From NCBI GenBank assembly GCA_958295905.1, contig OY282382.1, positions 5,812,367-5,876,366 on the forward strand: a DNA stretch of 64,000 nt. Reading direction: 5' to 3'. This DNA comes from an uncultured Vicinamibacterales bacterium. GTDB taxonomy: Bacteria > Acidobacteriota > Vicinamibacteria > Vicinamibacterales > UBA8438. Within the stretch, counting starts at the first letter, position 1; every line of letters begins with the position of its first letter. The position numbers were made by a program, and so were the translations under genes. Shown piece by piece: positions 1 to 64,000 of this stretch. Under the pieces are notes generated by a model, which was not told where the DNA came from, did not search any database, and worked only from the letters and a program-made list of their open reading frames with translations.

Positions 1-2026
1 CTGGAACCGCACTCAGGTCAGGGGCCTGATGCAGTCGCTCTATCGCAAGCATCCGACTGGTCACTTATTGGTCTGGCGCACTTACAAGCCATCGCTGGTG
101 CGCGGCGGAGAGGCGGCACGCGACGGACATTCGCTTTTGTTGCTCGACGGGCAGCAGCGCCTGACGACGCTCTACGTTCTGTTCAACGGCAAAGCGCCGC
201 GGTTCTACGAGGGCGAGTCGCTCTTCTTCGACCTTCACTTCAACCTCCAGACCGAGGAGTTCCGCTTCTGGCAGAAGTCGCGGATGGAGAACAACCCGGC
301 GTGGGTCGGCGTTCACGAGTTCCTGCGCGAGGGGCTGAACGCGCTGCTTGAACGGCTGGATCAGCTCGACGGCCAGCGGCGCACGATCATCCAGCAGAAC
401 TTGGCCCGGCTGAGCCGCCTCGACATGGTGCGCGATTACACCTACACCGTCGATCAGGTGTCTGGGGACAACTACCGTGTCGAGGAGGTCGTCGAAATCT
501 TCAACCGTGTCAACAGCAAGGGGACACCCCTCAAGAAGGCGGACCTCGCGCTCGCACACGTCTGCACCATCTGGCCGGAGGCGCGGGCGGAGTTGCGCGC
601 CTTCGCGTCCGGGACGAAGGAGCGCGGCTTCGACGTCGATCTCAACTTCCTGGTACGCTGCCTCGCGGGCGTGGCGACCAGTTCGGTGCTGCTTGAAGGG
701 TCGTTCCTCAAGACGCCCGCGGGAGTGTTGCAGGCCGCGTGGAAGATGATGCAGCCGGCGTTCGAACACTTGGTGAGCGTCCTGCGCCACGAGGCGTTCA
801 TTGGCGGCCTCGATGATCTCCCGACGAACTACGTGCTGGTGCCGGCCACCATCTATCTGGCGCGCCAGGGCGGACAGTTCCCGACTGACGCCGTCCGGCG
901 GCGCTTCATCCGCTGGATTCATCTCGCTGGCCTTTGGGCGCGGTATTCGGGGTCGGCCGAAACCAAGCTTCAGCAGGACGTGGCGCTGGTGGCCGGCCAA
1001 GACATCGACCCGACCCACGAACTGGAGGCCGCCATTCTGCGGGAGCGCGGCCGCGTCATCCTGGAGGAAGGTGACCTGGATCGGGCGCGCATCGACTCCG
1101 CGGTCGCCCGCCTGAGCCGCGTCGTGGCGCGACATCGAGATGCCCGCGACTGGTTCACGGGGGTCCGAATCTACGACGCGGTGGGGGGAAAGAGTCTCGG
1201 CGAAGAGCGCCACTACATCTTTCCGAGGAAGGTGCTGGAGCAGTTCGGGTTCGGCGACACGACGCGGATCAACGCAGTGGCCAACCGGGCCTTGCTTGGG
1301 CAGCGGGCGCCCAGGGAGTATCGGGGGGCGTCGCCCACGGAGTATCTGCCGGAGGTCGCCGAGAATCAGCCGGGCGCCCTGCGGGCGCAGTCGGTGCCGA
1401 TGGACCGTACGCTCTGGAAGCCCGAGCACTTCCTCGATTTCCTGGCGGCCCGCCGGCGGCTGCTGGCCCAGGCGATGAACGAGTTCATCGCTGGATGGGT
1501 CCCGGAGGCGAAGCGCGACCCGCGGGACGAACAGGGGGTGCGGGCGCTGCTCGCGGCAGGTGAGAGTGGGAGCCTGGAGTTCAAGTCCAGCCTGCGTTGG
1601 GACCGCCGGGTGGAGCAGGTCAACAAGGCAATCGAGCACATGGTGGTCAAGACGCTCGCGGCGTTCCTCAACGCGACGGGCGGCACACTGCTCATCGGCG
1701 TCGACGACGGCGGCATTCCCGTCGGGCTCGCCGCAGACTACGGAACGTTCAAGAAGAAGGACCGCGACGGGTTCGAGTCGCATCTGCAGGCGATCCTTGT
1801 TCGCGATCTCGGCGAGTCGGCGGCGTCGTCGTTCCTGACGGTCAACTTCCACGCGATCGACGGTTCGGACATCTGTCAGGTCACCGTCGAGCGGAGCGAC
1901 CACCCGATCTACGTGGAATACCAGAACGACGCGATCTTCTACCTGCGCGTCGGCAACGGGACCCGAGCGCTTCCGGTGGATGAGGCCGTCAAGTACGTCG
2001 GGCAGCGTTGGGGGAAGACGGCGTGA
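1..2026 (+). CDS. DUF262 (GmrSD/ParB-like) + HNH-like + C-terminal AlbA_2/Schlafen-like domain protein; 5' end lies outside the window
   Basis: ORF 29-2026. The frame stays open back to position 2 (WNRTQVRGL precedes the first Met). LLLLDGQQRLTTLYVL is the DUF262 signature. HYIFPRK...INAVANRALL resembles the His-Me tail of COG1479-type proteins. The C-terminal GESGSLEFKSSLRWD...LLIGVDDGG block matches the AlbA_2 pattern. Confidence 0.8.
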   Translation, partial: WNRTQVRGLMQSLYRKHPTGHLLVWRTYKPSLVRGGEAARDGHSLLLLDGQQRLTTLYVLFNGKAPRFYEGESLFFDLHFNLQTEEFRFWQKSRMENNPAWVGVHEFLREGLNALLERLDQLDGQRRTIIQQNLARLSRLDMVRDYTYTVDQVSGDNYRVEEVVEIFNRVNSKGTPLKKADLALAHVCTIWPEARAELRAFASGTKERGFDVDLNFLVRCLAGVATSSVLLEGSFLKTPAGVLQAAWKMMQPAFEHLVSVLRHEAFIGGLDDLPTNYVLVPATIYLARQGGQFPTDAVRRRFIRWIHLAGLWARYSGSAETKLQQDVALVAGQDIDPTHELEAAILRERGRVILEEGDLDRARIDSAVARLSRVVARHRDARDWFTGVRIYDAVGGKSLGEERHYIFPRKVLEQFGFGDTTRINAVANRALLGQRAPREYRGASPTEYLPEVAENQPGALRAQSVPMDRTLWKPEHFLDFLAARRRLLAQAMNEFIAGWVPEAKRDPRDEQGVRALLAAGESGSLEFKSSLRWDRRVEQVNKAIEHMVVKTLAAFLNATGGTLLIGVDDGGIPVGLAADYGTFKKKDRDGFESHLQAILVRDLGESAASSFLTVNFHAIDGSDICQVTVERSDHPIYVEYQNDAIFYLRVGNGTRALPVDEAVKYVGQRWGKTA

Positions 2027-2095
2027 TCCTGCGCGAATGCAAGCGCCTCGCCGAGGTGAACTTCCCGATCTCCGTCGTGTCGAAGCACGCGGTGC
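2023..2095 (+). pseudogene. Fragment 1 of a DUF1156 methyltransferase gene (first ~24 codons only)
   Basis: GTG at 2023 overlaps the DUF262 stop (GTGA). VILRECKRLAEVNFPISVVSKHA is ~93% nt-identical to 9786-9855, the start of the intact methylase. Homology stops at ~2095. Confidence 0.8.
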
Positions 2096-2165
2096 GGGAT
2101 CTGAAGAATAGCGCCTTTCACCGCGCACCACCACGGGCTGCTATACCGATGATAGAGTCACAACA
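2096..2165. repeat. ~65-bp segment homologous to 17871-17941 (3' end of an rpn-like gene plus downstream sequence)
   Basis: Shared 21-nt core gcgcaccaccacgggctgcta with flanking similarity. On the minus strand it reads ...TLSSV* versus the Rpn C-terminus ...RLSDWSV*. Confidence 0.6.
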
Positions 2166-2303
2166 AGGACATGCCACAACTTCGAGACCGGCGCACTTTT
2201 CGGCTGCGACGGCGTTCCCAGCAACCCTCCTGGACCGAGACTCTGCGCATGAATCCACATCACGGCCATCACAGCGCGGTCGCGTAGGGCGAAGCGTTCA
2301 CCG

Positions 2304-5300
2304 ATGCCTGCTCCACCAACCCTGACCGAAGGCCAGATCCTCAGCGGTTCTCTCTTCGACGAGCCGATGCGGGTGGAGACCGTCGCGGCGGCGGGTCCCG
2401 GCGGCTGGTCGCTCGGTCTGGTCGGCATGCGGTCCGAGCGCTTCCGGAAGGTCTCGCTCGGCGCGGCCGAACTGGCCGGACTGACGGTGCGCGACAGCGG
2501 CTTCCGGTACGACGGGGACGGCAGGCTGCTGCGGCTGGGAATGCAGGCCCACGCCCTCGGAATCGCCTGGGAGTTCGATCCGTATTTCGGACTGTCGGTC
2601 TCGCGCGTCGACCCGCTGCCGCACCAGTTGGAGGCGGTCTACGACCACCTGCTGAAGCTGGCGCGCGTCCGGTTCCTGCTCGCCGACGACGCCGGGGCCG
2701 GCAAGACGATCATGTCCGGGCTGCTGATCCGCGAGCTGCAGTTGCGCGGTCTGGCCGAGCGCATCCTGATCGTCGCCCCGTCGAACCTCGCGTTCCAGTG
2801 GCAGCGCGAACTACAGGAGAAGTTCGACGAGACGTTCGTCGTGCTGAGAGGCGGCGACCTGCGCGCGCAGTTCGGCGTGAACCAGTGGATGCGGCAGCCG
2901 AAGGTCGTGACCTCGCTCGACCTTGCGAAGCGCGACGACATCCTGCCCGGCCTGCGCCAGGCGCACTGGGACTTGGTCGTCGTGGACGAGGCGCACCGGA
3001 TGTCGGCGCGGGACGACTCGCACAAGAGCCAGCGGTACAAGCTGGGCGAGCTGCTGCGGGATTCGTCCGACCACCTGCTGCTGCTGACCGCGACGCCGCA
3101 CAAGGGCGACCCCGACAACTTCTCGCTCTTCCTCCAGCTTCTCGACCGCGACGCCTACGCCGACGTGCGCTCTATCCGGCAGGCGATGGACGCCGGGCGC
3201 GCCCCGTTCTACCTGCGGCGCACGAAGGAGGCGATGGTCCACTTCCCGGAGCGGGACGCGGAGGGGCGGTGGGTCACGCGGAAGATCTTCACGAAGCGCA
3301 TTCCCCGCACCGTGAACTTCGCCATCGACGGTCCGGAGTTCGAGCTGTACAGCGAGGTGACCCGGTTCGTGAAGCGCCAGAGCGCCCGCGCCGCCGCGGC
3401 CGGCGACGACCGGCGCGCCCGCGCCGTGGGCTTCCTGATGGCGCTGTACCAGCGGCGCCTGACGTCGAGCACGCGGGCCATCCGGCGCAGCCTGTCGAAC
3501 CGCGCCGACCGGTTGGAGCGCGGGCTCGCGCAGGCCGAGGATCTCGCGCGAACCGCGCCGCCGGACATCCCGAGCCCGGACGAACTCGACGAGATGGAGG
3601 ACCGCGACCGCGAACGGCTCGAGCGGTTGCTCGACGCGGTCACGCTGGCCGGGAACGCCGGCCGGGTGCGCGAGGAGATCGCCGAGCTGCGGGCGCTGGC
3701 CGTCAGGGCGCAGCAGGTCGAGCGCGCCGGCGTCGAGGCGAAGCTCGCCAAGCTCGAAGATCTGCTGCGCGGCCAGGGGTTCTTCGACCGGCCGGATCAG
3801 CGGCTGGTGCTCTTCACCGAATTCAAGGACACGCTCGACTACCTCATCGAGAGGCTCGAAACCTGGGGCTTCCGGGTGGCGAGCATTCACGGCGGCATGA
3901 AGCCCGGCGACCGCGACGAGCCGGGCACCCGGCTGCACGCCGAGCAGCAGTTCCGCGACGGCGCGGTGCAGGTGCTCGCGGCGACCGAGGCGGCGGGCGA
4001 AGGAATCAACCTGCAGGTCTCGAACGTCCTCTTCAACTACGACATCCCGTGGAACCCCAACCGCCTCGAGCAGCGCATGGGGCGCATCCACCGTTACGGC
4101 CAGGAGAAGGACTGCCTGATCTTCAACTTCGTCGCCACGAACACCATCGAGGGGCGCGTCCTCCAGCGCCTGCTCGACAAGCTGCAGGAGATTCGCGACG
4201 CGCTCGACGACGACGCGGTGTTCAACGTCGTCGGCGAAGTGCTGCCGGCGGCCCACGTGGAGCGCGTGCTGCGCGACTACTACGCGGGCCGGCTCGGCGA
4301 CGAGGACCTGGAGGAGCGCCTGTTGCGGAACGTCGACGAGGGGCGCTTCCGCAACATCTGCCGGAACGCCCTGGAGGGACTGGCGTCGAAGAAGCTGAAC
4401 CTGGAGATGCTGGTCGAGCGCCGCGCCCGCGCCCGCGAGCGCCGCGTGGTGCCGGAAACCATCGCCCGCTTCCTGCGCGACGCGGCGCCCCTGGTGCCGT
4501 TGAAGCTCGCCTTCGCCGGCAACTTGCCGCACACGTTCGAGCCCGCCCGCACGCCCGCCGCGCTGCGCCGCTACGAGCGCGAGCCCGACTGGCGGCTCCC
4601 GGCGCTGGCGGTCCGATATCCCCGCTGCACCACCGACCGCGACACCGCGCAGCGGCACGCGCTCGAATGGGTGACGCCGGGCCACCCGCTGTTCGAGGCG
4701 CTCCGCCGCCACGCGCGCGAGCAGGCCCTGGAACCACTCGCCCGCGGCGCCACCTTCCACTCGCTGGCGCACGACGCGCCGGTCCGCATCGACTGCTACC
4801 GCGCGCGGGTCGTCGACGGACTCGGGCGCGTCGCGCACGAGACGGTCTTCGCCCTGGCGCTGGCCGGCGACGGCGAGCCGCGGCGGTGCGAACCAAGCGT
4901 GCTCGGCGACCTGACGCCGGCCCCGGTCCCGGACGAGCTGCCGGCGGTCGCGCGCCGGCCCGAACCGACGGCGTGGATGCAGGAGCACGTTCTCCGGCCG
5001 CTTCTCGAGGCGACGCGCGCCGAACGCGTCGCCGAGGCCGGGCGCGTCGCGCAGCACGTGGAGCTCTCGCTGACAGAACTGCTGCAGCGGGCCGACGACG
5101 AGATCGGCCGCGCCGCCGCCGACGTGGAGGCGGGCCGCCAGGGCGCCGAGGGCCGGCTCGCGATGGCCGAAGCGCGGCACGAGGAGCTCTTCGTCCGCCG
5201 CGCGCGCCGCCGGGAGGAACTCGGACGGCAGCAGGCGCTCTCGCTCCAGGCGGTGGAGCGCCTGACCAGCGCGCTGGTCCTCCCGCACCCCGACCGCGGG

Positions 5301-5720
5301 ACCGCCGCGGTGAAGCGCCACCAGCCCGACCCGGCGACCGAGGCGGCGGCGATGCGCGTCGTCGTGGACCACGAGCGGGCCCGGGGGCGGCGCGTCGAGG
5401 ACGTGAGCGCGAAGAACCTCGGCTACGACGTGACCAGCCTCGACCCGGACTCGGGCGATCTGCGCCTCATCGAGGTCAAGGGGCTCGCCGCCCCCACCGG
5501 GACGATTCTGCTGACGCCCAACGAGCGCCGCGTCGCCGAAGACCGCCCCGACTGCTACTGGCTGTACGTCGTCACCGACTGCCGCCGGACCCCGGCGCTC
5601 CAGGAGCCCATCGCGAACCCGGCCCGGTTGCCTTGGCGCGAGGTGACGACGGTGCGGCACTACTATCTGAACGTCGGCGCGATTGACAGCGCGCGAAAGG
5701 AGAACGAGAAGAGGCCATGA
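2304..5720 (+). CDS. SNF2-family helicase with C-terminal DUF3883 / restriction-endonuclease-like domain
   Basis: 1138-aa ORF. Motifs LLADDAGAGKT (I), VVVDEAHRM (II), LLLTATPHKG (III), QRMGRIHRYGQ (VI). C-terminal RGRRVEDVSAKNLGYDVTSLD...IEVKG...CYWLYVV block is typical of DUF3883 helicases. Confidence 0.9.
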   Translation: MPAPPTLTEGQILSGSLFDEPMRVETVAAAGPGGWSLGLVGMRSERFRKVSLGAAELAGLTVRDSGFRYDGDGRLLRLGMQAHALGIAWEFDPYFGLSVSRVDPLPHQLEAVYDHLLKLARVRFLLADDAGAGKTIMSGLLIRELQLRGLAERILIVAPSNLAFQWQRELQEKFDETFVVLRGGDLRAQFGVNQWMRQPKVVTSLDLAKRDDILPGLRQAHWDLVVVDEAHRMSARDDSHKSQRYKLGELLRDSSDHLLLLTATPHKGDPDNFSLFLQLLDRDAYADVRSIRQAMDAGRAPFYLRRTKEAMVHFPERDAEGRWVTRKIFTKRIPRTVNFAIDGPEFELYSEVTRFVKRQSARAAAAGDDRRARAVGFLMALYQRRLTSSTRAIRRSLSNRADRLERGLAQAEDLARTAPPDIPSPDELDEMEDRDRERLERLLDAVTLAGNAGRVREEIAELRALAVRAQQVERAGVEAKLAKLEDLLRGQGFFDRPDQRLVLFTEFKDTLDYLIERLETWGFRVASIHGGMKPGDRDEPGTRLHAEQQFRDGAVQVLAATEAAGEGINLQVSNVLFNYDIPWNPNRLEQRMGRIHRYGQEKDCLIFNFVATNTIEGRVLQRLLDKLQEIRDALDDDAVFNVVGEVLPAAHVERVLRDYYAGRLGDEDLEERLLRNVDEGRFRNICRNALEGLASKKLNLEMLVERRARARERRVVPETIARFLRDAAPLVPLKLAFAGNLPHTFEPARTPAALRRYEREPDWRLPALAVRYPRCTTDRDTAQRHALEWVTPGHPLFEALRRHAREQALEPLARGATFHSLAHDAPVRIDCYRARVVDGLGRVAHETVFALALAGDGEPRRCEPSVLGDLTPAPVPDELPAVARRPEPTAWMQEHVLRPLLEATRAERVAEAGRVAQHVELSLTELLQRADDEIGRAAADVEAGRQGAEGRLAMAEARHEELFVRRARRREELGRQQALSLQAVERLTSALVLPHPDRGTAAVKRHQPDPATEAAAMRVVVDHERARGRRVEDVSAKNLGYDVTSLDPDSGDLRLIEVKGLAAPTGTILLTPNERRVAEDRPDCYWLYVVTDCRRTPALQEPIANPARLPWREVTTVRHYYLNVGAIDSARKENEKRP

Positions 5721-6124
5721 GAACCCACAACTTGTTCATCAGCCACTCTTGGACGTACGCAGATCAGTACGACCGACTTGTAAACCTCTTGTCGGAAAGA
5801 AGCTACTTCAGTTTCAAGAATTATTCAGTCCCGAAGGACGATCCAATTCACAACGTGGGAACGGACGCCCAACTGCGCGAGGCGATCCGCCGCCAGATGG
5901 TTCCATGCGGGGTGGTTCTCATTCTCGCGGGTGTCTATGCCAGCTACAGCAAGTGGATAGACATAGAAATAAAGCTCGCAGAAGGTTTCCAGCAAGGGAA
6001 ACCGATCATCGCCATTGAGCCGTGGGGAAGCCAGCGAACTTCCGCGCGCGTCAAACAAGCGGCCGACCGAATCGTGAAATGGAACACCGAGAGCGTCGTG
6101 AAAGCCATCAGGGAGCTTGCATGA
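5717..6124 (+). CDS. TIR-like domain protein (DUF1863 / ThsB-like)
   Basis: 135-aa ORF. Its ATG overlaps the helicase stop (ATGA). N-terminal NLFISHSWTYADQYDRL and the short alternating strand/helix layout match my memory of TIR-like DUF1863 proteins. Locally lower GC than its neighbours. Confidence 0.65.
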   Translation: MRTHNLFISHSWTYADQYDRLVNLLSERSYFSFKNYSVPKDDPIHNVGTDAQLREAIRRQMVPCGVVLILAGVYASYSKWIDIEIKLAEGFQQGKPIIAIEPWGSQRTSARVKQAADRIVKWNTESVVKAIRELA

Positions 6125-6576
6125 CGAGCAACTCCACGCAAAACGAGCTACTGGAGATTTACAAGCTCCACACGGAGCTCGCCGACCGCGTGAGCCAGCG
6201 ACGAGAGGGAGCCAATCGGCTGTACGTCAGTCTGCTCGTGGGACTGATGGTGTTCGGTGCGACGCTGCTGCGCTACGGTACCGGCGATGTCCCGGCCAAG
6301 ATCGTGCTATGCGCCCTGGGTACCATCGGCGCGTTGCTGTCGGTCTCCTGGTACATCGTCATCCGGTCGTACCGTCAGCTCAACACCGGGAAATTCAAAC
6401 CCCTGCATGAACTTGAGGAAAAGCTGGCCTACCCGTTCTTCACCCGCGAATGGGAGCTGCTGGGCGAGGGCCGGGACCGACGGCGCTACTGGAAGCTGTC
6501 CGTCGTCGAGACCAGCCTGCCGTGGATCTTCTTCGCACTGTTTCTCGGCATGACGATTCTGGCGTTCTTCCAGTGA
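6121..6576 (+). CDS. Small 3-TM membrane protein (candidate effector, SLATT-like layout)
   Basis: Met at 6121 inside ORF 6022-6576, overlapping the TIR-like stop (ATGA). Three hydrophobic helices: LYVSLLVGLMVFGATLL, IVLCALGTIGALLSVSWYIVI, LPWIFFALFLGMTILAFF. Confidence 0.65.
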   Translation: MTSNSTQNELLEIYKLHTELADRVSQRREGANRLYVSLLVGLMVFGATLLRYGTGDVPAKIVLCALGTIGALLSVSWYIVIRSYRQLNTGKFKPLHELEEKLAYPFFTREWELLGEGRDRRRYWKLSVVETSLPWIFFALFLGMTILAFFQ

Positions 6577-6617
6577 AAAGGCGATCATGAGGCGGAAGAC
6601 ATCCGTGCATACCTGCT

Positions 6618-7030
6618 GTGGGGCGGGACTTGCCGATGGTTCGTGAACCGGCGCCGCTCGGGGAGGACCGCGTGAGCCGCAAGGGCGCCGGAGACGACCG
6701 GCAACGTCACGGCGGATCGACCCTCGACCCGCGCACGTTGGACGAGATCATCCGACGCGTCGTTGAAGTTGCGCAACCGGAGCGGATCATCCTGTTCGGG
6801 TCGGCCGCCCGCGGGAAATGACGCGCCGTAGTGACGTGGATCTGCTGATTGTCGCCGATGGCGCGGATGCTCTCGAGCTGATGTCCCGGATCTACGGCCG
6901 CTGGCGGGGCGTAGGCGTCGCGGTCGATGCGCGGGTGGTTTCAGCCGCCGACGTGGCGCGCTACCACGGCAGCCATGCGCTCATCAGGCCGGCTCTGCGT
7001 GAGGGAAGGACCGTGTATGAATCCGCCTGA
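6618..7030 (+). pseudogene. MNT-type nucleotidyltransferase, frameshifted copy
   Basis: ORFs 6618-6821 and 6818-7030 together equal the intact copy at 9342-9740. There is a single G deletion in the run at ~6813-6816 (cgcgggaaatg versus cgcggggaaatg). LFGSAARG...DVDLLIV is the NTase motif. Confidence 0.85.
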
Positions 7031-7075
7031 GCGTCCGCCCCCCGGAGCCGTCGTCCGCTGGGTCGAGGAGCAACG

Positions 7076-7145
7076 GTGATCCCGCGCGAGTGCAAGCGCC
7101 TCGCCGAGGTGGACTTCCCCATCTCCGTCGTGCCGAAGCACGCGG
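7076..7145 (+). pseudogene. Fragment 2 of the DUF1156 methyltransferase gene (first ~23 codons)
   Basis: VIPRECKRLAEVDFPISVVPKHA shows 1 mismatch in 70 nt versus 9786-9855. It runs into unrelated sequence and a TAA a few codons later. Confidence 0.85.
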
Positions 7146-7177
7146 GTCGCATCCGTGTGGGATAATCCGTCGGTCCG

Positions 7178-8551
7178 ATGTTGCTGCGACTGTCCGTCAA
7201 GAACTTCAAGAGCATCCGCGAAGCGCACGTCCGCTTCGGGCCCTTCACCTGCTTCATCGGCCACAACGGCGTCGGCAAGAGCAACCTGTTCGACGCCATC
7301 CATTTCCTCGGCGCGTTGACCGACCGGGACATTGCCGCGGCGGCCGCCGAGGTGAGACGCGCCAGCGACGGAGGCGGCTCGCCGCTTGACCTGGTGTTCG
7401 GCCGCGACCCCGAGCGCCGGATCGAGCTGTGCGCGGACATGGTGGCACCGCCGCGGGTCGAGGACGACTTCGGCCAGACGGCGACACCGAGCACGACGCT
7501 TCTCACCTACACGATCCGGCTGCAGTATCAGCCGCAGTCGGACCGCTTGCTGGTGGAGCACGAGAACCTGACCCACGCCAAGCTGGAGGACTACCGGAAG
7601 TTCGTCGGATTCGACTCGTCGAAGGACTTCAAGAAATCGGTCGCCCTGGGCGTGCGGCGCGGCGGACCGCTGATTTCGACGACCGGGGACCGGATTCGGC
7701 TTCACGGCGACGGCGGAAGCCGGGGGCGGCCCGCGCCGGTCGGCAGGTCGCCGTTGACGGTCGTCGGCGGCACCAACACGTACGACTACCCGACCGTGCT
7801 GGCCGCGAAGCGGGAGATGGCGTCCTGGCGGATACTCCATCTCGAGCCGAGTGCGATGCGGACCCCCGACACCCGCTCCGCACCTCCTCACGTCTCGGCG
7901 TCGGGCGGCCACATGCCGGCTACGCTCCATGCACTGGTTACGAGAAATCCTGACGCGGCCGCTGAAATCCTCTACCGGCTCCGCCAGCTCAACTCGGACA
8001 TCGTCGAACTGGGGGTCCACACCGACGACGTTCGAGACCAGCTTGCGCTGAGGGCGCGTGTCCCCGGCGTGGACAACTGGCTGTACGGCCGCTCCCTTTC
8101 CGACGGCACGCTGCGATACATCGCCCTCGTGCTGATGCTGGTGGACGTCCAGGATTGCGCCGTGCTGTGCATCGAGGAGCCGGAAAACGGCATTCACCCG
8201 TCTCGGGTTTCCCACCTGACGGAGTTGTTGCGGGAATACGCAGTCGACGTCAACGACGCCGTCGGGGCCGACAACCCATTGCGTCAAGTCGTGCTCAATA
8301 CGCATTCTCCCGAGGTGGCTCGGCAGCTTTCCTTCGGCGATCTCGTATTCGTCGAACGGGCGATCACGAAGCGGGAAGGGCCGATCAGCACGTTTCGGCC
8401 GATCGCGGGCACGTGGCGAACCAAACTGCGCAACGGATCGCCGTTGAACGCGGAATCCATGAACCGGCAGGCGGTGGTCGATTTCATCGGCGGCTCGCCG
8501 GTCAACCCGGAGCTCGGTCAGTTGCGGCTCGAGTTCGGATCCGCGAAGTGA
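7178..8551 (+). CDS. ABC/SMC-type ATPase (AAA_15/AAA_21-like)
   Basis: 457-aa ORF. Walker A GHNGVGKSN, Walker B/D-loop LLCIEEPENGIHP, H-loop-like VLNTHSP. Confidence 0.8.
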   Translation: MLLRLSVKNFKSIREAHVRFGPFTCFIGHNGVGKSNLFDAIHFLGALTDRDIAAAAAEVRRASDGGGSPLDLVFGRDPERRIELCADMVAPPRVEDDFGQTATPSTTLLTYTIRLQYQPQSDRLLVEHENLTHAKLEDYRKFVGFDSSKDFKKSVALGVRRGGPLISTTGDRIRLHGDGGSRGRPAPVGRSPLTVVGGTNTYDYPTVLAAKREMASWRILHLEPSAMRTPDTRSAPPHVSASGGHMPATLHALVTRNPDAAAEILYRLRQLNSDIVELGVHTDDVRDQLALRARVPGVDNWLYGRSLSDGTLRYIALVLMLVDVQDCAVLCIEEPENGIHPSRVSHLTELLREYAVDVNDAVGADNPLRQVVLNTHSPEVARQLSFGDLVFVERAITKREGPISTFRPIAGTWRTKLRNGSPLNAESMNRQAVVDFIGGSPVNPELGQLRLEFGSAK

Positions 8552-9147
8552 ACCGCCAGTTGACCTGGGCTGTCGTGGCCGATGGAGGAACGGACCGATT
8601 GCTCGTTCCGGTAATTCAGTGGGCGATACACCGGCTCGATCCGGACGTGGAAATACTCGAGCCCGAATTCAGGAAACGACGCGGCAGCGTCGAGGAGTTC
8701 CTCCGGGACTACGATTCCAACGCCATGGTCGTCTTCGTTCACCGGGATTCGGAGAACCGCCCGCTCGAAGACCGCCTGAGAGAATTCGAACCCGTCACCC
8801 GGCCGAACGTCGTTCCTGTCGTACCGGTTCAGATGTCGGAAGCCTGGATCCTCTTCGACGGATCGGCGGTGGCCAAAGCGGCCGGCTCACCGGCCGCCGC
8901 GGTGCCGGTCCCCCGGATTGCCGAAATAGAGAGCATCGGGAATCCAAAAGAGCGGCTGGACGAGTTGCTCTTCGTTGCCGCCGGATCGCCCGCCGGCCGG
9001 CGCGGCAAGAACTTCAGGCGTTCAATCGCGCATCGCCGCGTGAGTGTCGCCGAGTACATCGCCGACTACAGTCCGCTCGAGAACGTGTCCGCGTTCCAGA
9101 GATTTCAGGCGTCTCTCGCGGCCGGCTATCCGTACACGAGGGAATAG
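8548..9147 (+). CDS. Hypothetical partner of the ATPase; distant DUF4276/TOPRIM-like pattern
   Basis: GTG at 8548 overlaps the ATPase stop (GTGA). The blocks VVADGGTD, VFVHRD, VPVQMSEAWILFD and NPKERLDELL are collinear with the VEGQTE, DFYG, VQRHEFEGLLFS and APSKRI blocks of the clear DUF4276 gene at 21651-22288. Confidence 0.55.
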   Translation: MNRQLTWAVVADGGTDRLLVPVIQWAIHRLDPDVEILEPEFRKRRGSVEEFLRDYDSNAMVVFVHRDSENRPLEDRLREFEPVTRPNVVPVVPVQMSEAWILFDGSAVAKAAGSPAAAVPVPRIAEIESIGNPKERLDELLFVAAGSPAGRRGKNFRRSIAHRRVSVAEYIADYSPLENVSAFQRFQASLAAGYPYTRE

Positions 9148-9220
9148 ACGAAAGCGAGAGACCGGCGCAGAAAGTTGACGGGAAGGACACACGACGGCGC
9201 TTGAGCCCTTGTATTACTGC

Positions 9221-9310
9221 CGGCGCGAGGTGACGAAGGTGCGGCACTACCATCTGGACGTCGGTGCCATGACGGAGCCGATGCGGGGCGCGCAGCAGCC
9301 GCCGAAGTGA
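9221..9310 (+). pseudogene. 3'-terminal remnant of a second DUF3883 helicase gene
   Basis: cggcgcgaggtgacgaaggtgcggcactaccatctggacgtcgg aligns with 5637-5680. It encodes REVTKVRHYHLDVGA versus WREVTTVRHYYLNVGA and ends in TGA. Confidence 0.7.
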
Positions 9311-9341
9311 CGGCGAACAACGCTGAGGCCAAGCTCTGCCG

Positions 9342-9740
9342 ATGGTTCGTGAACCGGCGCCGCTCGGGAAGGACCGCGTGAGCCGCAAGGGCGCCGGAGA
9401 CGACCGGCAACGTCACGGCGGATCGACCCTCGACCCGCGCACGTTGGACGAGATCATCCGGCGTGTCGTTGAAGTTGCGCAACCGGAGCGGATCATCCTG
9501 TTCGGGTCGGCCGCCCGCGGGGAAATGACGCGCCGTAGTGACGTGGATCTGCTGATTGTCGCCGATGGCGCGGATGCTCTCGAGCTGATGTCCCGGATCT
9601 ACGGCCGCTTGCGGGGCGTAGGCGTCGCGGTCGATGCGCTGGTGGTTTCCGCCGCCGACGTGGCGCGCTACCACGACCGCCATACGCTGATCATCAGGCC
9701 GGCTCTGCGTGAGGGAAGGACCGTGTATGAATCCGCCTGA
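9342..9740 (+). CDS. MNT-type nucleotidyltransferase (intact copy)
   Basis: 132-aa ORF. ILFGSAARGEMTRRSDVDLLIV is the minimal NTase motif (GS...DxD). No adjacent HEPN ORF was seen. Confidence 0.8.
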   Translation: MVREPAPLGKDRVSRKGAGDDRQRHGGSTLDPRTLDEIIRRVVEVAQPERIILFGSAARGEMTRRSDVDLLIVADGADALELMSRIYGRLRGVGVAVDALVVSAADVARYHDRHTLIIRPALREGRTVYESA

Positions 9741-9785
9741 GCGTCCGCCCCCCGGAGCCGTCGTCCGCTGGGTCGAGGAGCAACG

Positions 9786-12700
9786 GTGATCCCGCGCGAG
9801 TGCAAGCGCCTCGCCGAGGTGGACTTCCCCATCTCCGTCGTGTCGAAGCACGCGGCGCGGGAGAAGTCGATCCGGCACGGGCATCCGTCGACGCTGCACC
9901 TGTGGTGGGCGCGCCGGCCGCTGGCGTCGAGCCGGGCGGTGCTGCTGGCGCTGCTGCTACCCGATCCGTGCGACGCGCACTGCCCGAAAGCGTTCAGGGC
10001 CGCGGCGCGCCGGATTCTTCTCGGGATGCCCGGGCGTCCGCACGGATGGGCGGACACCATGGACACGGACCTGGGGTTGCGACGGGTCGTGCTGGCGTTC
10101 ATCGGCCGGTTCGCCGACTGGAACAACGCCGCGGATGCGGCGCATCTCAACGCCGGCCGCGCCCTGGTGCAGGCCGCCCACGGCAACGAGGCGCCGCTCG
10201 TCGTGGACCCGTTCGCGGGCGGCGGGTCGATTCCGTTGGAGGCGCTGCGGCTCGGCTGCGAGGCGTTCGCGAGCGATCTGAACCCGGTGGCGTGCCTTAT
10301 CCTGAAGGTGATGCTGGAGGACATCCCGCGTCACGGACCGGGGTTGGCCGACGAGCTGCGCCGGGTGGGCGGAGAAGTCAAGGCGGCGGCGGAGAAGGCA
10401 CTGGCAGACCTCTACCCGCCGGACCCGGACGGCGCCACCCCGATCGCGTACCTGTGGGCGCGGACCGTGCGCTGCGAGGCGCCGAACTGCGGCGCTGAGA
10501 TCCCGCTGATGCGCTCGTTCTGGTTGTGCAAGAAGGCGCGGCGAAAGCGGGCGCTGCGGCCTCACGTCGTGCGGTCCGGGGGCGAGCCGCCGCGGGTCGC
10601 CTTCGAGATCTTCGAGCCCGCAGCCGACCGGGAAGTGGGCGCGGGCACGGTGGCGCGGGCGAAGGCGGCGTGCCCGTGCTGTCACGTCGTCCTGCCGCCC
10701 GAGCGGGTCCGGGCGCAGCTCGCCGCGCAGCGGGGCGGCGCGGACGTGGTGTTCGACGCCGCCGGCCGGCGCATCGGCGGCGCGCGCCTGACGGCGGTGG
10801 TGACGCTCCGACCGGGCGAGAAGGGCCGGCACTACCGGCCGGCGGCCGAGGCGGACTACGCGGCGGTGCGCGCGGCGCAGGCGCGACTGGCGGGGATGCT
10901 CGATGCGTGGGAGCGCGGCGGGAAACAGGGGTTGTGTCCGGTGCCGGACGAGCCGCTGCCGCCGATCGGTACGTTGGGCTTTCGTGTGCAACGCTACGGC
11001 ATGCTCCGATGGGGCGATCTGTTCACGGCGCGACAGAAGGTGGCGTTGGTAGAGTTGGGGAATTGCTTTGCTCTTGCCCCGGGGGATCCCAAGACGGGGA
11101 ATAACAGTTTTGTTCAAATGTTGTCTTGTGGAATCGGCAAACGTGCTGATTACGCGAGTTCGGGAACGAAATGGCATCTAACGTTTGAGAAAACCACGTG
11201 CACGTTCGGCCGACAGGCGATCCCGATGACATGGGATTTCGTTGAACCGATTCCAATCGGTGAAACGTCGGGCGCATTTGGAGCGGGACTTTCCTCTGTT
11301 TACAGTGCCGTCGAGAATCTGACCAAGTCGATTGATTCCAATGGAAAAGCAGGGCAGGTGCAGCAAGATGACGCGACGAACCACGCCCTCCCCGACCAAA
11401 CCGCCGACGTCTGGTTCACCGATCCGCCCTACTACGACGCGATTCCCTACTCGGACCTCTCCGACTTCTTCCTCGTCTGGCTCAAGCGCGCCCTGCCTGG
11501 CCACCCATTGCTGCGCGACCCTTTCGATCCGGACAACCCGCTGTCGCCCAAGACCCGCGAAGCGGTGCAGGACGAGACGAAGACGTGCGACGGGCGCGTC
11601 AAGGACCGCGCGTTCTTCGAGGACACGATGGGCGCCGCCTTCGCCGAGGGCCGCCGCGTCCTGAACGAGGACGGCGTCGGCTCGGTGGTCTTCGCCCACA
11701 AGACCACCGAAGGCTGGGAGGCGCTGCTCGCCGGCATGATCCGCGGCGGCTGGACCATCACCGGTTCCTGGCCGATCGCGACCGAGCGCCCCGGCCGTCT
11801 GCGGTCGCAGGACTCCGCCGCGCTCGCCACCAGCATCCACCTGATCTGTCGCCCCCGCCCCGGCGACGCGCCGGTGGGCGACTGGGCGGACGTGCTGCGC
11901 GCCCTGCCGCCGCGGGTCGGCGAGTGGATGGAGCGCCTGCAGGGCGAGGGCGTCCGCGGCGCCGACCTCGTGTTCGCCTGCATCGGTCCGGCGCTGGAGA
12001 TCTTCAGCCGCCACCCGCGGGTGGAGACGGCGGACGGACGTGAGGTGGGGCTGGCGGCGTATCTCGAAAAGGTGTGGGAGGTCGTCGGCCGCACCGCGCT
12101 GGAGAACGTCCTCGGCGCGGCCGAAGCGCAGGCCCGGAACGGACTCGCCGGCGCGCTGGAGGAGGACGCGCGGCTGACGGCGCTCTTCCTCTGGACGCTC
12201 CAGGCGACCGGCGCCGGAGAGATCCGGGACGCCGGCGACGGCGGGGATGCGCCGGCCGCGGGCGCGAACGGCGACGATGCGCCCGGCGACAAGGCGGGTG
12301 GCTTCTCGCTCGTCTTCGACGTCGTGCGCCGCTTCGCGCAGCCGCTCGGCATCGACCTCCCGAAGTGGGAGAAGCGCACCATCGAGACGAGGAAGGGCGT
12401 GGTCCGGCTGCTGCCGGTGGCCGAGCGGGCGCAGCAGCTCTTCGGCGAAGGCGGGTCGCAGGCGGTCGCCGCATGGATCGAGCACGCGGCGGCCGGCGCC
12501 GGTCCGCTCCAGGGCGCGTTGTTTCCCGACCGCCGGGAAACCGCGGCGGCCGGCGTCCGCGAGCGGCCACCGGGATACGGCGCCGCCGGGGGTCCGGCCG
12601 ACGATCGTGCCGCGGCGGCTTCCGGCGACACGACCTTGGACCGCGTCCACCGCGGGATGCTGCTTCAGGCCGGCGGGCAGACGAACGCGCTGCACGCGCT

Positions 12701-12827
12701 GTTGAAGGCCGAGCTGCAGCGCGGCCCCGACTTCCTGCGCCTGTCGAACGCGCTGTCCGCGCTCTATCCGCGCGGCAGCGAAGAGAAGCGCCTGCTCGAC
12801 GCCATGCTCCTGGCGGTTCCGCGGTAG
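9786..12827 (+). CDS. DUF1156 domain-containing DNA methyltransferase (DPPY, N6A/N4C type) with Zn-ribbon
   Basis: 1013-aa ORF. The N-terminal KRLAEVDFPI...SIRHGHPSTLHLWWARRP matches DUF1156. Motif I is DPFAGGGS and motif IV is TDPPYYD. Cys pairs CEAPNC ... CPCC are present. Confidence 0.9.
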   Translation: MIPRECKRLAEVDFPISVVSKHAAREKSIRHGHPSTLHLWWARRPLASSRAVLLALLLPDPCDAHCPKAFRAAARRILLGMPGRPHGWADTMDTDLGLRRVVLAFIGRFADWNNAADAAHLNAGRALVQAAHGNEAPLVVDPFAGGGSIPLEALRLGCEAFASDLNPVACLILKVMLEDIPRHGPGLADELRRVGGEVKAAAEKALADLYPPDPDGATPIAYLWARTVRCEAPNCGAEIPLMRSFWLCKKARRKRALRPHVVRSGGEPPRVAFEIFEPAADREVGAGTVARAKAACPCCHVVLPPERVRAQLAAQRGGADVVFDAAGRRIGGARLTAVVTLRPGEKGRHYRPAAEADYAAVRAAQARLAGMLDAWERGGKQGLCPVPDEPLPPIGTLGFRVQRYGMLRWGDLFTARQKVALVELGNCFALAPGDPKTGNNSFVQMLSCGIGKRADYASSGTKWHLTFEKTTCTFGRQAIPMTWDFVEPIPIGETSGAFGAGLSSVYSAVENLTKSIDSNGKAGQVQQDDATNHALPDQTADVWFTDPPYYDAIPYSDLSDFFLVWLKRALPGHPLLRDPFDPDNPLSPKTREAVQDETKTCDGRVKDRAFFEDTMGAAFAEGRRVLNEDGVGSVVFAHKTTEGWEALLAGMIRGGWTITGSWPIATERPGRLRSQDSAALATSIHLICRPRPGDAPVGDWADVLRALPPRVGEWMERLQGEGVRGADLVFACIGPALEIFSRHPRVETADGREVGLAAYLEKVWEVVGRTALENVLGAAEAQARNGLAGALEEDARLTALFLWTLQATGAGEIRDAGDGGDAPAAGANGDDAPGDKAGGFSLVFDVVRRFAQPLGIDLPKWEKRTIETRKGVVRLLPVAERAQQLFGEGGSQAVAAWIEHAAAGAGPLQGALFPDRRETAAAGVRERPPGYGAAGGPADDRAAAASGDTTLDRVHRGMLLQAGGQTNALHALLKAELQRGPDFLRLSNALSALYPRGSEEKRLLDAMLLAVPR

Positions 12828-12847
12828 ACGAAGAGGGGGGCGACGTC

Positions 12848-14194
12848 GTGAACCAAGTCACGCTGGAGAACTTTCGTTGCTTCGGGGACCGCCAGCACGC
12901 CCGTCTGGCGCCGCTCACGCTGCTCGTGGGCGAGAACAGCACCGGCAAGACCTCGTTCATGGCGCTGATTCGCGCCCTGTGGGATGCCGCGCACCTGGAA
13001 ACGATTCCGGACTTCAAGGAAGCGCCGTACGATCTGGGCAGCTTCGACGAGATCGCGCACTACCGCGGGGGGAGAGGCGGGCGGGCGGCCGAGTTCGAGG
13101 CGGGATTCGAGGGCGTCCCGGACATCGCGCTCCCGGGCAAGACGCGCAGATCAGCGAACGGAAGATCTCATCGCTTCGAGATTGCGTTCAGTCGCAAGGG
13201 CCCCGCTCCGGTACCGACGAGACGGCGGCTGGAGAGCGGGGACGTTTCCATTACGGAACAGGTTGCGGAAGATCGGTCTCGGGAAATCGGCTTTCGGACC
13301 GCGAACGGCGAATGGTCGTGGCAGGTGTCTGCCGCCGGGTTGCGCGCGGACCGTAACATGATGCCGCACATCATCCTCCAACTGGGGTTGACCGAGCCCA
13401 CGAGCGTCGAGCCGCTCCCGGGTTCTCCACCGCTCACCGACGATGATCGAAAACAGCTCCAACGACTTCTGTTGGGCTTCGATGCGGTTGCCAGACCGAG
13501 GCCGTTCGCCAGCTCCCCGGTGCGCTCCAAGCCGCGGCGAACCTACGATCCGTCCCGCCCGGTCCGGGATCCCGAAGGCGAGACGATCCCGATGTACCTC
13601 TCCACCGCCTTTTTCGAGGACAAGAAGTCGTGGAATACATTGAAAGAGGCGCTGGAGAGGTTCGGACGCAAGGCGGGACTCTTCGACGAAATAGCCGTCA
13701 AGCCGCTGGGAAAGCGAGGCAGCGAGCCTTTCCAGATGCACGTCAGGAAGTTCGGACCCGGCGCGAAGGGGCTGAAGGGGCCGATGCGCAACCTGATCGA
13801 CGTCGGCTACGGCGTGAGCCAGGTGCTGCCGGTCATCACCGAGCTGTTCCGGGACGATGAGACGCCCATGTTCCTGTTGCAACAGCCGGAGGTTCATCTC
13901 CATCCCAGCGCCCAGGCCGCGCTCGGCAGCCTGTTCTGCCAGATCGCCGGCAAGCGACGGCAGCTTGTGATCGAGACACACAGCGACCACCTGCTCGACC
14001 GCGTGCGCATGGACGTGCGCGACGGGAAAACGAAGCTGAAGCCCGACGACGTGTCGATTCTGTTCTTCGAGCGCGTCAACCTCGACGTGAAGATTCATTC
14101 GCTGCGATTCGACGGAGAAGGTAACGTGCTGGGCGCGCCCGCGAGCTATCGCCGCTTCTTCATGGCGGAGACGAACCGGTCACTGGGGTTGTAG
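12848..14194 (+). CDS. ABC-type ATPase with DUF3696-like C-terminus
   Basis: GTG at 12848 in the frame of ORF 12074-14194. Walker A GENSTGKTS, Walker B LLQQPEVHLHP, then IETHSDHLLDRV and a DUF3696-like tail. Confidence 0.8.
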   Translation: MNQVTLENFRCFGDRQHARLAPLTLLVGENSTGKTSFMALIRALWDAAHLETIPDFKEAPYDLGSFDEIAHYRGGRGGRAAEFEAGFEGVPDIALPGKTRRSANGRSHRFEIAFSRKGPAPVPTRRRLESGDVSITEQVAEDRSREIGFRTANGEWSWQVSAAGLRADRNMMPHIILQLGLTEPTSVEPLPGSPPLTDDDRKQLQRLLLGFDAVARPRPFASSPVRSKPRRTYDPSRPVRDPEGETIPMYLSTAFFEDKKSWNTLKEALERFGRKAGLFDEIAVKPLGKRGSEPFQMHVRKFGPGAKGLKGPMRNLIDVGYGVSQVLPVITELFRDDETPMFLLQQPEVHLHPSAQAALGSLFCQIAGKRRQLVIETHSDHLLDRVRMDVRDGKTKLKPDDVSILFFERVNLDVKIHSLRFDGEGNVLGAPASYRRFFMAETNRSLGL

Positions 14195-14195
14195 G

Positions 14196-14669
14196 GTGTG
14201 CGCCATTCTCGACGCCAACGTGGCCGGACAGGTGTTCGGCACAGACCGTCCCGCCGCCGGGCAGGCGTTCTTCGAGTGGATCGACTCGGGCCGCGGACGC
14301 TTGGTGGTCGGCGGCAGGTTGCGGCAAGAACTCGACAGGAACCACGCCTTCAGGGAATGGCGTCGTCAGGCGGTGCTGGCCGGGCGGATCAAGCTCTTGA
14401 ACGATGAGGCGGTGGACGGCAGGGCCAGGCAACTCGAGCAGGACAACGCTTGCCGCTCGGACGATGAGCACGTCGTCGCCGTCGCGCAACTCGGCGGGGC
14501 GCGTTTGCTGTACTCGAACGACGACGCTTTACAGAAGGATTTCGGCAACAAGGATCTGATTGACCGCCCGCGCGGAAAGGTGTACTCGACGCAAAGACAC
14601 GACCACCTGAGGCCGGAGCATCGACGGCTGCTGGCAAACCGCAACCTGTGCGGGACTGGCGGCCAATGA
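14196..14669 (+). CDS. PIN-like domain protein
   Basis: Starts 1 nt after the ATPase stop. The acidic positions ILDANV, SDDEHVVAVA and SNDDAL are spaced as in PIN-fold nucleases. Confidence 0.55.
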   Translation: MCAILDANVAGQVFGTDRPAAGQAFFEWIDSGRGRLVVGGRLRQELDRNHAFREWRRQAVLAGRIKLLNDEAVDGRARQLEQDNACRSDDEHVVAVAQLGGARLLYSNDDALQKDFGNKDLIDRPRGKVYSTQRHDHLRPEHRRLLANRNLCGTGGQ

Positions 14670-14756
14670 GAGCGGAACAGGATCGAGCCCAGAAGCTACC
14701 ACGAAACGCCCGGCCTATCAGCGCCGCACGGACGGGCGCCATCGCCGCCAGCAGGG

Positions 14757-15173
14757 TTATCCTCGACTCCTCTCGAGCCTGAGGGCAGCCAGCAGGAAGT
14801 ACATGGCATAAAGACGGTTTGGATAACGATAACCGCCTCGATCGCCGGGGTCCGGCTCCAGGGCCCCCAGCTTCTTCATGCGTCGCAGGAAGTTGTCCAG
14901 GACCTTGCTTTCCGCGTCCGTCAGATACTCCAGAAGATCCGCTCTCCGGAAGCGCATTTCCAGCGGTTTCCGCTCGGCGATCTTCCGGAGAATCGAGAGA
15001 TAGTGCTTGCTGTAAATGGCTTCGACGATCTGGGGGGCCAGAAATTTTCGTCCGATCACTTCCGCTGCGGCAACGATGCCGCTTACGGTATCGTCCCGCC
15101 TGATCTCCAGGGTCGCGGCGGCGCGCCAGACGGCGTCACCGATCTCGTGCGCCAGAACGGGCAGTCCGCCCGT
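14757..15173 (-). pseudogene. C-terminal part of an ORC/Arch-type AAA ATPase split by an IS
   Basis: (V)TGGLPVLAHEIGD... continues ...MVSFTGG from 16464-17246. The 9-bp duplication encodes TGG. Confidence 0.8.
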
Positions 15174-16463
15174 CACTAGTGTCCCACAATTTTGGCGATT
15201 CTAGGCCCACATCAGCGGCAGTTGGGGGCCGGGAGGGCTGGAAGGACCGGGTGGCGACGGCGTCGTGAAGAGCTCCTGGAGTAGGCGACGTTCGAACACG
15301 TTGAGCTGGAGCACCTGCAGCATCCGGTGAAGGCTCCAACTCACTCGCATGACGAACTTGAGATACGCCAACAGCAAGTACATGCACATCGCCACCCATA
15401 GCTGCGTCATGACCGCGTTCTTCGACCGGCCCACGAACCGCTTCACCTTCAGATGCTGCTTGATCCACTTGAAAAACAGCTCGATCTGCCACCGGGATTT
15501 GTAGATGTCCGCAATCGTCTTGGCCACCCACGTCGTGTTGTTGGTCACGAACACGTACCGGTTCTTCGTCACCGGGTCCTTGTAGACCACCCGCCGCAGC
15601 GGCGCGGCATACGCCTTCCGGCCGCGAGCGCTCGTCAGCTCGATCGTCTCGTCGCTGATGACGCCGGTCCCGCGGCGGACGCCGTGCGTGTCCGTGACCC
15701 GATACCGCACGCCCCGCTTCAGGCGCGTCACGAAGGTCACGCCCTGCGCCTGCAACTGATGGAACCACTTGAAGTCCATATACGCCCGGTCCGCCACGAC
15801 CACGCTGCCGGCCGGAAATATCCAGGTGCGGACGACCGTGACATCGGCGGTCTTGCCTTCGGTCACACTGACGAAGCTCGGTAGATGGCCCGCCTCATCC
15901 AGACCGACGTGCAGCTTGATGGCCGCCTTCGTGCGTCGAAACGTCGCCCACGGGAAGACCGCCAGACATAAATCGATGGTGGACGCATCGACGGCGTACA
16001 ACTTGTTCTTGAATCGAAAGCCGTGCCTCGGCGCGTGCTCCCGGCAGCGGCCCAACAGGCGTTCGAACAGCGCTTCGTAGAGGGTGTACGGCTGTTCGGT
16101 ATTGACCCGGGCCAACGACGAGCGGCTGACCGTCCCCACGCCGAGGTGATAGAGTTTGCGTCCTTGGGCGGCCAGGTTGCTCACGATATCCCGCAGGCTC
16201 TGTCGGCCCGTCAACTGCGCCAAGCCAAGGGCCGCGAACTGCGCCCAGCGGCTCATGACGCGCAACCCCTGACCGCGCTGGTGCCGGCGAGCTTCGGCCT
16301 CGAATTCATGTCTCGGAAGGAACTTGAGAAGCTGCGCGAAGACTGTGTTATGATGAGCCACGGCTTGGATCTCCTGTCTTTTGAATGACTTATGCTACCA
16401 ATCATTCTATCAGACATGGAAGGTTCAAGCCGCCTTCACCTGAAGGTGTGTGGGACAGAAGTG
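15174..16463 (-). mobile_element. IS4-family insertion sequence (1290 bp)
   Basis: Terminal inverted repeats CACTAGTGTCCCACA and CACTTCTGTCCCACA. The 9-bp target duplication tccgcccgt is at 15165-15173 and 16464-16472. Confidence 0.85.
15201..16361 (-). CDS. IS4-family DDE transposase
   Basis: 386-aa ORF. The layout is DUF4372-like N-terminus plus DDE_Tnp_1. YAVDASTIDL, VVADRAY and YKSRWQIELFFKWIKQHL are typical motifs. Confidence 0.9.
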   Translation of the reverse strand: MAHHNTVFAQLLKFLPRHEFEAEARRHQRGQGLRVMSRWAQFAALGLAQLTGRQSLRDIVSNLAAQGRKLYHLGVGTVSRSSLARVNTEQPYTLYEALFERLLGRCREHAPRHGFRFKNKLYAVDASTIDLCLAVFPWATFRRTKAAIKLHVGLDEAGHLPSFVSVTEGKTADVTVVRTWIFPAGSVVVADRAYMDFKWFHQLQAQGVTFVTRLKRGVRYRVTDTHGVRRGTGVISDETIELTSARGRKAYAAPLRRVVYKDPVTKNRYVFVTNNTTWVAKTIADIYKSRWQIELFFKWIKQHLKVKRFVGRSKNAVMTQLWVAMCMYLLLAYLKFVMRVSWSLHRMLQVLQLNVFERRLLQELFTTPSPPGPSSPPGPQLPLMWA

Positions 16464-17246
16464 TCCGCCCGTAAACGAGACCATGCGCTGGACATCGTCC
16501 GTAGAAATTGTCGCGTTGCCGGCCTGAAACGATTGCCGATAGAAATCCGAGACCTCGCCGTCCGACCAGGGCGCAATGTCGATCAACTCGAAGACGCGCG
16601 CCAGCGACGGTTGTTTCGCCAACAGCTCCCGCCGTCTCTCTTCGAGACCAACGACGACTACGCAAAGCTTCGTCGTCTCGTCGGACGTGGCGATCTCGTC
16701 CACGAAACTCTTGAGCCAATTGGCGAACCGTTCGGAACCCGCGAGACCGTTGATGTCGTCCAGGATCAACAGGATGGATTCCCGGCCCGTCCTTTCCGTC
16801 AGTTGCCTGATCAATGACGCGAAGTTGCGTTCCATGGATTCCAGATCGTCACGACGAAGATCAAGCTCCAGCGAGACGCCGAACAGTCCGACCTTGCGGA
16901 CGCGATCGCCGAAAAAGTCCAGCGTGTGCTGGTGCCACGATCGGGAGACGCTCTGTTTCAGAAGGCTGTTGAACGTCTGCCGCAGCATTTCTCTCAGGTC
17001 CTGAACGCCTCCCAGGAAAACGTGACATCCGATGGCGTCGTTGTCTATTTCCACCAAGCGGCGGACGAACGCCGTCAACGAACTTTTGCCGATCCCCCTT
17101 TCACCGCTGACGAAACCAATCCGAAAGCGCCCCCGCGCACTGGCGGCGACCATGCCGCGCAGGCGCTCTGTCTCGGCTGTCCGCCCCATGAATAACTCGA
17201 CGGGCACAAGCTGACCGGGCGTGAACGGACTGGATTCAGGATCCAT
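16464..17246 (-). pseudogene. N-terminal part of an ORC/Arch-type AAA ATPase split by an IS
   Basis: FMGRTAETERL...GFVSGERGIGKSSL (Walker A) and LLILDDIN (Walker B). The reading frame runs into the IS end. Confidence 0.8.
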
Positions 17247-17930
17247 TTATCCGTCTCCGTGAGGTGGTCTCAGTTCTGGACAGTTCGAGGGCTTCGGCAA
17301 TGTATTCCGGTTGCCCGTCACCCCCTCGCGGTCGCCGTCTCCCGCGCAGACCGCCCGTCGCCAAGGTCGGCGCTACTCGTGTTCAAAAGGGGATGCCATC
17401 CCGTTCGGAGAGTCCCTTATTCTTGACGCCTTCCCGATCATCGTGCGCCCCTGTTCCCGCCCCCGGTCCAACCTTGGCACGCCCGCCCGACAACGCGGAT
17501 TGGCCCGATTCCGCCCCGTCGCAGCGCGCGACGCCCGGATTCGCGGCACGGTAGCCCACGCGAGACGAGATCGTCAAGGTCGAACGGCGGGCCCAGGGCG
17601 CACGTCGAGCGGGTTTACTCGTCCAGATACAACCACGAACCCGCCCGGCGTGGTAGACTACTCACGGCTTCCCGGGCAAGGGAACGGAGCGCCCAGAACT
17701 CCCTCTGCCGTAATCGGGTCAGGCGCGCCCGCGGGAAGCCTCTTCCTCATTCCCCCTCGGCGCGGTAGAACGACACGAGCGACGGCGAAGCCGGGCACCC
17801 TCGCCGCCGCGCAGGTCGGCCGCCTGCGCCCGAAACGTCTCGGAGTGCTCGCGCACCGCTGGATACAAGACGCCGCGGTTCGCACCCGCTGGAGAATGGC
17901 ACGCTTTTCGCGGCGCACCACCACGGGCTG

Positions 17931-18914
17931 CTACACCGACCAGTCCGATAGACGACCGAACAGATCGGCCGCCGTGTCGCACTCGATGATCCAGTCGCCG
18001 ACCTGCTCCAAGCGGTCCGGATCCGCAACATGCTCAAGCGCGGCGGCCAACCGCTGCGCTGCTGCGGCGTCGAACTTCCGCGCAGCCTGACGGCACAGCA
18101 ACGCACGCTGGCCCTGCTCGATTCCCTGCCCCCTGCCTTCTTCCCGGCCCTGCTCGACCCACTCGGCCGTCCACTCCTGAACGGTTTCGGCCAACATCGC
18201 CCTCACCTCCTCAAGCCGCGGCAGCGGCCCCGACACCGAGCTGCGGAACCGCCGCGGCAGCAGCACCTGCGTCGCCCATTCGCTGAACGCCGCCGTCAGC
18301 TCCTCATCATCCTGCTTGTGCAGCAGTTCGGTCAACGCCTCCAGCAACGCCGCCGCCCGCACCCGGTCCAGATTCGTCTCCAGCGCGATGAGTGCCGACA
18401 CGAGATTGCCGGACGGCAGATCCGAACCGCCGAGCCGGCGCTCGTCCAGCAGAAAGTACCGCTGCGACGGCTGATACCGCGCCAACGCCGCCCCGCCGCC
18501 CGACGCGATCAGCGCCGACACGTCCGCCGGCGCCGTCCACGGCCGACGGCCGTTGTAGATCACGACGGGCAGCACCGGCGGCAGGCCGCCGTGCTCACGG
18601 AGCACTCCGTCCGCGATCAACTTCTGATACAGCAGCCCCGTGTACGTCAGCATGCGGACCGCCATCGAGCGGTCGACCGCCGACTGGAACTCCAAGAGCA
18701 GCACGACGTACAGCCACCGATCGTCCTTGAAGCGGACGCGCCACACCAGGTCGCCGTGACGTTGGCGCAGGTCGTGGCTGACGAAGCTCGCCGGCAGCGG
18801 CGTCAGCGACGCGAAGTCGAGGTCGCCGCTCCAGTCGCGGGCGGCGAAGCCGCGCAACAGGTCCTGGACCATCCGGGGGCGCGAGAACAGGCGTTTGTAG
18901 GCAGGATCATCCAT
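17931..18914 (-). CDS. Rpn-family recombination-promoting nuclease / PD-(D/E)XK putative transposase
   Basis: 327-aa ORF. YKRLFSRPRMVQDLL...DLVWRV...YVVLLLEFQS matches the YhgA/Rpn pattern. Confidence 0.8.
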   Translation of the reverse strand: MDDPAYKRLFSRPRMVQDLLRGFAARDWSGDLDFASLTPLPASFVSHDLRQRHGDLVWRVRFKDDRWLYVVLLLEFQSAVDRSMAVRMLTYTGLLYQKLIADGVLREHGGLPPVLPVVIYNGRRPWTAPADVSALIASGGGAALARYQPSQRYFLLDERRLGGSDLPSGNLVSALIALETNLDRVRAAALLEALTELLHKQDDEELTAAFSEWATQVLLPRRFRSSVSGPLPRLEEVRAMLAETVQEWTAEWVEQGREEGRGQGIEQGQRALLCRQAARKFDAAAAQRLAAALEHVADPDRLEQVGDWIIECDTAADLFGRLSDWSV

Positions 18915-19099
18915 GAATTGCGCCGATCATACCGCGCCAAGGGCGTCCGAACGAACACCGATAGCCAGCGGCCCGCCGCCGGCACACGGATCCGCCAGCG
19001 GCGGGCTCACCGAAAATCTGCGCTCAGGAATCGACACGCCAGCCCTCATGTACTACACTAGCGGGCATGGCGATGGGCACGGTGCGCAACGGGTCGCAG

Positions 19100-19560
19100 C
19101 AATCGACACGGGTCGCGACGGCGGATCTGCCGCAGAGCGCAGGCATCCCTTCGACGAGCGGCTGAACCGGATCCTGGAGGCGGCAAGTTCGACGCGTTCG
19201 TCGAATGCCTGTGCGGGCCGTTCTACGCGATGATTGGACGAGGCGAGTCTGGCTCCAAGACGCTACTTCCGATTGCTGCTCATCGGGTACTTGGAAGAGC
19301 TGGACTCCCAAACGAGGCATCGCGGCGCGGACGGAGGATTCGCTGAGCCTACGGGGCGTTTCTGCGTTGCCGGAGCGGGCGGCGTATCCGCCGTGTGCGG
19401 GCTGCTCGGGCCATTCTGGACCTGGACACCGGTCTGGAGCGGCTCTCGACGCGATTCCGGCCCCATTCGGCGCGGGTCGCCGCGCCATCGAGCCACCGAC
19501 CCCTTGAGCCGTCTGAACATCAGGAACTTCCACCTCGGGTTGGTGAGGCGCAACCCTTGA
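19100..19560 (+). pseudogene. Degenerate IS5/IS1182-like transposase N-terminal (DUF772-like) remnant
   Basis: Across three frames it reads PFYA..GRGESG / SLAPRRYFRLLLIGYLEELDS / SLSLRGVSALPERAAYP / ILDLDTGLERL. This resembles the InsH N-terminal domain broken by frameshifts. Confidence 0.4.
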
Positions 19561-20220
19561 ACGACATGAATACGCTGACCACGCTGGATAATGCCACGCC
19601 GATGGATCGCTGGCGCGCTCTGGGCGCCCCCTGCCTGAATTGCGGAGGAAGACGATCGGCAGCGAAACGAAGACACGGATCCAGAAGCCACTAATCATTC
19701 CCGAAGTATGCAGAGCCCCGAGCCAGAGCGGCCGTCGCCGACAGAACCCCGACCGAGCGTGATCAGACGCGGGCCCAAGTACGGTGGTCTGGCGCAAACC
19801 GCGGAAGGATACGGGACGATCGGGATCGACAGACCGGGCGTCCCGCCGATGCGGGTCCAAGTACAATGAATGGCGATACAACCCGAGATACGGCCCAAGA
19901 GGAACGGCGGCGACGACCTTTATCGGTCGACGCAGTCTCAGTGAGACCGAGCAATGAAACTCGAACGTGGGACGTAAAGCGGGGCGGAACGATACGGTCG
20001 CCCGCAAGTTGCTGATAGGATATCAGTTACAGCGCCGCCGCACGTTTCAAGGAAACAGTGCGAACAGCGCGCCGTCGCAGGCGGACGCCAAGCGTTCGAC
20101 GACAGCGGCAGGCGGGACTGGTACCCAGGAGCGGTATAATCGCGGCTGCGGGCTCGACGGCGGGGCGATTGTCCGGACGTGCGGGAGTTCGCCGGCGGGA
20201 AAGGAAGCATGGCTAGGACC

Positions 20221-20447
20221 GCGGACGCGCGGGGGGTGCCGCCGGGCGCGCCAACGCTCTCGGCCGCGTGTTCGCCGCAGCGGGCGCGCCGGTGCTGGTG
20301 CTGTTCGACGAGGTGCTCAACTTCGTCGCCCCCACCACCAGCAGATGGCCGATGCGTCCCAGCAGGCCCGCGGCACGCTGGCGATGCTCGCGCAGTGGAT
20401 ACCGTGGACGCACCGGGACGGCTTCAGGCCGGCGCGCACCGAGCCGC
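20221..20447 (+). pseudogene. Remnant of a second DUF499 gene with internal deletion and frameshift
   Basis: VFAAAGAPVLVLFDEVLNFV aligns with 22940-23010. QQARGTLAMLAQWIPWTHRDGFRPARTEP aligns with 23462-23555. About 430 bp between these blocks is missing. Confidence 0.8.
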
Positions 20448-20527
20448 ATCGTGAGGTCCGACGTTGCCCCGGTCGAATCCTGCCGGCTCGGTTCATGTAA
20501 AAGATCAGTGCGGGAGGAAATGGTTCC

Positions 20528-21654
20528 ATGACCGCGGCGAAGATAGAATCCGTGCGCATCCGGGGGTTCCGGTCGCTCGCCGACGTGGAGCTGTCGAATC
20601 TCCGGAACGCCAACGTCCTGATTGGAGCCAACGGCTCCGGAAAGTCCAACTTCATCCGTTTCTTCGAGATGATGAGCTGGATGCTGCGGTCTCGCCGGCT
20701 CGGAGAGTTCGTTGAGTTGCAGGGCGGCGCCGACGACCAGTTGCACAAGGGCAACCGCGTTACTCCACGCATGGAGGCCGAGCTGGCCCTGCGCACCGAG
20801 ACCGGCCGGAACGATTACCGCTTCGCCCTGGCTCACGCCCACCCCGACCGCTTCGTTTTCACCGAAGAGGCGTACCGTTTCAACGCCAGCGACCGTCCGG
20901 GGGAAGCGCCTTGGCAGCACGCTCCGAGCGGCCGGTCGGAAGCGGCGATCGTCGACATGGCGCAGACGCCGCCGCCTGGCGTCAACCCGACGACCGCGAG
21001 GGTCGTGGTCCATCTCTTGAGGAACTGCGCCGTCTACCAGTTCCACGACACGTCCGACACGTCGCATTTCAAGAAGCGGTGGGACGCGGACGACAACAAC
21101 TACCTTCGCACCCACGGCGGGAACCTTGCCGCCGTCCTGCACCGACTGGAGCAGGAAGATCTCCAGCGGTTCGATCTGATCTCGCGGCATATTCGGCGCG
21201 CGCTGCCGGTCTTCGACCGCTTCCAGATCGACGTCAGCTACGGCAAGGTGTCGTTGCGATGGAAAGCCGCCGGAACGGACAAGTCGTTCGGTGCGCACCT
21301 CACGTCCGACGGGTCGCTCCGTTTTTTCGCGCTGGTCACCTTGTTGAATCTTCCGCCGGAGATGTTGCCGAACGTGTTGCTGCTGGACGAGCCGGAGCTC
21401 GGCCTGCACCCGGCCACCGTGGCGCTGGTCGGCGGCATGATCAAGGCGCTCTCGGTCGACCGGCAGATCATCGTGGCGACGCAGTCGCCGCTGCTCGTCG
21501 ATGCGTCGATCTCGAGGAAATCGTCGTCTTGGATCTTGACGATGGACGCACCACGCTCCACCGGCCGGATGCGGACGGGTACCGGCGCTGGCTCGACGAA
21601 GGCTTCATGCCGGGTGAGATGTGGCAGAAGAACCTCATCGGAGGGCGCCCGTGA
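20528..21654 (+). pseudogene. ABC/SMC-type ATPase, frameshifted
   Basis: Walker A GANGSGKSN, Walker B LLLDEPELGLHP, VATQSP. An 8-bp near-duplication (tcgtcgat gcgtcgat) at 21495-21510 shifts the frame. The true C-terminus DLEEIVVLDLDDGR...GGRP continues in the frame of ORF 20911-21654. Confidence 0.8.
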
Positions 21655-22288
21655 CACGTCTGGCCGTGTCGGTGGAAGGACAGACCGAAGAGGAATTCGT
21701 CAAGCGGGTTCTTGCCGGTCACTTGAGGGAAAGGCGTGTAGAGTCGACGCCGATCGTGCTCGGCCGGGCTCGGGGCAGATCTGGCGGCGGAAACGTGTCT
21801 TCGGATCGACTCGTGTCGGAAATGGTCTGGTTGCTGCAGTCCTTCGATGCCGCGACTTCATTGGTCGACTTCTACGGGTTTCGCCACCGGGGAGACCGAT
21901 CGGTCGAGATCTGGAGGCGCACTTGCGCGAGGAGATCGCCCGGCAAATCGGTCCCCGTCGAGACGAAACGAAGGTGGTGCCGTACGTGCAGAGGCATGAG
22001 TTCGAAGGACTGTTGTTTTCGAATGTCGAGGTCTTCGCGGAACAGGTCGATTTTCCTGTCACGTGCCGGGGCGAGCTGCAGGCCGTTCGCGCGCAGTTCA
22101 CGACTCCCGAGGACATCAACGACGATCCGCAGACCGCGCCGAGCAAGCGCATAGCGAACGTGATCCCAAGGTACAGGAAGCCTCTTCATGGTCCCTTGCT
22201 GGCTGGGAAAATCGGCCTGGACAGGATCCGCGCGGAGTGTCCGCGATTCCACGACTGGGTGATGCGTCTGGAATCCCTGGCGGACTGA
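21651..22288 (+). pseudogene. DUF4276 family protein, frameshifted
   Basis: GTG overlaps the ATPase stop (GTGA). N-terminal LAVSVEGQTEEEFVKRVL. The C-terminal half VPYVQRHEFEGLLFS...PEDINDDPQTAPSKRI...RAECPRFHDWV is in another frame, with the shift at ~21885-21915. Confidence 0.8.
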
Positions 22289-22400
22289 GTCAGGCTGACT
22301 GTCCGTTCCCACGTTTCGCGGTGCTCTTGCTGACGGACTGAATCGGATCCGAGGCGGCGAGCGCAACGGCGGGAGTGGAACGGCGGGAGGAGACAAGCGG

Positions 22401-25214
22401 ATGGCGCTAGAGCCCTGGTACAAGGTCGCGCTCCCCCGCGAGGAGGTCCGCGAAGGCCGTTCGTTCAATCCGGACGAGTTCGCCATCGCCCTGGAGCAGG
22501 TGGTCGGCGGGACGGCGCCGGCCGACTACCGCGACCCGGAGGCGTTCTTCGCCCGCACCTGCTTCACCCGCGCGCTGCGCGGGCACGCCGGGATGGTGCT
22601 GCGGCGGCTGGCGGGGAAGACGGCGAACACGTCGCCGGTGATGACGCTGGTGACGCAGTTCGGCGGGGGGAAGACCCACACGCTGACCGCGCTCTATCAC
22701 TTGGTGACGGCCGGCGAACGGGTCGCGGACCTGAACGACATCTCTGCGCTGCTGCACGAGGCGGGGCTGCCGGCCGCGCCCGCGGCCCGGGTGGCGGTGT
22801 TCGTCGGCAACGCCTGGGACCCGCGGGAGGGACGCGAAACGCCGTGGGTCGACGTCGCCCGGCAGCTCGCGGGCGACGAGGGCGCGGCGCTGCTCGGCGC
22901 GGACGCGCGGGGGGCGCCGCCGGGCACCGACGCCCTCGGGCGGGTGTTCGCCGCGGCGGGCGCGCCGGTGCTGGTGCTGTTCGACGAGGTGCTCAACTTC
23001 GTGAACCGCCACCGGCGGATGGCCGATGCGTTCCACGCCTTCATCCAGAACCTGACCGTCGCGATGACCGGGACCACCCACGGGGCCGCGGTCATCAGCC
23101 TGCCGCGCAGCCAGGTCGAGATGTCCGACTTCGACCTGGCGTGGCAGGACCGCATCACGAAGGTGGTCCGCCGCGTCGCCAAGGATCTGCTGGCGAACGA
23201 CGAAGCCGAGGTCAGCGAGGTGGTCCGGCGGCGGTTGTTCGACGCCATCGGCCCGGAACGCACCCGGAAGAAGGTGTCGCGGGCGTACGCCGACTGGTGC
23301 TTCGAGCGGCGCACGCAGTTGCCGCCGGAATGGACGCTGGTCGACAGCGCGGCCACCGAGTCCAGGGCGCGCGACCGTCTGCGGGCGCGTTTCGAGGCGT
23401 GCTACCCGTTTCATCCCGCCACGCTGTCCGTCTTCCAGCGCAAGTGGCAGATACTGCCGCACTTCCAGCAGACCCGCGGCACGCTGGCGATGCTCGCGCA
23501 GTGGATCTCGTGGGCGCACCGCGACGGCTTCAGGCGCGCGCGCACCGAGCCGCTGATCACGCTCGGGTCGGCGCCGCTCCAGGTCTCCGAGTTCACGAGC
23601 GTCGTCCTCGGCCAGCTCGGCGAGCCGCGGCTGGCCGCCGCCATCGACGCCGACGTCGCCGGCGAGCAGGCGCACGCGCGGGCGCTCGACGCCGACACGA
23701 AGGGCGCGCTCCGCGACGTCCACCGCCGCGCCGGCACGACGATGCTGTTCGAGTCGTCGGGCGGACAGGTCGACAGGGTGGCGCATCTGCCCGAGCTGCG
23801 CTTCGCGCTCGGCGAGCCCGCCATCGATACGACCTCGGTCGACACCGCGGCGGCCAGGCTGGAGGAAAGGGCCTACTTCCTGCGCCGCGTGGGAACGGAC
23901 GGGTTCCGGATCGACTACCGGCCGACGATCAAGAAGGTGGTCAACGACCGCCGCGCGTCGCTCGACGAGGAAAACGAGATCCGGCCGGCCGTGCGCGGCT
24001 TGGTCGAAGAGAACTTCGACCGGGGCGCAAGCCTTCCCCGCATCTGTTTTCCCGCCGACGCGGCCGTGATTCCGGACACCCCCAAGCTGACGCTGGTGGT
24101 GATGGACCCGGAGGTGGCGTGGACCGGCGCGGCCGGCGACGATGTCCGGGCGCGGATCGCGCAGTGGACCCGCGCCCGCGGCACCGCGCCCAGACTGTAT
24201 CCGGGCGCGCTGATCTGGGCGGTCGGAAAACCCGGGCGCGCGCTGCGGCAGAAGGTGGAACAGTGGCTCGCGTGGAAGCGGGTCGCCGCCGAGGTGTCCG
24301 CGGGGGCCCTCGGCCACGAGTTCGACGGCAATGACCACAAGGAGCTCCGCACGAAGGTCGGGGAAGCGGGCGACACGGCGCGGGAAGAGGTCTGGGGAAG
24401 CTACCGCTTCGTGGTGCTCGCCGACGCCTCGGGACCGGACGGGCTGAAAGCCATCGATCTCGGCGTCGGGCACTCGAGCAGCGGCGAGAATCTCTGCGGG
24501 CGGGTCGTCGCCGCGCTCAAGTCGAGCGCCCTTCTCAACGATTCGATCGGAGCCCGATACCTGGCGCGCAACTGGCCGCCGGCGCTGAAGGCGGGCGGCG
24601 CCTGGCCGCTCGTCAGCCTGCGCCAGAGCTTTCTCGACGGCTCGCTGACGCGGCTGATCGATCCGGACGCGGTGCTGCGCCGCAAGGTCGTGGAGTGGGT
24701 CGGCGACGGCGAGTTCGGACTCGGCTCGGGACGGGGCGCGGACGGCCGCTTCGAGCACGTGTCGTTCCAGGAAACGGTGGCGGCGGAGGACGTCATGTTC
24801 GAGTCGGACGTCTACCTGCTGACCAGGACGGCGGCCGAGAGCGCGAAGGCGACGCCCGAGCCGGACCCGGGGCCGGCGGAATCGCAACCCGGAGCGGCGG
24901 CCGTGACCGGTGGCCTGTTCACCCCCGCCGCGAGTCAGGAGGCTGCCCCGACGCCTCGCCCCCCGGCGCCTTCCGAGCCGCCCGCCGACCACACGATCCG
25001 TGTCCACGGGAAGATTCCGGCGGAGACCTGGAACCGTGTGGGCGCCCGGCTGCTGCCGAAACTGCGCGGGAACTCGGGCCGCGATCTGCAGGTGACGGTC
25101 TCGTTCGAGCTGACGGCGGGCGCCCCCGGCGCCGACGCGCTGCTCGCCGACCTGCGCCGGATCGTCGACGACCTCCGACTCGACGGGTCGCTCAGGATCG
25201 ACACGGACGCGTAA
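22401..25214 (+). CDS. DUF499 (COG1483-like) ATPase
   Basis: 937-aa ORF. MALEPWYKVA.PREEVREGRSFNPDEFAI...LVTQFGGGKTHTL matches the typical DUF499 N-terminus and P-loop. Confidence 0.85.
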   Translation: MALEPWYKVALPREEVREGRSFNPDEFAIALEQVVGGTAPADYRDPEAFFARTCFTRALRGHAGMVLRRLAGKTANTSPVMTLVTQFGGGKTHTLTALYHLVTAGERVADLNDISALLHEAGLPAAPAARVAVFVGNAWDPREGRETPWVDVARQLAGDEGAALLGADARGAPPGTDALGRVFAAAGAPVLVLFDEVLNFVNRHRRMADAFHAFIQNLTVAMTGTTHGAAVISLPRSQVEMSDFDLAWQDRITKVVRRVAKDLLANDEAEVSEVVRRRLFDAIGPERTRKKVSRAYADWCFERRTQLPPEWTLVDSAATESRARDRLRARFEACYPFHPATLSVFQRKWQILPHFQQTRGTLAMLAQWISWAHRDGFRRARTEPLITLGSAPLQVSEFTSVVLGQLGEPRLAAAIDADVAGEQAHARALDADTKGALRDVHRRAGTTMLFESSGGQVDRVAHLPELRFALGEPAIDTTSVDTAAARLEERAYFLRRVGTDGFRIDYRPTIKKVVNDRRASLDEENEIRPAVRGLVEENFDRGASLPRICFPADAAVIPDTPKLTLVVMDPEVAWTGAAGDDVRARIAQWTRARGTAPRLYPGALIWAVGKPGRALRQKVEQWLAWKRVAAEVSAGALGHEFDGNDHKELRTKVGEAGDTAREEVWGSYRFVVLADASGPDGLKAIDLGVGHSSSGENLCGRVVAALKSSALLNDSIGARYLARNWPPALKAGGAWPLVSLRQSFLDGSLTRLIDPDAVLRRKVVEWVGDGEFGLGSGRGADGRFEHVSFQETVAAEDVMFESDVYLLTRTAAESAKATPEPDPGPAESQPGAAAVTGGLFTPAASQEAAPTPRPPAPSEPPADHTIRVHGKIPAETWNRVGARLLPKLRGNSGRDLQVTVSFELTAGAPGADALLADLRRIVDDLRLDGSLRIDTDA

Positions 25215-25333
25215 CGCGTCGTCGATGCACCCGCGCCCATCGCCCGCCGGCGCAGCAACGATACTCGCGACCGACGGAGACCGGCTTCGATCAGCGCGCC
25301 CAGATCCGCGGGACGGCACCGCCACGGGAGCGC

Positions 25334-25464
25334 GTGAGTCTGCGCCGCAGGAAATAAGCTCCCACATATAGTGGAGTTGAAGGAGTTGAAGGGGTCTACG
25401 GCTACTATATACAGGGTCTAACTGACTAATCGTGCCCCAAATCGTTCCCACGGCGCAGACTCAC
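25334..25464. mobile_element. MITE-like element, family B
   Basis: Terminal inverted repeats GTGAGTCTGCGCCGCAGGAA and GTGAGTCTGCGCCGTGGGAA around a ~90-bp AT-richer core. The same termini occur at 33201-33317. Confidence 0.7.
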
Positions 25465-25576
25465 AGCGAGACTCTCTTCGGTGAGGTCCACTCGATGCCG
25501 CTCCTTCGCGCCGGCGTGAATCCCCGACCCGTCGGTCGGCCATGCGGCGTCAGACGAGACGGCGCGGGCGACGCGT

Positions 25577-26191
25577 TCAGAAGGCAGGCTTGCAGACGGC
25601 GGCGAGGTCGAGCGAGAACCCCGGCAGCACCGTCCCGCCGGTGACGACGCCCGGTCCGGCGCGCTGTTCGAGGCTGCTGTCGGCACGATAGACGGTGACC
25701 TGCCGCCGGGGCGGATCGATCAGCCAGCCCAGGCGGGCGCCGTTGGCCCGGTACTCCTGCATCTTGCGTCGCAGGGCCGCACGAGAATCGGACGGCGAGA
25801 GCAGCTCGATCACGAAGTCGGGACAGAGGGGCAGGAATCCCGCCTTGTCCTCGGCAGAGAGCCGGGCAAGACGGCTGCGGAGGACCCAGGCCGCGTCCGG
25901 CGAACGCACCGCGCCGTTGGGCAGCTCGAAGCCGGTCGAGGAATCGAAGGCGACGCCGGCCCCGTCGTGCTCGGCCCAGCGATAGAGGGCGGCCACCAGG
26001 AGAACGCTCCGCGCCCCCGTCTCGCCGCCGGTGGGCGCCATCACCGCGATGCCCCCTTCCGCGTTGCGCTCGATACGCACGTCCCGATTCAGTTGGCAGA
26101 ACTGAAAGAACTGCTCCCGGCTCATGTCGATGGCCGGCGGCATGCGCAGCTCCATGGCCGGCCGGCCGGAACGCTGATCGACAATCGCCAT
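25577..26191 (-). CDS. Uma2 (DUF820) family endonuclease
   Basis: FELPNG..RSPDAAWV ... PDFVIELLSPSD ... K...Y...G...W matches the Uma2 pattern. Confidence 0.8.
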   Translation of the reverse strand: MAIVDQRSGRPAMELRMPPAIDMSREQFFQFCQLNRDVRIERNAEGGIAVMAPTGGETGARSVLLVAALYRWAEHDGAGVAFDSSTGFELPNGAVRSPDAAWVLRSRLARLSAEDKAGFLPLCPDFVIELLSPSDSRAALRRKMQEYRANGARLGWLIDPPRRQVTVYRADSSLEQRAGPGVVTGGTVLPGFSLDLAAVCKPAF

Positions 26192-26200
26192 GACCTCAGG

Positions 26201-27268
26201 CTAACGCACGCGCCCTGCGGGAATCAACGAAGCGGCGACGAGCCTCGCGGCGACGGTCGAGAGGCCCAGCCGGTGGTCGTTCGGGTCGATCCAGCGCCCG
26301 GCGTCCTCTCGAACCGCGGCCGGCCGCGACCTGAGGCGGACGTAGACCGGCTCGACGTCCAGGTCGTAGTGGGTGAAGCCGTGGCGGAAGACGTGGGCGG
26401 CCCGGATCTCGTCGACGAGGCCGGCATCGACACCGGCCTCGTCGAGGAATCCGCGCACCGTCTCTCGGGCGTCGCGCTCCGGCGGCGACCAGAGGCCGCC
26501 CCAGATGCCGGCAGGCGGCCGCCGCTCGACGAGACAGGCGCCGTCGGGGTCGACCAGCACGAAGAACCGGCGCCGCTCGAGACGGCGGGAGCGGCGCGGC
26601 GCGGCCTCCGGATACCGCTCGGGGTCGCCCGCGGCGAAGGCCAGGCAGCCGGTGCGCACCGGACAGTCGCCGCAGCGCGGCCGGCGGCGGCGGCACACCG
26701 TCGCGCCCAGGTCCATAACGGCCTGCGTATAGTCCGCGGCGCGGTCCTGCGGGGTATGCGATTCCGCCAGCCGCCACAGCTCGTCGAGGGTCGCGGTCGA
26801 CGACACCGGGCCGGCGACGCGGCGCCGCCGCGCCAGCACGCGCTTGACGTTGCCGTCCAGGATCGGCGCGCGCCGGCCGTGGGCCTGGGCGACGATCGCG
26901 GCAGCCGTCGAACGGCCGATGCCCGGCAGCGCCCCGAGCGCCGCCGCCGTGTCGGGCAGCGTCCCGCCGTGCTCCCTGACGACGATGCCGGCGGCGCGGT
27001 GCAGGTTGCGCGCGCGGGCGTAGTAGCCGAGGCCGCTCCACAGGTGCAGCACGTCGTCGAGATCGGCCCGCGCCACCGCCTCCACGTCGGGGAACCGGGC
27101 GACGAACCGCTCGAAGTACGGCGCCGCCGTCCCGACCTGGGTCTGCTGCAGCATGATCTCGGCCACCCATATCCGGTACGGCGTGCGCTCCTGCTGCCAG
27201 GGCAGGTTCTTGCGGCCGTGAACGTCCCACCAGGCGAGCAGTCGACGGGCGAAGGAATCGGCGGCCAT
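26201..27268 (-). CDS. mutY: A/G-specific adenine DNA glycosylase
   Basis: LPWQQERTPYRIWVAEIMLQQTQV, GLGYYARARNL, PGIGRSTAAAI, and the Cys cluster CRRRRPRCGDCPVRTGC. Start taken at Met 27268. Confidence 0.9.
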   Translation of the reverse strand: MAADSFARRLLAWWDVHGRKNLPWQQERTPYRIWVAEIMLQQTQVGTAAPYFERFVARFPDVEAVARADLDDVLHLWSGLGYYARARNLHRAAGIVVREHGGTLPDTAAALGALPGIGRSTAAAIVAQAHGRRAPILDGNVKRVLARRRRVAGPVSSTATLDELWRLAESHTPQDRAADYTQAVMDLGATVCRRRRPRCGDCPVRTGCLAFAAGDPERYPEAAPRRSRRLERRRFFVLVDPDGACLVERRPPAGIWGGLWSPPERDARETVRGFLDEAGVDAGLVDEIRAAHVFRHGFTHYDLDVEPVYVRLRSRPAAVREDAGRWIDPNDHRLGLSTVAARLVAASLIPAGRVR

Positions 27269-27316
27269 GGCTGGGTCACTCGGTTGGTCGGCGACGGTGC
27301 CGTACACCCATCGCGG

Positions 27317-27506
27317 CATCGGGATGGCCGACGCGATCCTGCCGCCGCCGACCGACGAAGAACGGAACCGCCTCCGGCCTCATCGGGATGGCCGACGCGA
27401 TCCTGCCGCCGCCGACCGACGAAGAACGGACCGCCTCCGGCCTCATCGGGATGGCCGACGCGATCCTGTCGCCGCCGACCGACGAGAACGAACCGCCTCC
27501 GGTCTC
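27317..27506. repeat. Tandem repeat, 3 x ~63-64 bp
   Basis: The unit catcgggatggccgacgcgatcctgccgccgccgaccgacgaagaacgg(a)accgcctccggcct starts at 27317, 27381 and 27444. It is intergenic. Confidence 0.9.
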
Positions 27507-27602
27507 CACCTGCCTTGCGGCGCCCTCGTCCCTCAACCGCGGGCTTCGGGCCGCTTCCCGGCGCGGAGCGACACCTTCGCGCCGCCGCGCCGCCCTCGTC
27601 CC

Positions 27603-28865
27603 TCAACCGCGGGCTTCGGCCGCCTCCTCCAGCAGCGGCAGAACTGCGGCGGCCGCATCCGCCATCATACGGGTCAGGTACGCGTCATCGCTCCGCCGGC
27701 CGGGGTAGTGCAGACTGGACCCGGCGTCGAGCAGCAGGCGCACGACCTCGACGTAGGCATCGGTCCGGTCCCGCGCGCCGCCGGAATAGCGCGAGCCGTG
27801 GACCGCCCACCCGAGCGGCGAGCTGTCGTGGGTCGCGTCGAACACGTCGAGCGCCGCGCCGGCGTCCAGCAGCAGCCGGGCGTTCTCCGGTTGGCCGAAC
27901 CAGGCAGCCTGATGCAGGGGAGTCCCCGCGTCGAGCCCCGTCGCCGAGAGGTCCGCGCCGGCGGCGATGAGCAGGGCAACCGGGGCGGCGCCGGGGCACC
28001 CGGCGACGTCGGCGAGCAGGCGGTCTTCCTCGGGATTGCCGGTGCGCGCGCACCCGGGATGCGCCTCCAGCAGGCGCCCCGCCTCGTCGAGACGCCCGCC
28101 GACGACGGCGACGGCCAGCCGATCGGCGGGCGCGAGGGTGGTGTCGGCCCCGCGCTCCGCCAGCAGCCCCACCAGTTCGGAGAACCCGCGGCGCGCCGCG
28201 TGGGCGTACGCGGTCTTCCCTCCCGAGGTGCGCGCATCGACGTCGGCGCCGTGGTCCAGCAGACGCCGCACCGCGGCGGTGCGCCGGCGCCGCGCCGCCA
28301 CGTGGAGCGCGGTCTCGGCCGCCGCCCCGGCGCGCGCCGTCAGGTCCGCTCCCGCTTCCAGCCGGCGCGCGAGCTCCGCGTCGCCGTCCGGACCGTAGTC
28401 GTCGTCCAGCAACGCGTGCAGGCCCGGCTCGGCCTGCGGCCGGCCGGGGGCGATGCCCATCTGCGCGAACACCGCAAGATTGTCCCACTCTGCCCACGCC
28501 TCGACGAGACGTCCCGCTTCGAGCCGGTAGACGGCGAGAAAGCGGACCCGCACCGGCCGGCCGGTCGGGGGATGGTCGCCGAACGGGCCGGTCTGGGCAC
28601 CCGTCAGCAGATGGCGCGCGGCCACCCGGTCGCCCTCGGCGACGAGCGCCTCGACCGTCTCCTGCGCGTCGGGGAAAGTCAAGCACTCGTTGCGGAGGAA
28701 CCACTTGAGATCGTCCCGGCTGCGCACCCCCGGCTCGCCGGCCGCGTCGCTGTGCCGCACGAACTCCGGAGACACCAAGTGGTCGAGCGCGTCCCAGTCC
28801 CGGGCGTTGACGGCATCGACGAATGCCCGGACGATTCGCTTGTTGCGCTCCAGGTCGCTCATCAT
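27603..28865 (-). CDS. SnoaL-like (ester cyclase) domain + ankyrin-repeat protein
   Basis: N-terminal NKRIVRAFVDAVNARDWDAL...VEAWAEWD, followed by repeated G.T.LH.AA..G....V.LLL..GAD units. Confidence 0.8.
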   Translation of the reverse strand: MMSDLERNKRIVRAFVDAVNARDWDALDHLVSPEFVRHSDAAGEPGVRSRDDLKWFLRNECLTFPDAQETVEALVAEGDRVAARHLLTGAQTGPFGDHPPTGRPVRVRFLAVYRLEAGRLVEAWAEWDNLAVFAQMGIAPGRPQAEPGLHALLDDDYGPDGDAELARRLEAGADLTARAGAAAETALHVAARRRRTAAVRRLLDHGADVDARTSGGKTAYAHAARRGFSELVGLLAERGADTTLAPADRLAVAVVGGRLDEAGRLLEAHPGCARTGNPEEDRLLADVAGCPGAAPVALLIAAGADLSATGLDAGTPLHQAAWFGQPENARLLLDAGAALDVFDATHDSSPLGWAVHGSRYSGGARDRTDAYVEVVRLLLDAGSSLHYPGRRSDDAYLTRMMADAAAAVLPLLEEAAEARG

Positions 28866-28898
28866 TCTTCCGACGCGCGCGGGGGAACGGAACCTCCT

Positions 28899-29190
28899 TC
28901 AGGAACGCGCGGGCGTACCGGACGGCTCAATCGGGTCGCGGCCCGGCAAGCCGAGGTGCGGCGCCGCCCGAAGCAGGCACCTGTCGTGGCCGCAGATTTC
29001 CGTGAATCCGTGCGCCCGGGCGGAGAGCAGATGCACGGCGTCACCGGTTCGCAGAAACGCATGGCGGAGCAGATTCCTGAACGGGTCCGCAACCGCTTCG
29101 ACGACGGCCGACGACAGCGGAATCCACGCCCGGAGCTTCTCCGACTCGTCCACGTTCAATTGCCGTAGCACGACGAACAACGCAGTCAGG
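28899..29190 (-). pseudogene. PIN-domain (VapC-like) gene lacking its N-terminus
   Basis: DAVHLLSARAHGFTEICGHDRCLLRAAPHLGL resembles a PIN C-terminal half. Upstream sequence is replaced by MITE-A-derived sequence. Confidence 0.4.
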
Positions 29191-29297
29191 CGCGATGCAT
29201 CGCCGCTCGAAGGCGGCGGGAACTCTCGCCACGGGCTTCCGGGGAGCCGCCGCCGCCGCCCGGCGGGGCGGTGCCGTTCTACGGCCCGGCCCCCTAC

Positions 29298-29362
29298 CAG
29301 TCCGCGGCAGAAGTCGTGCTGCATCCGGCCGGGGCCGTATTCGGCCCAAACGTGTCGTACAG
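29298..29362 (-). mobile_element. Partial MITE-like element, family A (one end, ~65 bp)
   Basis: cagtccgcggcagaagtcgtgctgcatccgg...gtgtcgtacagc matches the reverse complement of 41711-41775 and is preceded by ctac. A weaker opposite-end match is at ~29195-29237. Confidence 0.6.
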
Positions 29363-29372
29363 CCACGAGCCC

Positions 29373-29500
29373 CTACACAAGATAGCGGGCCACCGCCGCC
29401 TCGTCCCAGTCCATGCCGAGACCGGGACCGCGCGCGGTGACCGAGCCGTCCACCACCCGCGGCGGGGCGGCGAGGACGGCGCCGGCCAGATCCAGATACT
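29373..29500 (-). pseudogene. C-terminal remnant of an enolase-superfamily (mandelate racemase-like) gene, truncated by an IS
   Basis: The tail ...VTARGPGLGMDWDEAAVARYLV* abuts the IS inverted repeat at 29501. Confidence 0.45.
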
Positions 29501-31943
29501 CTAGGTCTGCCCTTGCCCCAGATCTCTCCGGCTGAAAGATCACCCGTATTCGTCCCTCAGTTCGAAGGCGAAGACCATGGCGGCGAGCTGGGTGTAGCCG
29601 TGCCACAGGAGTTGCGCGCCGGGCGGGGCGCGGCGGCGCCCGAGCCAGCCGCCGAGGCGCCCGACCAGTTCGACGGCGTCGCCGAGGCGGGTCGGGGGCG
29701 GCAGCTGGCGCGAGTGGGCGAAGACCGCGAGCACACGCAACTCGTCGTCGGAGAACAGCAGGTCGCCCGGCAGGTCGGGCACCTCGCGCCCGAGCTGGAC
29801 CATCAACTGGATCCGCCACCCGATGACCATCTTGATCGCCATGGCCCGTTCGAGCCGCTCGGCCTTGTGGTGCTGCAGCTCCTCGACCTTGCAGCCGGAC
29901 TTGAGGACCCGGAAGTACTCTTCGATGCGCCAGCGCAGCGCATACCAGTGCAGGACCCGCACGGCGTCGGCCGTGCCGGTCACGGGCAGCGTGGTCAGCA
30001 CGAACCACTCCAGCGGCTTGACCCCGGGCGGCGGCTGTTCCTCGCGCGCATGGACGACGAACAGGTTGACCGGTTCGGCGCCGGAGCACGGCAGCGCCAC
30101 CGGCTGGTAGCGCAGGGTCACGTCGGCGTCGCGGGCCGCACGGCGGTCCTTGCGGGCCTGTTTGCTGGCCTTCACCCGCGCGCTCAGCCGCCGCACCTCG
30201 ACGGTGGCGGCGCCGCGGGCCGGCGCGTTGCGCACCTCCTCGAACAGGCGGCGGGAGACCGTCCGCCCGTCGGCGGTCTCCTCCTTGCCGAGGACCCGGT
30301 CGACCTTCGCGCGGACCAGCAGTTCGACCTGCGGGGCGTGCGTCCGGCGCTCGATGAACAGGTCCAGGAAGTCGGCCTCGCGGTCCATCGTGCACACCAC
30401 GCGGGTCTCCGGCAGGCGTTCGGCCGCCGCCGCGCAGTCGCGCAGCCCCTCGACCCAGCGGAACGACTTCCGTTCCTCTCGCGGCTTCGGCTTGCCTTTC
30501 TCCCCGGGATTCCGGAACTCGGGCGCGTCGAACGCGGCCCGCAGGACGCCCAGGGACACCCCGTCGGGATTGACGGCCAGGGTCGTGTGCAACTCCAGGC
30601 CGCGGGCCACCGCGCCGGTCTGATTCGAGCCGAGGGCCCCCAGGCCCTCCGTCCGGCTGTGCCGGGTGAAGTTCAGGCTGGTGCCGTCCTGGATGCACAA
30701 CACCGTGTCGTGCCCGCGCATCCGGCGCAGCGTGCGCCCGCGGTGGGGCTCGAGAATGTTCTCGACCGTCACCGCGCTTTCGGCGGGTTGGTCGATCAGC
30801 CGGTAATGGCCCTTGACCAAGGCTCTCAATCCGTTCGCGGCCCCGGTGATGGCGCGCATCGGAGACTCGGCCATCTGCTGCGCGCTCAGAACCAGGCGCG
30901 CGCTCCGGCGCGCGTCGCCCAGCCGCGCCCCGCCGAACTCGTGGCCCGCCCAGGACTCGGCGTCGAGCCCGTCGCCGACCGCGAGCGGCGGCACGTCCGG
31001 CGGCGGCGACGCGAGGCGGGCGCGCGCCCCCGGCTCCAACGCGTACATATACACGGCTTTGCGCGTTTCGGGGGCCGCGCAGGTGCGGTCCTGCCGTCCG
31101 CGCCCGCAGGTCTCACCCACCCGCATCCAGTTCGCCGCCCGCACGCTCGTGCCCGGATGTTCGGTCTCGTCGACGAACGTCTCCAGCAGCCAGGGCCGAT
31201 AGCCGTGGAGGCGCTCGAAGTCGTCGCCGACCACCCGGGTGACCCGGCCCAGCACGTGGGAGGCCAAGTTGCGGCACGAGAGGCCGGGGCGCACCAGCAG
31301 CCGGCACAGTCCCAGCACCCGGTGCAGGTAGTCGCCCCGGCGCTTCTCGTCCCAGCCGATCCAGGCGTCGCGGGCCCGCAGGCGCCGCGCACTCGCGGCG
31401 AACCCGACGCCGCCCAGCCAGCCGTGCCCGGAACCCACCAGATACCGCAGTTGAGGGCCGACAAAAGGTCCGGCGCCGCGCGGGTGCTCGTCCGCCATCA
31501 GCGTATTCCACACCCGGCGGTGTTCGTCGGTCTCCACCAGCACCAGGGTCAGTTCCCGAACCTCATCGACCGTGCCGGGCACGTCCACGGCCGGCGCGAC
31601 CGGGTGCGGGAGCACCCGCGGGCGGCGTCCACCGCCGCCCGCGGGGCGACCCGGCGGAAGCGCGACTTGGCCCGCCGCCTCGAGGGCGGCCAACGCCGAG
31701 GCGCAGCTCGCGCGCTGCCACCGGCCACGCCCATCGCGGAAATCGAACGCTTCACACACGCGGTCGGCGACCTGCCCGCGGCTGCCGATGCCCTGCGCCA
31801 CCGCGCTCCCCAGCACATCGCGCAGGCGGGCGAGGTTGTCCCGCAGCCTCCGCATGACTTGATTCTGAATCTTCATGCCCGCCACGGTAGCGAAGTGGCC
31901 TCATGAAGTTCAGTGAAAAGTTCTGGGGCAAGGGCAGAGCTAG
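29501..31943 (-). mobile_element. IS4-family (Tn5/IS50-like) insertion sequence, 2443 bp
   Basis: 22-bp terminal inverted repeats ctaggtctgcccttgccccaga (29501-29522) and ctagctctgcccttgccccaga (reverse complement of 31922-31943), with 1 mismatch. No flanking direct repeat. Confidence 0.85.
29540..31885 (-). CDS. Tn5-like DDE transposase with DUF4338-like N-terminal domain
   Basis: 781-aa ORF. N-terminal GPQLRYLVGS..GWLGG.GF..SARRL..RD.WIGW...R...L..V. C-terminal VCTMDREADF and YALRWRIEEYFRVLKSGC. Confidence 0.85.
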   Translation of the reverse strand: MAGMKIQNQVMRRLRDNLARLRDVLGSAVAQGIGSRGQVADRVCEAFDFRDGRGRWQRASCASALAALEAAGQVALPPGRPAGGGGRRPRVLPHPVAPAVDVPGTVDEVRELTLVLVETDEHRRVWNTLMADEHPRGAGPFVGPQLRYLVGSGHGWLGGVGFAASARRLRARDAWIGWDEKRRGDYLHRVLGLCRLLVRPGLSCRNLASHVLGRVTRVVGDDFERLHGYRPWLLETFVDETEHPGTSVRAANWMRVGETCGRGRQDRTCAAPETRKAVYMYALEPGARARLASPPPDVPPLAVGDGLDAESWAGHEFGGARLGDARRSARLVLSAQQMAESPMRAITGAANGLRALVKGHYRLIDQPAESAVTVENILEPHRGRTLRRMRGHDTVLCIQDGTSLNFTRHSRTEGLGALGSNQTGAVARGLELHTTLAVNPDGVSLGVLRAAFDAPEFRNPGEKGKPKPREERKSFRWVEGLRDCAAAAERLPETRVVCTMDREADFLDLFIERRTHAPQVELLVRAKVDRVLGKEETADGRTVSRRLFEEVRNAPARGAATVEVRRLSARVKASKQARKDRRAARDADVTLRYQPVALPCSGAEPVNLFVVHAREEQPPPGVKPLEWFVLTTLPVTGTADAVRVLHWYALRWRIEEYFRVLKSGCKVEELQHHKAERLERAMAIKMVIGWRIQLMVQLGREVPDLPGDLLFSDDELRVLAVFAHSRQLPPPTRLGDAVELVGRLGGWLGRRRAPPGAQLLWHGYTQLAAMVFAFELRDEYG

Positions 31944-32523
31944 GCACCCCCCCGGCAGCCCGGCGGGGGCGCGCCGCCTAGCGCTTCCGGTCCTTCTCGG
32001 TCTTCAGAGCCTCGTCCAGCGCCTCGCGCCGACGGCCGCGGCGACGGTCCGGGCCACGGTTGCCCAGCGCGGCGGTCGGCGCCGCGACGGCCGTGATGGT
32101 GGGCAGTCGCCATTCCCGCTTCCCCTCCCGGGACCGCTTGACCGGCCGGCCGGCCCCGTCCCGGCCGCGCTTCGGCTCCATCGCGGGCAACGGGAACTCG
32201 TTCTTCTCACGGGCCTGACGGCGATCAACCCGGCGCTGGACGCGGATGCCTCCGTGCTCCCGTTCCCACTTCTCGGCACAAGCCGACAGGATCATGTATG
32301 CTATGCACTGAATGGCAGCACCACCCACCCCATCGACGCCGTGGAGGCGCACGTCCGGACCGACATCAGCCGGCTGGACGACCGCCTGCGCAGCGTCGAA
32401 GTCGCGTTCGGGGGAAGGTCGATCAGCGGCTCGCCACGCTGGAGCGGCTTCACCTGCCGACACCCGTCCGCGGACTGACCGGCCCGGTTGACCAATTTAG
32501 GTCAGGACCAGAGGGAGCCAAGC

Positions 32524-33204
32524 ATGCACAGATCCGTACTGGCGGCGTCGGCGTTCGTTGTGGCGGTCGGTGCACCCGCGACGGCGCAGATCCTGCGAGC
32601 ATTGACGGTAGTGGGAATGGTGGTGTCGTTGTGCAGTCCGGCGGCGGCGCAAGCGGAGTCGATCCGGGGCTCGGCGGAACGGTATGCGGCGACCGTCCAG
32701 CCCGTCGGCCCCGAAGTCCGTGTCCGATCCTGGGTACGGACGTGGAGCGGGGTCGGGATAGCCTGGGCGGGGGTGGTTGTGGCGGCATCCGGGACGGAAT
32801 GCCGCGTGTTCGGCGAGTTTCAAACCGAACGCACGCGGGTGTACGACTCCGATATCGGTTGGATCAACCTCCGGTATTCCGGGTCCGACCCCGTACTGGA
32901 CACGAATACCTGTGAATTGGACGACTTTTCGATCAGTCTGGAAGCGACGGCCCTCGGCTACACGGTCTCAGACGATGTTTTAGCATCCGACGCCGGATCG
33001 GCATCCGATCGGGCAGTGGTGCGCAGCGTTCAAGCGGACGTGGAAGGGCGGAGGGTGCCTAACGCGATCATGTACAGTGGCCTGGGCATCATGGCGGCTG
33101 GAGTGCTGTTGGCTACGGTCTGGGCCGATGTGCCGGCGGCGGAATCTCTGTCTGTTACCCCGCTCCGCGGCGGCGGTGCGGTCAGTTTTTCGATTGGGTT
33201 CTAG
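32524..33204 (+). CDS. Hypothetical exported/membrane protein
   Basis: Met 32524 is preceded by gagggag. Signal-like MHRSVLAASAFVVAVGAPATA and C-terminal helix AIMYSGLGIMAAGVLLATVWA. The stop codon lies in the CTAG flanking the MITE. Confidence 0.55.
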   Translation: MHRSVLAASAFVVAVGAPATAQILRALTVVGMVVSLCSPAAAQAESIRGSAERYAATVQPVGPEVRVRSWVRTWSGVGIAWAGVVVAASGTECRVFGEFQTERTRVYDSDIGWINLRYSGSDPVLDTNTCELDDFSISLEATALGYTVSDDVLASDAGSASDRAVVRSVQADVEGRRVPNAIMYSGLGIMAAGVLLATVWADVPAAESLSVTPLRGGGAVSFSIGF

Positions 33205-33317
33205 GAGTCTGCGCCGCAGAAAATTATGACCACCATATGTTGCGCAAGAGCCAGCGATTTACCGCTACATATTGTAGCAGATCGGACCCAAAACCGTTCT
33301 GCGGCGCAGACTCCTAG
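33201..33317. mobile_element. MITE-like element, family B
   Basis: Perfect 17-bp inverted repeats GAGTCTGCGCCGCAGAA flanked on both sides by CTAG (21-bp perfect palindromic arms including CTAG). The core is ~75 bp and AT-richer. Confidence 0.8.
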
Positions 33318-33447
33318 CCCCGCCTTGCCCGCTGGTGGTCAGACTACCAGCGGGCGCTTCCGTCCGTGAGGCGGCGCAAGTGCAAAGCGTTCGCCAGCGG
33401 TCCCCCAATTGGGGGAAGGTCGGGCCCGCCCGCCAGCCAGCCCGCTC

Positions 33448-33730
33448 TTACAGGAACCTGGCCACGGCACCTCGTTCAGCCTTCACTCCGGCGGCGTAGT
33501 GCGCGACCATCCGCGCCGTGGCCCAGCCGGCGGCGAGCATCACGTCAGCGGTGGAAGCGCCGCTCACCACGAGCTCGCTGGCCAGCCCCACGCGCCCGCT
33601 GTGCGCCGTCCGGCGCCCCTCGATGCCGGCGGCCCGGGCGGCCGTGGTGAGGCGGCGTCCGACGGCGGCCGGCGTCAACGGCACGACCCGGGCGGCGAGG
33701 TCGTCGCCGGCGTCGGCGCGCAGGCTCTGG
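33448..33730 (-). pseudogene. C-terminal remnant of a tyrosine recombinase/integrase
   Basis: ...LTPAAVGRRLTTAARAAGIEGRRTAHSGRVGLASELVVSGAS..DVMLAGGW...MVAHY matches the integrase C-terminal box II region. Confidence 0.65.
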
Positions 33731-34490
33731 ATCGCGGTGGCTTCAGCTTCGGGAAAGCATGCTGAATCTCGCCGCGGTCGTCGTGCGGCAGCGCCGCGAC
33801 CAGGGCCGCGACCAAACGCTGAAGGTCGGGGTCCTGCCCGATCGCCTTCAGCACGAGATCCGCCAGCCGCAACCGGAGATCGCGCCGGCGTTCGAGCTGG
33901 CGCCGGTTGTTCTCCGCTGCCTGTTCTTCAAGTCTCTGAATCCTGGTGGGATTGGCCATCCGGGAAGCGTACCGGGGCAAGGTCGGCCGGCGATTCGACG
34001 CGGATCACGGGCACCCGAAGAACCGGACTTCGGGACACCTGCGAGAAGACGCCTAGGATGCCCTGTACGGGCATTCCGGCACGGGACGGCTCAACTACCT
34101 GACGGGTCGGCGTTCGTTCAACAGGCGCGGGGCAATTCCCCATTTGGGGAAACGGGGCGTTCCGGCCGATACGCGGGGCATGGACCACTACCACGCTTGG
34201 TTGCGCAGCGGCCGAATCTACACGATGGCCAGCAGGAAGTTCACCGACCGCAGTACGGCCCGGAAGTGGGCGCAGCGCAAGCGCCCGGATGCCAACGACC
34301 GGATGGTACTGGCGTGCGGGACGTGCCCGACGTCGCGCCCGTCCCGCCGGCGCCCGATGCGCTGGGGGCAGGTGGCGCGCCGGATGGCAGCGCTCCTCGA
34401 TGCCGACCCGGGCCGGGTCCGCGCAGTCCTCGACGAGGCTGTCAAGGCCGAGCGGAACCGGTCGGCCGCGCCGTGATACCGTGCGGGGAT

Positions 34491-34877
34491 ATGGACACCG
34501 TCCTGCAGTGGCTCACGCTCGCCATCCTCATCGCCGTGTACACCGCGTTGCGGACGGACATCCGCAACATCGAGAGCCGCATCGACAAGCGATTCGACGC
34601 CGTCGACAAGCGATTCGACGCCGTCGACAAGCGATTCGACGGCGTGAACACGCGGATCGACGGCGTTGACAAGCGAATCGACGGCGTGAACGCGCGCCTC
34701 GACGGCGTGAACGCATCCGTGAACGCGCGCCTCGACGGCTTAAACGCATCCGTGAACGCGCGCCTCGACAACGCAGTCCGGGAGTTGCGGACCGACATCG
34801 CCGGCGTGAACGCGCGGATCGACGCCGTGTTGCTGGCCGACCGCGACCGCAACAGACAGGATCGGGGAGCCGCCTGA
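34491..34877 (+). CDS. N-terminal TM + coiled-coil repeat protein (paralog family)
   Basis: WLTLAILIAVYTAL is followed by RFDAVDK x3 and RIDGV/ARLDG heptad-like units. The nucleotide sequence has 21-bp tandem repeats. Confidence 0.6.
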   Translation: MDTVLQWLTLAILIAVYTALRTDIRNIESRIDKRFDAVDKRFDAVDKRFDGVNTRIDGVDKRIDGVNARLDGVNASVNARLDGLNASVNARLDNAVRELRTDIAGVNARIDAVLLADRDRNRQDRGAA

Positions 34878-35224
34878 TGGACGCCTTCATCCCGTGGGTC
34901 ACGCCCGCCGTCGTCCTCGCCGTGTTCGCGTGGATCCGCGCCGACATCCGCAGCTTCAAGACCGACATCAAAGCCGATCTGGGCGGTCGGATGGATCGGA
35001 TGGAGAAGCGGTTGAACGCCAGCATCGAGAGCCTCGACGCGCGGCTCACCGCCCGCATCGACGACGTCGACAAGCGCCTCGGCGCGCGCCTCGACGAACT
35101 CTCCAGCCGCGTCGAGAACCTCGGGGCGCAGGTCGGCGATCTCCGCGAACGGATGGCCAAGCTGGAAGGGTCGCTCGACGGCTTCATGGCCGGCTGGCGC
35201 GGCCGGGACCGAGACGCGGCTTGA
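34877..35224 (+). CDS. N-terminal TM + coiled-coil protein (paralog of 34491-34877)
   Basis: Start overlaps the upstream stop (TGATG). VTPAVVLAVFAWI is followed by a coiled-coil with D.R...L periodicity. Confidence 0.6.
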   Translation: MDAFIPWVTPAVVLAVFAWIRADIRSFKTDIKADLGGRMDRMEKRLNASIESLDARLTARIDDVDKRLGARLDELSSRVENLGAQVGDLRERMAKLEGSLDGFMAGWRGRDRDAA

Positions 35225-35829
35225 CCTCGATGCTCTTGCTCGCCGGCGGCCGCGTCCAGCAAGAGACAGGGGGAACCTCCGACCGACCGGGTCCGTCTAA
35301 AAGTAATACACGGGCTTGTCCCGCGCTACAGCACACGCCCCGCCAACGCGGGGATCAACCCACCCGGGCGGTGACCGAGAAAAAAACGGGCCGGGCGCAT
35401 GGAGCAGCGCCCCCCCCGCGGCCGTGCAGCCAGTGCGTGTCCGTCAGCCGCGAGTCCAGCGGCGGGTCCGCGAACTGCGGACCGACATCGCCGGCGTGAA
35501 CGCGCGGATCGACGCCGTGTTGCTGGCCGACCGCGACCGCGGAAAGCGGGACCGGGGAGCGGCCTGACGGGCCGCAGGTTGAGCCCACGCGCCGACCTCG
35601 ATGCGGGGGTCCGGGAACCTCGATGCGGGGGTCACGGGGAACCTCGATGCGGGGGGTCAACGCCTTCAGCGGAAGACGAATACCGGCGCGAAGCCCAGCC
35701 GGTTCAGGAGCTTGCGTTTTCCGCACTTCGCGGCATCCCCAATTCCGTGTGCAAGACGACCCGCGGTAGGGTCTCCGGAAGGCGTCCGACGACGCCACGA
35801 GGCAGGGCCGGATGGTCGGCGGGGAGGGT

Positions 35830-36357
35830 CTACAGCAACGCGGAGCACGCCCCGTGCACCTGTGACGGTACCGGGTCGCCGGCGATGGCCGTATGGCGGG
35901 AGTGCACGGCCACGTACCGGCGGTCGGTGTCCCACCACGCGAACACGGTCGTCGTCATGATGTTGCCGGTCGACGTTATCTCGACGAACGTCGCGCCGTT
36001 GGCCCCCATGATCGCGCCGAGCGAAGCCGAACCGGCGTTGCCGACCATCCGCGCCGTCCCGGCGGCGTAGTCGATGCTGTCGAATACGAAGTCCGTGCTG
36101 AAACCCTCGAAGCTGCACCGCAGGGTCCGGGCCGCCCGCAGGCGTTCGATGTCGCCCCGGCTCCCGCCGGCAGCGAAGGTGTTGGATGACTCATCCGACG
36201 AAAGGAAGCGGATGATACGAACCCCTACCCCTTCCGCCGCCTGCCCCAACCACGACTCGCATCCGCTGGCCTCGGCCGCGACCATCACCACGAAAAACAA
36301 GACGGCATATCCCAGCCACGCCTTCAGCCCGATCTTGTCGTCGGATTCCCTCGTCAT
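35830..36357 (-). CDS. Hypothetical membrane-anchored/exported protein
   Basis: 175-aa ORF with N-terminal helix LGYAVLFFVVMVAA. No recognised domain. Confidence 0.45.
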   Translation of the reverse strand: MTRESDDKIGLKAWLGYAVLFFVVMVAAEASGCESWLGQAAEGVGVRIIRFLSSDESSNTFAAGGSRGDIERLRAARTLRCSFEGFSTDFVFDSIDYAAGTARMVGNAGSASLGAIMGANGATFVEITSTGNIMTTTVFAWWDTDRRYVAVHSRHTAIAGDPVPSQVHGACSALL

Positions 36358-36440
36358 CGTCGCATCCCTTCAATCCGAATCGACCACGAGGTAGAGCCGG
36401 CTGGTCAGCCGCGCAGGACCGCGCCCGCCGAACCGCGACG

Positions 36441-36833
36441 TCAGTGCACCCGAGCAGGGCCGAGCTCGAAACAATCGAACCACAACATCCGCTCATCGCT
36501 GTTGGGGCGGACCGGCAGCCGATGATGGTGGAAACCGACCGCGCGAACCAGGTCGCCCCGGCGCAGCAACGCGGCATGCTCAACGTCGGCCGCTGGACCG
36601 TACAGCGTGCACCGGATGCGGGCACCGGCCGGGTAGGTGTCTACCTCGTCGGGGTCCCGCTCGACCAGCACGCTGACGACCGTCTCCGATACCCCGTCGC
36701 GGCGGCGCCGGCGCACGCGAACCGCGGCGTCGGCCGCGGCGCGTCCGGAGATCAGATACCGGCCGCCCGGCATGGTTCGGGGCAGCGGGGCGTCGTCGTT
36801 CCACGCGCCGGGCGCGGGGCCGGTATCGGGCAT
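36441..36833 (-). CDS. Hypothetical protein
   Basis: 130-aa ORF. No recognised domain. Codon usage looks coding. Confidence 0.4.
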   Translation of the reverse strand: MPDTGPAPGAWNDDAPLPRTMPGGRYLISGRAAADAAVRVRRRRRDGVSETVVSVLVERDPDEVDTYPAGARIRCTLYGPAADVEHAALLRRGDLVRAVGFHHHRLPVRPNSDERMLWFDCFELGPARVH

Positions 36834-36841
36834 CGTCTTCC

Positions 36842-37172
36842 TTACTGCGCCGGGGGCGCTTCGTGCAGCCGTTCCAGCGCCTCAAGCCGCTGGTCGACCT
36901 TGCCGATCGCCACCTCGACGGCGCGCAGCCGCTCGTCGAGCCGGCGCAGGTCTTCGCGGAACTCCGCCCGGAACTCGGCGAACCCGGATCGGAACTCCGT
37001 GCGGATCTCCGCGTGTTCCGCCCGGGACTCGGCCCGGACCCCGGCAATGTCCGCCGAGAGATCCGCCCGGACCGCGCGGATCTCGTCGCGGATCTCCGCG
37101 TGCTGAACGTGCATGAACCCCAGCACGACCAGCGCCGTTCCGATGAGCCACCGCGGTGTTGGTGTCAGGCAC
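36842..37172 (-). pseudogene. TM + coiled-coil paralog, probably frameshifted near its 5' end
   Basis: The MPDTNT start (GTG 37172) is followed by an extra G relative to the duplicate at 37440-37540. The coiled-coil body AEIRDEIRAVRADL...LRAVEVAIGKVDQRLEALERL is intact. Confidence 0.45.
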
Positions 37173-37565
37173 CGCCGCCCCTCAGTCCGCCCGCGCCACC
37201 AGCCGCCGCTTCCTGGAAACGGGTCGCTTTGGTTAGGGTGTGTTGCCCCGCGTCCGTAGCCAAGCACCCAGCACAGCGGCCGGAGCTACGAACCACCATA
37301 CCCAGTGGCCATCCAACAGCAGCACGACCGCGCCAAGCAGAGACCACGGAAGAGCCACGTACAATAGCTCTTCATCTCAATTGTCTTTCGCTATAGCGTA
37401 TCAGCTTCAGCTTCATTTCCTGGAATCTCAGGGATCTCGTCGCGGATCTCCGCGTGCTGAACGTGCATGAACCCCAGCACGACCAGCGCCGTTCCGATGA
37501 GCCACCGCGTGTTGGTGTCAGGCACCGCCGCCCCTCAGTCCGCCCGCGCCACCAGCCGCCGCGCC
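37075..37565. repeat. ~125-bp direct duplication (37075-37205 and 37435-37565) flanking a ~225-bp AT-richer insert
   Basis: The two copies are near-identical except for a 1-nt indel. Between them lies aatagctcttcatctcaattgtctttcgctatagcg.... Confidence 0.8.
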
Positions 37566-38008
37566 AACGCCGCGGGGGCAATCCCCCCCGCCGCTGCACG
37601 CTCCTTCAACGACTCATACTCCGCATCCGACAGCCGCAGCGCCACTTGCCGCCGCCGCCGGGCCGGAAACGCAACCCACGACCGGGCGGGACGCGGCGGC
37701 CCCGCCGCCAGCCGCAGCCGGGGCGTCAGCGGATACCGGCGCAGCCGTCCCGAACCGCCGCACGGCCGGACCCCCAGCCGCGCCAACTCCAGAACGAAGT
37801 CCCCCGCGCACGCCCCGCCCCCCGTCTCCCACCGGAACAACACCGCCAACTCATCGACCCCGACCTGCCCCGTCCCCGACTCCTCCCAACGCCGGCCCAG
37901 CCAATCCGCAGGCGCTTCAGCCCTGTCCCGGACCGGCGGCGGAATCCAATCCGCAGGCACCGGGACCGGACCGAACCGCTTCGCGAAAAACTGATCAATT
38001 CTCGACAT
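37535..38008 (-). CDS. Hypothetical protein with C-terminal ribbon-helix-helix / MobC-like motif
   Basis: Met 38008 (MSRIDQFF...). The C-terminus VALRLSDAEYESLKERAAAGGIAPAALARRLV resembles MobC/RHH. Confidence 0.5.
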   Translation of the reverse strand: MSRIDQFFAKRFGPVPVPADWIPPPVRDRAEAPADWLGRRWEESGTGQVGVDELAVLFRWETGGGACAGDFVLELARLGVRPCGGSGRLRRYPLTPRLRLAAGPPRPARSWVAFPARRRRQVALRLSDAEYESLKERAAAGGIAPAALARRLVARAD

Positions 38009-38740
38009 CCGCCGGTGCGCCCGGCCCCGGTACCGGTCTCTCGTGTAGATCTTGAAGAAGATGAAAATGATGGCTGTGGGCGCTGTGGGAAACCGCGTTC
38101 TTCGCGGTTTTCCAGGCTCCCTGTGGGCGCGCTCTTGGCGTCCATGGGGAGCGGCGGCGTCCACAGCCCCGGCGCTGGCGATCGGCAGTGCGTTCGGATA
38201 GCGTAGGGAGCGGACTCAGACGTGGGGGGTGAGGGTCCGGTTGTGCCCCCGGACCCTCGTGACCGCCCCGAGCTCCGACAGACCGAGCCGGTCCCTGCTG
38301 TTGTGCCACGGTTCAGGCTCGTTGTCCAGTCGGAGACCGCCCCGCGCGCTCCGACGCCGTGGACCAGCCCCTCCGCCGGAAGACCTGCCGACACTGCCAC
38401 CGACTCTTCGCCGTCTGCGCGGCGTGTTACCGCGGCCAGGCCTACTGCACGCCGCGGTGCCGGGCGGCCGGTCGCCGCCGGGCGGTCCGAGCCGCCAACG
38501 CCCGCCATCAGCGCAGCCCCGAAGGGCGCCTCGACCACCGCGACCGGCAACGCGCCTACCGCGCCCGGCGTCGTGTGACGGATCACACTTCCCCCGCACC
38601 CCGGCCGTCGGACAGACTCCCCGTTCCCGACGCCGCCCCGGTTCCCGCGCCTGCGCCCACGCGCTGTGTGGTCTGCGGCCGGCAGAGCCGGTGGCTGGTC
38701 CCGATGCCGGAGCCCGGCGGCGTTCGGAGGGGGAGGGACG

Positions 38741-40244
38741 ATGATCACGCCCGCGCAGCGCGCCGAGATCCGGCGCCTCTATTACGGCGAGCACTGGAAG
38801 CTCGGCACCATCGCGGCCCAACTCGGCCTCCACCGTGAGACCGTCCGCGCCGCCGTCGAGCGCGGGGCGGGAAGCGTCCGCCGGGGCGTGTGCCGGCCCA
38901 GCGCCCTCGACCCGTATCTGCCGTTCATCCGCGACACCCTGGCCCAGTACCCCACCCTGCGCGCCACCCGCATCCACGAGATGGTCCGGCAGCGCGGCTA
39001 TCCCGGCTCGGTCATCCAGGTCCGACGCCTCGTCCGACGCCTGCGCCCCGAGTCCACCCGCACCGTCTACCGCCGCGTCGTCACCCTGCCCGGCGAGTCC
39101 GCACAGGTCGACTGGGGCTCCTTCGGCAAGGTCCGCATCGGACGCGGCACCCGCGCCGTCTCCGGATTCGTCATGGTCCTCGGCCACTCCCGCGCCGTCG
39201 CCGCCCTCTTCACCCTCGACCAGACCCTCGAGAGCTTCCTCCGCGGACACGTCGAGGCCTTCCAGGCCCTCGGCGGCGTCGCCCGCACCCTCGTCTACGA
39301 CAACCTCCGAACCGCCGTCCTCGACCGCCGCGGCGCCGCCGTCCAGTTCCACCCCCGACTGCTCGAACTCGCCGGCCACTACCACTTCGCCCCCCCGCCC
39401 CTGCACGCCGGGACGCGGCAACGAGAAAGGAAAGGTCGAACGACAGATCCAATACCTGCGGCATGCCTTCTTCGCCGCCAGGCCCTTCCGAGACCTCGAC
39501 GACCTCAACAACCAGTTCCGGCGCTGGCGCGACGAGGTCGCCCACCAACGGCGCCACCCCGAGATGCCGGACCGCACCGTCGCCGACGCCTGGGCCGAAG
39601 AGAAGCCCAGACTCCTCCCGCTCCCCGCCCATCCCTTCGAGACCGAACTCGTCCGCGCCGTCCGCTCCGGAAAGACCCCCTATGTCCGCTTCGACCGCAA
39701 TCTCTACTCCATCCCCCACACCCACGTCCGAAAGCCCCTGACGCTGCTCGCCAGCGACACCCGCGTCCGCATCCTCGATCAACAGACCGAGCTCGCCCGC
39801 CACCGCCGCAGCTACGACACCGCACAGACCGTCGAGGACCCCGACCATCTCGAAGGGCTCCTCGCCGCCACCCGCCAGACCAACACCCACACCACCCGCG
39901 ACCGCCTCCGCGCCGCCGTCCCCGCCACCGCCGCCTTCTTCGAGCGACTCGCCGAGCGCGGAGAAGCGCTCAGACCCCACGCCACCCGGCTGCTCGCTCT
40001 GCTCGACGATTACGGGCCGCAGGAACTCGCCGCCGCCGTCAAAGACGCCCTCCAACGTGACGCCCCCGGCGCCGGCTCCATCGCCCACATCCTCGAAACG
40101 CGACGGCGACGGCGCGGACTCAAACCACCGCTCCGCCTCGCTCTGCCCGACCGACCCGGACTGCGGGACCTCGACGTCCGGCCACATGACCTGGAGACCT
40201 ACGATGCCCTCGGCCGACACAACCCCGACGACGCCGGCGACTGA
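38741..40244 (+). pseudogene. istA: IS21-family transposase IstA with +1 frameshift in a C7 run
   Basis: HTH N-terminus AQRAEIRRLYYGEHWKLGTIAAQLG and the DDE region QVDWG...VYDNL. The frame changes at ~39389-39397 (gcccccccgcc). Downstream, GNEKGKVERQIQYLR continues in the frame of ORF 38835-40244. Confidence 0.85.
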
Positions 40245-40719
40245 ACTCCGCCGACTCGGACTCAACCGCACCGCCGACGACCTCAACGACATCATCGCCA
40301 TGGCAACCCGCAAGCGCTGGAGCCCGACCGCCCTGCTCGAACACATCGCCGCCGCCGAACTCGAAGACCGACAGCGGCGCAGCGTCGAGCGCCGACTCAC
40401 CTGCGCCCGACTCGGACGCTTCAAGCCCCTCGCCGACTGGGACTGGAACTGGCCGACCACCCTCGACCGACCCGCCCTCGAACGCATCCTCTCCCTCGAC
40501 TTCCTCTCCCGCGGCGAGAACGTCATCCTCGTCGGCGCCCAGGGCCTCGGCAAGACCATGCTCGCCAAGAACATCGCCCACCAAGCCATCCTCGCCGGCC
40601 ATTCCGCCCTCTTCACCACCGCCGCCGACCTCCTCCTCGACCTCAGCGGACAGGAGACTGCCCGGGTCCTCGAACGCCGCCTCAAGCACTACACCCGGCC
40701 CTCGCTGCTCGCGGTCGAC
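40204..40719 (+). pseudogene. istB: IstB ATPase, 5' part (interrupted)
   Basis: Walker A VGAQGLGKTMLA. It ends ...PSLLAVD at GTCGAC, where the RIT element begins. The stop TAA is supplied by the element. Confidence 0.85.
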
Positions 40720-40855
40720 TAATGTTGAGCGATCGGTAATGTGGAGTAGCTGGCTCTTGCTCGGGCCGGGCCGAAGGTATTCCGTCCAAGACTCCACATT
40801 ACGTACGTAGCATCGGGACTGTGCCAATCCCGGCACCGCCTCCCGGGAGGTCCCG

Positions 40856-42310
40856 ATGGTGCTTGAGCTGTACCCCAGGGTGCACCGGCGGTACACGTCG
40901 TTGGCGATCCTCGGTCCGGTCTTGGACGGATACGGCACGTGGCTCTTGGAGCAGGGCTACTCGACCGAACGCGTCCGCGAGCATTTCTGTGCGGCGCGAC
41001 GCCTCGCCGACCGTCTACAGCAACGCGGCGTGGAGGCCCTGACGAGCCTGACGCGGACACGGTTGCGGGCCTGTGCTCCCGCGGATTCGCAGGAGGACCC
41101 CAATCTCGCGGTCCTGGTGCGGCAGCTGGAGCGGTATTGCGAGTCCGAGCTGGCGTTGTATCCTGCGCCCGCGTTGACCCGCGTCGAGCAGCGAGTCGCT
41201 GCCTACAGGACGTATCTCCAGCAGGTCCGAGGGTTCGCGCCTTCGACCCTGGCGCACCACGGCCGCACGGCGGGCGAGTTTCTGGCCCACATCGGCTACG
41301 AGACCCACCCGACGCGGCTCGCCACGCTCGAACGCCGGGATCTCGACGCCTTCCTGCGTGCCGTCGGCCCCCGTCAGTCGCGTGCATCCCTCCAGCATGT
41401 GGTGGGCCACCTCCGAGCCTTTCTCCGCTTCCTGGCGTCTGCCGGAGAGGTCCCGACCGGGCTCGACACGCAGATCGACACGCCGCGGGTGTATCGCGGC
41501 GAGCAGCTCCCACGGGCGCTGCCCTGGGACACGGTTCGGGCGCTGCTCCAGACGATCGACCGCACGACCCCGCTCGGTCGCCGCGACTACGCGCTCTTTC
41601 TCCTCATGGCCACCTACCAGCCCGTGGCAAAACTCCGCGGCGCGCCGGAACTGGCCGGCAATGGCGCGGAAACGGCTCGGATCGGCCAGATTTCGGCGAT
41701 TTCGACCGCTGTACGACACGTTCTTGGGCCGAGTACGGTCCCAGCCGGATGCAGCGCAACTTCTGCCACGGACTGCTACGGCCTGCGCGCGTGCGAGGTC
41801 GTGACGCTCACGCTCGACGACGTAAAGTGGCGGGCAGGGCGGCTGCGCATTCCGCAACGCAAGACACGCGGTTCGCTCTGGCTGCCGCTCACCGACGAGG
41901 TCGGGACCGCCCTGCTCGACTACCTGCGTCACGGACGCGCCGCCCTGAACGTGCGCCGGCAGCGGGTCCCGTTCCAGGGCCCGCCGCCGCGCAGCTATCG
42001 GGAGCTGTTTCTCCGCTGCCGCACGCCGAGGGGCGTCCTCAAACCGACGGCGGTCACCGAGGCCTTCCAGGCTTGGTCGAAGCGAAGCGGCCTGCCCATT
42101 CCGTTCCAGGGACCCCATTGCGTGCGGCACTCCTTTGCGGTGCACCTCTTGCGGTCCGGCCTGTCGCTCAAGACGATCGGGGATCTTCTGGGCCATCGCA
42201 CTCTGGAGAGCACATGCGTGTATCTGCGCTTGGCGGTTGACGACCTCCGCGACGTCGCGTTGCCTCTGCCGGCCACGGCTGGCGGCAGTGCGCCGGGGGT
42301 GGCGTCATGA
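40856..42310 (+). CDS. Tyrosine recombinase 1 of the trio, carrying an in-frame 162-bp MITE insertion
   Basis: 484-aa ORF. LLMATY | 54 inserted aa | GLRACEVVTLTLDDV. C-terminal HCVRHSFAVHLL...LGHRTLESTCVYL. Confidence 0.8.
   Translation: MVLELYPRVHRRYTSLAILGPVLDGYGTWLLEQGYSTERVREHFCAARRLADRLQQRGVEALTSLTRTRLRACAPADSQEDPNLAVLVRQLERYCESELALYPAPALTRVEQRVAAYRTYLQQVRGFAPSTLAHHGRTAGEFLAHIGYETHPTRLATLERRDLDAFLRAVGPRQSRASLQHVVGHLRAFLRFLASAGEVPTGLDTQIDTPRVYRGEQLPRALPWDTVRALLQTIDRTTPLGRRDYALFLLMATYQPVAKLRGAPELAGNGAETARIGQISAISTAVRHVLGPSTVPAGCSATSATDCYGLRACEVVTLTLDDVKWRAGRLRIPQRKTRGSLWLPLTDEVGTALLDYLRHGRAALNVRRQRVPFQGPPPRSYRELFLRCRTPRGVLKPTAVTEAFQAWSKRSGLPIPFQGPHCVRHSFAVHLLRSGLSLKTIGDLLGHRTLESTCVYLRLAVDDLRDVALPLPATAGGSAPGVAS
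41618..41775 (+). mobile_element. MITE-like element, family A (158 bp)
   Basis: Inverted termini CAGCCCGTGGCA and CAGTCCGTGGCA. The 4-bp duplication CTAC is at 41614-41617 and 41776-41779. It is near-identical to 55336-55493. Confidence 0.85.
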
Positions 42311-43293
42311 CGGCGTTCCACTCCGTCCTGTCCGCCGCCATCGGGAGCTACCTGACGCTCAAGCGAGCACTGGGCCGGCAGTACGCCGCGGAAGAATGGG
42401 TGCTGGCGCACCTGGATCGGTTCCTCGCCGCCCGACGCGTCGACCTCGTCGCCGAGACGTTCGCGGCTTGGTGTCTCACCCTGCAGCATCTGGCCACGGG
42501 CACGCGTCGGGACCGCATGCGGATCGTGCGGAACCTGTGTCTGTATCGACGACGCAGCGAGCCCGGCTGCTTCATCCCGGACGAGCGGCTGTTTCCGCCG
42601 GTGCACCAAGCCATCCGGCCCCATCTATTCACCGACAGCCAGATGGTGCAGTTGCTGGCCACCGCCCGCACGTCGGCCCGCACCTCGAATTCGCCACTGT
42701 GTCCCGAGAACATGCGCCTCGCGATCGTGCTGCTGTCCACCACCGGGCTGCGACGCGGGGAGCTGACGCGGCTGACTGTGGGAGACTATGACCCGCCGCA
42801 GCGCACCCTGGCGATCCGGGAATCCAAGTTCCACAAGTCGCGCCTCCTCCCGGTGTCGGCGGATACCGCCCGCGAGGTCGAGCACCTGATCGAGATTCGC
42901 GGCCTCCGGCGACTGCCCACCGGGACGGACAGTCCGCTCCTCTGGCATCGCCGTCCGCACACTGGCGGCGGCTACAGCGGCGGCGGCTTCGGCGGCGTCA
43001 TGCGGGCACTCTTCCGGCGGGCCGGTGTTCGGACCGCGACCGGTCAGCTCCCACGCACACATGATTTCCGGCACGGATTCGCCGTCAACGCACTCCTCCG
43101 GTGGTACCGCGCCGGACTGGACGTACAGGCGAAGCTGCCCTTCCTGGCCGTCTACATGGGGCACGTCTCGATCGTGTCGACCGCGTACTACCTCCAGTTC
43201 GTCGAACCTCTCGCCAGCGCCGCGAGTGCGCGGTTCGCCGACCGCTGCGGCGCTCTCGTCACGGGTCCCCTCGGCGCGGGAGGTGCGCGATGA
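42307..43293 (+). CDS. Tyrosine recombinase 2 of the trio
   Basis: ATGA overlap with the upstream gene. GLRRGELTRLTVGD and HDFRHGFAVNAL...MGHVSIVSTAYYL. Confidence 0.85.
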   Translation: MTAFHSVLSAAIGSYLTLKRALGRQYAAEEWVLAHLDRFLAARRVDLVAETFAAWCLTLQHLATGTRRDRMRIVRNLCLYRRRSEPGCFIPDERLFPPVHQAIRPHLFTDSQMVQLLATARTSARTSNSPLCPENMRLAIVLLSTTGLRRGELTRLTVGDYDPPQRTLAIRESKFHKSRLLPVSADTAREVEHLIEIRGLRRLPTGTDSPLLWHRRPHTGGGYSGGGFGGVMRALFRRAGVRTATGQLPRTHDFRHGFAVNALLRWYRAGLDVQAKLPFLAVYMGHVSIVSTAYYLQFVEPLASAASARFADRCGALVTGPLGAGGAR

Positions 43294-44309
43294 CCGCCGC
43301 CGGCCCGAACGACCTGGCGCGGGCCCTCCGAGCATTCTTCGCCGATCACCTGCCCCGGGTGCGCGGAACGAGTCCCCATACCGTCCGGAGCTATCGGGAC
43401 AGCCTGGTGCTGCTGCTGCGCTTCGTCGCAACCCGGTCGCAGCGGTCCGTCCTCGAACTGGACCTGGACGACCTCGGACCCCAGCCGATCCTCGCGTTTC
43501 TTCAGTACCTGGAGTGCGACCGGCACAACAGCGTCGCCACCCGCAACGTCCGCCTCGCCGCGGTCCACGCGTTCTTCCGATACTGCGCCATGGAGTACCC
43601 CGCACGGCTCGAACACTGTCAACGTGTTCTCGCCGTCCCGTTCAAACGGACCGGCAGCCGCCCGGTGGAGTACCTCGAGCACGAGGAGATCGACGCCATC
43701 CTGGGCGCCGTCGATCGCCGCACCGTCGACGGTCGGCGCGACTATGCGCTCCTCGCCACGATGTTCAACACCGGCGCCCGGGTCCAGGAAATCGTCGTGC
43801 TGAGCGTCGCCGACCTGCGGCTGGACGCACCTGCACAGGTCCGCCTCCACGGCAAGGGGCGGAAGGAACGCGTCTGCCCGCTGTGGTCCCAGACCGCCGA
43901 CCTGTTGCGTTCCCTGCTGGCCGAACGCGATCGCGAACTGCAATCCGACGAGCCGGTCTTCCGCAATCACCGCGGGATGCGCCTAACCCGATTCGGCGTC
44001 CGCTATCTGCTGCAGAAGTACTGCACCCGTGCGCAGGCCACCGTGCCGGCCCTGCGCGCCAAGCGCCTCCATCCCCACAGCATGCGGCACAGCACGGCGG
44101 TCCACCTGCTCCGCGCCGGCGTCGACATCGTCACAATCAGCCAGTGGCTCGGCCACGCCAGCGTCACGACCACGCACCGGTACGCGACCGTTGATCTCGA
44201 CATGAAGCGTCAGGCACTCGCGAAGGCCCGCCCCACCGCCAGCACGACCGCGGGGCCGGCCCTGTGGCGCACCGACGCGTCCGTGCTGGAATGGCTTGAA
44301 GCACTCTGA
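43290..44309 (+). CDS. Tyrosine recombinase 3 of the trio
   Basis: ATGA overlap with the upstream gene. SPHTVRSYRDSL, GARVQEIVVLSV and HSMRHSTAVHLL...LGHASVTTTHRY. Confidence 0.85.
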   Translation: MTAAGPNDLARALRAFFADHLPRVRGTSPHTVRSYRDSLVLLLRFVATRSQRSVLELDLDDLGPQPILAFLQYLECDRHNSVATRNVRLAAVHAFFRYCAMEYPARLEHCQRVLAVPFKRTGSRPVEYLEHEEIDAILGAVDRRTVDGRRDYALLATMFNTGARVQEIVVLSVADLRLDAPAQVRLHGKGRKERVCPLWSQTADLLRSLLAERDRELQSDEPVFRNHRGMRLTRFGVRYLLQKYCTRAQATVPALRAKRLHPHSMRHSTAVHLLRAGVDIVTISQWLGHASVTTTHRYATVDLDMKRQALAKARPTASTTAGPALWRTDASVLEWLEAL

Positions 44310-44413
44310 GGACGCGATCGGTAATGTGGAGTCCGGCGACCTTCGCGCCCTGGGAACGAGCGCCGCTCTCCGCCGCGACTCCACATTACTGATCACTCAA
44401 CATTAGTCGACTA

Positions 44414-45721
44414 AGGAATCCCGCCAAAATAATTTGTTCTTTTTGGCGGCCAGTCTGCTATGCTCCGGTGTCATGAACGCCGTGACACAAGCGGTGCAAG
44501 GAAAGTACAACGTGTTGGCGCCGCTGTTGGACGAGCGCACTCGACGCTTGTGGGCGGCGGCGGAAGCCCGCGCCATGGGACGCGGGGGAATCACACGGGT
44601 CGCAGAGGCGACCGGGATGTCGCGCGGCACGGTCCGGGCAGGCGTGAGGGAACTGGATTCGGCCACGCCGCCGGCGCCGCAGGCGGGCGTTGCGCGGGTG
44701 CGCGCCCCGGGCGGGGGTCGCAAGGCGCTGGCGGATCGCGATCCGGGTCTCGTGAAGGCGTTGGAGTATCTGCTCGACCCGTTCACCCGGGGCGACCCCC
44801 AGGGGCCGCTGCGCTGGACATGCAGCAGCGCGGCGCGCTTGGCGGAGCAATTGGGGGCTGAAGGACATCGGGTCAGCGAGCGCACGGTGAACCGGCTGCT
44901 GCACGAGTTGGGCTATAGCCTGCAGGCCAACCGCAAGACGCTCGAAGGCCGGCAACATCCGGACCGGGACGCGCAATTCCGGCGCATCGCGCGGCGCGTG
45001 CGGGCGTTTCAACGCCTGGGCCAGCCGGTGGCTTCGATCGACACGAAGAAGAAGGAGTTGGTCGGCCGATACCGCAACGGCGGCCGGGAATGGCGCCCGA
45101 AGGGTCAGCCGGCGGAGGTGAAGGTCCATGACTTCATCGATCGGGAGCTCGGCAAGGCGATCCCCTACGGGGTCTACGACCTGACGTCCAACACGGGCTG
45201 GGTAAGCGTCGGCGTTGACCACGACACGTCGGAGTTCGCGGTGGAGACGGTTCGGCGCTGGTGGCTGCAAATGGGGCGTCACGCCTATCCGGCGGCCACG
45301 CGGTTGCTGCTCACGGCCGACGGCGGCGGTTCCAACAGCAGCCGCAGTCGGCTCTGGAAGTTCGAGTTGCAGAAGCTGGCCGACGCGCTCGGGTTGCGGA
45401 TTTCGGTGTGCCACTTCCCGCCGGGCACGAGCAAGTGGAACAAGATCGAGCACCGGATGTTCTGTCACATTACGGAGAATTGGCGGGGCCGTCCGCTGGT
45501 GAGTCACGAGGTGGTGGTGAACCTGATCGGCGGCACGACTACGCAAGGCGGCTTGGCCATCCGGTCGGCGCTGGACGAAGCCAACTATCCAACCGGTCGT
45601 GAAGTCACCGACGAACAGATGGGGAGGCTGTCCATCAAACGGGACGCATTTCATGGCGAGTGGAACTACAGCTTGCTACCTCGAACTGACGTTAACGGTT
45701 GATTTATTTTGGCGAGATTCC
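44414..45721 (+). mobile_element. ISAzo13-like insertion sequence
   Basis: Inverted termini GGAATCCCGCCAAAATAA and GGAATCTCGCCAAAATAA, flanked by TA on both sides. Confidence 0.75.
44473..45702 (+). CDS. ISAzo13-family (Rhodopirellula-type DDE) transposase
   Basis: GGGRK...DP..PLRWTC.S...LA..L...G..VS..TV..LL..LGYSLQ.N.K, DTKKKELVG and FPPGTSKWNKIEHRMF. An alternative start is at 44434. Confidence 0.85.
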   Translation: MNAVTQAVQGKYNVLAPLLDERTRRLWAAAEARAMGRGGITRVAEATGMSRGTVRAGVRELDSATPPAPQAGVARVRAPGGGRKALADRDPGLVKALEYLLDPFTRGDPQGPLRWTCSSAARLAEQLGAEGHRVSERTVNRLLHELGYSLQANRKTLEGRQHPDRDAQFRRIARRVRAFQRLGQPVASIDTKKKELVGRYRNGGREWRPKGQPAEVKVHDFIDRELGKAIPYGVYDLTSNTGWVSVGVDHDTSEFAVETVRRWWLQMGRHAYPAATRLLLTADGGGSNSSRSRLWKFELQKLADALGLRISVCHFPPGTSKWNKIEHRMFCHITENWRGRPLVSHEVVVNLIGGTTTQGGLAIRSALDEANYPTGREVTDEQMGRLSIKRDAFHGEWNYSLLPRTDVNG

Positions 45722-45741
45722 TAATGTTGAGCTCAACATTA

Positions 45742-46047
45742 GTCGACGAGGTCGGCTACCTCGCCTACGATGCACGCGCCGCCGACCTCATCTTCCAGCT
45801 CGTCAGCCGCCGCTACGAACGCCGGTCCCTGCTGATTACCACCAACCTGCCCTTCAAGCACTGGGACACCGTCTTCCCCAACGCCTCCTGCGCCGTCGCC
45901 CTGATCGACCGCCTGACCCACCACGCGGAGATCCTCGTCATCGAGGGCCAGAGCTATCGCCGCCGCGAGGCCGAGCTCACCCGGCAGCAGCGCAGCCGCA
46001 AACGCCCGTCCCGCAAACGAGCAGCCGACAACGGCGGTCAGCAGTGA
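45742..46047 (+). pseudogene. istB: IstB ATPase, 3' part
   Basis: GTCGAC GAG... = [35 protein letters not shown], which continues ...LLAVD from 40719. Confidence 0.85.
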
Positions 46048-46084
46048 GCACAGTCGATGGCGGTGCAGAAATGATCACTTTCAG

Positions 46085-46489
46085 GCGCTCGACAACAGGC
46101 TGACGGACTACGAGTCCGTCGCGTCCCGCGAACCGGCGGCCCGCTCCGTCTTCGACGTCTATACCGGCGAGAACACGGTGGCCTACCTCAAGTCGCCGTG
46201 CAGCGCGGCGGATGTGCAAGCGGAGTTCTTCCTGCATGTCGTCCCGGAAGACTTGGAGGACCTGCCGGCCGGCCGCCGGCAGTACGGCTTCGGCGGTGCG
46301 AACTTCCGCTACGGGGAATACGCCGCCCCGGCCTCTGGCGGCCGGTGCATTATGGAGCATCCGCTCCCCGACTATCCCATCGCCCGCCGGACCGGGCAGT
46401 TCACCCCCGAAGGCGACCAGATCTGGATGGCCGAGTTCCCCGTCGGCGCGGTGGAAGGCGAACCGTCGCCGTCCACTGCTGTCCGATAG
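46085..46489 (+). pseudogene. 3' fragment of a conserved hypothetical gene (paralogous fragment at 55215-55335, minus strand)
   Basis: FDVYTGENTVAYLKSPCS..DVQAEFFLHVVPEDLEDLP...LPDYPIARRTGQFTPEGDQIWMAEFPV. The same LPDYPIVRIKTGQYTPDDGEI..EFPV motif is seen next to the MITE at 55336. Confidence 0.35.
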
Positions 46490-47063
46490 TTTCTCCGGAA
46501 CCCGGACCATACATGGAGACTATCTGCGTCAAGCGACAACATGCGTGCGAGCACCATGACGCGCGGCGTAGCAGCCCGTGGTGGAGGAAGAGGAAGAGGA
46601 AGAGGAAGAGGAGGAGCTGTCCAAAGAAATGAAGTCGTCGGGGAATCGTGCGGGGTAAGGGAAGAGGCGGCGAGGTGCTTCTGCTGCGGACGAGTCAAGG
46701 CGCTTGGCGCTTCTGTTGAGGCCGTGCCGTGGTGGGCGAGATCGCTCTCGGTGCTGGCGGCGAGCCAGTCGGAACAGCGGTCTTGCGGGTGCCCGGAGGA
46801 CGATGGAAGTGAGAAATTTGGGAGGGGCACCGGCGGCTCGTCGTTGGGCGCCCATGTGCCCCATGTCATTGGGACTTCGGGCTGCTCCAAGCCCCGGAGG
46901 GATACGGCATGGGAGCACGATGGCCACTGGACGCCGCCGGCCATCAGTGTGCTGCTGGAGTACCTGAAGCAGAACTAGCGAGGCTCGGCGAGGCGCCGGC
47001 GAATCGGCGCACGCGGATGGCGGGCGCGGCGGTACTTCTGCGAGACACAGGTGGCAAAAGCGA

Positions 47064-48398
47064 ATGACGGCTCCGACTGACGATCGGCAGAACGGGCACG
47101 CGACCCGCACGCCGGGCGAGGCGCCGGCGAATCGGCGCGCTGCGCCCCACATCGTCGCATTCGTGCTCCTGTGCGCGGCCTCTCTCGCGCTGGCCGGCGG
47201 CTACGCCTGGTGGTCGGCGGCGCGCCGGGCGAGCTTCGTTCGGCCAGTCTCCCTGCCGCCGATCGGCAGTCTGGCCGAGCTCGATCCGCCGGCCGCGGCG
47301 GCGCGGTCCGCACCGCCGTCGGCGACTCCGGGCGACGGCCGGGCGGCGCCCCGCCCACCCGCCGCGCGGTTGCCGGAAGATCGGTCGGGAGCCGGTGGGA
47401 GGTCCTCGCGGGCGTCGGATCCCGACCCGGGGGCGGGAGCCGCGGGCTCCGTGCGGGGAAGGAACGAGCCGGCCCCCGGAGCGGTCCCGCCGGCCGGCGT
47501 GGACGTCGACCCGCCGGCCGGGCGCCTCCTTCTCCTTCGCCACACGGCGCTCGACGAGAGCTTCGGCGTGGCCAGCGTCGAGCGGTTGGACGAGGCCGGC
47601 GGCGGACGCCGCGCGACGCCGTTGCGGTGCGACCGGGTCGACTTCGCGGGTGAGCGGGGCGTCTGCCTGACGACCGACCGCTTCTATACGACGCACGCGA
47701 TCATGGTGTTCGACGGCGTGTTCGAACCGCTGCACCGGCTTCCGCTGCACGGCGTCCCCAGCCGCGTGCGCCTCGCGCCCGACGGCCGGCTGGCCGCGGT
47801 GACGGTGTTCGTGTCGGGCCACTCGTATCTCGACGAAGGCTTCTCGACCGAGACGAGCGTCGTCGACACCTACTCCGGCGGGCGGCGGGTCGCGAACCTC
47901 GAGGAGCTCCGGGTGCACCGGGACGGCGCGCCGTTCCGGGCCGTCGACTTCAACTTCTGGGGGGTCACCTTCGCGGCCGACAGCGACCGGTTCTACGCGA
48001 CCCTGGGTACCGGGGGGACGGTGTACCTCGTCGAGGGACGCGTCTCGACGCGCCGGGCGGACGTGGTGCTCGAAGGTGTCGAATGCCCGTCGCTGTCGCC
48101 GGACCAGAGCCGCATCGTCTTCAAGAAGCGCCTGCCCCCCGCGACCGGGTTCGGGTGGCGGCTCCACGTCATGGACCTGCGGTCGCGCGCGGTCGTGCCG
48201 CTCGCCGAGCCCCGGTCGGTAGACGATCAGGCCGAGTGGCTGGACGATTCGACGATCCTGTACGCCATCCCGGACCCGTCCGCACCCACCCCGATGGTGA
48301 CCGACGTCTGGCAGGTCCCGGCGGACGGCGGCGGCGCTCCCGAACTGTTCCTGAAGGGCGCGTCGTCGCCGGCGGTGTTCCGGAGAGCACAGGGTTGA
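47064..48398 (+). CDS. Membrane-anchored TolB-like beta-propeller protein
   Basis: TM helix HIVAFVLLCAASLALAGGYAWW, followed by repeated ..SPDG..(I/A)(V/F).. blades. Confidence 0.6.
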   Translation: MTAPTDDRQNGHATRTPGEAPANRRAAPHIVAFVLLCAASLALAGGYAWWSAARRASFVRPVSLPPIGSLAELDPPAAAARSAPPSATPGDGRAAPRPPAARLPEDRSGAGGRSSRASDPDPGAGAAGSVRGRNEPAPGAVPPAGVDVDPPAGRLLLLRHTALDESFGVASVERLDEAGGGRRATPLRCDRVDFAGERGVCLTTDRFYTTHAIMVFDGVFEPLHRLPLHGVPSRVRLAPDGRLAAVTVFVSGHSYLDEGFSTETSVVDTYSGGRRVANLEELRVHRDGAPFRAVDFNFWGVTFAADSDRFYATLGTGGTVYLVEGRVSTRRADVVLEGVECPSLSPDQSRIVFKKRLPPATGFGWRLHVMDLRSRAVVPLAEPRSVDDQAEWLDDSTILYAIPDPSAPTPMVTDVWQVPADGGGAPELFLKGASSPAVFRRAQG

Positions 48399-48678
48399 GG
48401 GGGGCCTCCACGAGATGGCCGCCGACGGCTCGGGGTCCCGGAGCGCCGCCGCCGCGATGGGGCGACGCCGGTCGAGGGCGAGGCCCGTTCGGTAGCGACG
48501 CCGGCCCAGCCCCCCGCGATCGTGCCTCCGATCGGCGAGGCGCTCTGTCGCCCGAAGCGATGCAGCGGGTGTCGTTCGCCGCCCGGGGGCCTGCTCACCG
48601 CGGTGATGACGGCAATCGCGGCCGGACTGATACTCTGGTGGCACGACGCCAGCGACGGCGGCGACGGAACCAGACGAC

Positions 48679-49077
48679 ATGGCCTCTGACAGACTCTACG
48701 AAGCGGCGTTTCCCTTCGCCGACGACGTGCTCGCGCTTCCGGTCGAGGACATCGACCGGGCGGCGCAGTGGTACGGCGCCCGGTTCGGCCTCGTGGAGGT
48801 CGAGCGGCGCGACGACCCCGTGCCGACGGTGATCCTGGAGCGGGACGGCGTGCGAATCGGCTTCGCCGTCAACCGCGGCGACCCCGGCAACGAGGGCGCC
48901 GCCATCCGGGTGACCGACATCCGGAGAGCCCGCGGCGAGCTGGAGGCCAACGGCGTCCACACCGCCAACTGGCGCGTGGACGAACGGGACGGCGAGAAGT
49001 ACCAGGTGTTCTTCGTGGTCGCGCCGGACGGCCTCTGCTACTACTTCCACCAGCCGATCGGTCCCGCCGGCCAGTAG
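48679..49077 (+). CDS. VOC/glyoxalase-bleomycin-resistance family protein
   Basis: 132 aa. The V.DIDRA..WY...FG and V..PDG...YF pattern is present. Confidence 0.65.
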   Translation: MASDRLYEAAFPFADDVLALPVEDIDRAAQWYGARFGLVEVERRDDPVPTVILERDGVRIGFAVNRGDPGNEGAAIRVTDIRRARGELEANGVHTANWRVDERDGEKYQVFFVVAPDGLCYYFHQPIGPAGQ

Positions 49078-49150
49078 GCGCCGCCGGCGCCGGCCGGTTC
49101 GACCCGCCGTGATCCGCGAGCCTGGACTGCCGCCCCAACGGATTCTATCG

Positions 49151-50647
49151 ATGCCGACAGCAAGAACCAGCGAGAACCGCCCGCTCCGCATCGCCGCGGT
49201 GACTCCGGGGGACGGCCAGGGCCGGATCGGCCTCACGCTGTGTCCCGGCAAGACCGATCCCGGCGCGTTCTCGGGACCGACGGCGCGCGATCTGGACACG
49301 GACCTCGACGTGATTCAGCGATGGGGGGCGACCGCGGTGGTCAGCCTGATCACCGGCGAGGAGATGGACCGTCTGTCGGTACGCGATCTCCCCGAGGCGG
49401 TCCGCGACCGGCACATGGAGTGGTGGCACGCGCCTATCCCCGACGGGATGCCGCCGGGAGCCGACTTCGAGGCGGCATGGACAGTCGCGGGCGAGGCCGT
49501 CCGGGACCGGCTGCGGCTCGGCTTCGACGTGCTCGTGCACTGCAAGGGGGGTCTGGGCCGCGCCGGGACGGTCGCGGCACGCCTGCTGGTGGATCTGGGC
49601 GAGGGCCCGGACCAGGCGATTCGCCGCGTGCGCGAGGCTCGGCAGGGAGCCATCGAGAACGAGGCCCAGGAAGCCCACGTGGCGCAGTGCTCGGCTCGAA
49701 CGCCGTCGGCTCCATCGAAGAACGCGGACGGCATCGGGGACCGGGCGCTCGGGGCCTTCCTGGGCCTCGCGGTGGGCGACGCGGTGGGCACGACGCTCGA
49801 GTTCCGGCGCCGCGACGCGCAGCCCCGCTTGGAGGACATGGTCGGGGGCGGCCCGTTCGGCCAGCCGCCCGGCGGCTGGACCGACGACACCGCCATGGCG
49901 CTGGCTCTTGCCGACAGCTTGGCGGCGTCGGAGACGCTCGACTACCGGAACCTGATGGACCGCTTCGTCCGATGGTGGCGGCACGGCGACTACTCGCACA
50001 CCGGCGAATGCTTCGACATCGGAAACACCACCCTCGATGCGCTCGACCGCTACCAGCGGACCGGCAATCCGATCGCCGGCTCGACCGATCCGCACAGCGC
50101 CGGCAACGGCTCGCTGATGCGGCTCGCCCCCGTCGCCCTCCGGTTCTGGCGGGACCGCCCGGGCCTGATCGCCGCCGCGGCCGACCAATCCCGCGCAACG
50201 CACGGCGCCGAGGAGGCGGTAGACGCCTGCCGGGCGTTCGCGGAGCTGCTCGCCGACGCCATCGCGGGGTCGCCGCGCGCCGACGTCCTGGCTCCAAGGC
50301 CGTTCGAGGGGGCCGCGGCCATCGCCCGAATCATGGCCGGCAGCGGGCGGGGACGGGCACGGGAGACGATCAGCTCCAGCGGGTACGTCGTCGACACCCT
50401 GGAAGCCGCCATCTGGTCGGTCGCCCGCACCGGAGACTTCCACAACGCGGTGCTGCTCGCTGCCAACCTGGCCGACGACGCGGATACGGTCGCCGCGGTG
50501 ACAGGCCAGCTCGCCGGCGCCCTCTACGGCCTGAGCGGCATCCCCGACCACTGGCTGGAACGCGTCGCCTGGAAGGATCGACTCCTGGCGGCGGGACGGC
50601 GGCTGCTGCCGGCATCGCCAGCCGGGCGGGAGGAAGCGGGCGAGTAG
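49151..50647 (+). CDS. Cys-based phosphatase (CX5R, KAP/DSP-like) fused to ADP-ribosylglycohydrolase
   Basis: VHCKGGLGRAGT is the P-loop. Then DRALGAFLGLAVGDAVGTTLEF, GGWTDDTAMALALADSL and AGNGSLMRLAPVAL follow the ARH pattern. Confidence 0.75.
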   Translation: MPTARTSENRPLRIAAVTPGDGQGRIGLTLCPGKTDPGAFSGPTARDLDTDLDVIQRWGATAVVSLITGEEMDRLSVRDLPEAVRDRHMEWWHAPIPDGMPPGADFEAAWTVAGEAVRDRLRLGFDVLVHCKGGLGRAGTVAARLLVDLGEGPDQAIRRVREARQGAIENEAQEAHVAQCSARTPSAPSKNADGIGDRALGAFLGLAVGDAVGTTLEFRRRDAQPRLEDMVGGGPFGQPPGGWTDDTAMALALADSLAASETLDYRNLMDRFVRWWRHGDYSHTGECFDIGNTTLDALDRYQRTGNPIAGSTDPHSAGNGSLMRLAPVALRFWRDRPGLIAAAADQSRATHGAEEAVDACRAFAELLADAIAGSPRADVLAPRPFEGAAAIARIMAGSGRGRARETISSSGYVVDTLEAAIWSVARTGDFHNAVLLAANLADDADTVAAVTGQLAGALYGLSGIPDHWLERVAWKDRLLAAGRRLLPASPAGREEAGE

Positions 50648-50835
50648 CGGAAGCGCGGCGATTGGGATATCCGGACGTGCGCACGCGCGCACGCCGCTAC
50701 CTGGGGGAACGACCCGCCCCGCGCGCAAGGCCGCCCGGCGGCACTACTTTTGTACGTTCTCCAAGACCAGGACCCGCCGGCAAACCGAGCCCGGCCGGCC
50801 CTGGAAGCCGGAGCCGGGCACGCACGCGAGAAGCG

Positions 50836-51909
50836 CTACTCCGGCGCCGGGAGGTACGCGAGCCGATCCCCGCGGTACGACCCCAACCACAGCTCGTCGC
50901 CGATCCGGAGCGCGGTGGTGGACGAGATGAACCCGTCCATGGCCGCGTGCACGAAGATCCGCTCGACCTCGAGGGTCTCCGGGTCGATGACCGCGACGTT
51001 GCTCGTCTCCAGGGTCGGCTCGCGCGGGTCGGTGATGGAGTTGCCGTCCCTGTCGGTGTGGCCGGCCGCGTAGATGACCGAGCCGTCGAGGGCCATGCGC
51101 AGGTTGTCGGGCCGGAATCCGAGCTCGACGACGTCCTTCCGCACCGGCTCGACGCCGCGCGACAGGCGGGTGAGCTTCTCCTCGGCCCAGCCGGCGATGT
51201 AGAGGGTCTGCCCGTCCGCGGACACCTCAATGCCGTTCGGCGCGGTGTCCCCGCTCTCGGGCAGCACCTCCCAGCCGCTGTCGGCCTGCCACTCCCACAC
51301 CCCGATGCCGGCGTTCGTCGCGGCGAAGCCGCCGCCCGGCAGGGCGACCACCGAGTTGAGGTTGGCACCCTCCGGGGCCACCGCGCACCCCGTCCAGGCC
51401 AGGCTCGGGGGCGAATCCCCGGCATCGACCTCGAAGAACTCGATCGACTCCCGGGGGCCGTGATGGACGACGAGCAGGGTGTGGATGCCGTCCGCGCCCG
51501 GGTCGAGGTAGAGGCCGTGCAGACGGGACGCGTCCGGGTTACCGAGGTCGAGTGGACCGGGGCACTCGGGCCAGGCCTCGGCGTCGAGCCGCAGCTCGCT
51601 GTCCGGCGTCGGGAACACCGCGGTCGAGGTCTTGTCGCTCACGTTCACGACGTTGAGCCGGCCTCCCTCCCGGGCGCCGGAGACGATGGCCCACTCCGCC
51701 CCCGGGATGACCACGATGTCCTCGGGGCTGACCATGCCGCAGATGAACTGCACCCCGCCGACCGGGTCGCAGGGGTGCTCGCCGGTGACCGCGAACTGCG
51801 GCGGGGCCGGTACGGCGTCGGCGGCGGGTTCCGGCTCGGGCGCCGGAGCGCCGCAGCCCACCGCGATCATCGTGACCAACCCGAGTCGTGCCAGCTTCAC
51901 CGCGCTCAT
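50836..51909 (-). CDS. Lipoprotein, SMP-30/arylesterase-like six-bladed beta-propeller
   Basis: Met 51909 is preceded by ggaggaggg. Lipobox IAVGC. Propeller-like repeats include PNGIEVSADGQTLYIA. Confidence 0.6.
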   Translation of the reverse strand: MSAVKLARLGLVTMIAVGCGAPAPEPEPAADAVPAPPQFAVTGEHPCDPVGGVQFICGMVSPEDIVVIPGAEWAIVSGAREGGRLNVVNVSDKTSTAVFPTPDSELRLDAEAWPECPGPLDLGNPDASRLHGLYLDPGADGIHTLLVVHHGPRESIEFFEVDAGDSPPSLAWTGCAVAPEGANLNSVVALPGGGFAATNAGIGVWEWQADSGWEVLPESGDTAPNGIEVSADGQTLYIAGWAEEKLTRLSRGVEPVRKDVVELGFRPDNLRMALDGSVIYAAGHTDRDGNSITDPREPTLETSNVAVIDPETLEVERIFVHAAMDGFISSTTALRIGDELWLGSYRGDRLAYLPAPE

Positions 51910-51985
51910 GACGTCCCTCCTCCTGGGATCGGTTGGCGACAGGATACCACCGCAGGACTGCGACACCGGGCCTCCGGGCCGGGAC

Positions 51986-52146
51986 CATCCCACACTCCGC
52001 CACCGCCGTGCACAGGCAGAATCGTGGCGGGTCATGGGGTTCCGGACGGGCGGAATCGTGGGTCTCACGCGGTGCCGGCCGGGCGGCAAGACGATGGCGA
52101 CCCTTCGAATCGGGGGCGAGCCGTCACGCGCAGTCAGCGTGGGATG
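51986..52146 (-). repeat. Family C palindromic-ended repeat (~160 bp core), inverted orientation
   Basis: CATCCCACAC ... GCGTGGGATG. The interior is the reverse complement of the 55561-55720 unit. Confidence 0.8.
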
Positions 52147-52347
52147 CTCCTGGCCCCGGGCCGGGAGTCCGCGCCGTGGTGTCGGCAAGCGACGACGGAC
52201 TCCGGGGCCCGCGGTGATGGCGTCCGGGGAACGTCCGTCCGCTCCTGGTCCGGAAAATCGCCGCCGCGCAACCTTGCAGTCGCGTGGGCAGTTTCTGCTG
52301 ACGCGAAACTGCCGACGGGGCAAGGATTGCCGCCCAACCAGACCTGC

Positions 52348-52382
52348 CACGAGTCTGCACCGTTCTACGGCGCAGACTCGTG
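52348..52382. repeat. Hairpin made of the two family-B MITE termini with no core
   Basis: cacGAGTCTGCaCCG ttcta CGGCGCAGACTCgtg. Confidence 0.7.
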
Positions 52383-52587
52383 GCTCTCCTTAGGGCAAAG
52401 GGGTGGCCGGACGGCGACCATCGCGCCGCCGGCACTGCTTCGGCATCGGGAACATCAGGCTCGACGCGCTCGACCGGTACGGGCGGACCGCCTATCCGGT
52501 CGCCGGGTCGACCGCGAGATCGCCCGGACCACGACCGGAAGTTGGGCGCGGGCACCGGCGGGACGAGATCGAGACGGCAGGGTCTTG

Positions 52588-53412
52588 TCAGGGCGGTCCC
52601 GGGAGCGTGTAGCCGATCATGAACAACGCCGCCTCGAGCGCCCGCAGGCGGCGATTCGCGGCGAGCTTGGCGAAGCTCCCTTCGCAGGCCACCTCGCCCA
52701 AGACCCACGCCGCCCAGACGTTGCACTCCGCCCACCTCCGGCGACCCCGGCCGGAGTAGTATAGCTGCGGGAACTGCAGCGAGCCTTCCGACGGGTTTCG
52801 GTTGTGTTTTTTCACTCTCCCGGCTCTCCCGGGAGGCAACCGGAACAGCAGCAATTCCGGAACGCTGGAGAGGTTCACTTCCTTGCAGTACCGCTGGACC
52901 AGGTAGCCCATCGCCGCGCCCACCCGCGAGTCGTAGATCGGGAAGCCCTCGAGCATCAGCGCATAGACCTTGGTCCAACCCGAGTTCATGTAGCGCACCC
53001 TGCCCAACCGGGACGTGTCCGCGTGCGACGGATCGAGCAGACAAGCAGCCCCGCGGAATCTCGACAGCGCCTCCGGCCCGAGGTCACGTAGCGTCTTGAC
53101 GTTGCCGCGCGTCACGCCGCCCCAACGCAGAATTCCGCACGCCGCGTCCACGAAGCGACTGCTGTCGTCGCCCTCCACCGCCGCAAGCATCTCGCCGCGG
53201 AGACCATTCAGCTCCTCTTGATTGGCCTTGAAGTCGCGGTCTTTCCAGCGGTAGTTCGTGTACGCCTCCCAGAGGGAGCCGCAGTGCCAGTCGCATGCCG
53301 GCCTGACCATCCGGTAACTGTGTTCGAAGGACTCGTCGCCCCCAACCCGCCGGCGCAGCCACTTGATGAACGCCTGCACCCTCTCGTCGCCCAAATAGTC
53401 GTCGCGCCTCAC
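52588..53412 (-). CDS. Hypothetical protein (possibly OGG-fold-like, low confidence)
   Basis: 274-aa ORF with noticeably lower GC. The SGWTKVYALMLEGFPIYDSRVGAAMGYL segment recalls OGG-fold defence-context proteins. Confidence 0.5.
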   Translation of the reverse strand: MRRDDYLGDERVQAFIKWLRRRVGGDESFEHSYRMVRPACDWHCGSLWEAYTNYRWKDRDFKANQEELNGLRGEMLAAVEGDDSSRFVDAACGILRWGGVTRGNVKTLRDLGPEALSRFRGAACLLDPSHADTSRLGRVRYMNSGWTKVYALMLEGFPIYDSRVGAAMGYLVQRYCKEVNLSSVPELLLFRLPPGRAGRVKKHNRNPSEGSLQFPQLYYSGRGRRRWAECNVWAAWVLGEVACEGSFAKLAANRRLRALEAALFMIGYTLPGPP

Positions 53413-53561
53413 CGATGCCCCCCTCCTCCTGCTGTAGACTCCCCCCGCCAGCGCCGCCGGCCGGTCCGCCGGCCATCAGACCTCCCCCGCCTCCCTCCGG
53501 TCTCGCAGGAACTGCCGACAACACGTCGTGGCACAAGCTCCAAAACGGTCCTCCAATCTCC

Positions 53562-53720
53562 TCAAAAGAGTGTGGGTAGGGGCGGCGCCAGTTCGATGCC
53601 TCCGCAGCACAGGAACAGCATCGAGCCGGCCGAGTGGAAACCGTACGCGCGCCGCGCAATCACACGCAGCTTGTTGTTGATGCCCTCCACCGGACGGTTC
53701 GAGCGCTCCCTGCGCTCGTC
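53562..53720 (-). pseudogene. ISL3-family transposase C-terminal remnant
   Basis: SNRPVEGINNKLRVIARRAYGFHS. Confidence 0.65.
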
Positions 53721-53932
53721 GACACCGTCGATCCCGTCCCTGTCGCTTGCGCCAACTCTGCTCCTTTCGAGTTGTGGTTTTCGACCGGCGGCATCTGCCG
53801 CCACCCTGTCTCCATTCTCCGAACACTTGAGTCAGAACCTGTCAGTGCGCCGGTCCGACCGCGGTCGGCCGAGCCTGATCGAGTGACGACAGGAACGACA
53901 CGGCATACAGGGAAGATGACATAATCCGTCGC

Positions 53933-55210
53933 ATGCGTTACCCGCTCACGCGGCGGCAGGTCCTGCGCGGGGCCGCGGCAGGGATCGCGGCGGCGGCGGC
54001 CCCGGGCGCCCGGGGGGCGGCCGGCGGAGCGCGGCAGCAGGACAGCATCGGACCGTACTCGGACGACGTGCTGCCGCCGGGCGTCCGTTCCCGCTTCGTC
54101 GCCGGCATCAACGGCCTCCGCATGCACGTGCTGGAGGCGGGGTCGAAGGCCGGCGCGCGCGCCGGCGCGCTTCTGCTGCACGGCTTCCCGGAGCTCGCCT
54201 ACAGCTGGCGGCGGCTGATGCCGGCCCTCGCGGGAGCGGGCTACCACGTCATGGCGCCCGACCTGCGCGGCTACGGCCGCACCGACGGCGCCGGCGTGGC
54301 CTACGACGACGACCTGCGCCCGTTCCGGATGCTGAACGAGGTGCGGGACATGCTCGCGCTGGTGGCGGCGTTCGGCTACCGCGAGGTCCACCTCGCGGGC
54401 CACGACTTCGGGGCGCTGGTGGCGTCGTGGTGCGCGGTCGCGCGGCCGGACGTGTTCCGCTCCGCCGTCCTGATGAGCGCGCCGTTCGGAGGGACGGCGA
54501 CGCTCCCGTTCGACACCGCCGACGCGCCGGAGGCCCCGGCCGGCGCTCCCGCCGCCGACATCGACGCCGGCCTCGCGAGCCTCACGCCCCCCCGCCGGCA
54601 CTACCGGCGTTTCTACGCGACGCGTGGGGCCAACGACGACCTGTGGCGGGCGCCGCAGGGGGTGCACGACTTCCTGCGCGCCTACTACCACATGAAGAGC
54701 GGCGACTGGAGCGGCAACCGGCCCGAGCCGCTCCGCGGGTGGTCAGCGGCCGAGCTGGCGCGGCTCCCCCGCTACTACGTGCTGGACCTCGGCAAGGGGA
54801 TGGCGGAGACGGTGGCCGAGCACATGCCGTCGCCGGCCGAGATCGCGGCGTGCGAATGGCTGCCCGACGACGAGCTGCGGGTCTACAGCGCCGAGTACCG
54901 CCGGACCGGGTTCCAGGGCGGCCTGCAGTGGTACCGCAGCGTGGCCTCGGTATCGTCCATCTTCGGCGGGGGCATCAACGCCGACCTGCAGGTGTTCGCG
55001 GGGCGCACCATCGACCAGCCGTCGCTGTTCATCGCCGGCGCGCGCGACTGGGGCATCCACCAGCGGCCGGGCGCCCTCGACCGCATGGACGGCGCCGCCT
55101 GCACCGACCTGCGGGGGCTCCACCTGCTCGACGGGGCCGGACACTGGGTGCAGCAGGAGCGGCCGGCGGACGTCAACCGGCTGGTCCTCCGCTTCCTGCG
55201 CTCGCTCTGA
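53933..55210 (+). CDS. Alpha/beta hydrolase (epoxide hydrolase-like) with Tat-type signal
   Basis: RRQVLRGAAAGIAAAAA, LLLHGFPELAYSWRRLMPAL...APDLRGYGRTD and GHDFGA. Confidence 0.8.
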   Translation: MRYPLTRRQVLRGAAAGIAAAAAPGARGAAGGARQQDSIGPYSDDVLPPGVRSRFVAGINGLRMHVLEAGSKAGARAGALLLHGFPELAYSWRRLMPALAGAGYHVMAPDLRGYGRTDGAGVAYDDDLRPFRMLNEVRDMLALVAAFGYREVHLAGHDFGALVASWCAVARPDVFRSAVLMSAPFGGTATLPFDTADAPEAPAGAPAADIDAGLASLTPPRRHYRRFYATRGANDDLWRAPQGVHDFLRAYYHMKSGDWSGNRPEPLRGWSAAELARLPRYYVLDLGKGMAETVAEHMPSPAEIAACEWLPDDELRVYSAEYRRTGFQGGLQWYRSVASVSSIFGGGINADLQVFAGRTIDQPSLFIAGARDWGIHQRPGALDRMDGAACTDLRGLHLLDGAGHWVQQERPADVNRLVLRFLRSL

Positions 55211-55335
55211 AGACGCGCGGCCGACGCGATCGGCGGTCTTGTCCACCCTCCACCGCGCCAACGGGGAACTCGGTCCTCCGGATCTCGCCGTCGTCGGGTG
55301 TGTACTGCCCCGTTTTGATGCGGACGATGGGATAG

Positions 55336-55493
55336 CAGCCCGTGGCAAAACTCCGCGGTGCGCCAAAACCGGCCGGCGGTGGCGCGGAAACGGCTCGGAT
55401 CGGCCGGATTTCGGCGATTTCGACGGCTGCACGACACGTTTCTTGGGCCGAGTACGGCCCGGCCGGATGCAGCACCATTTCTGCCACGGCCTG
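55336..55493 (+). mobile_element. MITE-like element, family A (158 bp)
   Basis: Termini CAGCCCGTGGCA and CAGGCCGTGGCA. The 4-bp duplication ATAG is at 55332-55335 and 55494-55497. Confidence 0.85.
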
Positions 55494-55560
55494 ATAGTCG
55501 GGGAGCGGATTACCCTATAATCAGCCGGTGGCGAACGTCCCCGCCGCATTCGAGCAGGGG

Positions 55561-55720
55561 CATCCCACGCTGACCGCGGGTGACGGCCCGCCCCCGATTC
55601 GAGGGGTCGCCACCGTCTTGCCGACCGGCCGGCGCCGCGTGAGACCCACGATGCCGCACGTCCGGAGCCCCGGACCCGCCACGATGCCTCCTGCGCACGG
55701 CGGGGGCGGCGCGTGGGATG
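55561..55720 (+). repeat. Family C palindromic-ended repeat
   Basis: CATCCCACGC ... GCGTGGGATG, with the same interior as the tandem units at 56849-57379. Confidence 0.8.
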
Positions 55721-55779
55721 GTCCTGGCGTTCGAGGGGGGCACCGGTGGATGGCGGGTGCGGGTGGTAGGATACCGGCC

Positions 55780-56832
55780 ATGACCCTGAGCCGCCCCGCC
55801 CGCATCGGACTCGTGCTCGCCGCCTGCCTGGGCGTGGCCGCCGGGGCCGCGGCGCAGCCGCTCCCCAACCCCTATCGCCTCGTCGACGAGTGGCCGAACC
55901 TGCCGCCGCACCTGAACGGCGGGCGGTGGGGCGAGACCATCGGCGTCGACCGCGACGCGGACGGGAACGTCTGGGTCTTCCACCGCTGCTTCAACAACCA
56001 GCCGCCGGGCGCGGCCACCTGCGTGGGGCGCGACGACGACCCGCCGATCGTCAAGTTCAGCCCGGACGGCGAGCTCCTCGACAGCTGGGGCGAAGGAATC
56101 TTCGCGGCCCCGCACGGCTTCCACATCGACCCCGAGGGCAACCTCTGGGCTACGGACTACAACGGGAGCGAGACGGTGCTCGGCGTGCCGGCAGGGGGCC
56201 GGGGGCACCAAGTCTTCAAGTTCAGCCCGGACGGCGGGATCCTGATGACCCTCGGCCGGGCGGGCGTCGCGGGCAATGGGCCCGACACGTTCGACCGGCC
56301 GACCGACGTGGCCGTCAACACCGACGGCGACATCTTCGTCACCGACGGCCACGGACCGAACAACCGGGTGGTGAAGTTCGACCGGCACGGCCGCTTCCTC
56401 CTGACGTGGGGCGGGCCGGGCGACGGCCCCGGCGAGTTCGACCAGCCGCACACCCTCACCCTCGACAGCCGAGGCCGGGTGTTCGTCGGGGACCGGTCGA
56501 ACGGCCGGGTGCAAATCTTCGAGCCGGACGGCACGTTCGTCGCCGAGTGGAGGCAGTTCGGGCGACCGAGCGGAATGTTCATCGACGAGAACGACGTGCT
56601 CTACGTCACCGACTCGACCTCGAACTCGCGGAACAACCCCGGCTTCGACCGGGGGATATACATCGGGAGCGCGGTGGACGGGACGGTCCATGCGCACATC
56701 CCCGATCCGGACGCCGAGCGGCGGGACGAGCTGCGTATCTCGGGGGCTTCGGGCATCACCGCCGACCGAGAGGGCAATGTCTACGCGGCCGACGTCGGCC
56801 CGCAGAGAATCCGGAAGTACGTCAAGCGGTAG
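55780..56832 (+). CDS. Exported NHL-repeat beta-propeller protein
   Basis: Signal MTLSRPARIGLVLAACLGVAAGAAA. Repeated F..P.g(v/i)a.D..G..(f/y)V.D units. Confidence 0.8.
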   Translation: MTLSRPARIGLVLAACLGVAAGAAAQPLPNPYRLVDEWPNLPPHLNGGRWGETIGVDRDADGNVWVFHRCFNNQPPGAATCVGRDDDPPIVKFSPDGELLDSWGEGIFAAPHGFHIDPEGNLWATDYNGSETVLGVPAGGRGHQVFKFSPDGGILMTLGRAGVAGNGPDTFDRPTDVAVNTDGDIFVTDGHGPNNRVVKFDRHGRFLLTWGGPGDGPGEFDQPHTLTLDSRGRVFVGDRSNGRVQIFEPDGTFVAEWRQFGRPSGMFIDENDVLYVTDSTSNSRNNPGFDRGIYIGSAVDGTVHAHIPDPDAERRDELRISGASGITADREGNVYAADVGPQRIRKYVKR

Positions 56833-56848
56833 AGCAGGAACCCAGGGG

Positions 56849-57379
56849 CATCCCAAGCCGACCGCGCGTGACGGCCCGCCTCCGATTCGGGGGTCGCCAC
56901 CGTCTTGCCGACCGGTCGGCACCGCGTGAGACCCACGATTCCGCACGTCCGGAGCCCCGGGACCCGCCACGATTCCGCCTGCGCACGGCGGTGGCGGAGC
57001 GTGGGATGGTCCTGCAACTGGACCCAGGAGCATCCCAAGCCGACGGCGCGTGACGGCCCGCCCCCGATTCGGGGGGTCGCCGCCGTCTTGCCGATCGGTC
57101 GGGCCGCGTGAGACCCACGATTCCGCACGTCCGGAACCCCCAGCCAGGACCCGCCACGATTTCCGCCTGCGCACGGCGGTGGCGGAGCGTGGGATGGTCC
57201 TGGCAGGGCCCCAGGGGCATCCCACGCCGACGGCGCGTGGCGGCCCGCCCCCGATTCGAGGGGTCGCCACCGTCTTGCCGACCGGCCGGCGCCGCGCGAG
57301 ACCCACGATTCTGCGCATCCGGAGCCCCAGGGACCCGCCGCGATTCCGCCTGCGCACGGCGGTGGCGGAGCGTGGGATG
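56849..57379 (+). repeat. Tandem array of three family C units (period ~183-187 bp)
   Basis: Units begin with CATCCCA(A/C)GC at 56849, 57031 and 57218. Each ends with GCGTGGGATG, at 56999-57008, 57187-57196 and 57370-57379. Confidence 0.9.
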
Positions 57380-57384
57380 GTCCT

Positions 57385-57535
57385 GGCAGGGCCCGGCGGG
57401 CGGGACAGGCCGGCGGCGAACCGGCAAGCAGCAGGGACCCGGCGGGCGGGACAGGCCGCGCGGGACCAGCCGGCCCGGGGGCGGCGAACCGGCAAGCAGC
57501 AGGGACCCGGCGGGCGGGACAAGGCTGACCGGCGT
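57385..57535. repeat. GC-rich minisatellite
   Basis: cggcgggcgggaca(g)g occurs x3, and ggcggcgaaccggcaagcagcagggacccggcgggcgggaca occurs x2. Confidence 0.8.
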
Positions 57536-57544
57536 TCGAGACCG

Positions 57545-59140
57545 TCACATGCCCCAGACGGTGACCGGCGCACCGCCGCCTGCCGGCTCTTCGCGGCGGA
57601 AGAGCTTCTCCTCCCACGTCCTGGACGGAGAGCGGTCGAAGAGCACCAGGTGCCCGGACTCCGCCCCGCAACGGTCCATGTAGCTCCGCGTCTGCTCGAC
57701 GCCCTCGCGGATGGTCCGCTCCAACCCGTCGCGGCGCACCTTGCATTCGACGACGAACCGCTGGACGCGGCCTCCCTGCGGCCAGAGGATGAGCAGATCG
57801 ACCCGTCCCCGGCCCAAGGCGTACTCCCGCTCGATTCGGCCGCCCCCGTTCGCAACCTTCTGCAGATACGCCTGCAGCAACAGTTGAGGCCCGGCCTCCC
57901 GGTACCGATCGAAACGTTGCGTCCAGTGTTCCGAGTGCTCTCGAAAGAACCGCTGGAACGCTTCCAGGAGCCTGTCCACGTCCAGACCGCCCGCGGCATC
58001 CGCGTACGAGGACGTTTCCGCCTCGACGTCGTCCTGCGCCGCCCACGTCAGCTCGCGCGGAATCACTTCCGCGTATATCGGGTTGGCGATGCGCTTCGCG
58101 TCGTCCCGCGCCAACAGGCCCAGGTCGCGCGCGTACTCGACGTCCCGGTCCCGGTCCGCATAGCTCCCCCGACCGGCGGCGCCGATCAACATGGGCGCCA
58201 CCACCCGCCGCACCCGCTCATCGCGCAGCTTGTCGGCCAGAGCGTCCAGATGCGTCACGCGGGCCTGGATCAGCCGCTCCTGGGCGTCCAGGATGTCGCC
58301 TTCCGTGATCGCACGGGAACGGTCTCGACCCGCCGCGGTCTCGAAGCATGCCTCCCGGCACAGGGCGTTCACCAGCCAAGGCTGCCCCGCCGTGCGCGTC
58401 CGGATCGCCTCCAGCGCCGCGCGCGTGAACGCCTGCCCGGTCTCCGCGGTGTGCTGCCCCGGCAGCGCCCGCGTCTCCGCCTCGGTGAAGTCACCCAGCC
58501 GCAACGACTTCGACTTGACGTTGAACGCACTGCCGCCGAGCACGAGCGCGTTCCCCGCCGTGGAGCGAATGCGGTAGTCCCGCACGTCCCTCACGCCGCA
58601 CAGGACGACGCTGTGCGGAAAGCTCGCGGGCCGCTGGTCGTAGCCGGCCCGCAATTGCCGCAGCACCGACAGCAACGTGTCCCCGACCAGCGTGTCGATC
58701 TCGTCGATCAGCAGCACCAGGGGCCGCGGATCGGCCTCCGCCCAACGGGAGAGCACGTCGATCAGCGCGCCGTCCGCGCCATCGGCCTCCAGCGCCGACG
58801 CCCGGAGGCGGTCCGGCGTCTCATCGCCCAACGTCAGGCGCGCCCGGCGGGCGAGCTCGCCGAGCATGGCCCGCATCGCCCGCGCGGTGTCCTCGCGCGC
58901 CGCCTGTCCGACCTCGAAGTTCGCGTAGACGCAGCGATGGTCGCCCGCGGCGCCCGCGTTCAGCAGATCGCGCAGGGCCAGCAGCGCCGACGTCTTGCCC
59001 GTCTGCCGCGGGGCGTGCAACACGAAGTACTTCTGGCTCCGCACCAGAGCCAACACCTCGTCGAGATCGATCCTCGTCAGCGGCGGAATGCAGTAGTGAT
59101 CGCGCGCGCGAACCGGACCCTCGGTGTTGAAGAAGCGCAT
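57545..59140 (-). CDS. AAA-ATPase-like protein with C-terminal PD-(D/E)XK nuclease domain
   Basis: MRFFNTEGPV...YFVLHAPRQTGKTS, LLIDEID, and C-terminal GRVDLLILWP...VVECK. Confidence 0.8.
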   Translation of the reverse strand: MRFFNTEGPVRARDHYCIPPLTRIDLDEVLALVRSQKYFVLHAPRQTGKTSALLALRDLLNAGAAGDHRCVYANFEVGQAAREDTARAMRAMLGELARRARLTLGDETPDRLRASALEADGADGALIDVLSRWAEADPRPLVLLIDEIDTLVGDTLLSVLRQLRAGYDQRPASFPHSVVLCGVRDVRDYRIRSTAGNALVLGGSAFNVKSKSLRLGDFTEAETRALPGQHTAETGQAFTRAALEAIRTRTAGQPWLVNALCREACFETAAGRDRSRAITEGDILDAQERLIQARVTHLDALADKLRDERVRRVVAPMLIGAAGRGSYADRDRDVEYARDLGLLARDDAKRIANPIYAEVIPRELTWAAQDDVEAETSSYADAAGGLDVDRLLEAFQRFFREHSEHWTQRFDRYREAGPQLLLQAYLQKVANGGGRIEREYALGRGRVDLLILWPQGGRVQRFVVECKVRRDGLERTIREGVEQTRSYMDRCGAESGHLVLFDRSPSRTWEEKLFRREEPAGGGAPVTVWGM

Positions 59141-59420
59141 CGCCCCCATTGTGGCAACCCGCGGCGCGCCTGTCACCTGTCGCGGACGACGGCGGAAGGA
59201 CCATCCCACGCTCCGCCACCGCCCGTGCGCCCCGCCCGCCCTGCTCCGACAGCGTCTGCGGCAACCACCGCGAGACGATCAAACGTACGCCGATATCCTC
59301 GTCGCAAGTTCCTCGCCGGCGCCTTCGCCTTCCTCGCCGGCGGCGATCGAACGTACGCCGCGATCCCTCACCGCAAGTGGCCACGGTCGGATTCACCGTC
59401 GTCGTATACAGTACCGCTCG

Positions 59421-60860
59421 ATGGCCGACGACACGTTACGGCGACCCGCCCGCACCCCCCGGGTGGCCGCCGTCCGGCTCGGGGTGGTGGCCGCGGCCGG
59501 CGCCGCGCTGTGGCTCGCGCCGACCCCGGCCGGGGTCGAGCCCCGGGCATGGCAGTTGCTCGCGGTGTTCGTCGCCACCATCGTCGGAATCATCCTGCGC
59601 CCCCTGCCGATGGGGGCGATGGCGTTCGTGGCGGTGGCCTTCGCGGTGATGTCGGGCACCCTGACGATCGCGGAAGCGACGGCCGGCTTCGGCGCCACCG
59701 TGGTCTGGTTGGTGGTGGCGGCGTTCTTCATCGCGACCGCCTTCATCAAGACGGGGCTCGGGGCGCGCATCGCGTACCACTTCATGCGCGTCCTCGGGAA
59801 ACGGAGCCTCGGGCTGGCCTACGGGATCGTGGCCACCGACCTCTTCCTCGCGCCGGCCATCCCCAGCAACACGGCGCGCGGCGGCGGCGTCATCTACCCG
59901 ATCCTCAAGTCGCTGTGCGTCTCCCTCGGCAGCGACGCCGCCGGGGGCACCCAGGGCCGGATCGCCGGCTTCCTGACGTTCACCGCCTACCAGGGGGTGG
60001 TGGTCACGAGCGCGATGTTCCTCACCGCGATGGCCGCGAACCCGCTGGCGGCCGAACTCGCGGCGCAGCAGGGGGTCACCATCACCTGGGCGGGCTGGGC
60101 GGTCGCGGCGTTCGTTCCGGGCATGCTGAGCCTGCTCGTCGTGCCGCTCCTGATCTACCGCCTGTACCCGCCGGAGGTCACCCACACCCCCGAGGCCCCG
60201 GCGTTCGCGCGGGAACGCCTGCGGGAGATGGGCCCGATGACGCGGGACGAGCGGGTCCTCCTGGCCGTGTTCGTCTTCCTGTTGACCTTCTGGATACTCG
60301 GGAGCGCGCTCGGCATCAACGCCACCGCCACCGCGATGGCCGGGGTGGGGGCGATGCTCGCCACCGGCGCGCTCGCCTGGCAGGACGTCATCGATGAACG
60401 GAACGGGTGGGACACCCTGATCTGGTTCGCGGTGCTCGTCATGATGGCGAGCCAGCTCGGCGAGCTGGGCCTGGTGGGCTGGTTCACCGACCGCGTGTCC
60501 GGGGTGCTGGGCGGGGGGCACTGGCTTCCCGCCTTCCTCGGCCTGAGCCTGATCTACTTCTACGTGCACTACTTCTTCGCGTCGAACACCGCCCACGTCA
60601 GCGCGATGTACGCCCCGTTCCTGGCCGTCGCCCTCGCGGTGGGGACCCCGCCGGTCCTCGCCGCCCTCGTGCTGGCGTTCTTCAGCAACCTGTTCGCGTC
60701 GATGACCCATTACGGCACCGCCGCCGCCCCCATCCTGTTCGGGTCGGGCAACGTCGACATCGGCACGTGGTGGAAGCTCGGGGCGCTGATCAGCGTGGTG
60801 AACATCGCGATCTGGCTCGGGGCCGGCAGCCTCTGGTGGCGCCTGCTGGAGCTGTGGTGA
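59421..60860 (+). CDS. DASS-family anion/dicarboxylate transporter
   Basis: A multi-TM protein. The PSNTARGGG motif is present and the overall SLC13/CitT-like layout fits. Confidence 0.8.
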   Translation: MADDTLRRPARTPRVAAVRLGVVAAAGAALWLAPTPAGVEPRAWQLLAVFVATIVGIILRPLPMGAMAFVAVAFAVMSGTLTIAEATAGFGATVVWLVVAAFFIATAFIKTGLGARIAYHFMRVLGKRSLGLAYGIVATDLFLAPAIPSNTARGGGVIYPILKSLCVSLGSDAAGGTQGRIAGFLTFTAYQGVVVTSAMFLTAMAANPLAAELAAQQGVTITWAGWAVAAFVPGMLSLLVVPLLIYRLYPPEVTHTPEAPAFARERLREMGPMTRDERVLLAVFVFLLTFWILGSALGINATATAMAGVGAMLATGALAWQDVIDERNGWDTLIWFAVLVMMASQLGELGLVGWFTDRVSGVLGGGHWLPAFLGLSLIYFYVHYFFASNTAHVSAMYAPFLAVALAVGTPPVLAALVLAFFSNLFASMTHYGTAAAPILFGSGNVDIGTWWKLGALISVVNIAIWLGAGSLWWRLLELW

Positions 60861-61006
60861 CGGCCGACGCCGTTCCTCGACGGCCGAAGCGACCGGGCGG
60901 GGCGCGGGCGGGGCCACGGCAAGGCGGCGCTCAGGCCAGAGACTTGAAATATGGGCAGACGACGCTCATCTTTCAATGCCCTGGAGATCCGGCGGCGGCA
61001 TCACCG

Positions 61007-61399
61007 TCATGCTTCGAACCGCCGAAAACCGGCCGCCGTGAAATCGGCGTCGAACGCGAAGGCTTCGTGGATGCCGCGACGGCGCATGACGAGGAAGCTC
61101 ACCTGATCCACCAGGCTGATGCCGCGCGGCTGCTCGTTGAGCGCCAGTACCGCCGCGTTGCGCAGCCGTTCGCCGACCCATTCGATCTCGAACGCCGCCA
61201 CGACAGACGCGAACTCGATCGCCGCCGCGCGTCCGAGGCGGCACTGCAGCAGCGCCATCGACTCGACCAGCACGTAGCTGTGGGTGACCAGCCGCCGACC
61301 GGTCTGGAGAAGCGCATCGAACGACCGTGTCGCCTCGTCATGGCGGGCGTCCCGTCCGTCCGCAAGCGCGAAGATCGCCGACGTGTCCACGAAGATCAT
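61007..61399 (-). CDS. vapC: PIN-domain toxin
   Basis: MIFVDTSAIFAL..., the D.VSF motif and a terminal FD.DF. Confidence 0.8.
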   Translation of the reverse strand: MIFVDTSAIFALADGRDARHDEATRSFDALLQTGRRLVTHSYVLVESMALLQCRLGRAAAIEFASVVAAFEIEWVGERLRNAAVLALNEQPRGISLVDQVSFLVMRRRGIHEAFAFDADFTAAGFRRFEA

Positions 61400-61677
61400 T
61401 CTCGACCCGACCGGTTCCAGCCGGCGTAGGCGTCGGCCAACACGTCGTCGTGGTGTTCCGATACCGGCGCATCGGGCGGATTGCCGGGGTCACTTCCCAT
61501 CCCGATGAACGGAAAGTCCTCGATGGTCAACTTCCTCTTCTCCACCCCGGACTCCACGCCGAAGGTCTTCGCCAGCGCCTCCCGCACGACCGACGACATC
61601 GAGCGGTTCTGTTCGTAGGCCCTCCGCCGCACCACCTCGTAGGTGGCGTCGTCGAGCTGAATCTGCGTGCGCTTCAT
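61396..61677 (-). CDS. vapB: Ribbon-helix-helix antitoxin
   Basis: Met 61677 (MKRTQIQLDDATYEVVRRRAYEQNRSMSSVVREAL). It has a 4-nt overlap with vapC. Confidence 0.7.
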   Translation of the reverse strand: MKRTQIQLDDATYEVVRRRAYEQNRSMSSVVREALAKTFGVESGVEKRKLTIEDFPFIGMGSDPGNPPDAPVSEHHDDVLADAYAGWNRSGRE

Positions 61678-62057
61678 CGAGCGTCCCCTGTTCGTCCCCA
61701 CGGGGCGGCCTCGGCACGCGCCCGGGCCGCGCTCGCGAGCGGCCGGGGGCGGCCGCCTCCCGGCAAGCGCCCCGCCCGCTCCTGGCCCGATGGGGGTAGC
61801 CCCATGACCGCATGCCCCAATGCAGGCATGATCGCATGGTGTTCCGGCGCGGCGCGAGCGCGACCGAGCTCGCGCCGCACGAAGCATCCGTTCGCGGTGT
61901 CCTCGGCGCAGCACGTGCGGACGATGCTGATCGAGCCGGCCATCTGCCTGAACGCCCTGTTGCGCGACGCGCGCGTCGCCGGGGGCGCGCCTGTTCGCGG
62001 GCATGCGAATGCGGTAGCCTTGTCCGTGGGCCGCAACGGCCGGGAGGACCATTCAGC

Positions 62058-62555
62058 ATGAGCTTGGCTTACCACGACTTCGACACGCTGATCGGAACCC
62101 TGCGGGTCGTCGGCGACGACGGCGGGATCGAGCGGGTCGACCTGCCCAACGCGGCGGCGCGCGATCCCGATCCGGGGTGGCGGGAGCGGCGTCGATCGTT
62201 GCCCGGACCCTTGGGGGAGGCGAAGCGGCAGCTTCGCGAGTACTTCGGCGGTGAACGCCGCGGCTTCGACCTGCCGCTCTCCCCCGCCGGCACCGCCTTC
62301 CAGCGCCGGGTGTGGGACGAGCTTCGCCGCATCCCCTACGGCGAAACCGTTTCGTACGGCGAGCTCGCGCGGCGCATCGGGCGACCGACCGCCTCACGGG
62401 CCGTCGGCGCCGCCAACGGCCGGAACCCGCTGGCCATCGTCGTGCCCTGCCACCGCGTGATCGGGGCCGACGGCGCGCTCACCGGCTACGGCGGGGGGCT
62501 GCCGGTGAAGGAAACCCTGCTGGCGCACGAGCGGCGGGTCACCGGGGCAGGTTGA
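62058..62555 (+). CDS. ogt: Methylated-DNA--protein-cysteine methyltransferase
   Basis: TAFQRRVWDELRRIPYGETVSYGELA and the active site VPCHRVIG. Confidence 0.9.
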   Translation: MSLAYHDFDTLIGTLRVVGDDGGIERVDLPNAAARDPDPGWRERRRSLPGPLGEAKRQLREYFGGERRGFDLPLSPAGTAFQRRVWDELRRIPYGETVSYGELARRIGRPTASRAVGAANGRNPLAIVVPCHRVIGADGALTGYGGGLPVKETLLAHERRVTGAG

Positions 62556-62650
62556 GATTCCCGCGTCCCCGCTTCCGAACGGCCGGTCAGGGGTATCGCG
62601 GCCACGCCGAAGCCCGGTATAGCGGATAGACGGCGAAAGAGGGCGCGCGG

Positions 62651-62962
62651 TCATCCACCCGGGGCGGGCGCGCCGGCGGCAGGCCAGATCCAGGAGAGCA
62701 GGCGGAGGACGAGCACGAGGAGAGTTGCAAGAGCAGCGAATAGGCTGGTCAGACCCCATACCTTCGCACGCTCGACGTCTACCTTCGTCGCCAAGCTCTC
62801 CTGCCCCTTCTCCAGCTTGGTGACTCGCTCCCGGATGCCGGAACCGATCTCGCCCTGCATCCGGGCCAATGAGAGTTCCGCATCGCGGAGCCTCGCCGGT
62901 TCGCTGGAGTCGGGTGGTGGCGGGGCAGCCCCGTCAGGAAGTGGCACCGATTCAGTCTCCAA
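62651..62962 (-). CDS. Small coiled-coil protein with C-terminal TM helix
   Basis: 103 aa, with LTSLFAALATLLVLVLRLLSWIW. Confidence 0.45.
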   Translation of the reverse strand: METESVPLPDGAAPPPPDSSEPARLRDAELSLARMQGEIGSGIRERVTKLEKGQESLATKVDVERAKVWGLTSLFAALATLLVLVLRLLSWIWPAAGAPAPGG

Positions 62963-63242
62963 GCCACTCCCACAGCGAACGCGACGTGTAGCCGGAATAG
63001 GCGTGATTCAGCTTGAAAACAGCCCCGCGAGAGACCCTGTCTTCGGTCTTGATTCCGACCCGCTGAGCGATGTCAGAGCTCAGCTGATCGCTCCTGACGA
63101 GGTATACGGTCTGGGGGACGAGCTCGTACGCGCCGGGGAAAGCCGCCAGCAGAGGCTCTGCCGCCTGGGGGCTTGGGTCGGTGAAGACCACGGCGAACAC
63201 GTTCATGATCGAAGTATCGGATGATTCGACAGATGGGATCAA
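62952..63242 (-). CDS. Small hypothetical protein, overlapping the downstream TM gene
   Basis: 96-aa ORF (alternative Met at ~63206). It has an 11-nt overlap with 62651-62962. Confidence 0.4.
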   Translation of the reverse strand: MIPSVESSDTSIMNVFAVVFTDPSPQAAEPLLAAFPGAYELVPQTVYLVRSDQLSSDIAQRVGIKTEDRVSRGAVFKLNHAYSGYTSRSLWEWLGD

Positions 63243-63632
63243 CAGAGAAATAGACGGCGAATCCCCTACGCCGCTCCCTCGCCTCAGCCTCCTGCACCCG
63301 ACCGGTCGATCTCGATCTCATCCAAGGTTGAACGGCGGGTGCACTTCAACTGTTCGAGCGTTCATACGCCCCTCGCAAGGTCAGCCCGCCGTCAGCCTGG
63401 GCAGCTTCGGGACGAGTCGACCTCGGAAAATCGCGCCCCGGCACGATGCCGGAGCGTTCGTCGTCCGCAACGCGCCCCCCGCGATCCAGGACCCTGCCGG
63501 CGATGGCCCTTCTTCGGGCTGGCGATGCGCGGCTCCTGGGCGATGCCGCCCGCGGCGGTCTCCCTGTGCCTGGTGGGCGCGCTCGCATGGGGTTGCTCGT
63601 CTCAGCCGTTGCCGACAGCCAGCAGGCGGCTC

Positions 63633-64000
63633 CTACCGGCCGGCCGCTTCTTCCAGGCGCGCGCCGCCGAGGGCGTTCGGCACCGAGTAGTTCCCCTCGT
63701 GGCAGGCGTACTCGAACTGCAGGTACTCGTCGTCGCGGTTGAACGGGAACGCGGCGGTCCAGGGCGCGGTATAGGTCTCCGCGTCGTCCATGGTGACGGA
63801 GTACCGCAGCTCGTTCGGACCGGTGATGGTGAACCGCTCGACGACCTTCTGCGCCTCGGACTGGCGCGACCGAATGCCCGCCGACGGTCCGCGGATGTTC
63901 TTCACCGCGCGGAAGTTCGTCGACTCGACGATCAACGTGTTGCCCTCCCAGCGTCCGCGGGGGTCCCCCTCCCACTGCCGAACTTTGGCGTCGGCGTGGG
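63633..64000 (-). CDS. Hypothetical conserved protein; 5' end lies outside the window
   Basis: The frame is open to the window edge (…WEGDPRGRWEGNTLIVESTNF…). No family recognised. Confidence 0.5.
   Translation of the reverse strand, partial: HADAKVRQWEGDPRGRWEGNTLIVESTNFRAVKNIRGPSAGIRSRQSEAQKVVERFTITGPNELRYSVTMDDAETYTAPWTAAFPFNRDDEYLQFEYACHEGNYSVPNALGGARLEEAAGR

Follow-up and report, generated by a model that had tools for sequence, protein, structure and literature searches.

The Hma system comprises three proteins, HmaA, HmaB and HmaC (Payne et al. 2021, PMC8565338). It was first noted as a restriction–modification-like (RM-like) operon (Anantharaman et al. 2013, PMC3710099). The same system has been described as the Type-1 DUF499-centred BREX-related (BR) system, with TUDOR, a wHTH triad and RRM among its structure-model features (NAR 2026, PMC12839542). 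In Halomonas meridiana, only HmaA has been shown to defend (against T4), and no RM-like effect was seen for HmaB (PMC11232893).

Hma loci often harbour other defence genes. Embedded genes occur in 62.7% of them, and the Hma-embedded candidates have been catalogued (Payne et al. 2024, bioRxiv 10.1101/2024.01.29.577857); by another count, defence genes are inserted in 66.5% of hma operons, and the region is called an insertion hotspot (PMC11232893). HEC-03 and HEC-05 are reported in published work to give defence when cloned alone. The catalogue's census is limited to loci with no more than three embedded genes per interval, a single copy of every hma gene and no pseudogenes (Payne et al. 2024). 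In the embedding papers covered here, how embedding began is left open and scars of hma gene ends go unmentioned. Same-strand nested defence genes are also known from other systems, namely PrrC in the EcoprrI type I RM system and BrxU in BREX. Their coupling was shown experimentally: PrrC is kept inactive by EcoprrI, and BrxU complements BREX.

Identity of the three hma genes

The window studied here is a 64,000-nt stretch of a contig from an uncultured Vicinamibacterales bacterium. Judged by its predicted proteins, its first 25 kb hold an anti-phage locus of the Hma (helicase–methylase–ATPase) type, in which the triad is intact:

2304–5720, plus strand: hmaA, SNF2-family helicase with a C-terminal NOV_C/DUF3883 PD-(D/E)xK nuclease
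9786–12827, plus strand: hmaB, DUF1156 N6-adenine methyltransferase (DPPY)
22401–25214, plus strand: hmaC, DUF499 AAA+/STAND-type ATPase

These three large ORFs are true coding frames (GC3 0.87–0.94), and the original prediction had their coordinates and frames exactly right. All three families that it named are assigned by Pfam, and PADLOC matches HmaA, HmaB and HmaC. Its gene labels stood for the methylase; the other two were swapped, the helicase being encoded at 2304–5720 and the DUF499 protein at 22401–25214.

HmaA matches Pfam SNF2-rel_dom (5e-16), Helicase_C (3e-23) and NOV_C (4e-20, residues 1013–1099), as well as the PADLOC model HmaA at 1e-168. It has the helicase motifs GAGKT, DEAH and TAT and a nuclease motif D...EVK at residues 1033–1059, and is 94–100% identical at the amino acid level to its counterparts in related loci L001 and L082–L084. 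HmaA of H. meridiana is likewise an SNF2 helicase with a NOV_C nickase domain (PMC11232893). HmaC matches DUF499 (1e-10) and the PADLOC model HmaC (1e-98 over residues 1–823), carries a P-loop GGGKT at residues 88–92 and a Walker B motif LVLFDE at 191–196, and is 96–100% identical to the L001 and L083 proteins.

HmaB matches DUF1156 (5e-22) and the PADLOC model HmaB (9e-110), with motif I VVDPFAGGG at residue 139 and DPPY at 546; protein P0001, on a 6.1-Mb contig, is identical to it. Exact-sequence look-ups with HmaA, HmaB and the 8xMP protein of the window, with P0001 and with P0003, a 90%-identical homolog, yielded no contig. Residues 380–545 (nt 10923–11420) form a hypervariable segment that coincides with a dip in GC3 and is taken as a putative target-recognition domain. 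This segment is 37–50% identical among relatives, against 98–100% in its flanks, and four alleles of it occur among five close relatives.

The window agrees with published Hma in its three protein families, their order and strand, and the presence of nested defence genes. It also shares with Type-1 BR systems the DUF499 ATPase, the DUF1156 N6-methyltransferase with an internal recognition insert, and the Swi2/Snf2 helicase fused to a C-terminal PD-(D/E)xK nuclease. It differs in that HmaC lacks an N-terminal HEPN domain, which the DUF499 protein has in more than half of Type-1 BR taxa (PMC12839542). Domain families, catalytic motifs and the published Hma system bear out the prediction of an RM-like triad. 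By analogy with homologs and the family literature, HmaB would mark the host's DNA at a motif that its variable segment determines, HmaC would scan or recognise DNA, and HmaA would restrict unmarked DNA through its helicase and PD-(D/E)xK nickase.

Other assignments fit less well. The PLD-helicase/DUF1156/DUF499 system (NCBIfam NF042962-4) scores far under its cut-offs, and the helicase here has NOV_C, not PLD. Helicase and methyltransferase match the DISARM (DrmD) and BREX (BrxH, PglX) models more weakly than those of Hma, and other DISARM or BREX genes are absent. A PDB sequence search with HmaB, HmaC and the 8xMP protein described below found no solved relatives.

Cassettes nested between the hma genes

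The triad keeps the order hmaA, hmaB, hmaC on one strand, with varying contents, in 48 of the 52 related loci that have at least 9 kb of sequence to either side. Most of 81 loci, drawn from many phyla, have nested genes, and only 10–13% of the intervals between hma genes are empty. The window lies at the top of the range for embedded DNA (13.6 kb; median 4.1 kb). It has about sixteen embedded genes, with ~7 ORFs between hmaA and hmaB and ~9 between hmaB and hmaC, pseudogenes counted. Fourteen embedded genes or pseudogenes lie on the hma strand; the exceptions are the STAND gene, its insertion sequence (IS) and the Rpn gene. The features at the left edge and within the two intervals are as follows:

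1–2026, plus strand: GmrSD-like gene, DUF262 (DGQQR) with C-terminal AlbA_2, 5' end beyond the window
5717–6124, plus strand: ThsB-type TIR gene
6121–6576, plus strand: 8xMP-family small membrane protein, 151 aa
6631–7145, plus strand: direct repeat copy 1, a frameshifted MNT gene (6636–7030) and the first ~70 nt of hmaB (7076–7145)
7178–8551, plus strand: ABC ATPase of HEC-01A type, copy 1
8548–9147, plus strand: HEC-01B-type partner (TOPRIM/DUF4276-like), copy 1
9337–9855, plus strand: direct repeat copy 2, the intact MNT gene (9342–9740) and the start of the real hmaB
12848–14194, plus strand: ABC ATPase of an ATPase+PIN pair, HEC-03-like
14196–14669, plus strand: PIN-domain partner
14757–17246, minus strand: STAND/AAA_16 NTPase gene, split by the IS
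15174–16463, minus strand: IS4-family insertion sequence, transposase at 15201–16361
17931–18914, minus strand: Rpn/YhgA-like (Transposase_31) recombination-promoting nuclease gene
20528–21654, plus strand: ABC ATPase of HEC-01A type, copy 2, frameshifted
21651–22288, plus strand: DUF4276 (HEC-01B) partner, copy 2, frameshifted

Pfam confirmed the intervening genes originally listed, that is, the TIR and membrane protein pair, the MNT genes, three ABC-ATPase modules (7178, 12848 and 20528), PIN, IS and Rpn. The list had not included the IS-split STAND/AAA_16 gene, the DUF4276/TOPRIM genes paired with two of these ATPases, the frameshifts in the third ATPase module or the truncated copies of hma gene ends. 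The view of the triad as a scaffold for other immunity modules agrees with the published embedding phenomenon and with its recurrence in related loci. Nor are the embedded genes private to this locus and bounded by mobile-element ends: the cassettes recur in relatives, and only the IS has such ends.

Most cassettes match the Hma-embedded catalogue (HEC-01 twice, HEC-03-like, HEC-05-like and PDC-S09). The numbers of ORFs per interval are far over the census limit of three, and loci with features such as the opposite-strand block, IS, pseudogenes and truncated hma copies seen here were excluded there. In H. meridiana, by contrast, Septu lies between hmaA and hmaB (PMC11232893). Under the PADLOC rule for Hma, the window has an excess of embedded ORFs and carries hma fragments; this three-gene rule is a detection rule and no biological criterion.

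The DUF262/AlbA_2 gene originally noted at the left edge runs off the window, its open frame extending to base 2. It matches Pfam GmrSD_N (5e-17) and SLFN_AlbA_2 (4e-16) and PADLOC HEC-05 (1e-25 over residues 34–487), with DGQQR at residue 49; there is no Pfam DUF1524 match, only an ERHYIFP stretch resembling the DHIxP motif. HEC-05/BrxU combines a DUF262 NTPase domain with a DUF1524 His-Me nuclease domain, and the extra C-terminal AlbA_2 is absent from BrxU. Since the gene lies upstream of hmaA, it is adjacent rather than embedded; its homologs in relatives are located in the hmaA–hmaB or hmaB–hmaC interval.

The TIR protein (Pfam ThsB_TIR 1e-16, PADLOC ThsB 1e-12) is followed by the 8xMP protein (Pfam 8xMP 4e-34), which has three hydrophobic segments by hydropathy and is presumed to be the partner or effector of the TIR gene. 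The pair is found in L001, L002 and L083. PADLOC has no model for the 8xMP protein and no system model for the pair, and a literature search on 8xMP or octameric membrane proteins found nothing relevant. The arrangement resembles Thoeris, in which a ThsB-type TIR gene also stands beside an effector gene. Thoeris is defined by ThsB with a ThsA effector (SIR2/SLOG or Macro-TM), and the 151-aa partner here is without a SIR2, SLOG or Macro domain, so the pair is not canonical Thoeris.

HEC-01 architecture, an ABC ATPase followed by a TOPRIM-like partner, is present in both window copies. The first ATPase (Pfam AAA_21, AAA_15; PADLOC HEC-01A 4e-75) is absent in L083 and present in L001, L082 and L084. 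Its partner (PADLOC HEC-01B 2e-16, no Pfam match) is 96% identical in L082 and L084 and missing from L001. In the second copy (PADLOC HEC-01A 2e-98, HEC-01B 8e-42) the Pfam DUF4276 match is split across two frames, and L083 has an intact 212-aa gene. The intact MNT nucleotidyltransferase matches Pfam Polbeta and NTP_transf_2 and PADLOC PDC-S09 (3e-10).

The ATPase after hmaB (Pfam AAA_15, AAA_21) is matched best in PADLOC by NsnB (6e-42) and more weakly by HEC-03 (6e-29). Its PIN partner matches Pfam PIN at 7e-5, barely over the gathering score, and has no PADLOC match. In architecture the pair resembles HEC-03, an ABC ATPase with a VapC-like PIN partner, which makes HEC-03 a candidate assignment; the pair stays together in relatives and follows hmaB in 20 of 81 loci.

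The minus-strand block begins with the STAND gene (Pfam AAA_16, nSTAND1), whose N-terminal part lies at 16425–17246 and C-terminal part at 14757–15176. The IS between them (Pfam DDE_Tnp_1 and DUF4372; 289 bits with the NCBIfam IS4-family model, cut-off 115) has terminal inverted repeats CACTAGTGTCCCACA and CACTTCTGTCCCACA and a 9-bp target-site duplication, TCCGCCCGT, at 15165–15173 and 16464–16472. In silico removal of the IS and one duplication copy restores the frame ...SFTGGLPVLAHEIG, as in L002; intact 396-aa orthologs occur in L083 and L084. The Rpn gene (Pfam Transposase_31 7e-26; NCBIfam Rpn family score under cut-off) is 99% identical in L083. After the block come ~1.3 kb of decayed DNA without recognisable coding. 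A Pfam scan of ten ORFs in 17264–20530 found nothing. In tblastx of 17247–20527 against related loci only high-GC noise appeared, and a stricter rerun found only hmaC fragments and pieces shared with L001. An Rfam search of 1–27000 found nothing.

The five 4-nt overlaps from which co-expression had been predicted all exist, and their meanings differ from one to another. The one at 5717 (ATGA) is the sole overlap between scaffold and embedded genes, here hmaA and TIR. Those at 6121 and 8548 (GTGA, between ATPase stop and HEC-01B start) lie inside cassettes, that at 21651 lies between two frameshifted genes, and the GTGA at 2023, overlapping the stop of the DUF262 gene, is the start of an hmaB stub and begins no new gene. 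With one link in five between scaffold and embedded genes, one scar and one apparent-pseudogene pair, co-expression does not follow from the overlaps. Owing to the minus-strand block (14757–18914) and the decayed DNA, ~5.5 kb (14757 to ~20200) lie outside any plus-strand operon. Because hmaC is 9.6 kb from hmaB, beyond this block, its coordinated expression is not assured. A promoter and terminator scan found no more sites than in shuffled sequence and is therefore silent on operon structure.

Gene-end scars, a direct repeat and frameshifted copies

Three truncated copies of hma sequence lie in the window:

2023–2099, plus strand: scar, the first 77 nt of hmaB, 93.5% identical to 9786–9862
9222–9270, plus strand: scar, 49-nt copy of the hmaA 3' end, 89.8% identical to 5635–5683
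20220–20447, plus strand: scar, two joined internal hmaC fragments, 87% identical to 22898–23035 and 92% to 23465–23553

At 2023–2099, tblastn recovers HmaB residues 1–26 at 85%, with no coding signal downstream. L082 and L084 have the hmaA scar in the same position, and the hmaC scar is common to the window and L083. HEC-01 copy 1 is flanked by a direct repeat of 519 nt at 97.3% identity (6631–7145 and 9337–9855). Copy 1 of this repeat is collinear with the true MNT–hmaB junction of L083, and window 2216–7145 corresponds to L083 5142–10070 at 98.4%. L083 also has empty sites for HEC-01 copy 1 and for the IS4 element. Of 81 loci, 19 carry copies of hma gene termini, 44–235 nt long, either inside the locus or next to it. 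Such repeats involve a gene end in 24 of 26 cases against 12% expected, under a crude null model that is uniform along the gene. The scars, the parental and empty-site relatives and the alleles of the HmaB recognition segment are what is new here, and the scars provide a modest lead on the mechanism of nesting.

Three single-nucleotide frameshifts (6815, 21505 and 21908) disrupt the second MNT copy and the second HEC-01 pair. MNT copy 1 has its residues spread over two frames. HEC-01A copy 2 has a 1-nt deletion (TT to T) near 21505 relative to intact genes in L010, L007 and L083, and HEC-01B copy 2 one (GG to G) near 21908 relative to the intact L083 gene. These apparent pseudogenes could be intact genes carrying long-read homopolymer errors, since all three lesions are contractions of 2–4-nt G or T runs and the closest genomes are long-read MAG assemblies. 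We consider this doubtful, though worth keeping in mind, because all three fall inside 2.2 kb of redundant copies, with none in ~19.7 kb of other coding sequence (p ~0.001 under a uniform model). The MNT copy also differs by a 3-nt deletion and about a dozen substitutions, and L001 and L007 carry independent, different lesions in the same HEC-01 cassette.

Origin and meaning of the nested array

The locus is best read as one intact Hma system with an accretion of independent cassettes, grown by recombination between Hma loci (probability roughly 75%). On this reading, independent defence cassettes accumulate in the two intergenic intervals of the triad: TIR+8xMP, HEC-01 twice, MNT, ABC-ATPase+PIN, STAND NTPase and Rpn nuclease. 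These are most likely autonomous systems hitch-hiking with Hma and not subunits of it. The sequence comparison shows that the array grew by homologous recombination between different Hma loci, with truncated hma gene ends as the joints. The window corresponds to an L083-type locus (hmaA–TIR–8xMP–MNT–hmaB) fused to an L084-type module (hmaB 5' stub–HEC-01A–HEC-01B–hmaA 3' stub–MNT–hmaB), with the junction inside the 70-nt hmaB stub and the 519-bp direct repeat left behind. Later, IS4 insertion split the STAND gene, and the redundant MNT copy and second HEC-01 copy apparently acquired frameshifts. As a reconstruction, the stubs may be remnants of tandem or recombined Hma loci that collapsed, each redundant hma gene losing one of its copies.

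The embedded genes might instead be integrated into Hma as accessory sensors or effectors, co-transcribed and triad-dependent, an idea raised in the original prediction. Their shared strand, the TIR start/hmaA stop overlap kept in L083, the MNT gene that immediately precedes hmaB in at least 12 loci belonging to several phyla, and the published embedded back-up systems PrrC and BrxU all point this way. Yet cassette content and position vary among loci with near-identical hma genes: presence and absence differ between loci with 96–99% identical flanks, and the same families sit in other intervals or on the other strand, as does the STAND gene, opposite to the hma genes here and on their strand in L002. 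In the window it is embedded genes that carry the disruptions and frameshifts, the hma genes having stayed intact. Published HEC systems give defence as stand-alone clones, and Hma loci house only 0.7% of Septu systems. Integration is thus not favoured and seems quite improbable. Unlike PrrC and BrxU, the comparative evidence from sequence argues against obligate coupling; the TIR overlap and the MNT position leave room for some functional coupling.

A slightly better case, still an unlikely one, can be made for the split triad as a decaying relic, the graveyard of several collapsed Hma copies. The window has stubs of hmaA, hmaB and hmaC, a gene broken by an IS, others with frameshifts, ~1.3 kb in which no coding is recognisable and an opposite-strand block that parts hmaC from hmaB; L082 and L084 are without hmaC within 10 kb, and L083 hmaA is apparently frameshifted at residue 203/204. 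Against decay, the reading frames of the three full-length genes are unbroken, their catalytic motifs are in place and their GC3 is the highest in the island; their proteins keep 94–100% identity to relatives while the HmaB recognition segment diversifies, the pattern expected of an active RM-like system. It is very unlikely that this is an ordinary defence island whose cassettes arrived on conventional mobile elements (IS, integrases, transposons) and are nested in the triad only incidentally. One IS4 with clear ends and a target-site duplication, and the Rpn gene, would suit such delivery, as would a DruA-Tn5-like transposase gene 4 kb to the right. However, neither tRNA nor integrase is found in the window, every cassette boundary examined, bar the IS, is an hma gene-end copy or plain intergenic spacer, and the same kind of nesting is seen in the majority of the 81 loci, over many phyla.

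Returning to accretion by recombination, the stubs, once formed, may serve as portable homology for further exchange. That hma-end stubs act generally as homology arms through which cassettes move and loci telescope, making Hma self-diversifying, is a proposition we hold about evenly balanced. Such exchange would account for co-oriented embedded genes without mobile-element ends.

Nested defence genes in Hma are an ordinary phenomenon, already described and catalogued in PADLOC, and the identity of this locus matters little. It is valuable as a natural example of great clarity, with unusually clear recombination scars, and its sister loci at 96–99% identity provide before and after states for cassette gain, IS hit and gene decay. 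Detection rules that allow up to three embedded genes and exclude fragment-bearing loci will miss those Hma loci that are the most heavily loaded. How nesting arises is a question left open by the field; the hma-end stubs, found here and in roughly one in four related loci, suggest a mechanism that can be put to the test. If it is true, the 519-bp repeats around HEC-01 would allow reversible loop-out and re-insertion, a recombinase-free cassette array, and together with rapid swapping of the HmaB recognition segment this would make Hma a self-diversifying immune locus.

The Hma triad and its embedded genes

Coding frames were picked by third-position GC, since the G+C content of the window is about 70%. 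This confirmed three large plus-strand open reading frames as genuine, at exactly the coordinates originally predicted. Pfam and PADLOC searches found all three predicted families, but two labels had been interchanged: 2304-5720 encodes the helicase and 22401-25214 the DUF499 protein. The intervening genes were found as had been listed.

Triad and embedded or edge genes of the window
2304-5720, +, hmaA: SNF2 helicase, nuclease tail; SNF2-rel_dom, Helicase_C and C-terminal NOV_C (former DUF3883); PADLOC HmaA, 1e-168
9786-12827, +, hmaB: DUF1156 methyltransferase; motif I VVDPFAGGG, motif IV DPPY; PADLOC HmaB, 9e-110
22401-25214, +, hmaC: DUF499 ATPase; P-loop GGGKT, Walker B LVLFDE; PADLOC HmaC, 1e-98
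start overlapping the hmaA end (ATGA at 5717): TIR gene, ThsB-type
paired with the TIR gene: small membrane protein, Pfam 8xMP family
at the repeats 6631-7145 and 9337-9855: two copies of an MNT gene
embedded: three ABC-ATPase modules
embedded, in an ATPase+PIN pair: PIN gene
15174-16463: IS4-family insertion sequence (IS), imperfect 15-nt terminal inverted repeats, 9-bp target duplication (TCCGCCCGT)
embedded: Rpn/Transposase_31 gene
extending past the left edge: DUF262 (DGQQR) + AlbA_2 gene

HmaA carries the motifs GAGKT, DEAH and a nuclease D...EVK, and all three hma genes look intact at the sequence level. The five 4-nt overlaps proposed to couple neighbouring genes are all present, but only the ATGA at 5717 joins a scaffold gene to an embedded one; the GTGA at 2023 belongs to a third copy of the hmaB start (2023-2099), directly 3' of the DUF262 gene. 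By PADLOC models, the cassettes match the published catalogue of embedded genes: HEC-01A/B (Hma-embedded candidates) twice, a HEC-03-like ATPase+PIN pair, a GmrSD-like relative of HEC-05 and an MNT matching the candidate model PDC-S09.

Beyond hmaC on the right, a Uma2 gene is followed by mutY (HhH-GPD + NUDIX_4) and further, apparently non-defence genes, which places the end of the island near 25.2-26.2 kb. Neither a tRNA nor an integrase was found in the window. The Uma2-family gene (25577-26191, minus strand; PDC-S03) encodes a putative endonuclease, and one also lies just outside the Hma locus of the sister locus L001, on its left side (1-490, plus strand); the remaining flanking genes differ.

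Elsewhere in the window, a 781-aa reading frame (29540-31885, minus strand) has an N-terminal DruA domain (former DUF4338) and a complete IS4/Tn5-type transposase (Tnp_DNA_bind, DDE_Tnp_1, Dimer_Tnp_Tn5; NCBIfam IS4, 304 bits), a predicted fusion of a Druantia-associated domain to a transposase. Repeats of about 175-190 nt (86-92% identity) occupy 55555-57418, with about three of them in tandem at 56834-57418, more copies in both orientations, related copies at 51978-52166 and a 34-nt piece at 59197-59230. Window self-comparison also gave a tandem repeat of about 64 nt (27317-27627). A 132-nt direct repeat (37078-37209 and 37432-37562; 99% identity) and a 165-nt repeat (41615-41778 and 55333-55496; 89% identity) are further examples.

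Recombination scars and the growth of the array

The array grew by recombination at stubs of hma gene ends, followed by IS insertion and decay of redundant copies. Aligning the window against itself detected a 519-bp direct repeat (6631-7145 and 9337-9855; 97% identity); in both copies an MNT gene is followed by the opening ~70 nt of hmaB. At 9222-9270, 49 nt of the hmaA 3' end recur, and at 20220-20447 fragments of hmaC. There is also a 51-nt match (84% identity) between 2101-2149, just 3' of the first hmaB stub, and 17889-17939, the 3' end of the Rpn gene.

Four loci of the same clade (L001, L082, L083 and L084) encode HmaA proteins 94-100% identical to that of the window and share long DNA stretches at 96-99%. 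The order in L083 is hmaA-TIR-8xMP-MNT-hmaB-ATPase-PIN-STAND(-)-Rpn(-)-[hmaC fragments]-HEC-01A-DUF4276-hmaC. Its hmaA-hmaB (A-B) region thus reads hmaA-TIR-8xMP-MNT-hmaB, without the first HEC-01 cassette of the window. L082 and L084 carry, downstream of other A-B content, the module [hmaB 5' stub]-HEC-01A-HEC-01B-[hmaA 3' stub]-MNT-hmaB. The arrangement of the window is the exact product of a crossover between an L083-type true hmaB start and an L084-type hmaB stub. The IS is also missing from L083, whose STAND gene is unbroken (396 aa), and in silico excision of the IS from the window restores the reading frame.

The module with the stubs at its edges resembles, in turn, a junction between two tandem Hma loci that would have lost one hmaB, one hmaC and one hmaA. 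Such an origin fits, because HEC-01-type cassettes normally lie directly downstream of hmaB in other loci. L021 (Gemmatimonadota) has two full-length tandem hmaB genes (6472-9458 and 10001-12976; 88-90% DNA identity) between hmaA and hmaC, a possible intermediate of this tandem-then-collapse route. Upstream of the full hmaA in L082, L083 and L084 (e.g. L083 3311-5054) lies a decayed hmaA remnant, a leader and two internal pieces seen as a 92-106-aa 'Helicase_C (weak)' reading frame, followed by an AAA_21/AAA_15 ATPase cassette; the full hmaA of L083 has an apparent frameshift at residue 203/204. The ~1.2 kb at 18915-20105 of the window separate the Rpn gene from the hmaC fragments, and L083 has them too. 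They showed neither a GC3 coding signal nor a match in Pfam or Rfam, nor similarity to related loci beyond the L083 copy, and are presumably decayed DNA.

The first MNT copy of the window is frameshifted, and its second HEC-01 pair, unbroken in L083 (376 + 212 aa), carries, relative to L083, frame-shifting 1-base deletions at ~21505 (TT to T) and ~21908 (GG to G). These three lesions could be sequencing errors, being contractions of short homopolymers, with relatives that are long-read MAGs. However, redundant copies, which make up 2.2 kb, contain all three, against none in the ~19.7 kb of remaining coding DNA (p about 0.001), and this HEC-01 cassette is damaged differently in other relatives.

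Scars are found well beyond this clade. Each of 81 related loci was aligned against itself, and sequences outside the hma genes that repeat one of their ends in direct orientation were scored. Such copies (44-235 nt) occur in 19 of the 81, from several phyla. For hmaB, the 5' end is copied in eight loci and the 3' end in four; for hmaA, the 3' end in five and the 5' end in three; for hmaC, the 5' end in two. Repeats touch a gene terminus in 24 of 26 cases against ~12% expected under a crude uniform model, with the whole-gene tandem duplication of L021 left out; the pattern is clear despite this crude null. In L023 (Latescibacterota), the hmaC 5' end is repeated directly and without mismatch over 70 nt (14901-14970 and 16361-16430), on either side of a HEC-01A-type gene inserted just upstream of hmaC; this appears to be a very recent instance of the process seen in the window. 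In L027, ~180 nt of the hmaB 3' end recur beyond an ATPase+PIN pair, and L031 has two such copies (119 and 100 nt) between hmaB and its pair.

Variation among related loci

An HmaB identical to that of the window is found on a 6.1-Mb contig; homologs number thousands, and Vicinamibacterales (Acidobacteriota) MAGs are the nearest among named genomes. When the proteins of the window were mapped onto the 81 loci, hmaA lay upstream and hmaC downstream of hmaB on the same strand in 48 of the 52 that extend 9 kb or more to either side of hmaB. Intervals below 300 bp make up only 13% of A-B and 10% of hmaB-hmaC (B-C) intervals, and the embedded DNA has a median of 4.1 kb. The window, at 4,065 + 9,573 = 13.6 kb, sits at the upper limit of the range, and no other B-C interval was as long, in a range censored by 10-kb flanks.

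Cassette content varies freely between loci. HEC-01-type ATPases occur in both intervals, DUF262/AlbA_2 homologs lie in A-B in eight loci and in B-C in three, and the STAND gene lies in A-B on the plus strand in L002 but in B-C on the minus strand in the window.

HmaB also varies internally. Residues 380-545 (window 10923-11420), just before DPPY, are hypervariable and low in GC3; identity among five loci is 37-50%, against 98-100% in the N-terminal and 86-99% in the C-terminal flank. Four alleles occur among these near-identical loci, and that of the window finds its best matches in distant taxa (L056, 68%; L003, 63%). The pattern looks like an exchange of target-recognition domains, comparable to that in type I RM and BREX PglX.

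Relation of the cassettes to the triad

Hma (helicase, methylase, ATPase) was defined by Payne et al. (2021, PMC8565338) and is present in 26 phyla. The triad has been renamed a Type-1 DUF499-centred BREX-related (BR) system and traced to Anantharaman et al. (2013, PMC3710099) (NAR 2026, PMC12839542). Genes are embedded between the hma genes in 931 of 1,485 Hma systems (62.7%), the recurrent ones being termed HECs, and seven of nine tested were anti-phage; HEC-03 (ATPase + PIN) and HEC-05 (= BrxU) were active and HEC-01 inactive (Payne et al. 2024, bioRxiv 10.1101/2024.01.29.577857). In Halomonas, HmaA alone protects against T4 via its helicase and NOV_C nickase, and 66.5% of hma operons carry insertions (PMC11232893). 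The published embedding census left out loci in which hma genes are repeated or pseudogenised and capped embedded genes at three per interval, so the window locus would probably be missed or excluded. The two papers on embedding make no mention of duplications, fragments or recombination.

From the family literature, HmaB would methylate adenine at a motif given by its internal recognition segment, HmaC would serve as a scanning or recognition ATPase, and unmodified DNA would be restricted by HmaA. The cassette set varies independently of the intact triad, and the most plausible view of the cassettes is that of autonomous back-up systems hitch-hiking with Hma. The alternative, accessory sensors or effectors of the triad, may hold in two cases: the TIR+8xMP pair, whose overlap with hmaA is kept in L083, and the MNT, for its recurrent place next to hmaB. 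Obligate dependence is countered by the presence/absence polymorphism and by the published autonomy of HEC systems.

The stand-alone MNT (9342-9740; PDC-S09) lies directly upstream of hmaB, and does so in at least 12 related loci from Vicinamibacterales, Latescibacterota, Nitrospirales, Binatia, Dehalococcoidia and Pseudomonadales. MNTs normally neutralise HEPN, and this one is without a HEPN partner. Many Type-1 BR ATPases carry a HEPN domain (NAR 2026, PMC12839542), whereas HmaC of the window does not.

The original prediction, that the triad scaffolds other immunity modules, holds but had been published as embedding (Payne et al. 2024), and the window locus is an extreme case of it. The scars, the comparisons with empty sites and the four recognition alleles of HmaB are new, if modest, observations, and they allow ideas on how embedding arose to be tested.

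Follow-up and report, generated by a model that had tools for sequence, protein, structure and literature searches.

The window, a stretch of 64,000 nucleotides from an uncultured Vicinamibacterales bacterium (GCA_958295905.1, contig OY282382.1), carries the three core genes of the Hma (helicase-methylase-ATPase) anti-phage system, all on the + strand and in one locus, in the order hmaA-[cargo]-hmaB-[cargo]-hmaC. The hmaA gene (2304-5720) encodes a SNF2-type helicase with a NOV_C end (PADLOC HmaA, 1e-168; Pfam SNF2-rel_dom, Helicase_C and NOV_C), hmaB (9786-12827) a DUF1156 N6-adenine methylase (PADLOC HmaB, 9e-110; Pfam DUF1156, 5e-22) and hmaC (22401-25214) a DUF499 ATPase (PADLOC HmaC, 1.2e-98; Pfam DUF499, 1e-10). 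On these profile matches the locus is identified as Hma, a locus type already known and not a new system. The original prediction recognised neither the Hma locus nor the embedded-cassette class, both of which are given by the PADLOC matches (Hma and HEC-01), and once they are recognised the arrangement becomes an example of a described phenomenon. Embedded genes are present in 62.7% of 1485 Hma systems (bioRxiv 10.1101/2024.01.29.577857). According to the same preprint, the significance of embedding in Hma 'remains to be explored'; the word 'recombination' is absent from it, and loci with duplicated or pseudogenised hma genes were left out of its survey.

Several embedded genes, likewise on the + strand, accompany the core genes. 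A GmrSD/Schlafen-like gene of the HEC-05 type of embedded defence genes (29-2026; Pfam GmrSD_N 5e-17 and SLFN_AlbA_2 4e-16; PADLOC HEC-05 1.4e-25) lies upstream of hmaA, and a module of a TIR protein and an 8xMP membrane protein (5717-6576, with TIR at 5717-6124 and 8xMP at 6022-6576; Pfam ThsB_TIR 1e-16 and 8xMP 7e-34) follows it, with ~60% GC in the GC profile. The hmaB-hmaC slot contains an embedded pair (12842-14669) of an ABC ATPase (12842-14194) and a PIN gene (14196-14669), which match Pfam AAA_15 and PIN as well as PADLOC NsnB (8e-42) and HEC-03B (5e-29). Further downstream is a second HEC-01-type gene (20528-22288), a fused ABC ATPase and DUF4276 (PADLOC HEC-01A 2.4e-98 and HEC-01B 8e-42; Pfam AAA_21 and DUF4276). 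Upstream of this gene, two fragments of an hmaC copy (~aa 166-212 and ~355-385) are found on the + strand at 20220-20447, with 87% and 92% identity to 22898-23035 and 23465-23553 by self-BLAST; they had been overlooked in the original prediction. In a sliding comparison, the centre of hmaB (~10944-11893) is hypervariable among close relatives.

The cassette under study consists of HEC-01A (7178-8551, + strand), an ABC-type ATPase (AAA_21/AAA_15; PADLOC HEC-01A 3.6e-75; Pfam AAA_21 4e-26), and its partner HEC-01B (8548-9147, + strand; PADLOC HEC-01B 2.3e-16), the two genes overlapping by 4 nt (8548-8551). The Pfam search gave no match for HEC-01B, which is TOPRIM-like according to the literature. 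Judged by these matches, the bracketed genes are HEC-01 ('Hma-embedded candidate' 01), a two-gene module of an ABC ATPase and its partner, which gave no protection against the phages tested (bioRxiv 10.1101/2024.01.29.577857). Homologues of HEC-01A at 60-87% identity are found outside Hma loci. HEC-01B adjoins HEC-01A in every locus of L081-L100, most of the pairs in L086-L100 are not in Hma loci, and the homology of the window to L081 and L082 is confined to 7190-9140. A metagenome scan with HEC-01A returned only relatives of 38-81% identity, again mostly outside Hma loci, and the plasmid collection held no HEC-01A relative above 40% identity. No record matched the exact proteins of MNT, HEC-01A and the GmrSD gene. 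The distribution of its homologues shows HEC-01 to be an autonomous two-gene module that occurs elsewhere outside Hma loci.

The cassette is bracketed by a 515-bp direct repeat, as had been predicted. Repeat search and pairwise alignment place its copies at 6631-7145 and 9337-9855, both on the + strand, with 97-98% identity (98.1% without gaps, 97.3% by self-BLAST), 10 mismatches and 4 gap columns over the 519 columns of a 5-way alignment, and a start-to-start spacing of 2706-2710 bp. The right copy holds an intact MNT gene (9342-9740, matching Pfam Polbeta/NTP_transf_2), the remnant of a HEPN tail (9742-9789) and the true hmaB start, and the left copy a frameshifted MNT gene (6636-7030), the HEPN-tail remnant and an hmaB stub (stub 2, 7076-7145, 70 nt). 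Most of the predicted details stand: the left MNT is killed by a 1-nt deletion that shortens the G-run CGCGGGG to CGCGGG at MNT codon 60 and splits the gene into ORFs 6618-6821 and 6818-7030; the methylase 5' end in the repeat is hmaB nt 1-70, or 23.3 codons against the ~23 claimed; and the ATPase, its partner and a helicase 3' remnant are all present between the copies. A segment between MNT and the methylase is also present, although it measures 45 nt and not 46, and it was misread as a spacer, being in fact what is left of a deleted HEPN gene, its final 10 codons (...AVVRWVEEQR and a stop in the right copy). In L006, L022, L054 and L066 the pair is intact, with a HEPN gene (PF05168, 9.6e-26) standing behind MNT and directly adjoining hmaB; the exact 39-nt MNT-hmaB spacer pattern had no match in the metagenome scan. 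Since HEPN is reduced in the window to ~10 codons, its MNT is an orphan.

The two copies have not changed evenly. Six substitutions and 2 indels (the 1-nt deletion and a 3-nt in-frame one) are unique to the left copy, and 3 substitutions are unique to the right one; between the MNT copies, 3 differences are synonymous and 6 non-synonymous. Because of the short G-run in which it falls, the left-copy frameshift might reflect a sequencing error, but real decay is favoured by the position of five of the six non-synonymous changes, all downstream of the frameshift. The single MNT copy of a close relative, L085, is frameshifted too. These comparisons show the right copy as the working unit (orphan MNT, HEPN tail remnant and hmaB start) and the left one as a decaying duplicate.

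Other displaced ends of core genes lie nearby on the + strand. A third methylase 5' end, not noticed before, is stub 1 (2023-2099), whose 77 nt match the true hmaB start at 93.5% identity by repeat search and self-BLAST. The stop codon of the GmrSD/Schlafen-like gene overlaps its start, and it is joined at 2099/2100 to the hmaA upstream region, whose homology to L085 begins at 2103. Downstream of HEC-01B, an 86-nt remnant of the hmaA 3' end (9222-9310) represents the last ~29 codons, including the stop codon, of a different hmaA allele. Its DNA at 9222-9270 is 90% identical to 5635-5683, the peptide it encodes, RREVTKVRHYHLDVGAMTEPMRGAQQPPK, corresponds to WREVTTVRHYYLNVGAIDSARKENEKRP at the end of hmaA, both followed by the stop, and it also occurs in L084 and L085. 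With 5 mismatches in 49 positions in the helicase remnant versus 10 in 515 in the MNT copies (Fisher p = 0.006), the predicted recombination between variant (allelic or paralogous) copies is supported. By alignment, the last ~93 nt of the resident hmaA (from ~5628) also belong to an allele other than that of the close relatives, a state that the original prediction had missed.

It had further been proposed that the repeated unit comprises the helicase 3' end, MNT and the methylase 5' end; this fails on the left side, where 8xMP and then 50 nt of unique sequence, and no helicase end, come before MNT. This junction region (6577-6630, + strand) consists of AAAGGCGATCATGA, common to L083, where its ATGA begins an hmaB stub, and then of a unique stretch X (6581-6630, ~46-50 nt). 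Neither X (BLAST of 6577-6635) nor a 95-nt stretch Y of L083 had an informative match among all fetched loci. At the other end of the left copy, hmaB nt 70 is joined to GTCGCATCC in the 32-nt region upstream of HEC-01A (7146-7177, + strand), with microhomology of at most 1-2 nt; this junction is common to L084 and L085, and in L083 the same upstream sequence is preceded by 95 other bases.

The window was compared with three close relatives, L083, L084 and L085, which are 95-98% identical to it in hmaA, and with L001 as a fourth relative. The hmaA and hmaB ends are conserved in the window, L083 and L084/L085, and the cargo between them differs. L084 and L085 read hmaA-Z-stub(70)-HEC01AB-hmaA'-MNT-hmaB, with a stub-HEC-01 junction identical to that of the window and different cargo upstream of the stub; L083 reads 8xMP-stub(32)-95 nt-HEC01A-(deletion)-MNT-hmaB and has lost HEC-01B; L001 has a different gene order. 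The same cassette thus stands in different surroundings in three closely related assemblies, so the locus is heterogeneous among close relatives, in support of the original prediction that it may be heterogeneous. The joint between hmaB nt 70 and the HEC-01 upstream region, common to two related assemblies with different cargo upstream of the stub, is shown by this comparison to be inherited.

The comparison also locates where the window departs from its relatives. Its hmaA is ~1% different from that of L084/L085 up to ~5628 and divergent afterwards. In the stub, the window and L085 differ at 9 of the first 27 positions and at none of the last 43 (p = 7e-5), which points to a crossover inside the stub, its position being diagnosed from few sites; stub 2 and the L085 stub have the diagnostic C at nt 58 in common. 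At both places, hmaA -93 nt and within the stub, divergence changes abruptly in a way consistent with crossovers, but the donor allele, hmaA-TIR-8xMP-X-MNT-hmaB, was not found among the fetched loci. In the 5-way alignment, both window copies share a 3-nt (CGG) insertion and 3 substitutions that are absent from L083-L085. Against an import, these shared changes also fit a duplication or gene conversion within the genome.

The repeat is best read as a recombination scar between variant Hma copies, left when a small ATPase cassette was added. We give a probability of roughly 80% to the reading that it arose as a by-product when cassettes were exchanged as modules in the hmaA-hmaB slot and has no dedicated function. 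In an older event, one homologous and one illegitimate joint would have put HEC-01 before an 'hmaA-tail / MNT / hmaB' unit and left the first 70 nt of the displaced hmaB behind as a stub. A later homologous exchange, bounded by crossovers in the hmaA 3' end (~5628) on the left and inside the stub (nt 27-58) on the right, may then have imported TIR-8xMP-X-MNT-(HEPN tail)-hmaB start from a sister allele, giving the second MNT copy. By an equivalent route, a stub-bracketed cassette could have integrated 'ends-in' (Campbell-type) into a locus that already had MNT-hmaB. The HEPN partner of MNT would have been lost beforehand, and the redundant left copy would afterwards have gained its frameshift, its codon deletion and its mostly non-synonymous changes. 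A change from the window type to the L084 type and the reverse would both fit the four genomes. Stubs could serve in this way as portable homology arms, by which cassettes are added or swapped by homologous recombination alone.

From the repeat, the HEC-01 cassette is predicted to be unstable. Recombination of the RecA type between its two copies could delete 2706-2710 bp (HEC-01 and the hmaA remnant), and the geometry of the precise excision originally proposed stands, the cassette leaving together with one copy. The predicted product is helicase-TIR-8xMP-MNT-methylase with an intact methylase; an intact MNT would be restored only by a crossover left of the frameshift, in ~35% of the repeat length. 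The excised arrangement itself did not appear in L083-L085, in L001 or in the metagenome scans.

A simple in-situ tandem duplication was rejected as a complete account, since the remnant and the tail of hmaA are different alleles. A more elaborate origin within the genome, which we consider unlikely, would have the 70-nt stub recombine with the true hmaB start, either in unequal sister-chromatid exchange or in gap repair: MNT-hmaB(1-70) would be duplicated and the upstream unit then deleted or replaced, with no foreign allele taking part in making the repeat. The derived CGG insertion and substitutions shared by the two copies agree with it, as does the hybrid stub, 5' like the true hmaB and 3' like the L085 stub, which is what an unequal crossover is expected to produce. 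However, it predicts hmaA'-MNT upstream of the hybrid stub, where the window has 8xMP-ATGA-X with X matching nothing, and the hmaA tail and the TIR-8xMP module of the window differ from those of L084/L085, so at least one further import would be needed even then. The stub might instead have been kept as useful, providing the hmaB ribosome-binding site and start and a 29-codon leader ORF that couples HEC-01 translation to the operon; this is compatible with an origin as a scar and, on sequence grounds, seems rather improbable. Stub 2 opens an ORF at 7076-7165 (TAA at 7163-7165) that ends 12 nt before the HEC-01A ATG at 7178, it is conserved in the window, L084 and L085, and a scan from hmaA to hmaB with a sigma-70 consensus, which may not suit this phylum, detected neither promoter-like nor terminator-like sites on the + strand. 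Nevertheless, HEC-01A stands behind quite different upstream sequence in L083, and such a leader is absent from HEC-01 homologues outside Hma loci.

An assembly artefact, in which two strain haplotypes (TIR-8xMP-MNT-hmaB and HEC-01-hmaA'-MNT-hmaB) were concatenated or the repeat was mis-resolved, is very improbable. The relatives do come from metagenome assemblies and the left junction (8xMP-X-MNT') is seen only in the window, but the stub-HEC-01 junction is found in two more contigs from two different samples (L084 and L085), the copies are 10 substitutions and 2 indels apart, similar scars exist in 16 of 80 independent genomes, and the 43-70 nt shared at the would-be chimeric joint would be too short to mislead a long-read assembler. 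Assembly duplication was rejected, the key junction recurring in independent assemblies. We see hardly any chance for a site-specific, integron-like cassette system with the hmaB 5' end as a recombinase attachment site, which would explain stub ends at 70 and 77 nt. The two window stubs end within 7 nt of each other and the hmaB stubs of other loci are all short (32-235 nt), yet their ends vary (32, 43, 51, 62, 63, 70, 77, 109, 112, 121 and 235 nt), several 'stubs' are internally deleted gene remnants (L001, L057 and L084), and scars occur at all four core-gene ends and not at one site. The repeat search found no inverted repeat of at least 40 nt in 1-20000, and the genes scanned include no integrase, next to the slot or elsewhere; an IS (15201-16361) and a YhgA-like gene (17931-18914) are the only transposases, and both lie on the - strand, opposite to the hma genes. 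For its variable junctions and the lack of a recombinase and of such inverted repeats, this mechanism was rejected.

In favour of the cassette-exchange reading, similar scars number 22 in 16 of 80 other Hma loci; all 22 are direct (binomial p = 5e-7) and their polarity is strict, with 5' ends in 14 of 14 upstream scars and 3' ends in 8 of 8 downstream scars. It is possible, although we hold it only tentatively, that Hma core-gene ends are general docking sites for defence cassettes, that the stub of each imprecise insertion is an extra docking site and that a stub-bracketed cassette is a recombinase-free mobile unit. The same stub-HEC-01 junction in different contexts and the 22 direct, polar scars fit this idea but do not prove it. 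If it is true, homologous recombination alone would be enough for an 'hmaB stub ... hmaB start' cassette, whether excised as a circle or arriving as an ends-in fragment, to insert again into any related Hma locus, which would explain the embedded genes in ~60% of Hma loci. The embedded genes of Hma, BREX, DISARM and type I R-M operons are used for the discovery of defence systems; the scars only hint at how Hma loci gather extra defence genes. Taken together with L083-L085, the window suggests that exchange is anchored at two places, the final ~90 nt of hmaA and the initial ~70 nt of hmaB, and that displaced gene ends persist as direct-repeat scars that could later mediate loss or further exchange. 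Surveys that discard loci with duplicated or pseudogenised core genes therefore discard evidence of the mechanism.

Compared with known systems, the window resembles published Hma loci in its hmaA-hmaB-hmaC order on one strand, in the co-oriented cargo between the core genes and in the cargo types (HEC-01, HEC-05 (GmrSD), HEC-03-like ATPase and PIN, and TIR), and its three hmaB starts, the remnant of an hmaA tail and the fragments of hmaC place it in the class excluded from the Hma survey. With MNT-HEPN (MntA/HepT-type) toxin-antitoxin pairs it has the MNT in common, through its Polbeta/NTP_transf_2 match, and it differs from them in the absence of the adjoining HEPN gene, of which ~10 codons remain. 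With homology-facilitated illegitimate recombination, reportedly the subject of work by de Vries and Wackernagel in 2002, and with insertion-duplication (Campbell-type or 'ends-in') integration it shares the combination of one homologous and one non-homologous joint and the direct duplication of the target on either side of the insert; it differs in that its illegitimate joint lies within the homologous segment, and its mechanism is inferred from scars only. To our knowledge, natural transformation is not known for the organism of the window, in contrast to the Neisseria that carry minimal mobile elements. In these elements (Saunders & Snyder 2002; Snyder et al. 2007), as PMC3787668 describes them, homologous recombination between the flanks swaps the cassettes. 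They likewise present a variable cassette between conserved flanks that differs among the closest relatives, whereas the flanks of the window are the core-gene ends of the defence system itself, inside one operon, and its putative exchanges leave partial duplications, the stubs, that would add new docking points.

The 515-bp direct repeat is best read, with a probability of about 0.8-0.9, as a recombination scar in an embedding slot of an Hma anti-phage locus. The locus belongs to the Hma family: the helicase (2304-5720), the DUF1156 methylase (9786-12827) and the DUF499 protein (22401-25214), all on the + strand, were assigned by PADLOC to HmaA (1e-168), HmaB (9e-110) and HmaC (1.2e-98), respectively. 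The two genes between the repeat copies belong to the Hma-embedded candidate HEC-01 (HEC-01A, 3.6e-75; HEC-01B, 2.3e-16), described by Payne et al. (bioRxiv 10.1101/2024.01.29.577857) as an ABC ATPase paired with a TOPRIM-like protein, which gave no protection in their assays; the same authors found embedded genes between hma genes in 62.7% of the 1485 Hma systems. The other embedded cargo consists of a GmrSD gene of the HEC-05 type (GmrSD/Schlafen, 29-2026), a TIR and 8xMP pair (5717-6576), an ABC ATPase and PIN pair (12842-14669) and a fused second HEC-01-type gene (20528-22288). The G+C content of the embedded modules (60-65%) is lower than that of the core genes (70-78%). A scan of the + strand of the hmaA-hmaB interval, with a sigma-70 consensus that may not be the phylum's own, found no sigma-70-like promoter and no intrinsic terminator, which weakly fits co-transcription of the interval.

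The original prediction of a direct repeat at 6631-7145 and 9337-9855, with a dead left and an intact right MNT gene, was fully confirmed. The repeat search returned three abutting direct segments of 96-99% identity (6631-6818 and 9337-9524, 6813-6986 and 9520-9693, 6981-7145 and 9691-9855), which in the pairwise alignment add up to a single 515/519-bp repeat broken by two indels; a five-way alignment shows 10 substitutions and 4 gap columns between the copies. In the left copy, a 1-nt deletion in a short G-run at codon 60 splits MNT into two ORFs, and a 3-nt deletion is also present. In the right copy MNT is intact and encodes a nucleotidyltransferase of 132 aa (Pfam Polbeta 1.7e-10, NTP_transf_2 3.9e-10); a 45-nt spacer and nt 1-70 of the methylase gene follow. 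The MNT copies show 6 non-synonymous and 3 synonymous differences, five of the six non-synonymous ones lying 3' of the frameshift, and the redundant left copy appears to be decaying now. RecA-dependent recombination between direct repeats is well established, and recombination of the two copies can delete 2706-2710 bp. Any crossover between them leaves hmaB intact, and MNT remains intact only if the crossover falls to the left of the frameshift (about 35% of the repeat length).

The species-representative collection contained no genome of the same species, the best hmaB match being 76% amino-acid identity in Vicinamibacterales MAGs. Three close relatives (L083, L084 and L085, 95-98% DNA identity to the window) were found through the HEC-01A protein cluster. 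In L084 and L085 the order is hmaA, 743 nt of cargo (one ORF of 64 aa and another that is weakly PIN-like), a 70-nt hmaB stub (a truncated 5' end), HEC-01A, HEC-01B, an hmaA remnant, MNT and hmaB. The joint of stub and cassette (…AAGCACGCGG joined to GTCGCATCC…) is identical in these two loci and the window, whereas 5' of the stub the 743-nt cargo stands against TIR, 8xMP, a unique stretch and the frameshifted MNT in the window. In L083 the order is hmaA, TIR, 8xMP, hmaB stub, 95 unrelated nt, the HEC-01A upstream sequence shared with the window, and HEC-01A; its stub is a different one, of about 32 nt, beginning 10 nt past the 8xMP stop. A 704-bp deletion (8594-9297 of the window) takes out HEC-01B together with the greater part of the hmaA remnant and leads directly into MNT-hmaB; its junction (L083 11340-11470) lies at a short AG/TGACGG microhomology, and HEC-01A stays without its partner. 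None of the three relatives has a second MNT copy, and none shows the product of precise cassette excision that had been predicted.

As for the cassette, the HEC-01 pair of two non-Hma loci (L081 and L082), 84% identical, matches the window across 7190-9140 only, which covers just the two genes, and the metagenome HEC-01A/B relatives (L086-L100) are mostly found outside Hma loci; thus, HEC-01 is an autonomous two-gene module. A large Tn5-like transposase with an N-terminal Druantia DruA domain (PF14236) is encoded at 29540-31885 on the - strand, and L081 has two genes of this architecture (503-2119 and 13172-15430) beside its HEC-01 pair. Where hmaB nt 70 meets the cassette upstream region, microhomology is limited to 1-2 nt at most, so this joint is probably illegitimate. 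The additional 95 nt of L083 are read as the native upstream sequence of the cassette and, since they stand behind a different stub, they suggest at least two separate illegitimate joints of the hmaB start to HEC-01 within this small clade.

The stubs also indicate where homologous exchange may have taken place. Between the window stub and that of L085, nt 1-27 contain 9 mismatches and the remaining 43 nt contain none (Fisher p=7e-5); for the L084 stub the counts are 8/27 and 2/43 (p=0.01). In the window stub, nt 1-27 are identical to the true hmaB start of the window, and the only difference between the stub and that start (C vs T at nt 58) is common to the L085 stub, which argues for one crossover within nt 27-58. 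Furthermore, hmaA diverges by about 1% from L084 and L085 over 3.3 kb and, from about 5628 (93 nt 5' of the stop), it departs from all three relatives, which stay alike. The stretch between about 5628 and about 7110 (hmaA tail, TIR, 8xMP, the unique stretch, MNT, HEPN tail and hmaB start) therefore looks like a single imported block, with the crossovers in hmaA and the stub at its edges. Its MNT and the right MNT share a CGG insertion and three substitutions, all absent from L083-L085, which points to a donor that was a sister allele from this same lineage or, alternatively, to a within-genome copy or gene conversion. Elsewhere in hmaB, the centre (10944-11893) is hypervariable among the window, L084 and L085, where each 200 nt has 40-125 mismatches vs 2-8 in the flanks, with breakpoints that differ between each pair, and this looks like swapping of the target-recognition region.

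Other remnants are present inside the locus. Other Hma loci (L006, L022, L054 and L066) have a HEPN gene (PF05168, 9.6e-26) behind MNT, with a stop that overlaps the start of hmaB. The spacer of the window (9742-9789; also 7032-7078) translates in the HEPN frame to ...AVVRWVEEQR-stop, matching the HEPN C-termini ...VVRWAEENL-stop, so it is what remains of a deleted HEPN gene, the final ~10 codons. The window MNT is an orphan of the MNT-HEPN pair and for this reason tolerates inactivation; the single MNT copy of L085 is frameshifted too, at another site than the left copy. The helicase remnant (9222-9310) encodes RREVTKVRHYHLDVGAMTEPMRGAQQPPK and a stop, the resident helicase ending in WREVTTVRHYYLNVGAIDSARKENEKRP and a stop, and its divergence (5/49 mismatches) significantly exceeds that of the MNT repeat (10/515; p=0.006), so it comes from a different hmaA allele or from an older event.

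The repeat search also revealed a third methylase start, missed by the original prediction, at 2023-2099 (93.5% over 77 nt), in overlap with the stop codon of the GmrSD/Schlafen gene that precedes it. At 2099/2100 this stub is joined to sequence from upstream of hmaA, for which homology to L085 begins at 2103. Such a context hints at a further truncated Hma unit, or a "slot 0", 5' of the window start; at the equivalent place, both L084 and L085 have an AAA_21 gene and a decayed copy of hmaA. Just 3' of this stub, 2101-2149 forms a ~50-nt direct repeat (84%) with 17889-17939, the 3' end of a YhgA-like (Transposase_31) gene (17931-18914); part of it recurs at L084 3854-3894, and it could be an element end or island boundary. 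An IS-type DDE transposase gene (15201-16361, - strand; DUF4372 and DDE_Tnp_1) abuts a STAND/AAA_16 ATPase gene (16425-17246, - strand), which it has probably truncated, since the product has 273 aa in the window vs 396 aa in L084. The hmaB-hmaC slot holds a scar of this kind too, at 20220-20447, where two pieces of an hmaC copy (aa ~166-212 and 355-385) show 87-92% identity to the resident hmaC. These pieces lie just upstream of the embedded gene at 20528-22288, a single 586-aa ORF (N-terminal part HEC-01A, 2.4e-98; C-terminal part HEC-01B/DUF4276, 8e-42), apparently fused in the window and present as two separate genes in relatives such as L006.

When 80 Hma loci of other species were each compared with themselves, a strict count gave 22 scars in 16 loci. 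All 22 are direct (binomial p=5e-7); those upstream of their gene are copies of the 5' end (14/14) and those downstream are copies of the 3' end (8/8). Examples are hmaB 5' stubs (L001, L013, L015, L019, L024, L044, L057), hmaA 3' remnants (L009, L051, L061, L072), hmaB 3' remnants bracketing ATPase-PIN cargo (L009, L026, L030), hmaC 5' stubs (L022, L072) and two tandem hmaB genes (L020). The tandem genes (Gemmatimonadota, 6377-13202) are 88-90% identical and the first is frameshifted, which may represent an early stage in the decay of a displaced copy towards short stubs. Stub identity to the resident gene is 78-100%, mostly 79-93%, so most stubs derive from other alleles. A site-specific mechanism was also considered, and it is countered by the variable end points of the hmaB stubs (32-235 nt into hmaB), by internally deleted remnants (L001, L057, L084) and by the window, where the Pfam-scanned genes included no integrase and the repeat search of 1-20000 found no attC-like inverted repeat of 40 nt or more.

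The repeat and its content, the identity of locus and cassette, the shared junction and the switches in divergence are all directly shown. Regarding how the recombination scar was formed, one homologous and one illegitimate joint would have made the stub, a later homologous exchange, or insertion-duplication, would have made the MNT duplication, and the redundant MNT copy would then decay. Equivalently, homologous recombination of the insertion-duplication kind ("ends-in" or Campbell-type) would have brought the stub-bracketed cassette into an MNT-hmaB locus. The chances of this specific two-step history are about even. That the stubs act as portable homology arms, making bracketed cassettes mobile through homologous recombination alone, is a tentative and rather doubtful extension.

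Embedding is already described in the source paper (bioRxiv 10.1101/2024.01.29.577857), which is silent on recombination and excluded loci whose hma genes are duplicated or pseudogenised, so the scars are not described there. The window locus is a clear, well-supported example, which hints at gain and loss of embedded defence genes, without being a new type of system. The process is like homology-facilitated illegitimate recombination. It is also like the Neisseria minimal mobile elements, in which variable cassettes between conserved flanking genes are swapped by homologous recombination (PMC3787668).
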